A stretch of DNA of 64,000 nucleotides, taken from assembly GCA_964016885.1 (NCBI GenBank), contig OZ024747.1, positions 68,634,001-68,698,000 on the forward strand. The letters run 5' to 3'. Under the pieces are notes generated by a model. It worked only from the letters and a program-made list of their open reading frames with translations. It did not search any database and had not been told where the DNA came from. The position numbers and the translations under genes were made by a program. Of the stretch, positions 1 through 64,000 are shown piece by piece. This stretch comes from Eledone cirrhosa. Taxonomy: Eukaryota. Numbering within the stretch: position 1 is the stretch's first letter; each line of letters begins with the position of its first letter.

Positions 1-480
1 TTCAGACCTAGAGAGATGGACTCTGTCAGGTTTTTAAATGCCTTAGAAACACTGTATGTCAATATGGCACCTCTATGACTCCCTCAGGAGTTACAAGTCA
101 ATATTAATATTAATCAGGTGAATTACTAATATTCAGCTTAGCTCTGATTGAGCATATCTGTGATCAAAGGTATTCCAGCTGTAACTATCTTGTCTGTATT
201 TTTTCAGCATAAATTATCTAGGATTATATTATGTCCTATTTTTAATATGGCAGTATGTATTTTGTGAGACTTTTAACTGCTGTTTTTAGCTGGGCAGTGA
301 CAATGTAGAGGATCAATGTGTTTCAGTTTCATGCATTTGCATTGGTTATATTGGTTAATGGTATGAAATGTTTGTATGTTTTGATTAATACATTCCTCAT
401 AGATCAATGTGATATTTGTATTTATGTCTCAGTTTTCCAGATTTTATTTCAAATATGTGTGTATTTTATTATTGTCACAG

Positions 481-613
481 TTCACAGTCATCAGATGCCA
501 TGGAACATAAAGTTTTAAATTCTCCTATTCAAATTGGGTCTTTGAGTCTTAATACACATACTCAAGTTGTAGAGCCTCAAAGTATCTGGTTAACAAAGAA
601 AGAAAATGTTTCT
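481..613 (+). CDS. ABCF3: ABCF3 exon (SQSSDAMEHKVLNSPIQIGSL...KKENVS)
   Basis: Acceptor cacag at 476-480 (an alternative ag would give start 488), donor gtaagt at 614. Phase 0 into the next exon. VLNSPIQI resembles vertebrate LLDAPIQL. Confidence 0.75.
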
Positions 614-3600
614 GTAAGTATATGAATATGAAACATTTCCATAGCTTATTTTCAATGTGTACTATCTGTGCAAAAATTTCATGTAGTGGTATGAATTAGT
701 TGATCACAAGGAAGTGTGTCTACCATTTTGAGCTGGATCCTTCATTGAAGAAAGATAAAATGTTTAGTTGTTGTAGATGAAGCAATTAGTGCTTTATTAC
801 TAGTAACTGGTGCTTTATTACTAGATTCATCAACAGACATAAAGATCAGTATGAGCACAATGTGGTCACCAGATCTGACCTGACTTGTCTCATAATGCAA
901 GTGTGATATTGGGTTGATTCTTGCTCTATATCCCTTTCACACTTCCATTTAAACTTAGAGAGATGGGCTCTTATGTTTTTTATATATATAAAACATTTCA
1001 TGGTAGTGGCAAAAGATAATATTCTTGCATTTTCTTTGCAAAACTTTGAAAACTTATTTTACTGTCTGTAAACATTTTATCTTTCTCCATTGAAAGATTT
1101 TGCTTGAAATTTGAGATTTCTTCTCTCCCTTATGGCATAATTTATTCCACTTTGTAAACTTTTATATTTACTAATTGCTAACACAGATCTTCATTAGTTT
1201 GCTCTGATACTATTACTTCACTTTTTTATAATCCATAATATGATGGTGATCTTTAGCCCCAAGGTAGCTCTGGTTGAGCAGAACTATGATCAAAAGCTTT
1301 ACAGCTATTGCCATCTTGTCTGTGTTTTCAGCAACAATGTGTTCTTTTTTAAGATTATGGTGTGGTTTGAAGGATATACTGTTGCTATATCTAGCAGATC
1401 AAATGATAATGTATAAGCTCTCCAATTGGCTTGTTATTATCTGCTCCTTCTTTCTCAAACATATTTATACCTTCCATATTTTTAATTAAGGCCCAAACAT
1501 TGATCAATATTTGTTGATAAATTAATTTGGTAAGCTTTTATTGTTGAAATTGTGGATGTCTAACATATTCCCGTTTTAAATTTATATTGCAGCAAGTTGA
1601 CCAGAAAAAGTTAGAAAAGGCTGAAGCAAAACTCCAGAAGAAAAATGAGAAAAGAGCATCACAAACTACAACTGTTAAAAAAGTAACAAATGGGTAAGAA
1701 TTATAATATGTATATCGTGTTTTAATTCGAGTATGTGTTGGTTAATCACTGACACTTCAGTATGCAGGGTAGAGCATTCGATGAAGTGCGCAGGTGGGTC
1801 TGTTTACCTCAGAGTATATTTATAAACATGAAGTATAAGTCAACAGGTTAAAATTAACTCTGTTTATTCATAGTCACTCATCATCATCTTCGTTTAACGT
1901 CCGTTTTCCACGCTAGCATGTGTTAGATGGGAGTTGTCACACTTGAGGCAAGGCTGGTCAGGTGACCGTGTCTTGCTTATATAGGACTATCTGGCAGGTT
2001 TTCTACGGCTGGATGCCCTTCCTAACACCAACCTGTTATATATATTTTGGTGATAACCATTATGCAACAGCTATGACCTCATCAGACAGCTAATAGCTTC
2101 TACAGGACTAGAACTGTTTCATTCAAAAGAAATCATCAGGAAAGCTTGGTCTAATGGGTATAAATTTTTCTTTACAATCATGAGCGCCTACTTTGAGAAC
2201 CTCAGGTTTAGTTGAACAAGAAAGCATGACAAGTAGGGGGCTAGAGCAAACAATTACATGTGACAGACAGTTCAAAGAGTATGGTGATGTGGGAGAGATA
2301 ATAGTGGAGGCATTAACATGCTGCTGAAAATAGTCGTTAGACTGGTAGATATATCAATAAGGGGGATTGATAATTGTACGAGTTCTTATGTTCCTGCTAT
2401 AGTATTGACCTTAGTGAAATTTAAACTTGGAATATAGAAGAATATAAATATTCTTAAGTTTTACTATTTCTATCAGCTCATCCTTTTCAAAGTAAAAATA
2501 TTAGAAACTCATTAAAAAAATTTTTTGTATTGTTATTGATTGTCATATTCCAGGGCGGTGTATTGGCAGTATCGGTAGAGGGTCGGACGCCATGCTTTGC
2601 AGTGTAGAGTTACGGCCCTTTACGGCCTGAGTTCACATCCTGCCACGGTTAACTTTGCCTTTCAGCCTTAAGGGGTCGATAAAATAAAGCACCAGTAATG
2701 CACTGGGGAAATTGCTGGCCTTGTGCCAAAAGTAGAAACAATTAATTTTGAGAAACTGAAAACTATAAGATAAGCTTTCTAGAACTATATTACTGAAGTA
2801 TATTTTAAAATGTGATGTATTTTCCTTCTTGTTACAGCAGCAATTGTGAATTAGCATCAGCTTCCCAACAGTTAAACAGACGAGATACAAAGATGGATGC
2901 ATCAGGTAGCAACAAATCATATGATATTCGAATTGACAACTTTGATGTATCTTATGGAGAAAAGTTAGTATTTAATTTATTCTTTCATTTTAAATTTCAC
3001 ACCCGCTCCTCTAAAACATTCAATAGCAAAGTAACAATAAGATAAGCACTGTTCAAACCTAAGAAACCTGATAGCACTTCACCCCACTTAAACAAGAACA
3101 GCATATAACTAGAGCCCTCACAGTCTCTGAGAATTTCTCATTGTAAATGTTTGATGGTACTATATAGCCTAGCCATAGCCCACTGGCTAAAACTGAAATA
3201 CAAGTAAATAAAATTTTGATTTTATAACCTGTTAAACTCTTTTGCTCTATTATTTGCAATTTTTGAATTAAATTCTTTTTAACGTATTTTAAATGGATTT
3301 TTTTTTTTGTTATTTATTTAAAATTAAATCATATTTTAATTAAAATAGAAATTTGAAAATAAAGATTATAATTATTTTTAATAGTATCATTGTCAAAATG
3401 TCCTTTGAACTTTTCACCTTTATACTGTTCTGGTACAGACCATATTGTCATGAAGTCTCATTACATTGTGTATTTATTTAAACTGGACATGTTGATTGAG
3501 AAAAGGAAAACCGAGTTGAAAATATATGCCATTTCATTGTTGTTACGGCTCACACCTGCACAGGCTTAGCCAGCCTTTGATTAACTTGCATCTCATAGGA

Positions 3601-6106
3601 GGTTTCTTGGGTGTTTTAATGATAGGAGCCCTAGGCTTATATCATTTCACAATTGGATGATTATGAACCTTTTAAGCCGTAAGATTTATTTTGCTCCTTT
3701 AATTTACATATTGACAGTTTCCTAATTAGCAGTGAGGGAAGATGCTATGAAAGCATAGTAGCCAGGATAAGAACAAGCTGAAAGAAGTTTTGAAAACTAG
3801 TACTTTTACTGACAACAAAGAGCTTTTCTCATAGTAAAGAGCAGGCTTTATGATGCCTGCGTACAAACTATGTTACATATGAGTTCTGACTGTAGAAGAC
3901 CTACAAAGGATAGAAAGAAATGAAGTGAGCATACTCCAATGGGTGTGTAATGTTAGTGTACATCAACGATGTAGTGTAAGTTACCGTGATATTTTTGTGC
4001 TACTTGTATTCAAACAGAAACCTAAAAGCCAATGTGTACTGTTTGACATCCTTTACACTGTTACTACTGTTATAAAAAGTATTTCTGTAACGCTTATTAG
4101 CTGAATAAAGATTTTTTTCCAAAGTATTACTAAAAAAACAAAACAATTTCTTTTGATCATGCATACACATAACTTTAAAATGATATTATTCACATAATAT
4201 TTCTTTGAAAGTTCTGTTTTATTTTATAATGATGTATTTACTCTGTATTTGCAGGAGTCTTTTGACGGATGCTTCCATTCATTTAATATATGGTCGTCGG
4301 TATGGTTTTGTTGGGCGAAATGGATTGGGCAAGACAACTGTGTTACAAATGATATCTAGGTAATTTAAAATCTCATCATTTTATATATTTTCCTATTTAT
4401 AAAATTTCAGTTTTGAAGTATTGTATTCCAACTGGCAGGAGACCCAAGGGTAGTTTCTGAGCAAGATGATTGGATAATATCCATAATCTTGGCTGGTTTC
4501 GCTTGGAGATCCAACTGGATCAGTTGGAGATGGTTGCTTCTAACAGGATCTACTGGAAGGAGTGTTTGAGTGCTCTGCTCCCATGACCCTCTCAGGAATA
4601 AATGGGTGGAGAACAAGAAGAAGAATTGAATTCCTGACTTTAAAAAAAACACTTAGAAAAAAACAACTTCAAATGCATTGATTTATATTTAATATTGTAG
4701 TTTCGTGATAAAGGCTTTATCTCACATAATATCGAATCTATGAGATTTTAATGTTATTATTTATTTTGAGAACAATATCCTAACATCGATATGAGTGGCC
4801 GGTTATGGCTGGTTTGAACAGAAAGAGGTGAGAGAATTCTGGCCAGATACAACCGATTTTAATGCTAAAGAGTTAAAGACATTAAAATAAATTACTATAA
4901 CTTCACTGATGTTACTATGTTTTTTATTTCATTTGTTTTATGTTCTCAGTGGTCAACTGAAGATACCATCCCATATTTCAATTTTACATGTTGAACAAGA
5001 AGTTGTCGGTGATGATACAATAGCATTACAGAGTGTTCTAGAATCAGACCAAAGACGTGAAAACTTGTTGAAAGAAGAAAGGGAGATTAATGTAAAACTA
5101 CAGGAGAAGGAAGCGTATGTGATATGGATTACTTTTTTGTTTTTTGTAATTTTGCATATAGTGGTTTTGAGCTTGCACCACCACCATCATTTAATGTCCA
5201 CTTGATGATGGTGCAGGTGCAAACCTTTTAGAATTTTGCAAGGCCTTGTTTTGTATATGTGCATGTTATTTAGTCAAAAGTGAAGCCTGATCAAGGAGAC
5301 CTACAATCAAAGCTACTCCAACTATGGTGATCTTATCCAAATATATTTTATCTGTGACATTATCTATTGAATGTGTCCTTTCTTTTTTTAAAGATATGAG
5401 GGTTCATAGGCTGACCAAAGTGCTCATGGAATGTGACAAAATGATGTTTATTTTTCAATGTAGTCGCCCTTGTGGTCCACACATTTCTTCCATCGGTGTT
5501 GCAGTGCTTGGATCCCATTGGTGAAGAAGCTTTCATCCTTTTGGTCTAAAAAGTGATTAACAGCAGATATGAGATCATCATCACTGCAATACTGGTTCCC
5601 AGCCAAGTGTTTTGTCATGTTGGGGAATAGATGATTGCCAGATGAGGTCAAATTAGGAAAATTGGGAAGGTGATATACCAGTTCAAAGCCATAGTCACAC
5701 ACAGCAACCATTGAAACCAGGGACTTATGTGCTGGAGACGTGGGCCCTGTAAGCTGTAGTGAATGCAACCTGTCTAGGAGAGCAGTAACTCCAATTAAAG
5801 ACTACACAGAGTAGACATGGGTCCTGTAAGCCATAGTAAAAGCAACTCGTCTAGGAGAGTAGACACTCCAAAAAAAGAATACTAACACAGGGTGGAGAGG
5901 ATCCGTGAGTCCAGTAAGACAACCTTTCTAGTGCTGGTGGCACGAATAATACACCCAGTCCATGCTGTAAGGTGGTTGGTTATAGGAAAGACATCCAGCC
6001 AGAAAAATATGAGTGCGATAAATATGAACAGTATATATATCATCATCATCATCACCGTTTTACGTCCGTTCTTCCATGCTAGCATGGGTTAGACTGTATG
6101 TATATA

Positions 6107-6158
<52 letters not shown>

Positions 6159-6353
6159 GGAGATGTGGTAAGGAACCAGATGGACCATAACACACCAAAG
6201 TACTCAATACTTAGAGGGGTAATAGGAACGAGTAGGACCCCGATGGCTGAGCTCAAGCCGTTTCGACGGCTAATTCTGGACTAAAAAAAATTTTTTTAGT
6301 CCAGAATTAGCCGTCGAAACAGCTTGAGCTCAGCCGTCGGAGTCCTACTCGTT

Positions 6354-6392
<39 letters not shown>

Positions 6393-6576
6393 CGAAGGAA
6401 ATGTGGTAAGGAACCAGGTGGACCATAACGCACCAAAGTACTCAATACTTGAGGTAGTAGAGTGGGTAATAGGAACCAGTAAGACCCCGACAGCTGAGCT
6501 CAAGCCGTTTCGACGGCTAATTCCCTGAATTAGCCGTCGAACCGGCTTGAGCTCAGCTGTCGGGGTCTTACTGGTT

Positions 6577-6622
<46 letters not shown>

Positions 6623-9600
6623 ATTGAAATCAATATGACAAAACATAGTTTCAAGATAAATTCTTGGTCTGCAACTGTTTCATTCAGAGATCATATTGTT
6701 ATTTAACATGTAAACATATAATTGTTTCATGTTGTACTCTGTGATAGTTTTAATAAATATCCTATTTTCTCCAACAGGAATGATGGGAGTGACCTCCTTT
6801 CGGTTCGGCTCAGTGAAATTTATCATCAGTTGGAAGCAATTGATGCAGACAAGGCACCAGCAAAAGCTGCTGTTATTTTGGCTGGTCTAGGATTTACACC
6901 AAAAATGCAGTCAATGTGCACAAGGTTTGCGTGAAAAAGTTTTCTTTTAACCCTTTAGCATTTACATTACTCTATATATACAATTGTATTTTCATGGTAA
7001 AATATGAATACCACAAAGTATTCTATCTGACGATGTTTCTAATGAGGGTAAATTCTCTGCCTTTTTTTTATAGGTACACTTAAATTAAACATTCCTGATT
7101 TTCCAGTATATATTGTGTTATGTATAAAATTATTTATACAAATTTAGTTATAGAGGTCAGGCATATTGTGTGTCACCTTTTGAAGAATTTTTATGAAATA
7201 TAGAAACCTTTCTTCTCCATATAATACTGAAGAGTATTTGAACTCTTAGTACTTACAATAGTGGTTTCTTATATAGGCACAAGGCCAGCAATTTTGGGGG
7301 AGGGGAAAGTCGATTAAATCGACCCAGTGCGTGACTGGTACTTTATTTTATCGACCCCGTAAGGATGAAAGGCAAAGTTAACCTTGGCGAGATTTGAACT
7401 CGGATCATAAAGGGCCGTAACTCTATGCTGCAAAGCATGTTGTCCGACCCTCTACCAATACTGCCAATCCACTAGTGGCATATACTGAGTCATGGTATTT
7501 TTAGAAATTATGTTTATTTTTTTTTTTGATCTTCAATTGAAAGGACATGCTTGGATTAACTTTAAATAGATTTTAATAATTTCTATTCAAAAGTTGTTGC
7601 TGTAAATAAAGTTGATTACTAGAGTACAGGCCATGTTCTATTGATTTATTGAAATGGTCCGTAATTATGTATTGATTCATATGAAATCCACACTGTAATG
7701 TAGTTGGCGTTAAGAGGGTCATCCAGCTGTAGAAACCAAGCCAAAATACAGATCCATATGAGCAAGACATAATCACTTGATCTGACTTGTCTCATAACGT
7801 GACAACCCATGCTAGTGTGGAATAGATGTTAAATGATGATGATTTCTTGTGAAGTGGAGGAATAACATGATTTTTAAAAAAATTAATTTTTGTAGAGAAT
7901 TTTCTGGTGGTTGGCGTATGAGATTAGCACTTGCTAGAGCTCTGTTCTCAAAGTAAGTTAAATTTTTCTAATAATTATTACATTACATTATTCTTTCTTC
8001 TTTTGTCTAGTAGTCTTTGCTCTTTCACTCCTTTTCCTCTCATTTAGTGCATTTATAGTCCTTTCTAATGCTGCTCTATTTTTCTGTATGTTTATATAAC
8101 TCTAATACGAAATAAAATTGTTTATTATGTAATAAAAAGATTATTACATCCCTTCTCTATTTATATTGAAAGCAAATTTTAAGAAATTACAAACACAGAC
8201 CTTCTTGATTTTTATTATACTTTAACTCTTATTGGATTATAAATTCTTATGTTGAATCTTAAAAAATTTGTTAATTTCAATTGTGAAATTAGGGATTGCC
8301 TGTTAATGTAAATAAGATACAAATTAAAAATTAAAAAAAGAATAAAAGCTCAGTTTTAACACATGTCATTGAAAAGTAATAGAATTTTATGAAAAAGCAG
8401 TTTTAATAGTCTTTTGAGATATTGATTATTTTGAATTCTTTATGGTAGTAGTTCCCAAACTTATGTTGTGTGAACCTTATACAATTTTCTGAAAATCGCA
8501 GAGCTCATATCTGTATTTTATTGACAATCCTCACCAATCTAGTTTTAATTGAGCTGGTTAATGTAGTGTTATGAAATGAATGTAATTATCTCACAGTACA
8601 AAAGTAGAATGTTTATGTAAATCATATATTCTCTATTGCAGTGATCCACAAAGTAGGAAAAATAAATTTTAATTATTCTTTTTATGAATAAATTTTCTCA
8701 CTAAAACAATTTAGTCTTGTTCAAAATAAGGTAGTTGTAGGGGTTGTTTGTAAAATATATGTATGCAAAGAGGTTAGTGATAGGAAGGGCATCCAGCCAT
8801 AGAAAACCTGCCAAACAAGGGGTTGGGAGGATTCTTCAGCTCTGTCAAGGACATGGCAGCCTCTTTAGTGCTGGTGCCATGATAAAATGCCCTCAGTAGT
8901 ATGTGGAAAGATATGTGACAGGCTGTCATCCTGTGTAAGCACTCATTAGGCGTGCAGCAACTTAGATGAGATACAGGCTTCTGACCTACTGTGAAGTAGG
9001 GCCTTAACTTAAAGTACCAACCAGGTTTGCTGATGACCAGTCCAAGACTAGTTGGGAAAGCAGATGTTAAATGAAGGTAGTAATGATAATGTGGTTCCAT
9101 GATTTAGGGAAAATCATAAGAGTTCTGTAATAAAATAAGTTTGGGAATCACTGCTCTATTGTATTCCATTTATCAGTTAAATACATTTTAGACTTTGAGT
9201 ATTTCTATTGAAATATTCCACTGCTTATGTTTCAATTTATTTTGAAAAGTTTGAATGGATTTAGTAAAACAAATAACATCTCCACTACTCAGCTACTGTT
9301 TGAAGCAAACAAAAGTTCCTCACATAAAAAAAGCTATAATGGAATGTTTTAATTTAAATGTGGACACTTTAAAATAAGAGGTTTTATATTATAGAACTGA
9401 GTCGGCTTAAAATGATTTCTATGTTATTCTTTTGACATTTTTTTCAAAGTCTATTAAAAAACACTAGCAGAAAAACCATCCTTTTGGTGGTTTCTGCTGG
9501 CATGTGTAGTGTGCATATTGATATTATATGCAAATATACATGTATGTAGATATATGTCAAATAAAATCGTAAGTGACAATAGGCACAGAAATTGAAGAGA

Positions 9601-11823
9601 GACTATGTTACAGTGTCTTCTGTAATCAGTAAAGTAATCCATGATATATTTTAAAAAGTCGATATTATATATAAACTGCACTACAGTGAAATGTAATGAA
9701 AACGAAAAAGGAGAAAATTAGCGACAGAAATATAAACTTTATATAACGATGTAAATATATGAACGTTTACATAAGCGATGTGATGAGTGTTATGATATAA
9801 CAAACGCTAACCGGAAGTGTAGACATTTGAAAATTTTTTAAGAAGTGAATCTTAAAATAAGCAATCATTATAAATAAAAATATTTATGTTTAATCAACAG
9901 CTACGAAATGTAGTAGATACATTATGTAATATTCATTCATTATTTACTCAAAGTAATCTAACTTATTTTACTAACGAGATAAAAAAAATATATTCAGGAT
10001 ACAGTACCACACTCCTCCTTTTATTATATTATGATTTGGTATATTCTTGACATTGATTTATCTTATTTCTTTCTAGGCCTGATTTACTGTTGCTTGATGG
10101 TATGTTTCACTTTATTTTGTAAAGAGTTTTATTATTATTAATTTTTAACCCATCCTGCCACTGTCCCTTCATCTCTCACTGTTGCATACTTGAAGGCTGT
10201 TGTGCATTGTGTAGCTATGTAAAATAACCTATTGGTTACTACTCATAAAACATTAAATATAGCTATCATCATAATGTGAGACGAATGTCACAAACAGTTT
10301 TGCCTGGGTCCTTATATTTCATTTCATGGCTAGAAATGAATCATTTGTCTCTCAGCTAATAATGATAGGCCTCCAATGTCAAATAGAGTGAGACAACAAT
10401 TGACGTAACATCTCAGTCACATCTCTAAAACTTGTGGTCTCTGCACAAAATGGGAAAATGTTAGGAGACTTCTGCCACCAACTCACAACTGGTAGACAAA
10501 CAATAAGAACAGATTGAAGTATTACAAGGCAAACTCTCTTTCATTGTTGTTAACTCTTTAGCATTTACGTGTAGGTAACATGGTAAAAAGTTCCTAGTCC
10601 ACGCTGTAAATGTGGACTAGGAAAACCTGCCGAATAGTCCTATACGAGCGAGACACGGTCACCCGACCAATCTTGCCTCAAGTGAGACAACTCCCGTCTA
10701 ACCCATGCTAGCGTGGAAGATAGACATTAAAGGATGATGATGTTACTCTATATTTACTATTGTAATTTTGTGGAAAAGGCTTTACCTCACAATATTGAAT
10801 CTATGATATTTTGATATTATTTATTTTGACAACAATGCCTTAACATAAGTATGAGTGGTTGGTTACAGCTGGTTTGAACAGAAAGAAGTGAGAGAATTCT
10901 AGCCAGATATGACTGGTTTAAATGCTAAAGGGTTAAACTTTTAAACACTATATTTTACTTTACAGAACCTACAAACATGTTGGATATGAAAGCTATAATT
11001 TGGCTGGAAGATTATTTGCAGGTAATACATAAGAATATATCTATTTTTGTTACTGCTATTAATCTTATTCATTAGTAGATTGAAATGTGTACATTAGCCT
11101 GGTTTGTGAATTGAACCCATGACCTTGCCATCTGGAAACAAACACTCTAACCATTAGGCTATGCACCTTGGCATACACTCACACTATGCTTGGGCAAAAC
11201 ACGAATATTATCACAGCTGGAATACCTTTGATTGTAGTAGACCAACTGCTTACCAACACCAGTTTTACTACAGGAACCAGTTGCAAACCGGAAATGCATT
11301 GTTTTTTTTTTATTTATAGTTGTGCATGTATTGTATTTTCATGTTTTTCTGTTTAATCTTAATTTTGAAAATGTCAATGATTTAATTATAATATTGTTTG
11401 TAGAGGTGCATCAAATGAAAAGCTCTGATGTTCATTCTGAATGTATTATACTTGTCTATTCACTCCTAGACATGGGTATCAACAATTTTAGTTGTATCTC
11501 ACGACAGACAGTTCCTAAATGCAGTTGCCACAGATATCTTATACTTACATAGTGGTCGAATTGACACCTACAAAGGAAATTATGAAACATTTATGAAGAG
11601 TCGTGAAGATAGATTGAAAAACCAACAAAAAGAGTATGAAGCTCAACAGCAATACAGAGAACACATTCAGGTATGTGTGTATATACTTATATATAATTTT
11701 GTCCTGGCGCCCGATGAGAGACCAGTATCGAAATGGCTTCTCCACTATACAGTGGAAGCCATAACTGGACCCCAAAATCTAAGGTCGCGCATTCATGTTA
11801 AGTGTTTGAAATTTTAATTATAC

Positions 11824-11854
<31 letters not shown>

Positions 11855-12439
11855 ATAGTAATAATAATAATAAATACAAAGACCATAATCTCGAGAAGAC
11901 TCTATAAGGGTTGCTCTACAGGTTTATACATAAGTATGTATAAACCTGTAGAGCAAATATATATTATTAGCACAGTTTAAAAGTTTAAAATAGAATGATG
12001 TAATTAGATTTTTTTTTATTCTCTTTGCATATATTTCACTGTATCTCAAGAACGTTTTTACACGTTACCATTATCTTTTTCTATTTTTTTAAGGCAATAT
12101 TTATTCGTAATTTTTTGGGGAAATATTTGCAACTGCATCTGCAAATTGATATTTCTGAGTTTCAGAAGGTCTTCCATTAGGGTGAAAGCAGAAATTGTTT
12201 GCTTAAACTTTTAATCCTAACTAATAATATATTACTTGGACAGTCGGCTTCCTGATGATTTTTCCCGAATGAAACAGTTCTAGTCCTCTAGAAGCCATTT
12301 CTATATTAAATATGTATACTCTGCTATGTATTGAGTACCTTACTTACTGTGGCTACCCCCGATTGAACCCGGGATAAACTTTTATATATATATATAGTGA
12401 CGAAACATAAGCCAATTGTATGAACTCATACAATTATAT

Positions 12440-12470
<31 letters not shown>

Positions 12471-13772
12471 TGGTAAACATGCTGACTAAATGGGGTTGCA
12501 TATACAAAGCACCAATCAGTATATAATGCTGTTTGATTCAACCACTCAACGTCATGTTTTTTCTTACAAATATGATTTGTCAGTCAGTGACGTAATATTT
12601 TTAAGATAAGGAAAATGCAAAGTTCGATTGTGATGTTAATGGCCATGTTTATCATTTTGTTCCCTTTCTATATTTTATCACATGGATATAATAAGCACAA
12701 GTTTCTTTTTTCTTTTTTTTTTTAAATATTAATTCTTTATATAATGGATCTTTTTAATTAATATACTTCAATTTCTTTCAGGTTTTTATTGACCGATTTC
12801 GTTACAATGCTAACCGTGCTTCACAAGTACAAAGTAAACTTAAACTGCTTGAGAAACTGTAAGTAACATCTGTATTAGTTCACTTACTATCGCAATTATT
12901 ACTGTTTAATTTAATTCTTAAAAAAACATCTTACTCGATGTAAGATACCCCATCCTTTCTATTTCTCTCTGTTTCTAAATATATACAACTAAATATGAAA
13001 TTTTGAATCAAATGAAATGAACCATGTCGTAAACAAACTAAATAATTGAAGATGTATAGCTGGAGTTACTTCCCTTTAAAAGTATATTTATAAAGACTAG
13101 CAGAAAAACCACTCTTCGTGTGCTTTCCTGCTAGCATGTGTAGTGTGTATATTGATATTATACGCAAGTATATATATACATGTAGATATGATACATCAAA
13201 TAAAATCGTAATTGACAATATACACAAAAACTGAACGAAGACTGTTACACTGTCTTACGTAATCAGTAACGTAATCCATGATACATTAAAAAAAAACGAT
13301 ATTATATATAAACTGCATTAGGAGAAAATTAGTGACAGAAAATTAATGTTTATTTAAGCGATCGCCACCGGAAGTGTTGACATTTGAAAATTTTAAAGAA
13401 GTCAGTCACGAAATTTAGTAGATAAATTATGTAATATTCATTCATTATTTATTCAAAGTAATCCAACTTATTTTACTAATGGGATAAAAAATTATAAACC
13501 ATACACAGTCCTGCGCTTCTTACTTTATTATAGTTTAGATTCAGGTGTTGGTGCGAAAATATTTTTATTTAGATTTGATTCCCACTCTGGGATCACATTA
13601 TTGAGACTTCAGACTGTATTCCTTTTCTTTTTGTGTATATTTCAAAATGTCTGTTTTTCTGTCTGACTTTGAAATTTACATTACAAAAAAAACAGAGCAT
13701 ATTTGTGACTTTTATCTCTTTATATGTCAAAAAACATGTACACATATAGGACAGTTACTGCTAGATAGAGCA

Positions 13773-13832
<60 letters not shown>

Positions 13833-16565
13833 ATATATATCTTTTAAAATATATTTTGTAGCCCAGAACTGAAACCGGTTGCGAAAGAAGTTCTAGTTGT
13901 ACTCAAGTAAGTTTTCTTCTAATTAAATATATTAGGACCCACCCCCTTCTAAAAAAAAAAAAAAAAAATGGTATCTAGTGTTTAAGGAGACAAAATAGTT
14001 TCCCTTTGAAGCAAAGGTAATGTATCTGGCTTAGTTACTTGATAAAAATATACTGTTTAATTTTTTAGTCAGATATTCAGCTTGAAATCTAGACAAAATT
14101 TTTATGGTCAAATTCCTTGAAGTAAATATACAGTGAAATTCCATTATAACGAAATTCACAGGGTATAAAAAAAAAATTTGTTGTAATGAAAAATTCTTTA
14201 TAACAAGATCGACCTAACGCATTAAGTGTGTGGCCGGGGATTGAAAAAAATTTGTTATAATGGAATTTTACCTGTATATGTATTAAACAATTATTTTGCT
14301 TTTGAGGTTAAATATACTTATATAAATTGATGTGTTGTATAAATACCTTGAATTATGTATAAATACCTTAAATATAAATTGGTGCCTTGTAGACATTTAA
14401 TGTTATTTTTTTCTAGATTTCCTGAATGTAACAAATTATCACCTCCAATTTTACAACTGGATGAAATTACATTTTATTACCATGAAGATCAAGTCATATT
14501 TCACAATATTTGTGTCAGTGCCTCAATGGAATCCCGTATATGTATTGTAAGTAATATTTAAAAGAGAAAAAAATATTTTTCAATATTTTTAGTTGTGAGT
14601 GTTTGGGTGTTGGACTTATGATTGTAATGTTATAGGTTCAATTCTTGGACTGGGTGGTGTATTGTGTTGTTGAACAAAACATTTCATTTCATGTAGCTCT
14701 TGTCAATTCAGCTAAAAATAAGTACCAACAATGGCTAGGGGTTTACTCTGCAATAGACTGGCATCCTGTCTTGTAGGCAGTCTTATACTCTCAGTATTTA
14801 AACTGGCCGTGTCAGGCCAGAATTCGCTCATGTTTTTCTGTTCAAACCGGCCGTAACTGGCTGTTCATACTGACGTTAAGGTATTGTTCTTAAAATAAAT
14901 AACATCAAAATCTCATAGATTCGATATTATGTGAGATAATTATGTATGATAAGGACTTTGCCACAAAAATACAATAGTATATATAGAATAATATAAATGC
15001 TAAAGGGTTAAACACTAATTAAATCAGGATAAGCTGTGGCCTGTTGTGCCTCTCGGCTTTGGACAGACTTTAACTTTAATAATCAAGAATTTAGTGTCTA
15101 TTTACTTTCTCTGGCATTTTTTTATCAGACAATTCAGTTTCTTTTCGGTTAGACTTCAACCAGAAGACATGCATTAACTGCATTACCACATCATACTGTA
15201 TACAAACTCTTATACTGACTCACATGTATACACACATGTTTATGTCTGCTGACTCCTATAAACCATGAACCATCTTTTCATATTACTTGGCTTACTTAGA
15301 ACTGACATTTCACAGTGTTGAAATCGAAACCTTTTTACCTACTTATTTATATTTTTGTTAGTGTTCACCCAGGTTGGGTTGAATTGGCTCTACTCAGTAC
15401 ATCCGCAGTGGTTAAACATGCACTGTGATCACAGCGGTCTAACACAGATAGCGTCAACAAAGATTTCAATGGTGGACACCATATATGTGAGGACCATATT
15501 TTTACAATCTACAACATTCTTTTTGTAAGCCAAGCTCGTCACAGTCAGTGACTGGTGACAAGTAGAAAATATATTCTATTTGGTGTTTTCTACAGAATAA
15601 AATCTGTTTTTATCAATCTATATTTCTGTACATTATCATGCACATTTATTTTTGACTGATGCAATATAATGTTTGTAGTTAGTTTTGAACTCATAGCAAG
15701 ACTTGAATTCTATTTTGACATAATATTAGACTATTGATGATTGTAAACAATATTCTTTCAGGTTGGTGAAAACGGTGCTGGTAAGACTACACTTCTTAAG
15801 ATTTTACTTGGTGAATTAAATCCTATGAAAGGTTTACGAAATGCTCATAGAAATTTGAAGATTGGTTATTTTAGCCAACATCATGTAGACCAGCTTGAAA
15901 TGGATGTATCATCCATAGAATTATTGGCATTGCGATACCCAGGTAAGTTTCTTGCAATCATCACTGTTTAACACCTATTTTTCCATGTTTACATGGTTTA
16001 GACGGGTTGTTTTTATTAAATCTGTCCAGTTGGCTGTACCATGGGTGGTCGTGTTACGAGACAAGTCAGTCCAGATTGCTGCGCCGTACCTTGTACATAT
16101 AGGGACTTCCTATCACCAACTACTTTACAGCAAATAATGGGTGTATTTATCTTTTCTAACTACAGGAAAAGCGATAGTTAACACTAACTTTAATGAGTTT
16201 CTGTTATTTATAAAGGCATTTATCATAGTCAGATTTTAAGTCTAACATCTTTTTATGATTCAGAAGAAAATATCTAAAAATGGGTTTGTTAATTCAAATG
16301 TTTATAGTATTTTTACTATTACATTAATTTTTAATGTGATGTAATCAAATTCCTTTTTTTTGTGTTTTAGGTAAACCAATTGAAATGTATCGATCTATTC
16401 TTGGATCATTTGGAGTCAGTGGAGAGTTGGCAACACGTTCTGTAGCATCTCTGTCTGGAGGACAGAAAAGTAGAGTTGCTTTCGCTGCAATGAGTGTTCT
16501 TTGGTAAGATATTTCTCTTTCAAACAATGATATCTCCAATACGTTTTTTTAACCAACAAATCCTA

Positions 16566-16619
<54 letters not shown>

Positions 16620-19600
16620 ATGAAATTATTGTGTACAGTGTTCAGGTGCACTATAAATTCTAACCATATCTCAACAAATCCTAACCATATATATATATAT
16701 ATATATCACATTGCCTTATTTAAACTGTTTTGGGGATGTTAATTTGTAATTTTAATGAGTGATTTTATGTTTTATGTTCTAAATATTATTTTGAGTTGAA
16801 TATGGAAGCATTTTAATAAACTCTGAAGACACCTGTATTGTAAGCACTAATCATGAGTTATTAAACAAAATAACTCACTATACATGACTCAATACAGGTA
16901 GAAACAATTGTAAGTTTATAAAAGCCTTAACTCTGGTGTTATTTAAACTATTAATGTATAACAGCTCTGCATGACCCTCATTGCATTGAGCTAAAAAAAC
17001 GCCCTGTAAATGAGTATACTTACTCCCATTAATGTTATAAATATAACTATATTATAATATTAGTACTAATATTATTATTATGTATATATATCATCATCAT
17101 TGTTTTAACATCTATCTTCCACGCTAGCATATATATATATATATATATGCTAGCGACAGCTAGACGACAGCTGTATAACAAAGTGCAGGGCAATAAAGAT
17201 AGACGGTAGCCACGGAGTAGGCAGACCCAGAAAAACATGGGACGAGCTGATAAATTCCGACCTCACACGCTTACACCTCTCCAAGACAATGTCACTGGAC
17301 CGAGACCTTTGGCGGTACTCAGTAATAGAGAAGACCCGCCTTACCTAAATACAAAGTAAAAACCTACTACAGTCAGTAGGCATCTCTATCAAAACACACC
17401 CCCGTCCCACCACCTCCACCCCACCCACACGGCCCCTTTCAATGTAAAGTTATGTTGGTCCCACAACATCCAGGCCGAAACAAATGAGATCGTGTAGGTG
17501 TCACGACAAAAAAACACACAGTCCACGCTGTAATGTGGCCGTGTAGGCAACACGGTAAAAACCTCCCAGCCCCACACTGTAAATGTGGTTGGTGTTAGGA
17601 AGGGCATCCAACTGTAGAAAACCCGCCAGACAATCCTATGCGAGCAAGACAATCACTCTTGCCTCAAGTGGGAAAACCCCCGTCCAAACCCATGCAAGCG
17701 TGGAACACGGACGCTAAACCTGATGATGATGATGATGATGATATATAAGTTCTCACAGGTATAAGCTGAAGCTGAAGCATATAGACTGCCCCCACGCCCC
17801 TCCTACTGTAAAGTGGCCGTGTAGGTGTCATGACAAAAAGCACCCAGTCCACACTGTAAAATGGTCGTGTTAGCACCACAGTAAAAAAGCATCCAGTACT
17901 CCCTGTAAATGTGGTTGGTGTTAGGAAGTGCATCCAGCTGTAGAAACCGTTCTGTATGAGCAAGACATGGTCACCTGACCTGGCATTGCCCACAACAGGG
18001 CAACCTGTCTAACTCATGCTAGCGTGAAAACATTGACGTAAAATGATGATGAAGATGAGAGAAAGTGCTAGGCTTAATGGTTAGAGCGTTGGGCTTGTAA
18101 TTGAGAGGTTGTGAGTTCCATTCTCAGATTAGGTGATGTGTTGTGTCCTTGAACTAGACACTTCATTTTGTGTAGCTCTGCTGGTTCACTCAGCTGTGGA
18201 AGTTGTGGCGTCACTGGTGCCAGGGTTTTTGGACGTCATCGGTGGCAGGAGGACTGATATGAGCAACTGGCAACATTACTACCCTCCTGTTCATCACATG
18301 TCTCATGATATTTCTTCCATTTGAAATTTTCGCTGATAGCGAGCAGTGAGGAATTCTTGTCTTGACTGAGAAAGTCTCCTGATCTTTGAGATTTCTCGCG
18401 ATACTCTACTCAGAGTATCGTTATTTTTTTCAATAAAACTGCAGTATAGTAAGTAAGTAAAGATTTTTTTTTTTTATCTTGTTTGCTTTTCCCATATATA
18501 TATATATCCATATATATATAAGCGTAAAAGTTGGTGTTCATCAGGGTGCCGTTCTTAGCCCCCTACTATTTATTATTGCCCTTCAGGCTATAACTGTGGA
18601 GTTCAAGACCAGCTGCCCATGGGAACTCCTATACGCAGATGATCTAACGCTCATAGCTGAATCAATGGCCGAACTAGAGAAGAAATTCCAAGCATGGAAG
18701 CATGGCTAGAATCAAAAGGCCTTAAAATTAACCTGTCTAAGACTAAAGTTCTAGTTTGTAGGAAGGAAAATAGGGCGCCGGTCCCATCCGGGAAATGGCT
18801 ATGCTCAGTGTGTAGGAAAGGAGTAGGTAGAAACTCCATTTTATGTCCCAAATGGAAATGGAAAAAGTTCAGAGAGCTTATACCACTATTAGCCGCTAAA
18901 GGGTTCTCCCTAAAAATGAAAGGCAGGCTGTATGATGCCTGCATACGAACAGCAATGTTGCATGGCAGTGAGACCTGGGCATTGTGTGTAGAGGATATAC
19001 GCAGACTGGAGAGGAACGAAGCTTGCATACTCCGCTGGATGTGTAATAGTAATATACGTGAACGGCAAAGCATAAATGAACTAAGGGAAAAATTAGAAAT
19101 AAGAGGGATCAGATGTTGTTTACTCGATAGAAGGCTACGTTGGTATGGTCATGTGATGCGTATGAAAGACGACAGCTGTATAAAAAAGTGCAGGGCAATA
19201 AAAATAGACGGTAGCCACGGAGTAGGCAGACCCAGAAAAACCTGGGACGACTTGATAAATTCCGACCTCACACACTTACACCTCTCCAAGACAATGTCAC
19301 TGGACCGAGATCTTTGGCGCTACACAGTAATAGAGAAGACCCGCCTTACCTAAGTACAAAGTGAAACCTACTACAGTCAGTAGGCACCTCTAACAAAATA
19401 CACCCCCGTCCCACTACCCCCACCCCATCCACACTACCCCTTTCAATGTAAAGTTATGTTGGTACCACAACATCCAGCCCGAAACAAATGAGGTTGTGTA
19501 GGTGTCACGACAAAAAAACACAGTCCACGCTGTAATGTGGCCGTGTAGGTAACACGGTAAAACGTGGTTGGTGTTAGGAAGAGCATCCAGCCATAGAAAA

Positions 19601-22600
19601 CCCGCCAGACAGTCCTATGCGAGCAAGACAACCACTCTTGCCTCAAGTGGGAAAACTCCCGTCCGAACCCATGCAAGCGTGGAATATGGACGTTAAACGA
19701 TGATGATGATGATGATATATACCTATATATATCTATATATATGGGGGAGCATGTGGCTTAGTAGTAATGTTGTGGGCGGGATTCCTGAATTGCATGTGTT
19801 CTTGAGCAAAACACTTCATTTCATATTGCTCCAGTATACTCAGCTGAAAATGAGTACCAGTAATAGCTGGGGGTTTAACCCTGCGATGGACTGGCGTCCT
19901 GTCCAGGGGGAAGTCTTGCACTCTCAGTTGCTTCACGCCATGAAACCAGGATAGGCACCGGCCAAATGAATCTTCTGGCTTAAGACAGACTCTAGATATA
20001 TAGGGCGAAACTGAGCATATGAGGGATTAAATACTGTGTGCAGGAGAGAAGACTGCAGTGGTATGGTCACGTGATGCCAACTGGCCAAACCTCACACATA
20101 AATTGAATCCATTAAAGGAATAAAAGAACACACAATCACATCTGAACAGTTTCCATCTATCAGATTTCACTTATAAGGTTTAGTTTGACCTGAAAGTGTG
20201 GAAGAAGACTCTTGCCCAAGGTGCCATACAGTGATATCAACCATCTTAACCCTTTAGCATTCACATTATTCTATATTTACTATTATATTTTCATGGTAAA
20301 GGCTTTACCTCGCATAATTATCTCAGATAATATCGAATCTATGAGATTTTGAAAGTATTTATTTTGAGAACAATACCTTAACATCAGTGTGAGTGGCCAG
20401 TTTCAACAGAAAGAGGTAGAGAATTCTGGTCGGTTTGAACATTAAAGGGTTAACATCTGTATATAACTAGATAAATATTTGTTTTCAGCCCCAACTTCTT
20501 CATTCTTGATGAACCTACAAATCACCTTGATGTGGAAACTATAGAAGCTTTGGGAAATGCTCTTCAAAAATTCAAAGTAAGATCTGACTTTAATATTCTA
20601 ATTTTAATTATGGAAACTAATGAATTGATGATTTATTTCAAAGCTAGTGTCTGGTTTCAAAATTGACTTATTTTTTGAACAATTTTGCATTTAGCCTTAT
20701 AGCAGTATTTGACTCAGAAAAGTACTAAGTACATCTCGTTGAAATTTGCAAAGTTTTACTTGGCAGAGAAGGGTGATAGTGTTAGCAGGCTAATGACACT
20801 AGTCCTACCTTATCTCACGATAGCAGTAGCAGTCAGTTTGTAAATATTTATAGTTGAGAATTGAATGTTTTATCTTGTTTTGTTTGATCTGTCTCAAACT
20901 TGTTTTCCCCATTTTGTTCTTTCTCTCTTACCTCCCTTCATTTTATTTCTTATATGTCATATCAAAGTGGCCTGTAAAATTGTAGGACTTTTGGGATAGT
21001 GTTTTAAGACAGGATTCTCTCCCTGATGCTATTCATTTTAGTCCCTTTTTTATGATACAGAAGGGTACAGTGGACTTATGCTAAAATTGTAATACATGCA
21101 AAACAATATGTAAACAAAATTATTTATTAAAAAAAATGGAAACAAATACAAATGAATAAGATAGTTGACACCTATCACTTATTTTTATTTATTTATTATT
21201 TTATATCACAATTTATGAACAACAATATCATTAGTTATAAGTTTCCAATGAACCAATTACTGGCTCACTGAAATTTACAATGGTGAAAATGGGATATCCA
21301 CAGGCACATCTATGCAACTCAGACTGGATTGCCCTAAAGTGCCTGTTTAACTGCTTTTCTTATTAATATTTATATCTTTCACTATCACCAGGTAACACAT
21401 TGGCAGTTATTAGAGCATTAGACAAAATGCCTTGTGGTATTTGTTCTCTCTGCTCTCTGAGTTCAAATCCTGCCAAAGTCAACGTTGCCTTCCATCCTCT
21501 CAGGAACAATAAAATACAGTCCAGGGTGATGGATTAGCAGAATTATTAGAACATTGGATGACATGCCTGGAGAAATCTGATTGAGGTCTTGGTGTTTTGA
21601 GTTCTTTAGTGGTAGACTTTAGCATTTACGTTATTTTATGTATGCTATTGTATTTTCATGGTAAACACTTTATCTCACATGATATTGAATCTACGAGATT
21701 TTGATATTATTTATTTTGAGAACAATACTTTAACATAAATATGAGCAGCCGATTATGGCCAGTTTGAACAGAAAGAGGTGAAAGAATTCTGGCCTGATAT
21801 GGCCATATTAAATGCTAAAGGGTTAATCCATTGCTTGGTTTTTAAACCATCACCTGGTCTTTAGGTACCTTTAGTGGAGTTCACTCTGTTGGAAGCATTT
21901 GGGCCAGGTCTTCAATTTAAGAATAACTTTTTCTCTTTCTCCTACCACTCTTGAAGACCCTGAAAACATAGAGAGCCATGGAATCTGCCCTTCTCTCCTT
22001 CACTAAACAAAACACAAAACAAAAACATTTTATATTGTAATTTGTGAAAAATAGTTATTGGTTATATGTTTCCAACAGGCCAAACACTGATTCACTGCTT
22101 TTCTTATAGCAAGAGTAACAAGGTATCAATTATGATATCATCATATTTTGACCCTACAAAAATATTTAACAAATGCTTTTGCAGTGAAAGCATGAAAGAC
22201 AGTTATTAAAATATTGAACAAGAGACAAAGTGTCAGTGTTTAATATCCTGTCACCAGCACAAAGGTGCTTCTGTAAGATTCTAAAGGTCACCTAGCAAGA
22301 TCAGGCTAGGAACAAAAAGATCCTGTGGAGAGCAGGGTTGCATACACTACAAGAGATCGTCACGGAGTGTCAGTTCCATTTTGCGGGTCATGTTTTGTGT
22401 CTCCCAGAACACCACCCATCCAAAACGGTGATGATGTGGACTTCCTCCAAAGGCCAGCAGAAAAGAGGCTGTCTGAAGATGACCTAGCAGTGGACATTCC
22501 AAAGCAGCCTATGAGCTGTCAACATCACCTGGCATAGATATCAATAAGCTGCTACTGACCGACACCGTTGGAGAGTACTGGTTGACTTATGTTTCCGACA

Positions 22601-23179
22601 GAACAAGCCAGGCTAAGAGCTAAGCATTTTTTGTGTCTGTAGTGAAAGCATCAAGCTTTCATTGGTGAAGTCCACTGATCTCTAAGTCTGTATACCATTT
22701 TGGAAAATTGATTAGTACTTTGGTGTGACATCCTAAGTACTGAGTTCAGTTCCTCCTGTGGGAAATAGATCATGTTATAAAAGAGCTTCACATCCAAGGG
22801 AAGGTCTATTTCTCATCTGTTTAACACTGGAAACTGGAAAATTGTGATTTTAAAAAAATAAAAAAAAGGTTTTTAACAGGAATGAGGTCTGAATGCAAAA
22901 GTGTTGACTTAAGCAACATAATTGTGCCAGTATATTAAAAATTCTAACAAGATTGGAAAACATTATTTTTGTTATTAATTTACAAAATAGTTACAATGTA
23001 TTCTTTCTTCTTTTTTTTATATATAGGGTGGTGTAATTTTAGTATCTCACGATGAAAGACTTATTCGAGTTATTTGCAATGAACTATGGGTAGTTCAAGG
23101 TGGAACTGTAAGGAGTTTGGAAGGTGGCTTTGATGAGTACAAACAAATTGTAGAAAAAGAACTCCAAGCTTCACTATGA
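481..23179 (+). CDS. ABCF3: ABC transporter F family member 3 (GCN20-like), 17 coding exons in window, 5' end upstream of window
   Basis: Exons joined at GT-AG boundaries with consistent phases give two ABC domains: Walker A GRNGLGKTT and GENGAGKTT, signatures FSGGWRMR and LSGGQKSR, Walker B LLLLDEPTN and FFILDEPTN, H-loops VSHD. The linker QQYREHIQVFIDRFRYNANRASQVQSKLK is characteristic of ABCF3. Stop TGA at 23177-23179. Confidence 0.96.
1593..1693 (+). CDS. ABCF3: ABCF3 exon (QVDQKKLEKAEAKLQKKNEKR...)
   Basis: ttgcag acceptor, gtaag donor, conserved KKLEKAEAKL. Confidence 0.92.
2095..2146 (-). ncRNA. Type I hammerhead ribozyme motif (antisense to ABCF3)
   Basis: Reverse complement: AGCTTTC CTGATGA TTTCTTTTGAAT GAAA CAG TTCTAGTC CTG TA GAAGCT. 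Stem III ACAG/CTGT, GUA triplet. Confidence 0.7.
2553..2741 (+). mobile_element. tRNA-derived SINE with Meta-like central domain
   Basis: A-box TGGCAGTATCGG, B-box GAGTTCACATCC, then TTGCCTTTCA...GGGGTCGATAAAATAAAGCACCAG. Related copies near 7262-7472(-), 21392-21520, 24950-25080(-), 25250-25438(-), 41005-41110(-), 43575-43900, 44075-44163(-), 45485-45590 and 62147-62310. Confidence 0.8.
2838..2963 (+). CDS. ABCF3: ABCF3 exon (ELASASQQLNRRDTKMDASGSNKSYDIRIDNFDVSYGE)
   Basis: CAGCAG tandem acceptor (start 2838 or 2841), gttagt donor, conserved NKSYDIRIDNFDVS. Confidence 0.92.
4255..4359 (+). CDS. ABCF3: ABCF3 exon with Walker A1 (GRRYGFVGRNGLGKTT)
   Basis: tttgcag acceptor, gtaatt donor. Confidence 0.95.
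   Translation, partial: ESFDGCFHSFNIWSSVWFCWAKWIGQDNCVTNDI
4950..5114 (+). CDS. ABCF3: ABCF3 exon (IPSHISILHVEQEVVGDDTIALQSVLESD...)
   Basis: tctcag acceptor, gtatgt donor, Q-loop HVEQEV. Confidence 0.95.
5405..5735 (-). mobile_element. Mariner transposase C-terminal fragment
   Basis: HLFPNMTKHLAG...FFTNGIQALQHRWKKCVDHKGDYIEK* matches the mariner transposase C-terminus. Confidence 0.82.
6157..6581. mobile_element. Two tandem fold-back mini-elements in (TA)n, each carrying the 3' half of a hammerhead
   Basis: Hairpins at 6222-6358 and 6469-6581, each preceded by an unpaired 65-78 nt tail and bounded by (TA)n. Related fragment at about 55950-56055. Confidence 0.75.
6778..6924 (+). CDS. ABCF3: ABCF3 exon (IDADKAPAKAAVILAGLGF)
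   Basis: caacag acceptor, gtttgc donor. Confidence 0.94.
7262..7472 (-). mobile_element. tRNA-derived SINE (same family as 2553-2741)
   Basis: Reverse-complement match including A/B boxes and central domain. Confidence 0.8.
7896..7952 (+). CDS. ABCF3: ABCF3 exon with signature 1 (EFSGGWRMRLALARALFS)
   Basis: ttgtag acceptor, gtaagt donor. Confidence 0.95.
8446..9153. mobile_element. Old hAT (Charlie-like) non-autonomous element
   Basis: TIR TAGTAGTTCCCAAACTT / AAGTTTGGGAATCACTG, degenerate 8-bp TSD ctttatgg/ctctattg. Confidence 0.6.
9464..10034 (-). mobile_element. Non-autonomous Helitron
   Basis: On the minus strand begins TC and ends with a subterminal hairpin plus CTAG, inserted in A|T. 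Homologous to 13097-13539. Confidence 0.7.
10077..10099 (+). CDS. ABCF3: ABCF3 23-nt microexon encoding Walker B1 (PDLLLLD)
   Basis: tttctag acceptor, gtatgt donor. Required to join KPDLLLLD|EPTN in frame. Confidence 0.92.
10554..10932 (+). mobile_element. piggyBac-like MITE interrupted by an RTE 3'UTR fragment (about 10570-10742)
   Basis: TTAA|CTCTTTAGCATTTA...TAAATGCTAAAGGG|TTAA. The insert ends in (GAT)n. Confidence 0.75.
10966..11021 (+). CDS. ABCF3: ABCF3 exon (EPTNMLDMKAIIWLEDYLQ)
   Basis: ttacag acceptor, gtaata donor. Confidence 0.95.
11470..11670 (+). CDS. ABCF3: ABCF3 exon (TWVSTILVVSHDRQFLN...QQYREHIQ)
   Basis: cctag acceptor, gtatgt donor. Confidence 0.95.
12246..12296 (+). ncRNA. 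Hammerhead motif, same family as 2095-2146, with a stem III mismatch
   Basis: GGCTTC CTGATGA TTTTTCCCGAAT GAAA CAG TTCTAGTC CTC TA GAAGCC. Stem I is a perfect 6 bp; C:C mismatch at 15.2/16.2. Confidence 0.6.
12782..12858 (+). CDS. ABCF3: ABCF3 exon (VFIDRFRYNANRASQVQSKLKLLEK)
   Basis: tttcag acceptor, gtaagt donor. Confidence 0.95.
13097..13539 (-). mobile_element. Non-autonomous Helitron (second copy)
   Basis: A|TCTAAACTATAATAAAG ... hairpin ... CTAG|T on the minus strand. Homologous to 9464-10034. Confidence 0.72.
13775..13829. repeat. (CT)n microsatellite
   Basis: Direct reading. Confidence 0.95.
13862..13906 (+). CDS. ABCF3: ABCF3 exon (PELKPVAKEVLVVL)
   Basis: ttgtag acceptor, gtaagt donor. 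Confidence 0.92.
14131..14274. mobile_element. Tigger/pogo-like MITE
   Basis: TA|CAGTGAAATTCCATTATAAC ... GTTATAATGGAATTTTACCTG|TA. Confidence 0.75.
14417..14546 (+). CDS. ABCF3: ABCF3 exon (FPECNKLSPPILQLDE...ESRICI)
   Basis: ttctag acceptor, gtaagt donor. Confidence 0.95.
15762..15942 (+). CDS. ABCF3: ABCF3 exon with Walker A2 (VGENGAGKTTLLK...GYFSQHHVDQL)
   Basis: tttcag acceptor, gtaagt donor. Confidence 0.95.
16371..16503 (+). CDS. ABCF3: ABCF3 exon with signature 2 (SLSGGQKSRVAFA)
   Basis: ttttag acceptor, gtaaga donor. Confidence 0.95.
16816..16919 (+). ncRNA. Type I hammerhead ribozyme motif with long stem II, sense strand of an ABCF3 intron
   Basis: ATAAACT CTGAAGA C ACCTGTATTG [loop] CAATACAGGT A GAAA CAATTG TA AGTTTAT. 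Stem I 7 bp, stem II 10 bp, palindromic ACAATTGT. Confidence 0.75.
17163..17741 (+). mobile_element. 5'-truncated RTE LINE (3' end of ORF plus 3'UTR with (GAT)n tail)
   Basis: Near-identical to the reverse complement of 57880-58455. Confidence 0.9.
18521..19716 (+). mobile_element. 5'-truncated RTE LINE with internal deletion and frameshift
   Basis: VKVGVHQGAVLSPLLF...LYADDL...RRLRWYGHV and a (GAT)n tail. Most of the PHD segment is deleted (ILCPK|WKWKKF). Confidence 0.9.
19742..19990 (+). mobile_element. SINE with CORE-like and V-like segments
   Basis: TGTGTTCTTGAGCAAAACACTT followed by ACCCTGCGATGGACTGGCGTCCTGTCCAGGG. Related copies near 14590-14790, 18066-18200 and 48185-48265(-). Confidence 0.6.
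20250..20449 (+). mobile_element. piggyBac-like MITE
   Basis: TTAA|CCCTTTAGCATT...ATTAAAGGG|TTAA. Other copies near 4681-4872, 6948-7000, 14795-15007 and 21617-21822. Confidence 0.78.
20489..20576 (+). CDS. ABCF3: ABCF3 exon (PNFFILDEPTNHLDVETIEALGNALQKFK)
   Basis: tttcag acceptor, gtaaga donor. Confidence 0.95.
22290..22625 (+). mobile_element. Degenerate RTE-clade LINE 3' fragment
   Basis: Off-track frames read FAGHVLCLPEHHPSKTVMMW...DRHRWRVLV. Confidence 0.6.
23027..23179 (+). CDS. ABCF3: ABCF3 terminal coding exon (GGVILVSHDERLIR...ELQASL*)
   Basis: tatag acceptor, TGA stop. Confidence 0.95.
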   Translation, partial: GGVILVSHDERLIRVICNELWVVQGGTVRSLEGGFDEYKQIVEKELQASL

Positions 23180-23256
23180 CGACAATCTGGTATTCCATAA
23201 ATTAGTTTATCCTTGGGAAAATTAGAATTCTTTGTATATCTATTTTCCTGATTTTC

Positions 23257-23262
23257 AATAAA
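23257..23262 (+). terminator. Putative ABCF3 polyadenylation signal AATAAA
   Basis: First AATAAA after the stop, followed by T/GT-rich sequence. Confidence 0.55.
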
Positions 23263-23359
23263 AATTACATCTTAAAACATTGCACTTATATTTTTTGTTA
23301 ATTTCTTTGTGTAAATACATTTGTTTTCTAAATTTTTGCTGTTGATTGTATAAAGTGGT

Positions 23360-24740
23360 ACATCCTCACAAGGTGGAGAGATACTTTGCTGATCTCCTAA
23401 ACCTGATTACAACATCTGATGTACACGAGGTACATCTGGAAGCAGTGACTAATCTCTGAGGCTGAGGTCAGTTAAAGACCTCAAATGTGGCAAGGCCGCT
23501 GGGGAAGATGAAATCCGGCAACAAGATTTTAAAAGCCTTAAATAGAGAAGGTGTTCTCTAGCTGACTTGTATGTATTGGGTGTCCTGGATCTCTGTAAAG
23601 ACACCTAAGCAATGGCAATTGGGAGTGATAATCCCGATTTTCCAAAGTCTCTGGCAGGGAGATTGTCGAATCCAAGTTAGCTGGTGAACAGTGTGGTTTT
23701 CGCCCCAGACGCAGCACAGACAACCAAATATCACACTGCGACAGGTTTTCGAGAAATCATAGAAGTATTGCCAAGAGGTATATTCTTGTTTTGTTGACCT
23801 TGAAAAGGTGTATGACTGCGTTCCTTGGGACCAGTTGTGGAAGGCTGTGCAGGAGTATGGGATTGATGGTCAGCTTCTTGCTGCCTGGATGTTTCTATAC
23901 AAATGCCTGAGTATTTGTGTTTGGATAAATGGTGCTAAATCAAAACAATGGAATGTGGGAGTCAGACTCTGCCAATGGTGTGTACTATCACCCCTCCTGT
24001 TCATTATTTACATGCACAATTGAGCTGGAAGTGGTATCATGACTGGTGGATGTAAAATCAGTTGGTTGGAATTTTCAGAAGACATGGTGTTACATAACTC
24101 GAGAGAAGGTGATCTCGCACTTAAGTGCTGCAAAAACTGAGATACTCATCCTCTGTAGTCGACATGTGAATGGAGTTCTACTGAAGAGGGTAGAGAAGCT
24201 CAAGTATCTTGGGGCCATGTTCACGAGTGATGGAAGGCAGGAGGCTGAATTAAATGCAAGAATTGCAGGAGCTGGTGCAGTAATGCACCATCTTCAAGAT
24301 TCAGTAATCAGAAGGGAGGTAGGTATAAAAGCCAAACTTGCTATTTTCAGTTCAGTATTTGTGCCAACCTTTACCTATGGTCATGAATCTTGGGTAATGA
24401 CCGAAAGAATACGATCTCAAATAAAAATGGCCTTTGGAGTAACGTTACTTGATAGAGTGCATAGATCAGAGGTCAGCGAGTCACTCCAGGTAGAACAATA
24501 CTTCTCCAAATTGAGAGATCACAGCTCCGATACTATGGGCATGTGGTTAGAATATCTCAGGAAGGAATCACTGGTAGATTTGGAGGCAGACCCCAAACGA
24601 TGTTGGATAACATCCAAGAGCTTGGCTGGTCTCGCTTGGGGATCCAGCTGGATCAGTTTGAGTTGGTTGCTTCTGACTGGAAGGCATGTTTGAGGACGTT
24701 CCCATGACCTCTCATGAATAAGTGGGCGAAGAAGAAGAAG
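23360..24740 (+). mobile_element. Degenerate RTE (BovB/Expander-like) LINE, second family
   Basis: QCGFRP, FVDLEKVYDCVP, LSPLLF, KYLG, TYGHESW with stops and frameshifts, (GAA)n tail. 3'-end copies near 4430-4625 and 29528-29810. Confidence 0.85.
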
Positions 24741-26129
24741 ACTACAAAAAAGTAGTCTTTTAATTCTAAGTAAAACAATGAGAGACCCATCTCTAAATGA
24801 AACAAATAGTTTGCTATTCTTTTAAAAACTGAAGTACTCATGACACTTCATTTTTAGTTACAACTGGCTTGCAACAGGGATTTTAATTTTATACATTAAA
24901 TGTAATAGTCTAACATTTGATTCTCACTTGTAGGCATTTGCTAATAATTATTTCTAATATAGGCACAATGCCAACAATTTGTAGGGAGGAGAAAGTCGAT
25001 TTCATCAACCCCAGTTTGGAACTGATACTTTATTTTATCGACCCCCCCCCCCCCCCCCCCAGAAAGATGAAAGGCAAGGATTTGCTAATAAAACCCTTCA
25101 AAATGACATGAATGTCTCATCTATCATCTAATAAGCTCTTGATGTCAATAGAGCTGATTATTTATTAGTGGATTGTTTTCATCAAATGATGTGGCTGTGT
25201 AGCTATTTCTTATTACAAGTCTTTGGGATAAGTAGTTATTGTTCTATAATAATTGTTTCCATTTTTGGCACAAGGCCAGCAATTACCCCAGTGCATTACT
25301 GGTGCTTTATTTTATCAACTACGTAAGGATGAAAGGTAAAGTTAACCTCGGCGGGATTTGAACTCGGATCGTTAAGGGCCATAACTCTGTGCTGCAAAGC
25401 ATTGTGTCTGACGCTGTCCCTATACTGCCAAACCACTGCTTCTAAAAAATGTATTACGTAAAAAGAGGAGGGGGGGGGGTTCAGCATTTCACATAAAACT
25501 AAAGTTCTCCAGTGATATAGCAATGCATTAAAAATCTTGTAATTTTTTTTCTTTATTTTCATTATTAAAAAAGAACATGAAATATAATACAGTGGAATTT
25601 TGGGTATGAGCGTCTCTCCTTATGAACAAATTGGTTCACAAACAATTTTTCTGAACATAAAACATCTCGGTTCACGAACAGTGTCTTAAGTAACGAACAC
25701 GCAAGCTGACAAAAACAGTTGACAACAGGCTTGGAGTATCAGTGGGCAAGTGTCGCTTGTGATGCTGAATCTTCCTGAGAAATACATTAAAGGTGCACAC
25801 ATCTGTGGAATGCTCAATCACTTGTGTATTGATTTCACAAGCAGGCCATTCTGTTGATTGAATCAACTAAAGCTCTTGTTGGAAACAGTGGAAATTCAAC
25901 AACACTAGACCTGCTCTAAATAGCAGTCAAATGTCCCTCAAATTACAAACTACTGTTTTGAAGTGGAATGGACACATTGGATAATGTTGTCTTAAGATAT
26001 GTAATATCTGAGAGAAGGATAGTTTGATGAGAATGATATATATTGTTTCTTTGTATATGGGGTGTGTGTAAGAACATAACAAACACAATATTCCAATTAT
26101 ACAAGCCTGGATGGTGTGGGCCCCCTCCT

Positions 26130-27370
26130 GGGTCTGGCCTTGTTGCAGTGAGGGGGCTTGTGTGTTCCATAAATCTGAGAGAGCGTTACCATCTGTAGCT
26201 TTGCTCCTGGTAGGGCCACCTTAGGCGAGCCAGTCTCTTGGGGAGGTTTCAGACCAACAGTGACCTGCAGCGTGTAGGCTAGCTGCCAAGATGACAACCC
26301 TATCATCCAACTATTCTGCAGAGGGCCAACAACCCGTCAGAAGAACCATCAATCTGTTACAAAACCAACCCGGCTCTACACACGACGTTGCTTTGGGATC
26401 ATTGGCTTAGAATGACCCCTGCCTTTTTGAGCAACAAGAGAAGGATGATGTGGGAGAATATACCCAAGTGTGCAGAACCCACAGTACAAGCAACCTTGTT
26501 GCCCAGCAAGCAAAATGGAGAAAGCATTGCTCCAGAAGATAGCAAGGGAGAAGCATTGAAATAGCCATTCCAGCATGATTATGATATGTTAGTGTAAGGG
26601 ATTAACTTAGGCCCTCTCTTGCATGACATTTTTGGAACAGACAGTTTATTTTTTCAAAGGTCTCGTGTGAAACTCTAGTTTCTGGCTAGAGTTAAGATGA
26701 TGATCTATTGAGAAAATGGTGTCTAGAGTACTAGGTACATAGGACGGATAAATTGTGTTACATATGAAAATAAAACATGAGCAGTGAAGGACTCACTAAT
26801 GTATGAAGTAGTAACAGTAATTTACTTGAGTAGGATCAAGCAACTATGAAAGAACAGACGTACAAGAAGTACACTACCATTTTTCTGGCAAAAGACAGTC
26901 TGGAAGTTCCTTTTGTTCTGTCAAAATATTGAACAGGAACTTGACATTTTTATGGCTACCAGACTAGTTTACTGGATGATCCACTTCAGTTGTTAAGTGT
27001 TGCCTTTTTATAATTTACACTGTTCGCTGGTGGTGGTATCTCATTTTTGTGAGATTCTTAGCTCATTTTGCTTAAATTTAACTTTAGTTGTGACTTCTAA
27101 GAGAAATGTGAGTATAAGTGGTGGTGTCAAAGAAACACCAATTTATATTGATTCAAAAGAAGGTTGATCTGTTGGGAAAAATCTAGATCTTGGTATTTCA
27201 GTGTGAAATCTATGGTATTGATTCATCAACATTTTATGATATAAAGAAACAAATGGGAAAACTATTGAAATTCTATACAGTGAATCCATGAAGCAAATGA
27301 GCATTAGAAAAGCAATGAAATATAGTTAAAATACTGATCATGACCTGGTGATGATAGAATGGTTTTGGCA
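26130..27370 (+). mobile_element. Highly degenerate 5' part of an RTE/Expander-like LINE
   Basis: Leader CCTTGTTGCAGTGAGGGGGCTTGTGTGTTCC...CCTGGTAGGGCCACC resembles Expander/BovB 5' ends. Downstream remnant NTDHDLV resembles the APE end motif. Confidence 0.45.
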
Positions 27371-27565
27371 ATGTCACAGTGACTGAGTAGAGTTGTCAGC
27401 TTGATAATGAAGCAGATTGAGTTGTTCCTTAAATAACTTAAACTGTAATATAAATCCAATTACAGTGGGAGATGGTTTCAAAGATTCAAGAAGTATCATG
27501 GAATTTCCTTCTCTGAATTGTGAGGATTCAAAATCAGTCTGCAAACCATGAAAGAACTGTTGAAT

Positions 27566-28050
27566 ATCATCATCATCATCACGGTTTAATGCCAATTTTC
27601 CATGCTAGAATGGACTAGACAGCTCCTATTATGATATAAGTCAGTTCAGATGACCATGTTTTGCTTCTACAGAACTGTTTCTGGCTTGGTGTCTAACCAC
27701 ATTTCCAGTGTGAACTTTTTATTTTGCTTTTTTATTTTGGCACTAAAATGACCACTCTACAGTGTGGACTGGACACTTTTTGTCATGACACCAGTACAGT
27801 GTGGTCTGGGCACTTTTTGTCGTGACACTAACATGACCATTCTACAGTGTGGATTGGACACTTTTTGTCATGACACCAATACAGTGTGGTCTTGGTGCTT
27901 TTTGTCGTGACACTAACATGACCACTTTACAGTGTGAACTGGACACTTTTTGTGTCAAACTGGGTGCCTTTTATTGTGGCACCATAGTGACCCTCTTACA
28001 GTGTGCACTGGGTGCTTTTTGTCATGACACCAAAACAACCACTTTACAGA
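27566..28050 (-). repeat. RTE-type 3'UTR fragment with expanded internal tandem modules
   Basis: (TCA)n tail plus repeated ACCAC..TACAGTGTGGACTGG..TTTTTGTC.TGACAC units. Confidence 0.65.
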
Positions 28051-31000
28051 GGTGTCACTTTTTGAAAATGTTCTTGTATTCGGTTATGCAGTTGGCATTT
28101 CACGGAACTGATGTAATTAGCTCTGCATGCACAGTTCAACTCATACACTACATGGTATCTCAGGCATATTGGTTTTGTATTATTATTGTAGCTAATTCCT
28201 GTGGTAGTATGTTCTCTGACAGGGTATCTCCAAAGACAGCAGGCGTCTTCTTCAATGTTCTGTGTGAGGTATTGTCTCAACATTCTTCCATGCTTTGTTA
28301 CTCACACTGAGAGGCCTGATTTTTTTATGTAACTTTGCAGGGAATTTTATGTCTGTTCTTCTTGGTATGGGAGATCAATGTAGGCCCAGGTTTTGTCTCC
28401 CATTTCTTTTTCTCCTTGGTGTTGTGTCTTTTGTCATTGTTGTTGGTTTGCAAGTGGTTGTGGTTGCTATTAGGACAAAGGTGGTGCTTGGTGTTGGCAT
28501 GTGGTGTTTTAGGCTTTGTGTATATGCTGAGTCTGGGTGGAGGAAGGCATCATAGTCTGCCAGTAACATTGTATCAACTAAAATATATGTATTTTTAGGT
28601 TATTACAATTTTTTAATATTTCATAATGATAGCTGGAAATGATTTGTTACATAAGCAGCAATTAACTTATATTTTGACTACAAAGATAATGAAATTGTTG
28701 AGACCACAGCGAGAATAGGAATTGATTTTTGTGTAGTAGAAACATGTGTTACCGTACAGCCAACAATTGCCAAGATTGACTATCACTATAAGTGTTATCA
28801 ACACTTCTGTAACATTAGGAAAATAAGGATAAAAGAGAGAAAAACTACAAAAAGAAAAGTTATATGTATATATATAACATTGTTGTAAAAAAAACAGCAT
28901 TGCAAAATATTTTTCCTTTCCTTAATCAGCAAATATTTTATGACTGGTCACAAATTCTACTAGAAACAACTTCAAAGAGAACTATAGCTGCATGCAAGAT
29001 ACATCATGAACCATTAAGAGTCACAATGTAAAAATAGAGCTAAAACACAATTGCCAAAATATAGAACTCTTTCCATAAAATATAAATGTCTATTATAAAC
29101 ACTCTATATCATGTTGTTGTCTTTAACATATATATATAAGCTATATATAACTTACAGACCATACATTTGAAAGTTGCCTGCTCCAGAACAATAGCTCATA
29201 CTTTCACCACAATCTACAGACTACTACAATCCTTATTTCTTACTCCCCGCCTCTAACACACATATGTGTATACATGTATTCATGTGTGTGTGTTAGTGTA
29301 TGTGTATGTTAGTGATGGGGACAGTCCATAAATCAGTGCATCAGATACAAACATCTTGTGGTATTTGATTTGTACTGAATTACTTCTCTTAGGTGGACAT
29401 AGAGATTGATAAAACGGTTAGCAGACAAAGTACTAGGGTCATTGAATTCCTTGGGAGTTAGTGCCTCAACTGGGTTGCTGTTCAGAGACTAAAACCAAGA
29501 AAAGAATTAGAAAAAAAGATTTTTATCTTGAATATCCAGATTGAGATATCACAGCTCCGATACTATAGGCATGTGGTTAGAATTTCTCAGGAAAGAATTG
29601 CTAGACAGATTTTAGGGGCGAAACTAACAAGTAGGAGACCCAACCAAGCAAGATGGTTGGCTAACATCCATGAGCTTGGTTGGTCACGCCTGGGGATCCA
29701 ACTGGATCAGTTGGAGACAGTTGCTTCTGACAGGACCCACTGGAGGGAGTGTTTGAGGACTGCCGTAATGACTCTCTCATGAATAAGTGAGCAAAGAAAA
29801 GGAGAAGATATTCTTTATTTGGAATCATGGAAGCTTATATACCTGCACTATACTTATATAAATTCATCTAAAAATGTTTGGCTATATAACTCTGTAGGTG
29901 ACAATTTGTATATAATAGTAAATTTGTAACTGGCAACTTTAACAAGGTATAACATTTTGTAATGGAACTTTTGTAGATGTGAAGGTTTTGTCTTAGTAAT
30001 AAAATTACTCTCCCCATTCCTCGTAAGATCTGAATTTATGAAAATTAGAACACAAATCACTGAGAATTTCTTGACTAGAAAAAGAAATGTTTGCCTCTGT
30101 CTGACAGCGAAGGTGACAAAAACTGTTGTTTTACAGCTCAATTCTATATTCTATTAAGCAACAACAGAAAAATCAATGAAACTGAATTTGCTTCCTATGT
30201 CAATGTTTCTGATGGCATGTTAAAATCATAAGCAAAAGTAAAATGAAGTAATTGCATTTTATTTAGAATTGCTTTCAGAAAGCATTTCAGAGTTGTCAGA
30301 ATAGATTAGTAGGTGTGATGCTTCATTGTTCAAATGATTGGTGAACTGCAAATTTGCCTTCAAGGAATGTCAATGTGTGTATGTGATGATATAAAATCAT
30401 TGTTAATCTCAAAACCAGCCTGAAAGAAGCTCAATTTAATTTTTCATTCCAATTCCATTTCATTTTAGAAGAAAAAAGTTTAAAGAATAAAATTAATTAA
30501 GTCATGATATGAAAAGTAAATTGTGGAGAAATCACATGGTAGAGAAGTGAGATTAGCTTGGTAGGTTCAAATCCACAGCATGTATTTTGTTGCATTTCTA
30601 AATAGGTTGTTTTCTATTCTATATTGTCTCAGTTCAGCTATTTGCTGGTTTAGGAATCGGATCATTCAGAAAATTTATTGAAGATAGTTTTAACTGCAAG
30701 AAAATGTATTCCTCATCTATTAACACTGGTCAGTCCGAGCTGAGGATCCGCATAAGGTGAAACAGTCATTCTCGGTATGGTGAACTAACTGTTGTGTAAC
30801 CATTTCTACCAAACTCGTCCCATGGACTGAGTGCTCTACCACTACGGATATTACCTTCCAGTGTTCTACTATTATATATATTATAAAGTTTAAAACAATC
30901 AAAACTATGTTCAATACATTTTATTGCTGACAATTGTTTCTTCCAAACAGCCGTTTGGAGTCATCGGAGCATTGGTAAAGTTTAAACACAAATTAAGTTC

Positions 31001-31389
31001 CTATTCCATAGAAAAATGATAAAGATACGTTGATATTATTGTTGCTATCAATAGTGTTGTATTCAATGAGAGTGAGGATGTTGTGGTCTGTAGCAATGGG
31101 TATAATAAAGATTATAAAAGAATTATAAAAGGTTATTCTCAAAGGAGGACATTAGTGGTACATAGGCATATAGACAGTAAGAGCGCAGAGGTATCAAGCA
31201 TATACAGAATAACATGGAAAAGAAAGCAAAGGTATTAAGTATATATGTGATATCTTTGCCATATTATGCTATATATACTTTGCTTTCTTTTCCATGTTAT
31301 TCTGAATTACAGGGAAATACATTTACCTTTTACATACTCAATATGTACATTTTTTAATACACATTTACACAGTCTTGGTTACCTCTGTA

Positions 31390-31421
<32 letters not shown>

Positions 31422-31567
31422 ATACTTTGGGAGGGTCATGTTGCCAATAAGAAACACATGCACCAGTTACTTTCACTTCAATTTATTATAATAAATTTAT
31501 AAATTTAGGAATTTATAAATTTCCGGTTGGTTGGTTGGTTCCACAACCAGATGGTTGTTTATATATT

Positions 31568-31610
31568 GTCAAAGTTCTTTCGTCACACACTCTGTGACCT
31601 CTTCAGTGAC
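31568..31610 (-). ncRNA. Minimal hammerhead motif in the PLE 3'UTR (left arm)
   Basis: Mirror copy of 34111-34153. Confidence 0.7.
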
Positions 31611-31812
31611 TGGGGATTCTTTTCTTTGTTTTTTGTGCCTCTCCTTTGTTCTGTCCTACGCCATCTTGTTTGTGTGTGTGTGTTGTGTGCTTAGTTTGCG
31701 CATGTGTTACATCCGGGTGTCTGTGTGTGTTTATATTCGTTTATTTATTTGTTTATTTACATGTTACTGGTTGGTTGTTTGTTCTATGTGCGTGTGTGTT
31801 TTCATTTTGTCC

Positions 31813-33162
31813 TTAATTGTAAGTTGTGATGTTGCTGTTCCACTCATGTTTTCTATTTAATTTTGGTTGTAATTCATTTATGTTTATTGCCTCTGTGATT
31901 TGTCTAAACATTGCGTCTTTTCTGTGTGTAGATTCTATTTTTATTTCTATGTTCTCTAATTTACCCTTATGTTCTATTTTAGCATGTTGGTAGAGTACAG
32001 ATGATTCTTTACTATCTTGAAGGTCTCGCCAGTGTTCATTTATCCGTTCCCCTATACTACAAGCTGTCTCACCTATGCACACTATATTTTTATCTCTACA
32101 TTGTCCTTCAGTACATCTTATGCTATATACTACATTTCTAGTTTTACAGTTAATATGGGGGCTTAATTTACAGATTATACATTTCTTATCTATACAGGGA
32201 GGTGTTTGAAAAGGGTATGTCTTGCTAATAAGTATTTTTATGGAGGTACCTGGCATTTCTACTATCTTAATATTGAGTTTATGTTTATCTAGGGCCCTTC
32301 TAAATTTGTAAGCTAATTCACCTCTAGGGGTTGTATCGATGAACATTACACTCTGGTATTTATTGCTATCATACCATGAGTTTATTCTATTAGCCTCATT
32401 CCTAGTTCTTTCTATTCTATTCCAAAATTTGCTCCTATACAAGGGGCAGGTCCCATTTATGTCATTATTTACCATTTTTTCCCATTTGGTTCTGGCTCCT
32501 CTATACACTCTGATTTTATCTCTCTGATTGTAACCAGAGAACTGCATACGGTGGATGAAGTGTTGTATGTGTCTCTCTAGTTCTTCGGGGTTGCACATAC
32601 GGGACATGTTTCTCATCACCCGTACCAAATCCGCAATCAGTATGTTGATTTTGGTATGGTCCGAAACAGCTGAGTTTCGGTGGATCAGATATTTGGAAGT
32701 CATGGGTTTGGCATAATGGGAATGGAGGATTTGTTTTTTGTTATTAATGGTATCTAACCAGAGCTCTGTGTCTAGTACAGGTAATCGATGGTTGGGGTGT
32801 TTGCTTGGGTAGTCTATAGTAACTCTAATACTCTGGTGGATGGAGTTAGCTATTTGCTGGATGCTTTCCATTGTGTTTTTCTCTAATTCCTGACTGTTCT
32901 CTAGTGGGGGTGTTTTAACTACGATGTTTATATCATCAACGTAGCGGGAATACATTGTCAGGGTTAAGGGGTCTTCTAATTGTTCTTTAAGTTTAAGTTT
33001 AAGTCTACTGTCCCACCATACCATGAATAAGTTAGCTATGTCGCCTGCAATGCTAACACCAATGGCTGCTCCCTCCTCTTGGGCATATGTTTTTCCATTA
33101 AATTTGAACATATGTTCCTTAAGGGTTAATTTTATGCTAGCCCCCACCGCATGTGCAATCAT
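31813..33162 (-). CDS. PLE reverse transcriptase (C-terminal part), Cys linker and GIY-YIG endonuclease; truncated
   Basis: EGAAIG, YSRYVDD, LPVLD, CxxxxCxxC linker, NVVYSIRC...IGET. YIG is mutated to CIG and R to C in this arm. Confidence 0.88.
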   Translation of the reverse strand: MIAHAVGASIKLTLKEHMFKFNGKTYAQEEGAAIGVSIAGDIANLFMVWWDSRLKLKLKEQLEDPLTLTMYSRYVDDINIVVKTPPLENSQELEKNTMESIQQIANSIHQSIRVTIDYPSKHPNHRLPVLDTELWLDTINNKKQILHSHYAKPMTSKYLIHRNSAVSDHTKINILIADLVRVMRNMSRMCNPEELERHIQHFIHRMQFSGYNQRDKIRVYRGARTKWEKMVNNDINGTCPLYRSKFWNRIERTRNEANRINSWYDSNKYQSVMFIDTTPRGELAYKFRRALDKHKLNIKIVEMPGTSIKILISKTYPFQTPPCIDKKCIICKLSPHINCKTRNVVYSIRCTEGQCRDKNIVCIGETACSIGERINEHWRDLQDSKESSVLYQHAKIEHKGKLENIEIKIESTHRKDAMFRQITEAININELQPKLNRKHEWNSNITTYN

Positions 33163-33170
33163 TTTCTTTA

Positions 33171-33908
33171 GTATGCAGTTCTCTGGTTACAATCAGAGAG
33201 ATAAAATCAGAGTGTATAGAGGAGCCAGAACCAAATGGGAAAAAAATGGTAAATAATGACACAAATGGGACCTGCCCCTTGTATAGGAGCAAATTTTGGA
33301 ATAGAATAGAAAGAACTAGGAATGAGGCTAATAGAATAAACTCATGGTATGATAGCAATAAATACCAGAGTGTAATGTTCATCGATACAACCCCTAGAGG
33401 TGAATTAGCTTACAAATTTAGAAGGGCCCTAGATAAACATAAACTCAATATTAAGATAGTAGAAAGACCAGGTACCTCCATAAAAACACTTATTAGCAAG
33501 ACATACCCTTTTCAAACACCTCCCTGTATAGATAAGAAATGTATAATCTGTAAATTAAGCCCCCATATTAACTGTAAAACTAGAAATGTAGTATATAGCA
33601 TAAGATGTACTGTAGGACAATGTAGAGATAAAAATATAGTGTACATAGGTGAGACAGCTCGTAGTATAGGGGAACGGATAAATGAACACTGGCGAGACCT
33701 TCAAGATAGTAAAGAATCATCTGTACTCTACCAACATGCTAAAATAGAACATAAGGGTAAATTAGAGAACATAGAAATAAAAATAGAATCTACACACAGA
33801 AAAGACGCAATGTTTAGACAAATCACAGAGGCAATAAACATAAATGAATTACAACCAAAATTAAATAGAAAACATGAGTGGAACAGCAACATCACAACTT
33901 ACAATTAA
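33171..33908 (+). pseudogene. Inverted duplicate of the PLE thumb/GIY-YIG region
   Basis: Intact VYIGETARS, but an extra A in the A-run near 33240 relative to the left arm. Confidence 0.85.
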
Positions 33909-34110
33909 GGACAAAATGAAAACACACACGCACATAGAACAAACAACCAACCAGTAACATGTAAATAAACAAATAAATAAACGAATATAAACACACACAG
34001 ACATCCGGATGTAACACATGCGCAAACTAAGCACACAACACACACACAAAAACAAGATGGCGTAGGACAGAACAAAGGAGAGGCACAAAAAACAAAGAAA
34101 AGAATCCCCA

Positions 34111-34153
34111 GTCACTGAAGAGGTCACAGAATGTGTGACGAAAGAACTTTGAC
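34111..34153 (+). ncRNA. Minimal hammerhead motif in the PLE 3'UTR (right arm)
   Basis: GTCA CTGAAGAG GTCACA GAATG TGTGAC GAAA GAAC TT TGAC. Confidence 0.7.
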
Positions 34154-34884
34154 AATATATAAACAACCATCTGGTTGTGGAACCAACCAACCAACCGGAA
34201 ATTTATAAATTCCTAAATTTATAAATTTATTATAATAAATTGAAGTGAAAGCAACTGGTGCATGTGTTTCTTATTGGCAACATGACCCTCCCAAAGTATA
34301 ACAATATCAGTTTCAACACACGTTTTCAGATAAAGAATCTTGCTAAACAAATTCAGAAACGAAATATATATATATATACATATATATATCATCATCATCA
34401 TCATCATCATCATCATTTAATGTCCATTTTCCACGCTAGCATGGGTCTGATATATATATATTTATATATATACATATATATATTTATCATCTACTTTGGC
34501 TGCTTACTGCAGAACTTAACAAATACTCCTGTATTATAAAGAATTCTGAAAAAAAAAGAGGTTTAATCATGGAGGTGATACTTTTATCACATTGTGGTGC
34601 CAAGATCAATATCTAATATAATGTTAGCCACACAAACAGTATATCTCTAATGGTCAAACTTTAAGATTCCAACTCTGGTAAGAAAAACCATTAGAATGCT
34701 AGCAAAGTAAGAAAAACTGCATATAACATCATAAATGATATATTCCTACAACAAAAGATGCAGTAAAAATAAGCTAATAACACCTCCAATGAAATTAAGA
34801 GAGAAAGCTAGATAGAGAGAATGGAAGAAAGAGAGAGAGACTAAGGGTGAGAGGGGAGAGAGAGATGGGGAAAGATATAAATAA

Positions 34885-35372
34885 GCATCATCATCACCAC
34901 TGTTTAATGTCCATTTTACCAACCTAGCTTTTGTCGTGACACCTACACAACCACTTTATAGTGAGGGCTGGGCACTTTTGTTGTGGCTCCAGAGGGGACC
35001 TCTTTATGGTATGGGTTGATGACTTGGGTGGGGTGGGAGTGGAGAAGATGTCTGAGGAATTGGGGGATGTAGATATAGGGGTGGGATGATGCAAGGGAGC
35101 TGTATGGGAGGGTAGATGGTGGGGGAAGGTGTTGCCTACTAAATATATGCCTCAGCTTGAGCATATGGGAGGGTGGGTCTTCTGTAATATTTCATAGCGC
35201 CAGAGAACACGGCCCTGTGTCATCACCTTAACGAGGTGTAATTGTGTAAGGTCAGCTTTTATCACCTCATCCCAAGTCTTCCTAGGCCTGCCCACTCCAT
35301 GGCTACCATCAACTTTGAGTGTTCTGCACTTTTTATACAGCTGTCGTCCTTCATACTCATCACATGTCCAAA
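34885..35372 (-). mobile_element. RTE LINE 3' fragment
   Basis: KCRTLKVDGSHGVGRPRKTWDEVI plus degenerate 3'UTR and (TCA)n. Confidence 0.75.
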
Positions 35373-35594
35373 CCAATGGACACAAATCAGTATTTTGAAA
35401 ATTTGGTCGAGTGTCAATTGTAATTAAAATCGAGTGATATAGCATTTTACGAACACCGGTTTTTAGACACACCGGACTAACGAAGCATTTGTTAATACTT
35501 TGAATAAACCCTATTGTACAGCTGATCATGTTACTCTTCACACATTTACTATATATATATATATATATATAAATATATATATATATATTTATAT

Positions 35595-38500
35595 ATTGGA
35601 ATAAATGCTCTGAAATAGCGATATATATGTGAATATAGACATAGGATATTCGAAAATATTCTGTATGTTTATAATAAACATTTTGAAGACCTAATCGCTA
35701 TAGAATAGAATACGTCACGTATTACAATTAGATTCTCGATAAAAGCAAGGGAAGTAATCTACGCGTTTCATTCTCGTTAGAAATCATCAGGACTACATAT
35801 CCAGTGCTTTTATCGAGAATGACACAGCTAGAGACTTATAGAATACTTAGCTGTGTACAGGAACTGGTTTGAAAGAGCGGTTGCCGGTCCGGCAGAAATT
35901 AGAAATTGGAATAAATGCTCTGAAATAGCGATATATATGTGAATATAGACATAGGATATTCGAAAATATTCTGTATGTTTATAATAAACATTTTGAAGAC
36001 CTAATCGCTATAGAATAGAATACGTCACGTATTACAATTAGATTCTCGATAAAAGCAAGGGAAGTAATCTACGCGTTTCATTCTCGTTAGAAATCATCAG
36101 GACTACATATCCAGTGCTTTTATCGAGAATGACACAGCTAGAGACTTATAGAATACTTAGCTGTGTACAGGAACTGGTTTGAAAGAGCGGTTGCCGGTCC
36201 GGCAGAAATTAGAAATTGGAATAAATGCTCTGAAATAGCGATATATATGTGAATATAGACATAGGATATTCGAAAATATTCTGTATGTTTATAATAAACA
36301 TTTTGAAGACCTAATCGCTATAGAATAGAATACGTCACGTATTACAATTAGATTCTCGATAAAAGCAAGGGAAGTAATCTACGCGTTTCATTCTCGTTAG
36401 AAATCATCAGGACTACATATCCAGTGCTTTTATCGAGAATGACACAGCTAGAGACTTATAGAATACTTAGCTGTGTACAGGAACTGGTTTGAAAGAGCGG
36501 TTGCCGGTCCGGCAGAAATTAGAAATTGGAATAAATGCTCTGAAATAGCGATATATATGTGAATATAGACATAGGATATTCGAAAATATTCTGTATGTTT
36601 ATAATAAACATTTTGAAGACCTAATCGCTATAGAATAGAATACGTCACGTATTACAATTAGATTCTCGATAAAAGCAAGGGAAGTAATCTACGCGTTTCA
36701 TTCTCGTTAGAAATCATCAGGACTACATATCCAGTGCTTTTATCGAGAATGACACAGCTAGAGACTTATAGAATACTTAGCTGTGTACAGGAACTGGTTT
36801 GAAAGAGCGGTTGCCGGTCCGGCAGAAATTAGAAATTGGAATAAATGCTCTGAAATAGCGATATATATGTGAATATAGACATAGGATATTCGAAAATATT
36901 CTGTATGTTTATAATAAACATTTTGAAGACCTAATCGCTATAGAATAGAATACGTCACGTATTACAATTAGATTCTCGATAAAAGCAAGGGAAGTAATCT
37001 ACGCGTTTCATTCTCGTTAGAAATCATCAGGACTACATATCCAGTGCTTTTATCGAGAATGACACAGCTAGAGACTTATAGAATACTTAGCTGTGTACAG
37101 GAACTGGTTTGAAAGAGCGGTTGCCGGTCCGGCAGAAATTAGAAATTGGAATAAATGCTCTGAAATAGCGATATATATGTGAATATAGACATAGGATATT
37201 CGAAAATATTCTGTATGTTTATAATAAACATTTTGAAGACCTAATCGCTATAGAATAGAATACGTCACGTATTACAATTAGATTCTCGATAAAAGCAAGG
37301 GAAGTAATCTACGCGTTTCATTCTCGTTAGAAATCATCAGGACTACATATCCAGTGCTTTTATCGAGAATGACACAGCTAGAGACTTATAGAATACTTAG
37401 CTGTGTACAGGAACTGGTTTGAAAGAGCGGTTGCCGGTCCGGCAGAAATTAGAAATTGGAATAAATGCTCTGAAATAGCGATATATATGTGAATATAGAC
37501 ATAGGATATTCGAAAATATTCTGTATGTTTATAATAAACATTTTGAAGACCTAATCGCTATAGAATAGAATACGTCACGTATTACAATTAGATTCTCGAT
37601 AAAAGCAAGGGAAGTAATCTACGCGTTTCATTCTCGTTAGAAATCATCGCTATAGAATAGAATACGCGTTATACGCGTTTCATTCTCGTTAGAAATCATC
37701 GCTATAGAATAGAATACGTCACGTATTACAATTAGATTCTCGATAAAAGCAAGGGAAGTAATCTACGCGTTTCATTCTCGTTAGAAATCATCAGGACTAC
37801 ATATCCAGTGCTTTTATCGAGACTACATATCCAGTGCTTTTATCGAGAATCTAATTGTAATACGTGACGTATTCTATTCTATAGCGATTAGGTCTTCAAA
37901 ATGTTTATTATAAACATACAGAATATTTTCGAATATCCTATGTCTATATTCACATATATATCGCTATTTCAGAGCATTTATTCCAATTTCTAATTTCTGC
38001 CGGACCGGCAACCGCTCTTTCAAACCAGTTCCTGTACACAGCTAAGTATTCTATAAGTCTCTAGCTGTGTCATTCTCGATAAAAGCACTGGATATGTAGT
38101 CCTGATGATTTCTAACGAGAATGAAACGCGTAGATTACTTCCCTTGCTTTTATCGAGAATCTAATTGTAATACGTGACGTATTCTATTCTATAGCGATTA
38201 GGTCTTCAAAATGTTTATTATAAACATACAGAATATTTTCGAATATCCTATGTCTATATTCACATATATATCGCTATTTCAGAGCATTTATTCCAATTTC
38301 TAATTTCTGCCGGACCGGCAACCGCTCTTTCAAACCAGTTCCTGTACACAGCTAAGTATTCTATAAGTCTCTAGCTGTGTCATTCTCGATAAAAGCACTG
38401 GATATGTAGTCCTGATGATTTCTAACGAGAATGAAACGCGTAGATTACTTCCCTTGCTTTTATCGAGAATCTAATTGTAATACGTGACGTATTCTATTCT

Positions 38501-38866
38501 ATAGCGATTAGGTCTTCAAAATGTTTATTATAAACATACAGAATATTTTCGAATATCCTATGTCTATATTCACATATATATCGCTATTTCAGAGCATTTA
38601 TTCCAATTTCTAATTTCTGCCGGACCGGCAACCGCTCTTTCAAACCAGTTCCTGTACACAGCTAAGTATTCTATAAGTCTCTAGCTGTGTCATTCTCGAT
38701 AAAAGCACTGGATATGTAGTCCTGATGATTTCTAACGAGAATGAAACGCGTAGATTACTTCCCTTGCTTTTATCGAGAATCTAATTGTAATACGTGACGT
38801 ATTCTATTCTATAGCGATTAGGTCTTCAAAATGTTTATTATAAACATACAGAATATTTTCGAATAT
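35595..38866. repeat. 310-bp tandem array with one hammerhead per unit (retrozyme-like), internally inverted
   Basis: Units start at 35595, 35905, 36215, 36525, 36835, 37145 and 37455. Scrambled junction at 37649-37850. About 3.3 reverse-complement units follow to 38866. Flanked by (TA)n. Confidence 0.95.
38072..38160 (+). ncRNA. Representative array hammerhead (also 38382-38470, 38692-38780 on +; 35732-35820 and every 310 bp to 37370, plus about 37735-37822, on -)
   Basis: ATTCTCGATAAAAGCA..GTAGTC CTGATGA TTTCT AACG AGAAT GAAA CGCG TA GATTAC..TGCTTTTATCGAGAAT. Predicted cleavage after GUA at 38132. Confidence 0.88.
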
Positions 38867-38897
38867 ATATTTATATATATATACACACACACATATA

Positions 38898-39722
38898 TCA
38901 TCATCATCATCATCATCATCGGTTAACGTTCATCTTTTGTGCTAGCATGGGTTAGACGGTTTTGTTCCATTTGATGAAGGAATGGTCGGGAGACTGTGTC
39001 TCGCTCGCACGGAAGCATCTCTGGCAGGTTTTTTTACAGTTGTATGCCCTTCCTAACACCAACCACATTTACAGTGTGGACTGGGAGCCTTTTCACTGTG
39101 TCTCCTACACGACCACCTTACAGTGTAGACTGTTGTGTCATCAACACACTGGATGGAACGGGAGAGGGAGGGTGGAGTAGGGTGTGTGTGTGTGTGTGTG
39201 GGGGGGGGGGGGGCATTGGGTTAAGAGGTGCCTACTGACTGTAGGTTTGTATGCAATAGCAGTCGGGTCTTCTAGACAACTGCATGGTGCCAAAGATCTC
39301 GATCCAGTGTCATTGTCTTAGAGAGGTGTAGGTGGGCAAGGTCAGTTTTTATCACCTTGTCCCAGGTTTTTCTGGGTCTACCCACTCCGCAGCTTCCATC
39401 AATTTTGATTGCCCTGCACTTTTTTATACAGCTGTCGTCCTTCATACGAATCACATGTCCATACCAACGCAATCTCCTCTCCAGAACACAGCATTTGATA
39501 CCTCTTATGCTTAGTCTCTCGCTTAACTCGTTTATGCTTCGCCTTTCATGCACATTACTATTACACATCCATCAGAGCATGCAAGCTTCATTTCTTTTTA
39601 ATCTACGCAGGTTTTCAGCACACAATGCCCAGGTCTCACTACTGTATAATATCACCGTTTGTTTGTATACATGCCTTATACAATCTGCCTTTCATTTTTA
39701 GAGAAAAACCCCTTGTGGCCAA
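38898..39722 (-). mobile_element. 5'-truncated RTE LINE (related subfamily)
   Basis: ORF 39272-39568 RRLRWYGHV...GRPRKTW and (TCA)n tail. Confidence 0.88.
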
Positions 39723-39750
39723 CACATATATATATATATATATTGTTATA

Positions 39751-39896
39751 TATTGTTATACTTTGGGAGGGTCATCTTGCCAATAAGAAACACACGTGTG
39801 TTTCTTATTGGCAACATGACCCTCCCAAAGTATAACAATATCGGTTTCAACACACATTTTCAGATAAAGAATCTTGCTAAACAAATTCAGAAACAA
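39751..39896. mobile_element. Fold-back mini-derivative of the PLE terminus
   Basis: Same two termini as 31415-34364, but the hairpin is centred on CACACGTGTG. In (TA)n. Confidence 0.85.
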
Positions 39897-39931
39897 AATA
39901 TATATATGTATATATATATATATCTCTCTCT

Positions 39932-40227
39932 CTAAGGCGGGTAAAATTCCCGAGATCCATGGACGAGTTCTCTCCAGCGGTCTCTGTCCCTCATTATCGC
40001 TGCCATGTCCTGCGTCTCCAACAGACCAGTGTCTGACCTTAGGGCATCAACATACGTTAACCTTGGTCTTCCTCTTCTAGTGTGTCCATGTAGGGGCTCC
40101 CAAAGGAGTACTGAGTGCAATGTCAACTCTGGATGTCGGTGAGCATGTCCAGCTAACATCAGTCTCCTCTGTGTCACTTTTGAGCTGACTTTTGGGATGC
40201 TCCCATACAGCTCTGAGTTTTTCGTCC
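39932..40227 (-). mobile_element. RTE-clade LINE 3' fragment, third family
   Basis: RRLMLAGHAHRHPEL...LWEPLHGHTRRGRPRLTYVD...DRDRWR. Confidence 0.75.
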
Positions 40228-40679
40228 TCAGTGTATACTGATTAATGTATATATATTAGGAAAGAAGCCTATTGTTAGATTATACCAATGAAAATATGGT
40301 TCCATTGGTATTTCCATTGTTAAAACTCTGTTGGTTGTAGCTCCTCGTAGAAGGAGCAATGTTAAAGTATTTTGTACCCTACTAGTTACTATATATACAT
40401 GGAAAGAATGAATCATCAGAAGGAAAATAAAAGACATAGACAGTCTCAATTAAACAATATATAAGAATACGTGAATGTATAAAAGCAGAGCAGAGTAAGA
40501 AAGGTAGATAGATAGATAGATATAAAGGCTGGTAAGTAGGTAGGTGGATAGATATATAGATTGAGAGATAGATATACATATTGAGAGGGAGAAAGAGAGA
40601 GAGAAGGGGGAGGGATATAAATAAATTAAGTAGATTGTGTGTGATATATGTAGAAACTGATGTCGGTGATAATGATGCT

Positions 40680-40831
40680 GGTGGTGGTGGTGGTGGTGGT
40701 AGAGGTTGTAGTGGTGGTGGTAGTGGTAGTTGTGGTGGTTGTGGTGGTTGTGGTGGTAGTGGTAGTTGTGGTGGTTGTGGTTGTGGTGGTTGTGGTGGTA
40801 GTGGTGGTGGTTGTGGTTGTGGTTGTGGTGG
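40680..40831. repeat. (GGT/TGT/AGT)n microsatellite
   Basis: Direct reading. Explains the poly-V, poly-G and poly-H ORFs. Confidence 0.92.
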
Positions 40832-41305
40832 GTCAACTGTTGCAGCTGATGATAGTGGTGAAACGGAAGCTGAAGGGAAGAACCATATGTGAAATAGAAG
40901 AAAGACGATTCTGAAAATTTCCGATTACAATGGATCTTGTCTGAGAGGTTTATAAACAACAACAATAACAACAACAGCATCAATAATAACTGTTTTTAAC
41001 GGATACCAAGCAAGAAATTTGTTGGGGAAGGGGTTAATCAATTAAATTGAACCAGTACACCACTGGTACTTTATTTTATTGACCTCAGAAGGATGTAGTA
41101 CAAATCTGACTTGGGCCGGCGCACTCTCTGCGGTCACTTTTGTTAGAAATCGTAGTTATGTTTCACTCAAATCCCAACACACCGCCTTAAGTATGGAAGG
41201 AGCACATTAGGTAAAAACGTAATGGTCACAGCTGAAATACATTTGACAGGTGTATTTGATCAGGGTTGACCGGGGATTAAAAAATAACTAAATATAAACT
41301 AGGGA

Positions 41306-42151
41306 TAGCGGCGTGCAGAGCTCTGGTAATGTCCGGGGTGAATCTTGATTGTATGCCCCAAAGACTCAAGTATAAGGCCTAATATACTGAGAAATATTAT
41401 GAGAAAGGAAAATATTTTGAATATATAAACACAGATGAAACATGAAATAAACGCTTTATTAGATTTTAATATAAACTAGTAGAATGGCCCGGCGTTGCTC
41501 GGGATTCTAAACATAGATTGGCATGTTTATCCCTCTTTTCTGAAACAGTACAGAGAAGTACAGAATACCTCGTGAAATAAATACCTTTGTTTATATTTTG
41601 ATTTTGCAAAATATCAATCTGTGAACGCAGAAGTAGATATTTCGAAAAACACTGCGACCGAAGGAAAACAGGAAGACGATACTTTGGTTCGTGAAGACGT
41701 TCCCTGGCAATGAACGAAAAATAGCGAAGATAATACGTCAGCAATGAGAACAATATATATATACACACACAGATAGAGAAGTCAAGGTTTTCATGATGTC
41801 GTAATGCAGACAGATATTATAAGGGCACGATGTTTTAGCTATGTATCTATCTAAAAAGACAGACTAAAAAGAGAGAGAGAGATTACTAAATCCCTAATGC
41901 TGTCCATAGGGCATTGAAAATTTGAAATATGTTTTGCTTAAAACACTCACACGACCATAAGTATTACATGTGTAAAGTTTGAAAAAAAGCGGTTGGGTGG
42001 TTCTCGAGTGTTAGGGAGACAGTCAGACAGACATTCTCTGTTTTAGATATCAATCAAATTTATTAAGTTGTTTTCCCCAAATGATGCACCCATCCAAAAG
42101 ATGCCCGGGGCCAACGCACCGTGCCCCCCCCCCCACCCATGTACGCTACTG
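41306..42151. mobile_element. hAT non-autonomous element with nested Helitron
   Basis: Perfect 8-bp TSD ACTAGGGA (41298-41305, 42152-42159). TIR TAGCGGCGTGCA / TGTACGCTACTG. Confidence 0.75.
41476..42048 (-). mobile_element. Non-autonomous Helitron
   Basis: A|CTAG end with CCCGGCGTTGCTCGGG hairpin, ACAG repeats near the other end. Confidence 0.65.
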
Positions 42152-42614
42152 ACTAGGGAGCTTTCTAGGTGATCACTCTACCTGTTAGAAACAGCAGCCA
42201 AATCTGCTTTAAATCACACCCTAATATCCCTGAAAAAGAAAAAGGAAAAATAGGAAAAGCACTCTGGATAACGTAGTTTCAGGTATTTCGTTTAAACAAA
42301 AGACCGACTGGTAACGGCTGGAAGATCTGTGACTAAACAATGTGTGAGACCAGAGACTTGACTTGGAGCTAAACAAGAGAGGGAGGGGAAATATTGTTTT
42401 GCTATTGGATAGCTTACCTGTGTAAAGAAAGAGAAAGAGAGGGAGAATCGATCTTGATACCGTACACTTTCTTCACCACCACCAGCGTTGCCACTGTCAA
42501 CACTACCAGCATCTCCTCTACCACCATCCCCACCAACATACCTCCACTATCATTGAAACTGTAAGCCGCAACAGTGGTAGCACCATCATTATCACTACAC
42601 ACACACATATTTAT

Positions 42615-42648
<34 letters not shown>

Positions 42649-44694
42649 TGTTGGTAAATTGCTCATGTATAACAACGCACTACATTCACACACAAACACA
42701 AACATAACATCTCGACATACATACACACACAATCACGCTACAATATAACAAACTACACGTGAAACAATTTACTTTCTGATTGATTCAACTGTGGAAATTA
42801 TCGGAGACAAGAAACAAAATAATGACACATCAAGAAAATACTATTATATTAACGTGTTTTCTATTTATATTACTGGAAAATAAATAGTATAATATTTTGA
42901 CAATTAAAACAAGCTGTGTGATTTCTAAACAACGATGTTAACCCCAGAGAGCAACGTCGCTGAAAAAAACCGTGCGCAATCACATGTTTGGGGTAAGTTC
43001 GTTGTTTTGTTTAGAAACTTTTTCATTTTATTACAATTGTATACATTTACAGTAGAATGACATGGTAAATATGTTTTAAATATATACATAAATAACATTA
43101 TCAATGCGTAAATAACATTATAAATTGTTCGCAATTCATTCAGAAGGACATTACAAATATAATGTCTAAACCGTGTATAATAACACAATAATATAAATTC
43201 ATTGAACAAAAATGATAAAAGAAAGAAAAAAAAAGAAGAAAAAAGAGGAGGGGCGGCATTGACTACCAAGTGCGATAATCGGCCGCACCGCACACTTTAG
43301 GGGTTAACTACAGACTTGAGGCAAGCCAACACGCTCGCAGCATTACAAAGGGTGATGGCGAGGCTAAGGTTTTGTTTTGTTCGGTAGTTTTCAATTAGTC
43401 AACTTAATTCACAATTGTATAAATAATATTTACAAATAAAAAAAAAAAGAAGAGGAAAAGAAAGAAAACACACACACACAAGCAGGTAATACACACATCT
43501 TGGACCACATGTATTAAAAAGTAAGCGAAAGGGGTGGACAAACGCTGCCTGAACAAAAGATAACAATATTATAAGAAGGAGCTAAAGTACCAGTCACGCA
43601 CTGAGATCGATTTAATCGACTTTCCCCTCCCCCAAAATCACTGGCCTTGTGCCTATATAAGAAACCAATATTATAAGAAGGAGCACTATGCTCCAACTTG
43701 GGCTTTGATGTGATGGCTAAACAAATCGAATAATTAAAGAACTAACCCCAAAAAAGGAAAAAAATGGTTGACAAAATGGTTCATTGAAGAAATTGTCTTG
43801 TGGGTATTTTGTTCCAATCTTTTACATTCTGATTTCAAATCCTGCTGAAGTGATGTCCACTTTACTTTTCATCCTTTCGTCGATAAGATAACGTACCTGT
43901 TACTACTGGCACTGATTTAAATTCCATTATTGTTATATCATTATACATGATAGAATTGGGACCCTTATTATTAAAACACTTAACCTCACAGAAGTCTGAC
44001 TAAACCTACGCAAGTGTGAGCCATATCAACAGCAAACACATTGTTGCTTCTACCTGATAAATTAAGATAGACAATAATTGTTTCTACTTTTGGCACAAGG
44101 TCAGCAATTATCCCAGCGTATTACTGGTACTTTATTTTATCGACCCCGTAAGGATGAAAGGCAGTTATTGTTGGGGGTTATGGGTTAATTCAAATTTTCT
44201 TTTCAGTTTGTATGGCTGTTAATCTGGAGTTAATTAATTACAGAAAACTGGTTGAATTAACCCTAACCCAAAAACTCTAACACTTAATCCCAACCATAAA
44301 CCCTTAAGTTAATCCCTAACCCTAACCCCTAACCCAAATCCTTAAACCTAACCACAACCCTAATTTGAAATAAATTAGCTTGGATTATATTATTGTCTTA
44401 TATCAATTTACCATGGGGCAGTGTGCATTCTGGAGAAGTCTCCAAATATCATATTCCGATAATGGATCACAGATGTGATTGGAATTACAATAAAAGATAT
44501 TTCTTTTCTTACAAGGGTTATTGTTTAGATATAACCATAACTCCAAGGAAACGTCTACTAAAGAACTTTTTTCCTTCCCTTTCTTCCCCCTTTTCTCTCT
44601 CCCTTTTCTCCCTTCATTCCTCTCTTTCCCTTCTCCCTCACCCTCATTTTCTATATTTATTTTAATTTTATATATTATCATTAATTGTTAGTAA

Positions 44695-45452
44695 AGCCGG
44701 CTGCCCTGAGGACGGTCGCCAGGTATTGATGGTCAACCCTATCGAAAGCCTTCGATTGATCTAAATCAGGGGTGTGCAACATATTCCATTGGCGGGGGGC
44801 CACTTTTGAACATTGGAACAACTATTAGGGCCATTAATATTTATTAAGCATTCCAAAGATTCGCCACAACTTCTTTCCATAACATGGAACTGGGAAATTA
44901 TAACACACATAACCCTATCAGTGAAGCCCTTTAGTATAGGTCAACTGGGAAACTATAACACACACAACCCTATCAGTGAAGCCCTTTAGTATAGGTCAAC
45001 AGAAAATTGTATTACGCTTACGAAAAAATTCTAAATAAGCCTACAAGGTAAAAATCATTGTGGGCCACTCTGACTGATTTGGCAGGTCAGATTGTGGTCC
45101 ACGGGCTGCCTGTTGCACGCTCCTGATCTAAATTGATCAGGACTCCGCCAATGCCAGGTTCCTTAGCTACCCTCTCTATGATGTATTGCATGAGGTAGAG
45201 GTTGTCTTGGATGGATCTCTTGGGAATGGCGCATGTCTGCGCTTCTCCCACAAGACTCCCGACGACAAGTGCCAACCTTGTTGCTAATATCTTGACCAAA
45301 ATTTTGAACTCTGCGTTCAGCAGGGTTATGGCCCTGAAATTATCTACATTGTACTCTTTATTTGGGTCCTTTCTCAGCAGTGCCACCACTCCTCGGCTCA
45401 CAGAGCTGGGAATTCTCTCGATCTGCTGCCAGTTGCAGTAGCCATCTACCAA
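44695..45452 (-). mobile_element. L1/Tx1-clade RT fragment split by a hAT insertion
   Basis: NFRAITLLNAEFKIL...GVLINLD continues after the insert as QSKAFDRVDHQYL. Confidence 0.85.
44767..45125. mobile_element. hAT-Charlie-like MITE
   Basis: Perfect TSD ATCTAAAT. TIR CAGGGGTGTGCAAC / GTTGCACGCTCCTG. Internal tandem duplication of about 55 bp. Confidence 0.88.
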
Positions 45453-45975
45453 GAGGTCTATTATCATTAATACTATTATTATATACGAGGTTAATGAAAT
45501 AAAGTACCAGTAATGCACTGGGGTTGATTTAATTTACTTTCCCCTCCCATTCAAATTGCTGGCCGTGTGTCTATAGTAGAAACAATTATTATTATTAAGT
45601 TTTTTTCTCTCACTTCTTTTCTCTTTCTTTTCTGATGCAAATCCTCGAGGAATCCAGCCTCTACATCCCCAGAACCCCTTTCAATCATGTTTATTTCAAT
45701 ATTTTAAACTTATTTTTATCCTTTTATTTACAACCCCTAAAAAACAATTTTGTTCTCTTGATACAAGGGGTAAACACACACACACACACACACATACCAT
45801 GAGACAAAAGATCAATTCTATATCCACACCTAAACTGACCTTTCATCACAATTAAACCCACTTTACCCCCCCCCCATTAAAAATGCCATCTGGCCATTAA
45901 TATTAATTGTAAGAACACTTTCTATTTTTTACCAAGAGGATTCAGTTGAACCCCACCTCCACCTTCACCACCACA

Positions 45976-46274
45976 CACAGGCGTAACTAGAGTATGGCAA
46001 GCATGGCATGTGCCATGGGGGGTCACATGAAGGAGGCGCCACTTGGACTAGGAGCACGTTCTATTAAAGTCAAATAAGCCTCGTTGGAGAGTGAAAATAG
46101 AAACTCCTTCAGATGTATGATCTGTGTTTGATTATCAAGGGTGAGAACACTGTGGTGGCTGGATCATTAAACCATTTATATAAATTATTAGACCCATAGG
46201 GAAAAATACAGTGCTGGGCAGGGGTGCAATTTCACTGCTTGTCAGAGGTGCTATTTTCCCTAGTTAGGCCTCTG
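45976..46274. mobile_element. hAT MITE
   Basis: TIR CACAGGCGTAACTAG / CTAGTTAGGCCTCTG. TSD ccaccaca/ccaccaaa. Confidence 0.7.
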
Positions 46275-46599
46275 CCACCAAACCTTCATAAAGAGCATAT
46301 ATATAAAAATAAATTTTGACAGAAAACTCACATATATTTGAACTGCTCACAGAACACATGAAAAAACATAAAAAAAAAATTTAATATCTAATATTTGATA
46401 AGATTCTTATACCAATCGAAACCAGTTATATTTAATGAAACAATTATAAAATTATTCATTCTATCAGATTAAAGAAAACAATCTTTAAATATACTTCTGT
46501 GCATTTTCACCTTCACTTTTTAACTATAATCTTTGTTTTGTATAGAACTTTACCCCACTTTTTCAAGAGATGGCAACATGAATGGACCTGTTATTTTTC

Positions 46600-46780
46600 G
46601 CTAAAAACCTTTTTTTCAAATTCCACTCCACCTGTCCCTTCAATCTTTCTAATTTCTCATCCTTTCTTTTGATGAAGGACTAGCGCTTGAAACGTTAAGA
46701 ACCTCTTCCTGCTATTTCAAGCGTTAACCTAATATATTCCTGCCATATACTGTACCAATTGTGTTATTTCTGTTTACCTT
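46600..46780 (+). mobile_element. Dispersed repeat with decayed hammerhead (copies also near 52910-53050 and 62940-63112, reverse)
   Basis: Three mutually alignable copies. Inferred consensus CTT CTGATGA AGGAC TAGC GTCC GAAA CGT TA AGA. Confidence 0.65.
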
Positions 46781-46817
46781 TTACATACATATATACACAC
46801 ACACACACACACATATA

Positions 46818-47585
46818 TCATCATCATCATTTTACATCCATTTTTCCACGCTAGCATGGGTTAAACGAGTTGTCCTGTTGTGGGCAATGCTAGGTCAGGT
46901 GACCATGTCTTGCTCATACAGAACTGACTTTGGCTTAGCTTCTACAGCTGTCATCCTTCATATGCATCACATGTTCATACCAACATAATCTCCTCTCTTG
47001 CACACAGCATTTGATTCCTCTTATGCCAAGTTTCTCTCTCAGTTTGTTTGTTTTGTCATTCACATATATTACTATTACACATCCATTGGAGCATGCAAGC
47101 TTCATTTTTTTCCAATCTATGCAAAGTCTCACTACCATGCAACATTGCTGTTCATATGCATGCATCATACAGTCTGCCCTTCATTCTGAGGGAAAAGCCT
47201 TTTGTAGCCAGCAGTGGTAGTAGGTCCCCGAACTTCTTCCATCCCATTCTTTCCCTGGTTACTGCACTTTCAGCACATCCCCTCTGCTACTAATTCGGTT
47301 ACCCTGGTAGCAGAAACTGTTTACTCTTTCTACCAAGCCCTCCCAGAATTTGATAGTGCTTGTTTCCTGTAGTTGTTTGCTGCTTACTGCTTACTGTCGG
47401 TGCAACTGTTACATGTAAAACCTACATTTTTAGCTAAACTTCCTGAGATCCCACTACATCTCTTGTGTTCACATAGTTTGCGTAGAGGATGGAATTTCTC
47501 TCTACACCTTTCCTACATACTGAGTAAGGCCATTTCCCTGAGGGGATATGGGTTCTGTTTTCTCTTCTTTATCAAGTTGACTTTA
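46818..47585 (-). mobile_element. Degenerate RTE LINE 3' part
   Basis: LREKLGIRGIKCCVQERRL, PHD remnant, (TCA)n tail. Confidence 0.8.
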
Positions 47586-48280
47586 TGACCCCTTCTTTCT
47601 TATATATATATATCAGAATGAAGTAACAGAGTCAGAAACTCACGCTAGTCCCTGTAATTCATGAGCTCAAAGGAAAAAGAATCCTGGGCTCTACAAATAT
47701 AATATAGAGAAGAAAACACTAGAGTGTGTGTGTTTATCAAGTTACAGGGAATACCACTAGTGTATGGAACCGAGTTTGTACATGTGTGATATATAGTTAT
47801 AAAGATGGGTTCTGTCATTTTAATTTATATTTTTAATTATAATGTATCTGACTCACCTTTCTAAGTTTATATGTTCCATATGCTAGTGGTATTCCCTGTA
47901 ACTTGATAAACACACACTCTCTCTAGTGTGTTTTCTTATCATCATCATCATCATCACCGTTTTTACGTCCGTTCTTCCATGCTAGCATGGGTTAGACGGG
48001 TTGTCCTGTTGTGGGCAGTGTCTGGTCGGCTGACCATGCCTTGCTCATACAGGAACTGATTTGGCTTGATTTCTACAGCTGGATGCCCTTCCTAACACCA
48101 ACCTCATTTACAGTGAGTGCTGGGTGCTTTTTTGCCGTGGCACCTACACGACCACTTTACAGTGGAATGATATGGACCCCAGTCCCTATCATCTCATTTC
48201 TACAGCTGAGTAAACTGGAGCAATGTGAAATAAAGTGTCTTGCTCAAGGAAACAACACATCACCCGGTCTGTGCCTCCAT

Positions 48281-48334
<54 letters not shown>

Positions 48335-48337
48335 GAT

Positions 48338-48937
48338 ATGGTACGGCCACACTTAGAATTTGCATCACCAGTCTGGAACCCCTATCTTGCTCAGAACATT
48401 GACCGCCTGGAAACTGTTCAGAGACGTGCAAGCAAGCGAATACCCTCCATCAGGCATCTAACATTGTCTGAACGCCTTGCTTCCTTGGGCATGGATACGT
48501 TGAAGCTCCGATGTCTGGCAACTGACTTGGTAAACACCCGCAAGATTATTAACAATCTTGCCAACAACAACCCTGAGCACCTTTTTGATTTCCATGTGTC
48601 TAACACACGTGGGCATGCCTACAAAGTCAGAAAACTGCTCAGTTCCCATGACTTTCGGAAACATTTTTTCACATTCGGAGTTGCTGAAGCATGGAACAAA
48701 CTACCAGCATCAGTTGTTAGTTGCTGAGACACTGCATCCTTTAAAACCTCCATGCTTTCTGAAATTCGCCTACACTACACCTGATATCCCCCTCCATACA
48801 CACGCACACATGTATATCAGGACTCGTACACTGTTCACTTTCCTGACATTTGTACATTATTCTATGTACTATACATGCACCTTTGATGAGTTGTAGTGCA
48901 CCTGAGCACTGTACACAATAATTTCATTATTATTATA
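48338..48937 (+). mobile_element. CR1-clade LINE 3' fragment
   Basis: VRPHLEFASPVWNPY...LETVQRRA...TRGH...AWNKLP. 3'UTR ends in (ATT)n. Confidence 0.88.
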
Positions 48938-49491
48938 TAATCCTCTCCATCTTCACTGTTTAATGTCTATTTTCCATGCTTGCATGTGTTAGACATATTG
49001 TCATGTACTGGAACTAGATTGAACAAGTGTTCAAGTCTTGCTGATATGCTCCATTTTTGGCTTGGTTTCTACAGATGGATGATCTTCCTAATGCCAATCA
49101 CTTTATGAATATACTAGGAGCATTTTATTGTGACCCTGGCGCTACCACCTTACAGGATGGACTGGGGGGTTTTCTACATATCTGTCTATATATCTACCTG
49201 ACTGTTTATCTCTTTGTCTATCTATCTATTCATCTATCTATCTATCGTTCTAATTGCCAATCTATCTACATACCTATCTATCTACCTACATATCTCTTAA
49301 TCTATTGATCTGTTTGTTTGTAATTTTAACTTTTTAATACATAAATATCCCATACATATACACACACACACACACATGCTCACATGTACACACACACATA
49401 CACAAATGCTCACATGTACACACACATATACACACATGCTCACAGGCACTGCCTGTTTTTCTTTGACTTGATAGTACTTTTTTTTTGGAAG

Positions 49492-50403
49492 AGGCTATGA
49501 AGCCAGTCCCGGTAAAATAGACTCCCAGGCTACTTAGCTGGTAAGAGTGTCAGACACCATGAGTTGTGGCCTGAGTTAAGACAATTGTTAAGACAATTTA
49601 AAATCTTTTCCAACATCCAATTGTTAAAAAACAAGTTAATATCATTTAGTCATCATCTTATTATAATTCTGCTTGTGTTTCGTCCATTCGTAACATATGT
49701 TACACTTTAATTATATACACACACATCTACTGAGTTACATACACACACATCTACTTAGTTACATACACACACATCTACTTAGTTACATACACACACATCT
49801 ACTGAGTTACATACACACACATCTACTTAGTTACATACACACACATCTACTTAGTTACATACACACACATCTACTTAGTTACATACACACACATCTACTG
49901 AGTTACATACACACACATCTACTTAGTTACATACACACACATCTACTTAGTTACATACACACACATCTACTTAGTTACATACACACACATCTACTGAGTT
50001 ACATACACACACATCTACTTAGTTACATACACACACATCTACTTAGTTACATACACACACATCTACTTAGTTACATACACACACATCTACTGAGTTACAT
50101 ACACACACATCTACTTAGTTACATACACACACATCTACTGAGTTACATACACACACAGCTACTGATCTCAAAGGCTTAAGAATTTTAGCAGAAAGGTAAA
50201 TATTTTCGAAATTAGGAATTTTAGCAGAAAGTCACGATTTGGGTTAAAGATAGTCATTACCTGGGTTCTAAAACACTATTTATTATTTTGTGGTAAAATA
50301 AGCTTCCGGGACCCCAGCTAGAGTTGTGTCGTTTCGGGGTTTACTGGTAAAATAAACTTAAAAAGCCTGTTTGTCTATTTTGCCAGGACCGGCTATGTAG
50401 CCT
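49492..50403. mobile_element. Unclassified TIR element containing a minisatellite
   Basis: Imperfect TIR of about 31 bp: AGGCTATGAAGCCAGTCCCGGTAAAATAGAC / GTCTATTTTGCCAGGACCGGCTATGTAGCCT. Confidence 0.6.
49714..50164. repeat. 24-bp minisatellite (TACACACACATCTACT[T/G]AGTTACA), about 18-19 copies
   Basis: Direct reading. Generates the (YIHTHLLS)n ORF. Confidence 0.95.
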
Positions 50404-51419
50404 ATTCCTTTTTTTTTTCAATCTTAGAAAGATTGAAATTCTATTTCTGACTTGTGATTTATTGTTCTTGTTCTCTCTCCCTTCATACCTTTTCCCTCTC
50501 TTTTTCTTGCTCTGGTGCTCCTCTCTCTCATTTGCTGTCTCTCTCCCTTATTCTACTCTATTAATACAAACTTCTCTCATTTAAGCTATTGTTTTAACTA
50601 CTCCCAGCATGTGACCAGAAGTAAACAAAAGTTTGAGAAACTTGTTGAAATTTTATAAAATGAATGAAATGGTAAAAAAAAAAAGAATTACTTAATGGAG
50701 TTGTGAAACAAAAGCTATTCTCTAAATGACACTTAAAACACTTTAAACATCAAAATATTAAAACTTCATAAATATATTCTATACTCATGAGAATTTCAAA
50801 ACCATTCCATCTAAACATAATGTGTTGATTTGCTGAATTGGCTTTCAGTCAGGGTCTAGATTTTTGCCCATTTCTCAGATATAAAATAGCTTATATTCGA
50901 GTATATATGGTAAATATGTAAAAAACAAAAAAAGAATTATACACCCAGTCATTTTTTATGGGTATGTATGTATGTTCTTCCGGTTTTACGATTTGATACA
51001 TTTTTACCAATAGAGAGAGAGAGAGTTGGTTTCTAACATAGAGACAAGTCTCTTTCATTGGAATTTAAACAACATCAACTCGGTAGATACGTCTGCACGT
51101 GTGTGCACGTATGGATGTTATTGTATGTATGGATGTGGATGTTTTGAGTTATATGTTTTGTATCTGTACTTGTGTATATGTAGAATATTTGGAATGTTTT
51201 ACATATTTTTACTGTTCCATTAATGGATTGTACTTGTAATTTCCTAACTAATCGTGTTCTTTCTGTTTTTGTGAGTCCTAGCTTGCATGTATGTATGTAT
51301 GATGTTGACCAGTTCTCCTTTTCGGATAGTGTTTTCAATGCTCATAGAGTGGGATTGGTCGAGTGCAAAGCCTTTCCCCACTTAAAAAACCCATCAAAGC
51401 ACAAGCATTGCTTGTTCAG

Positions 51420-52900
51420 GATATGTTACAGGTTCGTGTGGCTGGGTGTAGCCTAAAGGTGCACCATTTTCTATAATCTGACAATACTCTTAGCAGAGTT
51501 TGCAGCCACCACGTATGTATGTATGTACAACTGTAGGAAAAACAAAAATTTTGTGGGTTGTAAATACATACAGTTTTAAGACAACTGCAAGTATTTGGCA
51601 GGTTCTGTCTCAATTTCTCAAATGCACCAGTGTAATTATGGATCAACAACTTATTAGGTTATCCAGTTTGTATTTAGATTAAGTATGTGTTTGGCCAGCA
51701 GATAAACATTGCATGGAGTATCCACAATTTCTACTGGCTAGCTACACAGATCCCAAACTTGTAACCTGCATGGTTGACCTAGATTGCAGAGAAAGAGACA
51801 GAGATCCAGTTGCTAGATTCTGAATGTGTCATTCTCAGTAGGAAAAGTTTGCTATGACTGGATTAGCTAATTAGTTTAGAAGCAGTTGATGGGGTGGTGG
51901 TAATCAGCAACTCATGTCAAAATGATCTGATGAAGGCATTTAGAGGGAGAATCGATAGGATTTAGCAGTAGAAAAATAGATTAGAGGTGGAGCTAGAGAG
52001 CAAATTAGAAGAGGGGATTAGGAAAAGCATTGTGACTTATGTGTTAATGGCAAGAATGTATCGTCCTAGTTAAGGTCCATGCTCTTGGACACAAGAGAGT
52101 GAAAATCATTCAATGGCCTTGGGTGATAGATTCATGATGTGGTAACAAAGCCACAATTCAGATTTTGATGGATTGGGATGGGCATAAGCTATTCAGTCCC
52201 AGGCAGATATGTGAGGCTTTCCAGCATCTTTGCTCAAACATTTGGGGAGGTGGGGGACTCATGACGACAATAGTGGACTTTAGTGCCTACCTCAATAGCC
52301 TGCTGTGGCTCTTGGTAGAGGATGCTATGTGCTGCGAAAAGCTGGTAACATAGGCTGGATTGGTTGTGTGAGGGGCAAATCATTTGACTTGGATAGCTGG
52401 CTCTACAGGTGTTACATATATGCCAGACATGTTCATCAAATCTTGGCTGATGTCTACTGTTATTGGCAACAAATGGAGAAATTTCCAGTGGATATCACCT
52501 GCTCTAGACAAGGTTGGAAACCATAGAGTGCCATCTTTGTCTTTCTTATGTTGGCTTTATACATTCACTGTATTTAACTCTGTTGAATTCTCCATGAGGC
52601 TTGATTTTTCTCTTTCTTTCTTCCAAGTCATTTTGAATTCTATTAATAGCCGCTCTAAGCTATTTTTTTTCCAAATCAGATGTCCAAAATATTTTAGTGT
52701 TCTCTCTTTAATTGCATTTAATAAAATTGAAACAAGTGGATTATCAATATTTTCTGGCCCATAACTTTGCTTAATACAGAGTTTAAAATTTTGGCCAAAG
52801 TGCTAGCAAAGAAATTGTCACTTATCATTAATAGTTTGGCTATAGAAGTACAAACCTGTACATTCACATGCAGATCTATTCACAAGCTTCACCTCATGTG
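51420..52900 (+). mobile_element. Highly degenerate L1/Tx1-like LINE remnant
   Basis: ILADVYCYWQQMEKF and LNTEFKILAKVLAKKL..VQTC parallel the 45087-45518 fragment. Confidence 0.6.
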
Positions 52901-54692
52901 ATCCATTATAGTACAGTGATAATATATGTTAGTTTAATGCTTGATATAGTAGGAAAAGTGCTGTAATGTTTTGGACATTAGTCATACATCAGAAGATAGA
53001 AGGAGAAATAGAAAGATAGATGGGTTTAGTATCAAACAATTATTTTTTTGAGACGTTTGGTGGAGTTGGGTCGCTGACAGCAAAGTTCTTGTGATAATTG
53101 GCAGCTCACCTTACTGCGGTGCTAGGCGGTGCCTGTGAGAGTGCCTGCTGGTTTCAGCACCTTAGCCTAACCATCACCTGTGGTAATACTGCAAACATAT
53201 TAGCTTGCCTAAAAAATTTCCGTTGACCCTTGTGATGTGGGTCGATTGTCACCCTTGGTGATGAATTGATGGTCATTTTTGTTTTCCTTTTTTTTTCTTT
53301 CTCTCACTTTGTATATTTTGGTGTGTTATCTAAGTGAGATACCTAGCAATAATTAATCGCATTTGTTATATGCATTTATATTTGTGTTTATATTTTCATT
53401 CTCAAAGAATTGTGAAGAGTTTGTAGTGTTATTTATACAACTGTGAAGAAAATAGTTTTTTAATTTAGTTTAAATATATATATATGTATACACACACATA
53501 TATATATATACACATATAATATGTGTGTTTGTGTGTGTGTGTGTGTGTGCATGTGTACATACATACACATATATATACATATAACATGTTGGTGTATTTA
53601 AAATAAAAGTTTTCTGATAAATGTCTTTAGTTTTATATTTTTGTTCATCCTGCATTCATTTATTCGTTTATTTCTTATAATCTTTCTCTGATGTTGAAAA
53701 ATAGTTGGCTGATAGGGAACGTGTGGAATTTCAATGGTAACTTTATTTTTATTTTGTATTGCATTTGATGAACAATTACATCATTGGCTATAAGGTTCCA
53801 GTGGAACAAATACTAGTTCATAGCTTTGCTGGTGGCAGCAATGATGAAGGATTTATCTAATTTTACAGAACAATTAATTTCCTCACAGTCTCATTTTAAT
53901 CGAATTCAACAGTTTTTCAGTTTTCTTGTCAGTGTTTTTTCTTCGTCTACACTTATATCTTGCCAACACGTGATAACAGATACACACACATACGCAATGA
54001 AGGTGCCTGTAACTTTGAAGTTATCTTGGTACCTGTTCTGGCAAGATGCTGCTGAGGAATACAGGTTCTTAAGTTTCATTGGGTTATACAGCCCACTTCA
54101 TTTAGCCTTTCATAAACAAAAATGGTTACCTCCACAAAGATTTTAGAAAATACAGGAGAGCCCTTCAAGGGCAGGTAATCTCGAATTTAGCTATAAATAG
54201 ACAAATCCTTTAGATAATCTAAAGGTAGATACTATCCAAAAACCTACGGAGGGGGGGGGGGCTTTGTATTGTGCAAAGTTAGGAAGTCGAAGAAAATAAA
54301 TTCAATTAATCTAGTCTATACCATTTTTTATAATGAATTTTGCTTTGTGTGGACAGTGACTAAAGCAGTCGAGGTGAGTATTTAAGCAGTGTTTCTCTGA
54401 AGCCAGTTGCGAGAGTATATTCCAATTTTCTGACTTATACAGTTGGCAAAATTTGTTCCATTAATATAAGGGGTGGATTTTTCTAATATACTCCATTTAA
54501 TGGAGAAAGCTGTACCGTTATTTTGGGGGTTCCACACAGGGTTCATGAGCTGAGTGGCATGTTTTTCTCAGCATGTCTGAAGATTGTTTTGTGGTTCAGG
54601 TACTGGCTTTTAAACCAGCTCTCAGACATTTTGGTATAAGTCCAAGCTTCAGTTTGGTGGCTCTGGTTGGTGGAGGTCACTTCTGCTTGATA

Positions 54693-55933
54693 TCATCATC
54701 ATCATCATCATCAACGTTTAACGTCCGTGTTCCACGCTTGCATGGGTTTGGACGGGGGTAGTCCCACTTGAGGCAAGAGTGATTGTCTTGCTCGCATAGG
54801 ACTGTCTGGCAGGTTTTCTACAGTTGGATGCCCTTCCTAACACCAACCACATTTACAGTGTGGGTCTGGGAGGTTTTTACCGTGTTGCCTACACGGCCAC
54901 ATTACAGCGTGGACTGTGTGTTTTTTTGTCGTGACACCTACACGATCTCATTTGTTTCGGCCTGGATGGTGTGGCACCAACACAACTTTACATAGAACAG
55001 GGTGGTGTGGATGGGGTGGGGGTGGTGGGACGGGGGGAGGGGGTATTTTGTTAGAGATGCCTACTGGCTGTAGTAGGTTTTACTATGTATTTAGGTAAGG
55101 CGGGTCTTCTCTGTTACTGAGTACCGCCAAAGGTCTCGGTCCAGTGACATTGTCTTGGAGAGGTGTAAGTGTGTGAAGTCGGAGTTTATCAGCTCGTCCC
55201 AGGTTTTTCTAGGTCTGCCTATTTCGTGGCTACCGTCTATCTTTATTGCCCTGCACTTTGTTATACAGCTATCGACTTTCATGCGCATCACGTGTCCATA
55301 CCAACGTAGCCTTCTCTCGAGTAAACAACATCTGATCCCTCTTATTTCTAATTTTTTCCTTAGTTCGTTTATGCTTTGCCGTTCACGTATATTACTGTTA
55401 CACATCCAGCGGAGCATGCAAGCTTCGTTCCTCTCTAGTCTGCGTATATCCTCTGCACACAATGCCCAGGTCTCACTGCCATGCAACATTGCTGTTCGTA
55501 TGCAGGCATCGTACAACCTGTCTTTCATTTTTAGGGAGAACCCTTTAGCAGCTAATAGTGGTATAAGCTCTCTGAACTTTTTCCAACCAGTTCTGACTCT
55601 AGCTACTGTACTTTCAGAGCACCCTCCCCCACTGCTGATTTTATCACCCAGGTAACGGAAACTGTCCACTATTTCTATAGAACCCTCTGCGCAATTGAAA
55701 GAGCTAGTATTTTGTGGGCACTTGCTGCTACTTCTTGCACCAGAGCACCGGCCACATGTAAAATCTATGTTCTTAGTTAGCTTACCTGTGATCCCACTAC
55801 ATCTTTTATGCACCCATACTTTGCATTTAGGACATAAAATGGAGTTTCTACCTACGCCTTTCCTACACACCGAGCACGACCATTTCCCAGAAGGGACCGC
55901 CGCCTTATTTTCTTTCCTACAAACTAGAACTTT
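54693..55933 (-). mobile_element. 5'-truncated young RTE LINE copy
   Basis: 259-aa ORF nearly identical to the C-terminus of 58270-61290. (TCA)n tail. Confidence 0.93.
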
Positions 55934-56316
55934 ATGTATATATATAAATCATAGAGTCGGGATCTGACAGCTGAGCTCTTTCCATTTGAACAGCTAGTTA
56001 GGCCCCAACTCTTTATAACATACCTATGCTCTACTACCTCAAGTATTGAGTACTCTGTTGAGTAATTCTATTTCTGCTATTTGTTTTATCGCATACACAT
56101 AATACCAGCAGAAAGATTTATTTTTCTGTTGCATGATCTAGCTTTTTAAAATGGTACTCTCAATTAAATTGTGCGAAACCATTTTGCTGGTTTGAGAGCT
56201 GATGAGGGTGAAAATGTTTGTGTAAACTTGTCTTCTACATCGGCTTTCTTTATTTTTTCTTCCAGTCACTTCTGTGTGCTAACACACTTCTTGTTCTCCT
56301 CTTCTTTCAATATTTT

Positions 56317-56446
56317 CTATATTTCATCTGCCTGTTACCCACCTTGTGGATTGTTTCTCTGTTGACCACTGGCCGCTGGTCTATATTTCATCTGCCTGTC
56401 ACCCACCTTGTGGATTGTCTCTCTGTTGACCACTGGCCGCTGGTCT
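56317..56446. repeat. Two-copy 64-bp tandem duplication
   Basis: CTATATTTCATCTGCCTG...CCACTGGCCGCTGGT at 56317 and 56381. Confidence 0.85.
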
Positions 56447-56522
56447 TTGTCCTCTGAGGCACTTTTACCCATCACTGTCTTTGACAGCATTTGGCTGTTT
56501 TTACGGCTGTTCTAGTGATGAG

Positions 56523-56555
<33 letters not shown>

Positions 56556-56684
56556 GTATTTATACACACATAAGATGGTTGTGTAGGTGTCATGACAAAA
56601 AGCACCCAGTACTCACTGTAAATGTGTATGAGCAATACATGGTTACTTGACCTGGCCTACTCGTAACAGGACAACTCGTCTAAA

Positions 56685-56687
<3 letters not shown>

Positions 56688-56746
<59 letters not shown>
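56688..56746. repeat. (GT)n microsatellite
   Basis: Direct reading. Confidence 0.95.
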
Positions 56747-56751
<5 letters not shown>

Positions 56752-57879
56752 GAAGTATTAGAAATCAATGAAAAGATGTTTCTGCTGCTTTTGAAGTGAG
56801 ATATCAATATGTATGTAAACTGCCTTATGAAATTGAATTATGATTTCGGAATAGACATATGAGTGAGATACCGTCACCTGACCAATCTTGCTTCAAGTGG
56901 GACAATTCCCGTCTAAACCCATGCTAGCGTGGAAGATAGATGTTAAATGATGATGATGTATTAAATGCTCTTGGTTGTGAAGAAAAACTGAAATAAAATG
57001 TAAATATTATCCAGTAACTAAACAAGAGACATTGTGTAGTCAGCGGTTTTTGGTGTATTCAATAATCTTGGTAATTTGCTGAAAGTAGGACTCGAATGTA
57101 CAATCACTGAATTATATCAAAGATGGTGGCTAAAAAGTATGAAACAGCTGCAGGACTTTCTCATTAAAATTGCATCCATTTTGTTCTTTTTAACACTACT
57201 TTTATGCTTGGAAATACACAATCCATAGCTTCAGGATTGCTTTATTCTTAAATGTATGATCTAAATTCTTCTTAGTGAGAGATTTTGTAATAATTTGACA
57301 GCATCATGTAACTCTATAAACTTGAAGAGCAAAAAAAACTACTTGTTGCTTTGAAAGAACTATGGCATCCCTTGTGTCTAAATATATGATTCTTGAAATG
57401 AGCAAAAAAACATTAAATGAAGCATAGGTGAGATGAGAATTGTGTGCTTTGTTCTTGGTTACAAGTAATGATAGAAATTGTCCTTTATTATACTATTATA
57501 TAGAAAAAAAGTTATGTGGACAAAGGAAGGACAAAATGAGTTGCATGTTAAGTAGAAGCAGGGAAATACAAAAGACACCATTAATATCTTTAAAACTACT
57601 GCTGTATCATACATAATGAAATAGCAATAAGATTGCATAGCAATACAAAAGTCCAAGATGCAGAAAACGATGCTATTTTTCTCAATAATCATTTAAAAAA
57701 AAAATCTGTGTAATGTTTTATATATTTAGATATATAGTTGCTGTCTTTACAGTAGTTCAGTGGTACTCTTTGGTTCTGCATATATCCTTATATGTATTTC
57801 TTTCTCCACAATTGCCACCAGTTCTGCATGTTTTTATTCAATTAGCTATTTAAGTGTAGTTTCAATAGTGATATTGAAT

Positions 57880-60800
57880 TCATCATCATCATCATCAGGT
57901 TTAGCGTCCGTGTTCCACGCTTGCATGGGTTTGGACGGGGGTTTTCCCACTTGAGGCAAGAGTGGTTGTCTTGCTCGCATAGGACTGTCTGGCGGGTTTT
58001 CTACAGTTGGATGCCCTTCCTAACACCAACCACATTTACAGTGTGGGGCTGGGAGGTTTTTACCGTGTTGCCTACACGGCCACATTTACAGCGTGGACTG
58101 TGTGTTTTTTGTCGTGACACCTACACGATCTCATTTGTTTCGGCCTGGATGTTGTGGGACCAACATAACTTTACATTGAAAGGGGCGGTGTGGGTGGGGT
58201 GGAGGTGGTGGGACGGGGGTGTGTTTTGATAGAGATGCCTACTGACTGTAGTAGGTTTTTACTTTGTATTTAGGTAAGGCGGGTCTTCTCTATTACTGAG
58301 TACCGCCAAAGGTCTCGGTCCAGTGACATTGTCTTGGAGAGGTGTAAGCGTGTGAGGTCGGAATTTATCAGCTCGTCCCATGTTTTTCTGGGTCTGCCTA
58401 CTCCGTGGCTACCGTCTATCTTTATTGCCCTGCACTTTGTTATACAGCTGTCGTCTTTCATGCGCATCACGTGACCGTACCAACGTAGCCTTCTCTCGAG
58501 TAAACAACATCTGATCCCTCTTATTTCTAATTTTTTCCTTAGTTCGTTTATGCTTTGCCGTTCACGTATATTACTATTGCACATCCAGCGGAGCATGCAA
58601 GCTTCGTTCCTCTCTAGTCTGCGTATATCCTCTGCACACAATGCCCAGGTCTCACTGCCATGCAGCATTGCTGTTCGTATGCAGGCATCGTATAACCTGC
58701 CTTTCATTTTTAGGGAGAACCCTCTAGCGGCTAATAGTGGTATAAGCTCTCTGAACTTTTTCCATCCAGTTCTGACTCTAGCTACTGTACTTTCAGAGCA
58801 CCCTCCCCCACTGCTGATTTTGTCACCCAGATAACGGAAGCTGTACACTATTTCTATAGAACCCTCTGCGCAGTTGAAGGAGCTAGTATTTTGTGGGCAC
58901 TTGCTGCTACTTATTGCACCAGAGCACCGGCCACATGTAAAATCTATGTTCTTAGTTAGCTTACCTGTGATCCCACTACATCTTTTATGCACCCATACTT
59001 TGCATTTGGGACATAAAATGGAGTTTCTACCTACACCTTTCCTACACACTGAGCATGGCCATTTCCCAGATGGGACCGCCACCTTATTTTCTTTCCTACA
59101 AACTAGAACTTTAGTCTTAGCCAGGTTAATTTTAAGGCCTTTTGATTCTAGGCCGTGCTTCCATGTTTGGAATTTCTTCTCTAGTTCGGTCATTGATTCA
59201 GCTATGAGCGTTAGATCATCTGCGTATAGGAGTTCCCATGGGCAGCCGGTCTTGAACTCCTCTGTTATAGCCTGAAGGGCAATAATAAATAGTAGGGGGC
59301 TAAGAACAGAGCCCTGATGGACACCAACTTTTACGCTAAACTCTTCACTATATTCGTTGTTAATTCTAACCTTACTGACTGTTTCTTTATACATGGCTTG
59401 TATAGCTCTCACAAGCCATTCGTCAACACCTAGTTTTCTAAGAGACCACCAGATAATGGAACGGGGGACTCTGTCGAAGGCTTTCTCCAAGTCGACGAAA
59501 GCTAAGTATAGGGGTTTACTTTTAGCTAGGTACTTCTCCTGTAGTTGTCGTACAATGAAAAGAGCGTCTGTGGTACTTTTGCCTGACACAAACCCGAACT
59601 GCATTTCATCTAGATCAATTCTCTCTCTGATTAGTTGCGCTATTACTTTTTCCGTGACCTTCATGACCTGGTCGATTAATTTAATGCCTTTATAGTTACT
59701 CCTATCTAGGGCATCTCCTTTTCCCTTATAGCAGTTAACGATGATGCTGCTACGCCATTCCTTCGGAACAACCCCATTCTGTACGACTTGGTTAACTATC
59801 CGGGTGACCATGGTGTGTCCCACCGAACCAGATGCCTTCAGCATCTCAGCAACTATTTCCGAAGGCCCAGCCGCCTTACCCGTCTTCATATCTTTGATTG
59901 CCTTACTTATTATACTACCTTCAACTAACACTGCTGGTCCCTCTATTGGATCGATCTGGGGGAGACTGTCTTTCTCCCATTTGTTCTCCTCATTTAGAAG
60001 CCTTTCGTAGTGACACTTCCAAGCTACCTTCTTATCAGCGTCGGTGATGGCAAGTATGCCATCATCGTTAAGTACACACTTCTCCCCGACAATATCACGG
60101 TTTTCCTTGACACATTGCCTGGCAATCCTGAACACCTCACGTTTTTGGTCCTCACGTTGTAGAACATGCTTGAACTTTCTTTCCTCTGCTTCCCTTCTTG
60201 CGAAGTACACTTGTCTCCTAGCTTCCCTCCTGGCCACTTGATAGTCTTCTCTACTTCCCCCATCCCGCCATACTTTCCAAGCCTGCTTTTTGGCCTTAAT
60301 TGACTTCTCCACCTTACTGTTCCACCACCATGTTACTCTCCTCCTACCTACAGGCCTGCTCCAGCCACAGACTTTGTCTGCCGCCGTCAGCAGGTTTGCT
60401 CTCAGGAATTCCCACTGTTCCTCTATATTATACGACTCTAATTGCTCTTCCTTACTGTCGAAAGCGTCAAGTAATATGCTTTGAAATTTATTTCTGGCTA
60501 TGGGGTCCTTTAGCTTCCATATTTTTCTCCTGAGGATAGTCCTCTTCCGCTGTCTAGTACGTCTCGTCCTGACTATGAGGTCGCTAATTATCAGTCTATG
60601 TTGGGAGGTGAATTCTTCATGGGGGAGGGATTTAGTGTTTACAACAGACACTCTGTCACGTCTTCTGGTAAGGATATAATCTACCTGGCTTGTGTGTTCC
60701 CCCGATCTATAGGTGATCAAGTGATTGTCTCGTTTTTTGAAGTTAGTGTTACAGATAGTTAAGTTATTTGCGTCGCAGAATTCCAGGATTCTGGAGCCTT

Positions 60801-61900
60801 CCTCATTTCTAGTACCGAACCCATAGCCTCCATGGATTCCGTCATAGCCGTCACAATGTTGTCCAACATGACCATTTAGGTCGCCTGCAATAACTATATA
60901 GTCACTGTCGGTTATTTGGGAGGTAGCGAGCATCAGTGTCTCGTAGAATCTGTCTTTTATAGCGCCGGGCAGTCCGGATTGGGGTGCGTACGCAGATATT
61001 ACTGTCACCGTAGTTTTATTGAGGACAAGTCTTATTTTAATTATTCTGTCGTTCACTCTATTTACGTCTATTATCTTATCTGCCCACTTTTCTGCTACCA
61101 TGATTCCTACCCCACCCAACCCATTGTCATTTCCCACCCAGAAAAGCTTATAGCATCGTTCTTTACCCACGATGAATCTAGCCGACCCGACCCTCCACCT
61201 GGTCTCTTGAATACAACAAACATCGACCTCCTTACGTTCAAGCATTTCTACAACCTCGTTAGAGCGACCCTTTAAGGTGCCTACATTCATGGTACCAACT
61301 CTGAAGTTTTGGATTGCGTTTGGAGGGTGGGAGCGGTGGGGCGCGGGGGGGGGGGGATGGGGTTATGTTAGCCATCCTGGGCCGAAACAAGGAGGAGTGC
61401 TTGCATTCTCGTCCACGAGGTGAATTTTGCTTTATCTTTGGCATTGTCGCTGAGCGTCCACATATTTCTCTCTTCAACTCTCCAGAATTCCGTAGTCCAT
61501 CCATCATATCGAAAAGCAACCAGTTAAGCGATAGTATGGGCCTCTGACTTATGATTGGTCCACGTAATAATGGTGGTGCGTGGGGGCGGGAGGGAGGGAT
61601 GATGGGTTGTTAGCGAGAATGTAAGGTTTAAGATAAGATCGCCGTATTTTGGGCATAATTTAACAATAAACGAAAATACAAGATTTGTTTTGTTTAAGAA
61701 AATACGATAAAGAAAATGCGGTGATAGGGAAAATATGATTTTTAGAGAAAAGATATGATATAGAATGGTGAAAATATGATATAGTGTGAAATTAGGACAT
61801 AGAAGTGATTGAATGAATGGGTTCGAATGGAGAGAAGAATCGAGAAAAATTTTGAACGTTACTTTATACCGAAGGAACCGAAGGGAACAGCCATCCCAGA
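57880..61900 (-). mobile_element. Near full-length RTE-clade LINE (5' boundary uncertain)
   Basis: Uninterrupted APE+RT ORF, 3'UTR of about 390 bp with (GAT)n tail, long 5' leader. No clear TSD found. Confidence 0.93.
58270..61290 (-). CDS. RTE ORF: APE endonuclease, reverse transcriptase and PHD-like finger
   Basis: APE motifs NVGTL, CIQET, SAYAPQ, GDLNGHVG, QVDYIL, SQHRL. RT motifs QFGF, FVDLEKAFDRV, GVHQGSVLSPLLF, YADDL, FRYLG. RTE tail RRLRWYGHV...GRPRKTW. Confidence 0.96.
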   Translation of the reverse strand: MNVGTLKGRSNEVVEMLERKEVDVCCIQETRWRVGSARFIVGKERCYKLFWVGNDNGLGGVGIMVAEKWADKIIDVNRVNDRIIKIRLVLNKTTVTVISAYAPQSGLPGAIKDRFYETLMLATSQITDSDYIVIAGDLNGHVGQHCDGYDGIHGGYGFGTRNEEGSRILEFCDANNLTICNTNFKKRDNHLITYRSGEHTSQVDYILTRRRDRVSVVNTKSLPHEEFTSQHRLIISDLIVRTRRTRQRKRTILRRKIWKLKDPIARNKFQSILLDAFDSKEEQLESYNIEEQWEFLRANLLTAADKVCGWSRPVGRRRVTWWWNSKVEKSIKAKKQAWKVWRDGGSREDYQVARREARRQVYFARREAEERKFKHVLQREDQKREVFRIARQCVKENRDIVGEKCVLNDDGILAITDADKKVAWKCHYERLLNEENKWEKDSLPQIDPIEGPAVLVEGSIISKAIKDMKTGKAAGPSEIVAEMLKASGSVGHTMVTRIVNQVVQNGVVPKEWRSSIIVNCYKGKGDALDRSNYKGIKLIDQVMKVTEKVIAQLIRERIDLDEMQFGFVSGKSTTDALFIVRQLQEKYLAKSKPLYLAFVDLEKAFDRVPRSIIWWSLRKLGVDEWLVRAIQAMYKETVSKVRINNEYSEEFSVKVGVHQGSVLSPLLFIIALQAITEEFKTGCPWELLYADDLTLIAESMTELEKKFQTWKHGLESKGLKINLAKTKVLVCRKENKVAVPSGKWPCSVCRKGVGRNSILCPKCKVWVHKRCSGITGKLTKNIDFTCGRCSGAISSSKCPQNTSSFNCAEGSIEIVYSFRYLGDKISSGGGCSESTVARVRTGWKKFRELIPLLAARGFSLKMKGRLYDACIRTAMLHGSETWALCAEDIRRLERNEACMLRWMCNSNIRERQSINELRKKLEIRGIRCCLLERRLRWYGHVMRMKDDSCITKCRAIKIDGSHGVGRPRKTWDELINSDLTRLHLSKTMSLDRDLWRYSVIEKTRLT

Positions 61901-63374
61901 AATAGCGAGTTGGCGATTTTGATTAATTTTGGTAGGGTTTTATCTTATATGTATAGAGAGGGAGGGGGGGGGGGCAGGAACCAGCATGATGAATGGGTAG
62001 GGGGTAGAAGATGGGATGGAGCAGAGGTTAAGAGTTTAAATAGGTACTCGAAGTTTTGCGTAAAACTTAGCAAGTTTAACAAATTATATTTAAAGGAATA
62101 TAGATATTAATGGAACCTTCACATTGGATATGATTCAAATATTATTATGGTGGATTGGCAGTATCGGTAGAGGGTCGGACGCCATGCTAGGGCGGTGGAT
62201 TGGCAGTATCGGTAGAAAGTCGGACGCCTTGCTTTCCAGCATAGTTACGTCCCTTTACGGTCTGAATTCAAATCCCGCCAAGGTTAACTTTGCCTTTCAT
62301 CTTTACGGGGTTGTTTTTATACTTCATTATTTTGTTTTAGAGTTGTATTTGTCTGGCAATAACTTGAGTGTAAAACCGAGTCAGGCCTTTGATTGATTGT
62401 TCTTCTCATTCCACATAATGACATAATTATCCTTGCATATTTTTTGCCCCTCACAAGAGAATGTCTTCACATACCGTCGTTATGTCTTGCTGTTTTCTTT
62501 TAGTCGTAAAGTTTTATGAAATATTTACTTCTGTGTTTACAGGTTGATTATTCAGTTTCAGAAGATTCCGTATAAGGTACAATCAGAAATTCTTGGCTCA
62601 AACTTTAATCTCTACTAATAATAGATATTTACTCTATGGGTTCATATATACTTATATTTATATACAATCCTTATCGAGCCCTCTTTGGATTTTGGTTCTT
62701 GTATTTATTATTACTATATATATGTATATGTTCTCGTGTATATACATACACACACAAGAATATTTTCTCTAGTATACTTTCCCGGAGATTGGGATATTTG
62801 GCTGTCAATTGGTATATGTTCACATATACATACATACTATATATACACACATAACCATACATATATATTTATGTACATGTGTGTGTGTGTATATATATAT
62901 ATGTGTGTGTACACACACACACATATATATATGTAAAATGTAAACAGAAATAACACAATTGGTACAGTATATGGAAGGAACATATTAGTTTAATGCTTGA
63001 AATAGTAGGAAGAGGGTCTTAACATTTTGGACGCTAGTCCTTCATCAGAAGAAAGATTGAAAAATTAGAAAGATTGAAGGGACGGGCAAGGTGGAATCGG
63101 AAAAAATGTTTTTATATATATATATATAAAATGTTGTAGTTTGCTTGAAGCATAGTATACAATATATTACATAATGTGGAAAGTGATATAAGGCTAAATA
63201 ATGCAAAATGGATGTTAAGATGAAGGTAACAAAATATTTAGCTACTTGGTAATCTTTGTTTGTTGCTGTTGTTTCTTTTGTCCTAATATTTTGGGAAATA
63301 TAAATTTAATTCCAAAGAGAAGAAACCGGAAGAGTTTTCTGTGAGTTCCTTATACTCTGAAGAAGGGAATTTTA

Positions 63375-63409
<35 letters not shown>

Positions 63410-63566
63410 CCTGGACACTTTCTTGTTCACAAGTGTTTTTTTAGGCATCATATCATGTTACCTTATTTTATCTGATGAGAACGCAACTATCGTCTCAGGA
63501 TGATATTTGTTTTTGAAATGCGCATAATAAAATATATGGAACTTTTTTAACCATCTTTTAATTTCT

Positions 63567-63569
<3 letters not shown>

Positions 63570-63648
<79 letters not shown>
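63570..63648. repeat. (CT)n microsatellite
   Basis: Direct reading. Confidence 0.95.
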
Positions 63649-63665
<17 letters not shown>

Positions 63666-64000
63666 CATATACACACACATATATGTACTAACTACTTTTT
63701 CTAGCAAATACGTTATTCACTCACTGCCCACCTTACCACCTGTCTTTGACCACTGTATCATCTGTTAATTCCTCCCTCCGCCTCTTGAGATTTTCTCACT
63801 TGCTACAAACGCTTCAAGAAACAGTTCTTTTTTCAACACAGCAATAATGCATTTTATAGTGCATATGTAATTTTATATATATATATATATATATAAACAG
63901 GAGACAGCATTCTGATACACGCCAAAAACAACATAAACCCAACCTGCGCACTTCGTCAAATGCTCTACCTTGCATACTGAAGAAGTGTTGGTAATTAACC

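Follow-up and report, generated by a model that had tools for sequence, protein, structure and literature searches.

Two outward arms with fixed ends characterize a hammerhead retrozyme in (TA)n tracts of Eledone cirrhosa, likely inserted in trans by a Penelope-like enzyme

Several (TA)n tracts in a stretch of the Eledone cirrhosa genome hold sequences arranged as inverted arms, one arm exceeding the other by a short unpaired tail, raising the question of which enzyme or enzymes placed them there. The window analysed here is the whole stretch of 64,000 nt (assembly GCA_964016885.1, contig OZ024747.1, positions 68,634,001-68,698,000 of the forward strand). A first-pass annotation had attributed this shared geometry to one (TA)n-targeting Penelope-like element (PLE), whose reverse transcriptase (RT)/GIY-YIG machinery would mobilise a community of non-coding ribozyme RNAs in trans. 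The geometry is real and present throughout the genome, each family having its own fixed ends, and the 3′ ends point outward into (TA)n, as had been read for the PLE at 31 kb, the array at 35 kb and the pair at 6 kb, and also in the mini-element near 39.7 kb. The best explanation, which is considered likely, is that the array unit (R310) is a non-LTR retrozyme residing in (TA)n as two outward arms, that a Penelope-like RT/GIY-YIG enzyme inserts it in trans, and that the other elements are not cargo of one machine. Within the window, a strict fold-back test was passed by 3 of 42 TA-run sides and by 16 of 2,097 random anchors, and several of the listed elements failed to register in it. Genome loci were selected via one exact end, and other end types are therefore under-sampled.

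Regarding the array, it spans 35595-38866 with (TA)n on both sides and repeats a 310-nt unit with a GC content of 35% and a longest stop-free stretch of 59 aa. The left arm has about 6.6 units on the minus strand, with its long end at 35595, the right arm has about 3.3 units on the plus strand, with an atypical short end, and the centre (37620-37850) is rearranged. Our own motif scan found 10 type I hammerhead motifs, 3 on the plus and 7 on the minus strand, such as the one at 38090-38146 (plus strand; with CUGAUGA at 38102, a GAAAC motif and the cut predicted to follow GUA at 38132); helix I has 6 bp, helix II has 4 bp with a U-U base and helix III is palindromic. An Rfam search returned hairpin-type noise only and no hammerhead. 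Counted from the predicted ribozyme cut, the left end corresponds to monomer position 165 and the right end to about position 114, leaving a tail of about 51 nt. The earlier estimate of a left end about 50 nt longer holds for this copy but is atypical for the family, in which the short end usually falls at position 131, making the tail 34 nt long, and variants of the long end occur at about 165-172. The usual ends are located 131 and 165 nt past the predicted cut, not at the cut itself.

Animal non-LTR retrozymes are built of AT-rich tandem units of 170-400 nt that are non-coding and each include a type I hammerhead (Cervera and de la Pena 2020, PMC7229834; Li, Clavereau and Pollet 2026, bioRxiv 10.64898/2026.07.22.740005), and R310 resembles them in composition, unit size and coding content, as well as in the hammerhead found by motif scan in each tandem unit. 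On these sequence features R310 is an animal non-LTR retrozyme; the predicted fold of its monomer is stable (z -3.5), and self-cleavage and a circular RNA are predictions at this stage. Monomer unitigs of 340 nt among the contigs of four sequencing runs were considered as evidence of circles and dropped, as tandem DNA gives them too. A search for RNA runs containing the repeat listed none, a result with no bearing on expression.

As seen across the genome, R310 is a dispersed mobile element with unique flanks, having more than 1,100 ends of each kind next to (TA)n (1,152 long and 1,191 short), compared to 0 matches for the reversed control patterns. Of 67 two-armed loci that could be resolved, 65 have a long end on one arm and a short end on the other, both 3′ ends facing outward; of the two exceptions, one is due to the edge of the fetched stretch and the other to a second element close by. 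Contig C1, scanned up to 222.5 Mb, has 84 long and 100 short ends, which gave 54 outward pairs of the long+short type and none that was long+long or short+short. Among the first 30 loci with a long end, 26 are two-armed long+short copies by sequence and 2 more by end position, and single-armed copies were found in 11 of 40 loci picked as unpaired short ends. Empty paralogues with a short TA tract were found for one two-armed locus; because the target is (TA)n, a target-site duplication is indistinguishable from the tract.

The long-ended arm is longer in 31 loci and the short-ended arm in 27, the two lengths giving a Spearman coefficient of 0.23 (p 0.07). The modal unit variant is common to both arms in 41 of 48 loci and identical between loci in 62 of 1,128 pairs; no fixed difference between arms was seen in 30 loci, and one locus (L225) has a variant that is partly arm-biased. 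An initial idea of two different RNAs per insertion was dropped, as the arms have a common haplotype. Identical arms could also reflect two RNAs of one expressed haplotype, or later gene conversion. The inner junctions often have microhomology or internal stems and resemble end-joining products. These features fit a model in which reverse transcription is primed from two nicks in the target and begins at two fixed points of a single RNA that is probably circular.

The PLE at 31414-34364 (family A) consists of two 5′-truncated arms placed head to head (31414-32549 and 33171-34307, 98.9% complementary), with the short end at left and the long end at right, where the tail estimated at about 58 nt is found as 57 nt (34308-34364). 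The minus arm encodes the C-terminal half of the RT and the GIY-YIG domain (457-aa frame, 31813-33186), and the plus arm (33171-34364) carries a minimal hammerhead at 34108-34155 (plus strand, CUGAAGA at 34115), with a mirror copy near 31592 on the minus strand. The single ORF has RT and C-terminal GIY-YIG, a CIDKKCIIC linker, a VYIGET core and the CCHH Cys/His positions, which together with the hammerhead correspond to the Neptune/Nematis pattern (one RT/GIY-YIG ORF, CX2-5CxxC linker, CCHH, hammerhead); RVT_1 was detected below the Pfam cut-off only. By motifs and domain order, family A is assigned to the Neptune/Nematis type. The mini-element at 39750-39897 (39750-39841 in the window check) is a stump-sized fold-back copy with the same short and long ends, and it does have the family A tail ascribed to it. 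Elsewhere, the short end is at -57 in 13 of 30 loci and 11 of 12 A2 pairs have the insertion signature, with an arm divergence of 0.55% in the 7 cleanest of these 12; one set of arm divergences was discarded, since misaligned flanks inflate the values. Both end sites fall within the first 30 codons of the ORF, an early position also seen in the start sites of the anole PLE (PMC11167929).

The 6-kb pair has a different origin, being 5′-truncated fold-back copies of an older subfamily (6157-6358) and of a young form (6391-6581) of a Hydra-clade PLE, both with the long end at left. Their tails of 65 and 78 nt were as first described (arms 6222-6358 and 6469-6581), the former reflecting an internal deletion relative to about 80, and 6391-6522 is identical to the young subfamily (132/132). 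This PLE is autonomous, with an intact 3,531-bp unit and an ORF of about 780 aa, and copies with open full-length ORFs exist for both it and family A. A young Hydra unit is located at C1:437.2 Mb, and full-length family A2 ORFs are located at C2:132.07 Mb and C11:10.05 Mb. Its HSDKTG, CNCPDRSIC, CNLC and CKH motifs, C-terminal endonuclease and (TA)n target match the DKT, CxCX5C, CxxC, CxH, endonuclease position and target of the Hydra clade (Craig et al. 2021, PMC8557442); however, it differs in its unit size (usually <3 kb), in RWR instead of RWK and in its hammerhead, in which helices I-III can be drawn around a non-canonical core, CUGAGAAG or UUGAGAAG. Consideration of the pair as non-coding cargo of family A is refuted by its own autonomous PLE. 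A community of non-coding ribozyme RNAs is not supported, and 4 of the 7 elements listed as unrelated sequences are ends of protein-coding PLEs. A host exon near 6.8 kb obtained no Pfam name.

Regarding the Hydra copies in the genome, at least 21 of 30 minis have the insertion signature, 16 young loci were covered end to end, one mini (L079) has two long ends, and in one arm the young element is repeated as 3.5 full-length units in tandem. The arm divergence is 0.13% (13 of 14). Of 150 matches to the Hydra protein, more than 120 have one identical score, a burst younger than that of family A.

The remaining elements belong to three further families. The element first delimited as 11860-11956 with a tail of about 50 nt is in fact an old family C copy spanning 11860-12232, with a minus arm (11860-11990) bearing the long end, a plus arm (11990-12232) bearing the short end and a tail of about 100 nt; the hairpin at 11911-11956 is local to this copy, a TA run being present there in others. 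Adjacent to it, a single-armed family E end (12233-12382, plus strand), with a type I hammerhead at 12252 and its long end at (TA)n, was missing from the earlier list. The element suspected at 47613-47937 is a family D fold-back (47613-47940) with a tail of about 85-93 nt, and (TA)n adjoins only its left side, where the long end is located; it represents the 3′ part of a hammerhead-bearing tandem unit of about 520 nt. No PLE ORF was found upstream in the six stretches fetched for families C, D and E, which may be the 3′ ends of further PLEs. Under the best explanation, families C, D and E are probably PLE-like families of no assigned clade, and the elements outside them and R310 derive from the ends of two or more autonomous PLE clades. 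In the genome scan the tail lengths are family-specific (34, 57-60, 78, 80, 93 and 102 nt). Tails of different families have no significant common sequence in a shuffle comparison, and motifs apparently common to them were rejected, as shuffles were not beaten.

This geometry has already been published for PLEs (PMC8557442, PMC3846280, PMC11167929). The endonuclease-bearing ones likewise have head-to-head arms, a fixed tail at one end and an AT-rich or (TA)n target (PMC8557442, PMC3846280), with start sites that lie past the hammerhead, where the ORF begins; their published tails are 30-40 nt long, compared to 34 to about 100 nt by family here. R310 carries this PLE signature at scale while having no detectable homology to family A or Hydra, and mobilisation in trans by a PLE enzyme is therefore its best reading; that part of the original proposal is supported, and the single RT/GIY-YIG machinery is not. 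The geometry points to the PLE class and to no particular enzyme, so that its description as direct genomic evidence was overstated. In a comparison covering the family A and Hydra units, R310 gave no match better than E 0.6, and against family E only a 28-nt hammerhead-core match. The tail similarity of R310 and family A lies within shuffles (452/1,000), as does that of family E and Hydra (170/1,000), and homology to the pLTR of a resident PLE, which defines pLTR derivatives in Li et al. 2026, was not found in R310 for these two PLEs.

Two chimeras were found in about 145 loci. L037 joins an R310 short end directly to a family A long end with a 6-nt templated insert, its arms being 1.8% and 2.2% from their peers, and in the second a 6-nt microhomology links the short ends of R310 and Hydra. 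As the latter has the polarity of a deletion (short+short), deletion can explain L037 too. A search of 40 unpaired short, 20 unpaired long and 50 older-subfamily ends gave one new case, with the wrong polarity, and a candidate family E/R310 chimera (L261) was rejected, as a TA run separates its parts. The two chimeras indicate different PLE families, and deletion could account for either. Family A is given nearly an even chance of being the partner of R310, the Hydra clade a somewhat smaller though still substantial one, and an unsampled PLE family seems rather unlikely; R310 may also have used different partners at different times.

In the proposed mechanism, a PLE enzyme, probably a dimer, would nick both strands of the (TA)n tract. 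A single RNA would have two fixed start sites, each marked by a short AU run, and every nicked 3′ end would pair with one of them and prime RT. Wherever the continuation of a start site is known, a short AT run that matches the target is found at that site. If the template is circular or multimeric, each RT would run past one unit, producing two tandem cDNAs of independent lengths, whose free ends would be joined via microhomology or a short templated insert, and second strands would be filled in. The tail length would then equal the spacing of the start sites. The ends, their pairing and orientation, the common haplotype, the independent arm lengths and the target are directly observed, and from these the RNA intermediate and its circularity, the nicks, the dimer and the enzyme are inferred. 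In L1 twin priming both target strands also prime on one RNA and generate an inversion, the second primer being placed at variable upstream sites and the two parts having no overlap. In R310 and the PLEs described here, by contrast, the sites do not vary, and one and the same region is copied into both arms. In the anole PLE, the target is cut on both strands, each of which is extended, and the tail corresponds to the interval separating two RT start sites; these sites lack homology to the cut DNA, in contrast to the AU match proposed above (PMC11167929).

A broader version, possible though doubtful, is that all PLE-type insertions of this genome are double-primed on a single RNA circle, R310 being a minimal parasite that has start sites of no PLE ancestry and switches PLE clades. 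One complex would start two rolling-circle RTs at two AU-rich sites, one per strand, the partner would have been Neptune-type earlier and Hydra now, and the young Hydra element would use a 3.5-kb circle.

That one PLE, the 31-kb family, mobilises all listed elements in trans is very unlikely, even if geometry and target are common, L037 includes a family A long end and the stretches fetched for families C, D and E show no ORF belonging to them. The 6-kb minis descend from the intact Hydra unit, the Hydra protein matches show a younger burst, and tails are family-specific in length with no significant common sequence. Insertion of the arrays by a non-PLE route with a convergent PLE likeness, for example by a LINE that targets (TA)n or through the capture of extrachromosomal circular DNA when breaks in (TA)n are repaired, has a similarly small probability. 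It would agree with the missing PLE homology, the end-joining appearance of the junctions and the fragility of (TA)n tracts, yet repair capture would not yield two base-exact ends, strictly one of each, at more than 1,000 sites, and no poly(A) end was seen. Moreover, the tail is described as common to and unique to PLEs (PMC11167929).

Formation of the inverted arm by self-priming (fold-back on an antisense template, PMC3846280) or DNA hairpin fill-in, the tail being a resolution scar, is unlikely. It accounts for the identical haplotypes of both arms, and the microhomology or internal stems at many junctions and the hairpin-like form of many minis suit it. However, a copied arm cannot exceed its template, and either arm of R310 can be the longer (31 vs 27); in the window PLE, the short-ended arm has about 620 nt missing from the long-ended one, other copies being reversed, so that a random choice of end type as template would be required. 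The arm lengths, together with the haplotypes, argue against that model. Library or assembly chimerism is a negligible explanation, although inverted repeats are difficult to assemble and two loci (L232 and L243) resemble one element duplicated across a gap: ends are family-specific, haplotypes locus-specific and flanks unique, (TA)n lies on both sides, and aged copies with diverged arms and empty paralogues exist. Contigs of a public sequencing run, possibly not independent of the assembly, also show TA after the PLE short end at 34307.

Retrozymes co-occur with PLEs and are proposed to spread via circular RNA and PLE enzymes (PMC7229834; bioRxiv 10.64898/2026.07.22.740005). They are described there as tandem repeats, and their link to PLEs is drawn from co-occurrence and pLTR homology, whereas R310 copies are mostly head to head in (TA)n, have two fixed ends and show no homology to family A or Hydra. 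No two-armed retrozyme was reported in the accessible portions of the literature searched, which lay outside subscription journals, Repbase and preprint supplements, nor was one found in newer papers on PLE mechanism. The closest comparison is the non-autonomous Chlamys PLEs such as MRC1, which are non-coding, have PLE-type insertions and are often several head-to-tail copies (PMC8557442). Their 3′ end generally resembles the autonomous partner and canonical hammerheads were not found in most (PMC8557442), differing from R310, which has a hammerhead and no resemblance to a partner.

The enzyme moving animal retrozymes and the origin of PLE inverted repeats and tails are called open in earlier studies (PMC7229834, PMC7761336, PMC8557442, PMC3846280). 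The kinds of element described here are known, and the evidence on how retrozymes and PLE inversions form is new and directly testable. More than 1,000 young copies give insertion-level evidence, comprising fixed paired start sites, one haplotype per locus and independent arm lengths. This genome offers open ORFs of two candidate enzymes, in near-identical copies, together with a substrate of 310 nt that has predicted start sites, so that a single in vitro assay could name the partner of R310 and separate double priming from self-priming.

The inverted arms with an unpaired tail that the first-pass annotation described at 31.4-34.4 kb, at 39.75 kb, in the array (35595-38866) and in the pair of minis at 6157-6358 and 6391-6581 are all seen in the self-comparison of the window; the fold-backs at 11.86 and 47.6 kb are also present, but their boundaries had been wrongly drawn and were redrawn. 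The array consists of R310, a non-coding repeat unit of 310 nt with 35% GC and, by motif scan, one type I hammerhead motif. Its genomic copies stop approximately 165 (long end) or 131 (short end) past the predicted cut, and the native ATATATAT comes directly after the short end at ~131. In the window's copy the short end is atypical, lying at ~114, and the tail (the distance between both ends) is therefore 51 nt. Genome-wide counts, taken with exact patterns from the 3.0-Gb animal assembly in which the window occupies C7:68,634,001-68,698,000, put the ends that abut TA at 1,152 long and 1,191 short, and the reversed end patterns, searched genome-wide as a control, gave 0 matches.

Listed on contig C1 up to 222.5 Mb are 84 long ends and 100 short ends, among which 54 long+short pairs point outward with no more than 20 kb between the two ends. 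Five other close neighbours are long/short but face inward or lie on the same strand; close long+long or short+short pairs do not occur among them. The first 30 long-end loci comprise 26 two-armed long+short by sequence, two by end position, one single-armed and one entering a gap, while 40 unpaired short ends had a variant long end in 26 cases, were single-armed in 11 and ran beyond the compared stretch in three. Pooling the loci with both ends visible, 65/67 are long+short; two of these are probably one duplicated element.

Arm lengths in R310 loci are close to independent, the longer arm being long-ended in 31 and short-ended in 27 of 65 loci; therefore, neither arm is routinely copied from the other. 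The same unit variant is present on both arms in 41/48 loci, with 27 variants found and an identical unit in 62 of 1,128 pairs of loci. The simplest reading is that the arms are two reverse transcriptions from one repeating template. A shared variant could also come from two RNAs of one source locus, or arm identity could be produced by later conversion; a fixed arm-to-arm difference was found in none of 30 loci, and the units of young loci are 0.10% different within a locus. The inner junctions carry short overlaps or short templated inserts. The insertion anatomy of the array speaks for double priming from one repeating template. One two-armed locus lies inside a host repeat; the other copies of that repeat have a short TA tract only. 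In addition, the filled site at L332:470-1560 has TA of ~24 nt on one side and ~20 nt on the other, compared to ~10-16 nt in total in empty paralogues, the tract having lengthened at or after insertion.

Family A, the Neptune/Nematis-type PLE at 31414-34364, encodes a protein whose best named relative is from Octopus bimaculoides (55% identity), suggesting a cephalopod host. Both its long and short ends lie no more than 30 codons into the ORF, and the short end lies at -57 in 13/30 loci, most of the remaining ones being single-armed or longer than the compared stretch. In its younger subfamily, A2, frames stay open for ~1,190-1,240 aa, and the arms differ by 0.55%, counting the cleanest pairs only. 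Towards the N terminus, the family A ORF (L112, L304, L305) has a long low-complexity stretch rich in Thr, Asn and His, which is reminiscent of Asn-rich inserts described for rotifer PLEs (PMC3846280).

The upstream continuation of the 6-kb pair, family B, is an ORF with Hydra motifs, and window positions 6391-6522 are identical to its young subfamily, of which >120 copies are equal-scoring among the 150 matches listed. This subfamily has a unit of 3,531 bp and arms 0.13% apart, with long+short ends in 16/16 loci covered end to end, loci that had been chosen for being inverted pairs or tandems. In a Hydra insertion at L370-L371 (C1:437.198-437.214 Mb), one arm contains ~3.5 near-identical full-length tandem units, two of them equal at 3,530/3,531 positions, suggesting that the template of the autonomous element is circular or multimeric. 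The minis themselves are truncated PLE ends of an ordinary kind. In most Hydra minis (L070-L098), the fold-back point is one A/T run ~140 nt before the 3' end, frequently accompanied by a variable poly(A)/poly(T) filler, and this run may be a preferred stop or joining point. Near the 6-kb minis, a stop-free frame at 6782-6925, containing DGSDLLSVRLSEIYHQLEAIDADKA, gave no match in a Pfam search; it resembles an exon of an ABC-F-type gene, and if it is one, the minis would sit in an intron or just upstream.

Paired ends are likewise family-specific in families C, D and E (11.86, 47.6 and 12.25 kb), with tails of ~102, 93 and 78 nt, respectively. Family D, with a tandemly repeated hammerhead unit of ~520 nt, is a possible second retrozyme, the hammerhead core of family E resembles that of R310, and no clear core was found in family C; a parent ORF for these three was not found in the six stretches examined. 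That the fold-back shape is shared therefore comes from (TA)n being the target of several PLE-type families, rather than from a single enzyme behind all of them. The earlier observation was largely right and its interpretation half right. Different families also stand end to end within single TA tracts (L043, L045, L066, L074, L127, L261, L311), each insertion thus providing targets for the next.

Other parts of the window hold related structures. Another fold-back at 31202-31390 (arms 31202-31307), with ~83 nt between its arms and the (TA)n flanking the PLE, is possibly a further family with shared geometry. The short segments at 62933-63112, 63130-63378 and 63406-63570, between simple-repeat tracts, have cores resembling that of a hammerhead (CUGAUGA or CUGAAGA followed by a GAAA-like stretch) and are likely ends of further PLE-type families. 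A 38-nt insert at 12397-12434, separating two TA runs and having a 10-bp inverted pair and a leader holding GACGAAAC, is perhaps a minimal stump. Isolated type I hammerhead-like motifs occur at 2060-2150, 30730-30775 and 30920-30975; the one at 2139 (minus strand) belongs to family E, with no TA run adjoining.

Regarding published work, the anole PLE cuts and extends both strands, with two start sites defining the tail and no homology reported between start site and cut DNA (PMC11167929). PLE copies have been described as truncated and inverted, with tails of 30-40 bp and (TA)n as a target (PMC8557442). Self-priming has been proposed for PLEs, and trans mobilisation through pLTRs reported (PMC3846280). 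Circular templates and PLEs as candidate retrozyme partners were also proposed (PMC7229834, PMC7761336, PMC4209133), to which a 2026 preprint added retrozyme-PLE co-occurrence and pLTR homology (bioRxiv 10.64898/2026.07.22.740005). The two-armed, two-end retrozyme architecture was not found in the text examined of these six articles and the preprint.

As for the PLE that moves R310, no homology was found between R310 and the family A and Hydra units, and motifs common to R310 and PLE tails were not significant. Two chimeras occur in ~145 loci examined. At C1:188.84 Mb, the R310 short end is joined directly to the A2 long end with a 6-nt templated insert between them and arms similar in age, which fits a single event; at C1:328.81 Mb, 24 nt of the Hydra short end are joined to the R310 short end at a 6-nt microhomology, which fits a deletion, and both could be products of deletion. 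In age, A2 corresponds to the older R310 subfamily (0.75% within loci), and Hydra to the young one (0.10%), so that both are candidate partners. The array is a retrozyme, and its insertion anatomy gives strong circumstantial evidence for PLE dependence.

Follow-up and report, generated by a model that had tools for sequence, protein, structure and literature searches.

The seam between the two arms of an inverted array of 310-bp units, found in the 64-kb stretch of DNA analysed here (hereafter the window), is probably the place where two cDNAs met, both made by a Penelope-like reverse transcriptase (RT) from one retrozyme RNA and each primed on one strand where a (TA)n tract had received a staggered cut. 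Judging from its sequence, the array appears to be a real, young insertion belonging to a new non-LTR retrozyme family with ends of the Penelope-like element (PLE) type, and the seam is the centre of this one young insertion in (TA)n. Units are numbered on the plus strand, with 35595-35904 as unit 1-310, and the two arms are as follows.

35595-37648, minus strand: left arm, 6.6 identical 310-bp retrozyme units; predicted ribozyme-sense RNA on the minus strand, directed outward
37835-38866, plus strand: right arm with 3.3 units, all identical; ribozyme sense directed outward on the plus strand; no mirror of the seam scramble

All repeat copies are identical over both arms (0 mismatches), the right arm being a perfect inverted array of 1,032 nt, and the zero differences among copies indicate one very young event. 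The array has a GC content of 0.34-0.35 and contains no ORF of at least 120 aa; an autonomous PLE encodes both an RT and a GIY-YIG nuclease, and the array, being non-coding, is not itself a PLE. Its surroundings in the window appear to be animal DNA and are AT-rich and microsatellite-rich, with LINE fragments. They include an uninterrupted 1,030-aa LINE ORF at 58270-61362 (minus strand; endonuclease, RT and PHD-like finger), to which fragments at about 17.2-19.7 kb, 35.2 kb, 39.3 kb and 55 kb are related, a 50-nt inverted repeat (94%) with a 102-nt spacer at 47721-47922, outside (TA)n and possibly a small TIR element, and a 24-bp minisatellite at 49707-50163 (19 copies, 96% matches).

A motif scan located the hammerhead motif in 10 places of the array, where stems I, II and III measure 6 bp, 4 bp and 2 bp, stem III being palindromic; the canonical metazoan type I hammerhead, as given in the available part of PMC4209133, has a helix I of about 6 bp, a helix II of about 4 bp and a helix III of 1-2 bp with a palindromic loop. 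One complete copy was delimited on the right arm.

38072-38160, plus strand: one complete type I hammerhead (motif scan, predicted fold of the domain with z = -3.5, hammerhead consensus)
38072-38087/38145-38160, plus strand: its 16-bp extension, from the fold
38096-38101/38133-38138, plus strand: its stem I, with the core from 38102

We take the predicted cut to lie between 38132 and 38133 (unit 166/165), following the hammerhead consensus. The extension is built from a 16-mer at unit 138-153 that recurs reversed at unit 211-226, the two pairing as a continuation of stem I in the predicted fold. This is the longest inverted repeat of the unit, the next longest being 9 bp, and the duplex of the piece at unit 197-226 has a predicted energy of -30.5 kcal/mol. 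At the gathering score Rfam gave no match in the 64-kb window, array hammerheads included, and an exact 33-nt ribozyme pattern gave none in the metagenome contigs. Since 8 of 9 predicted Xenopus dimers were uncleaved (excerpt of bioRxiv 10.64898/2026.07.22.740005), self-cleavage of the predicted hammerhead is not to be assumed. No RNA run is among those listed as containing words of the seam, which speaks neither for nor against an expression as linear and circular monomers. Two loose hammerhead-like motifs lie outside the array, at 30740 and 63472 (both on the plus strand), and may be due to chance.

The array resembles the metazoan non-LTR retrozymes described in the accessible text of PMC7229834 in its tandem non-coding unit (310 bp here, 150-450 bp in the class), its GC content of about 35%, its single type I hammerhead per unit, a probable long target-site duplication (TSD), a high copy number and the presence of PLEs in the same genome. 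The summed contig depth of the tandem joint of the unit reaches 27,442 in run X1, a value that is not a copy number but from which the family can be said to be very abundant. In contrast, the published metazoan retrozymes are, in the same text, direct tandem arrays only, with no head-to-head arms, tails or junction anatomy, and the word 'inverted' does not occur there. The part of PMC9977147 at hand holds nothing on retrozyme junctions, and a literature search found no report of inverted retrozyme arrays or of their junction anatomy, subscription papers and supplements (such as Figure S9 of PMC7229834) lying outside the search. No homology of the array to the pLTR of PLEs was found within the 64-kb window.

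Contigs were mapped on one unit from 4 of 24 listed runs, of which X21 yielded 0 reads, X1 and X2 being from one sample, which is possibly the assembly's own. Unit position 51 is a G in 7/7 copies of the left arm and 3/3 of the right (35645 and equivalents), whereas it is an A in all of the contig depth of X1 and X4 and in all but 6 of 489,850 in X2. Contigs drop rare variants, and the G at position 51 is below the depth expected of a multi-copy variant (none in X1, depth 6 in X2). The presence of this private G in both arms fits one template molecule that was read repeatedly. Such repeated reading of a circular retrozyme RNA by an RT, giving tandem cDNA, has been proposed for metazoan retrozymes (PMC7229834; bioRxiv 10.64898/2026.07.22.740005, both cited from excerpts). 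The G could alternatively stem from a donor array that was small and uniform, or from an error in the consensus. The private G directly adjoins the phase of the right outer end. In X4, a run labelled as another organism, a single 340-nt contig, mapped on 35864-36173, spans the complete unit in circular form, with position 51 as its sole difference; it may come from a close relative, from shared material or from transfer.

Between the arms, the stretch 37455-37850 could be rebuilt letter for letter from pieces of the unit. The array ends at unit 194 (37648), jumps to unit 100 at an ATC and continues through the pieces below.

37646-37666, minus strand: seam piece 1, unit 100-120, entered via ATC
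37663-37671, minus strand: seam piece 2, unit 166-173, entered via TACG and followed by one untemplated A
37672-37700, minus strand: seam piece 3, unit 166-194, with a blunt start at the predicted cleavage end
37698-37822, minus strand: seam piece 4, unit 100-224, entered via ATC, crossing the predicted cleavage site intact
37821-37850, minus strand: seam piece 5, unit 197-226, entered via GA; covers the 5' strand of the extended stem I in full
37835-37850, unstranded: pivot, the 16-bp stretch common to both arms and the longest inverted repeat of the unit
37592-37607, plus strand: orphan arm of the stem (unit 138-153), lying in the truncated seventh unit; its predicted partner is 37835-37850 (0.89-1.0)

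The initial annotation had described repeated jumps within the unit at ATC, TACG, ATC and GA, a duplication and a change of strand inside 37835-37850. All four jumps were recovered by the reconstruction, together with a fifth, homology-free junction at 37670-37672 that had been missed; the duplication is the 26-nt one at 37795-37848, made by piece 5, and the strand change does fall in the 16-mer of the stem I extension. The A at 37671 matches neither adjacent base of the unit. Both ATC jumps are the same 194-to-100 junction and lie inside a 52-bp tandem duplication, and they may thus be one event that was copied. Relative to all random jumps on the unit, the summed microhomology is 12 nt over the 5 jumps (P = 0.005), or 9 nt when 4 jumps are counted (P = 0.016).

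Three of the four distinct jump landings fall on landmarks of the ribozyme: unit 166, where the cut is predicted, is hit twice and unit 197, the first base of stem I, once. The TACG through which piece 2 is entered would form the final 4 nt of the RNA after the predicted cleavage, and piece 3 covers the core loop and halts 2-5 nt short of stem I. The breakpoints at 100, 120 and 173 are no hammerhead landmarks. In post hoc calculations with two landmarks and a local range of 128 nt, P is 0.0004 for four landings or 0.012 with the two at 166 merged; it is 0.006-0.05, equally post hoc, when all piece ends are counted, and 0.03-0.5 with ten landmarks over the local range. A test of whether the breakpoints are paired was discarded as uninformative, 59% of the predicted circle being paired. 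The proposal that template switching took place on the structured ribozyme is therefore sustained as far as the microhomology above chance and the landings at 166, 166 and 197 are concerned; these landings, which the initial annotation had not pointed out, are the best sign of a link to the ribozyme fold. A cleaved molecule cannot have been the sole template, because the piece at unit 100-224 crosses the cut site intact. The same seam pieces can also be read in reverse, as the stuttering of a DNA polymerase in the loop of a folded cDNA. The homology-free landing at what would be a free RNA end favours an RT as maker of the seam. According to the available part of PMC8857657, the jump of the R2 RT to a new template needs an untemplated addition, mainly of A; the seam shows a blunt landing that resembles this, after one A, at the predicted 3' end of a cleaved RNA.

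The further claim, that stalling on the structured RNA caused the inversion, was not upheld. Switching on a sense RNA keeps the orientation, and a change of strand needs cDNA as template or partner. A random strand change has a homology of at least 16 nt with P = 0.00035. Because the 16-mer is the only inverted repeat of the unit longer than 9 bp, a join at this place is expected with or without a stall. Moreover, the window contains four further head-to-head insertions with one-sided tails, all in (TA)n, listed here.

31414-34362: family A, large copy; head-to-head truncated Penelope-like element in (TA)n (RT/GIY-YIG-like ORF, architecture)
39750-39899: family A, small copy; 46-nt arms, no spacer, plus tail; outer ends as in the large copy
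6157-6358 and about 6392-6581: family B, a pair of adjacent miniatures sharing a (TA)n tract; their tails measure about 65 and 75 nt

The three small insertions have 0, 1 and 3 nt between their arms at the pivot and no long stem, from which it follows that inversion needs no ribozyme stem. The stem thus likely did not cause the inversion of the array but is the place where two cDNAs can anneal.

These neighbours share recurrent outer ends: both ends recur in 2/2 copies of family A, and the short-arm end recurs in 2/2 copies of family B. In the large copy, 621 nt of the left arm are missing from the right arm and the tail of the right arm is missing from the left. Neither arm can then be a fold-back of the other, since each has sequence that the other lacks, and two primings can give such a structure. 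Between the two arms of this copy, 12 of 1,137 positions are different, a 1-nt indel among them. Pfam assigned no family to the 457-aa ORF of this copy, and GIY-YIG or RVT_1 occurs in 12-23% of the members of the nearest Atlas clusters. We take the ORF to belong to a PLE from its visible motifs of the C-terminal half of an RT and of a GIY-YIG-like domain, from the Atlas clusters and from the architecture of the insertion. A cysteine cluster lies upstream of the GIY-YIG-like domain, and the element is Neptune-like by the description in the excerpt of PMC8557442 only. A hammerhead-like motif was seen by eye near 34115, in the 3' region of this element, and was missed by the motif scan.

Both outer ends of the array likewise abut (TA)n, and the 16-nt suffix of the left flank equals the prefix of the right flank, in register, in the TA tract.

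35581-35596, plus strand: probable left TSD copy (10-16 bp), end of (TA)n; its last 2 nt overlap the array
38863-38878, plus strand: probable right TSD copy; its first 4 nt overlap the array
35595-35645, minus strand: one-sided tail of 51 nt, unit 1-51; the left outer end is at unit 1 and the right outer end at unit 52

Five of the 606 TA-like 16-mers of the window (both strands) equal this word, both flanks included; a TSD of 10-16 bp is probable but not certain, as the word is present at three other places of the window. The one-sided tails of the four neighbours measure about 54-77 nt. When the tails of the retrozyme and of two neighbouring insertions were folded, no recognisable common structure appeared among them, and the unit gave no BLAST match to the ends of the neighbouring PLEs or to any other part of the window outside the array. 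Among the best 12 of 70 loose ends in the contigs, (TA)n is met at unit 304, 306 and 309 (4 contigs), which supports a preferred start near unit 1; the commonest (TA)n end among these 12 lies before unit 27 (14 contigs), and an end at unit 52 is absent from them. The seven mismatches at 35931-35955 in one contig, which could be read as (TA)n abutting unit 52, were discounted as diverged copies could match them.

These borders bear on a later origin of the inversion, in which a replication fork stalled and switched template at the hairpin of an array that was initially direct. Tandem arrays with hairpins are plausible stall sites, and fork template switching typically gives microhomology jumps and local duplications. 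This scenario is nevertheless improbable: there is one strand change only, while a later inversion or inverted duplication needs a second junction or mirrored flanks, the right arm borders directly on a distinct flank in which the left target is repeated, and the zero differences among copies point to one very young event.

The borders and the contigs also bear on an artefact of assembly or library preparation, such as a chimeric fold-back read or a mis-joined array. Neither the pivot nor the 26-nt duplication nor the ATC jumps appear among the joints listed for X1 and X2, where depth is low and junction contigs are short, and the strand-change joint is absent among those listed for any run, junction contigs again being short. 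Of 216 31-mers in 37619-37864, 121 are specific to the seam; from this interval 22 words were sampled, of which X1 contains 14 and X2 12, while X5, from the same sample, and three other runs contain 8. An artefact would account for these absences, for the incomplete recovery of words in the two best runs and for a private base below its expected depth. Against it, the joint from unit 120 to unit 166, with the same five letters between, is present in contigs of both X1 (depth 5.4) and X2 (depth 2.65), and the word excess of these two runs over X5 probably consists of seam words. In a fold-back chimera, mirror copies of the seam and of the left flank would be expected, but none is seen, and the TSD-like flanks and the tail match real neighbours. 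We thus regard an artefact as highly improbable.

Head-to-head inversion is the usual outcome of PLE insertion, whose hallmarks are an inverted arm, a junction overlap of about 15 bp, a tail and a microsatellite target (PMC3846280 and PMC8557442, in the parts available). The array is like these insertions in its inverted, 5'-truncated arm, its junction overlap of about 15 bp, its one-sided tail, its probable TSD of about 10 bp and its (TA)n target. It differs from them in its non-coding multimeric cargo, in having both arms several units long, in a tail of 51 nt instead of the 30-40 nt published, and in a seam with five extra template switches that are in part tied to the ribozyme fold. The inversion is ordinary for a PLE product and the pivot follows from homology. 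A purified PLE protein nicks and extends both strands, and its reverse transcription starts internally at two sites that bound the tail (excerpt of PMC11167929).

A second known system of inverted arms is the twin priming of L1, which retains the TSD and shows microcomplementarity at the join (PMC11702581), with template-switch variants also described (bioRxiv 10.1101/2024.08.27.596794), both as given in the excerpts available. The array would share with it one RNA primed at both target ends, cDNA ends joined by short complementarity, a probable conserved TSD and extra switched pieces at the join. In contrast with L1, there is no poly(A) at either end and no L1 nuclease site, and both primers would start internally; the arms also overlap fully, unlike those of L1, because the template would be repeated or circular. 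The array would thus be a case of twin priming in its mode of formation, without being a product of L1.

In the mechanism that we consider probable, the GIY-YIG nuclease of a PLE would cut both strands of the (TA)n target 10-16 nt apart, and the RT would start internally at unit 1 and unit 52, that is 51 nt apart, with one start per target strand. Both syntheses would circle repeatedly on one circular monomer, or run along a uniform multimer, and their products would be the 6.6 and 3.3 copies that share the private base. The end of the left cDNA would then be released and re-primed five times on a template of sense polarity before joining, with the hammerhead fold setting several of the breakpoints. 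Two of these re-primings would occur onto the predicted self-cleaved 3' end, one by 4-nt pairing and one blunt after the untemplated A, and synthesis would halt just before stem I and re-enter at its first base. Finally, the two 3' ends would anneal at the 16-mer, followed by fill-in and ligation. The two first-strand cDNAs have antisense polarity, which confines pairing between them to inverted repeats, and a pivot on the 16-bp stem, the only inverted repeat of the unit above 9 bp, is thus expected under twin priming. The fact that the right arm does not mirror the seam speaks for this mechanism. Against it, there is one event only, and the left arm contains the whole of the right arm.

Since the left arm contains all of the right arm, the array is also compatible with a snap-back, under which one would equally expect the pivot to lie on the 16-bp stem. 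Here a single target-primed cDNA would have made the left arm and the seam, and its 3' end (37835-37850) would have paired with the orphan stem arm at 37592-37607; DNA-templated synthesis back along the cDNA would then have given the right arm, with 4 nt serving to join it to the target. The scheme resembles the self-priming model of PMC3846280 as well as the idea of the initial annotation. In the available text of that paper, PLE junctions are explained by self-priming and not by twin priming, and palindromes at inverted PLE junctions and a 15-bp overlap are reported. A snap-back also predicts exactly the right arm that is observed, free of the scramble, and a private base shared by both arms. 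The predicted plus-strand DNA fold gives the nested pairing it requires with a probability of 0.89-1.0; the first copy of the 26-nt duplication already occupies the nearer arm, which leaves 37592-37607 as the partner. A fold-back on the nearest hairpin (partner 37736-37751) was rejected, as the right arm would mirror the scramble after 38 nt, which is not seen. However, a snap-back would make the right end an arbitrary stop, yet this end lies 51 nt in phase from the left one, like the tails of the neighbours; by hand arithmetic, an offset of 30-80 nt in 310 has a chance of about 16%. Furthermore, the large neighbouring PLE at 31414-34362 cannot arise in this way, and the PLE protein extends both target strands in vitro (PMC11167929, as excerpted). 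A snap-back is thus the less likely of the two, though a serious rival, and we retain twin priming by a Penelope-like RT as the probable origin of the seam.

One seam by itself is a lead, and joining driven by homology would already be expected to give its most visible feature, the pivot on the 16-bp stem. Of more value are the tie of the seam to the predicted cut site and the base private to the array, which together make a testable case of an RT at work on a single, refolding ribozyme RNA. The integration of retrozymes, their RNA circles, the enzyme involved and the inversion of PLEs are left unsettled by the papers in the parts available (PMC7229834, PMC8557442, PMC11167929). Should two fixed starts, private variants extending over whole arms and seams at the cut site prove to be routine in arrays of this family, the matter could be tested from one long-read genome. 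We tentatively consider it possible, though rather doubtful, that the array is the record of a single molecule, in which a PLE RT dimer rolled round one retrozyme circle from both target strands while the hammerhead refolded and cut its template; the private base of all ten copies would then mark the one circle, and the seam would record two jumps of the RT onto a 3' end made by the ribozyme. If this reading is true, the array would attest directly, in genomic sequence, to the circular intermediate as well as to the PLE partner put forward in 2020, twin priming would be the source of PLE head-to-head insertions, and ribozyme cleavage would act during integration.
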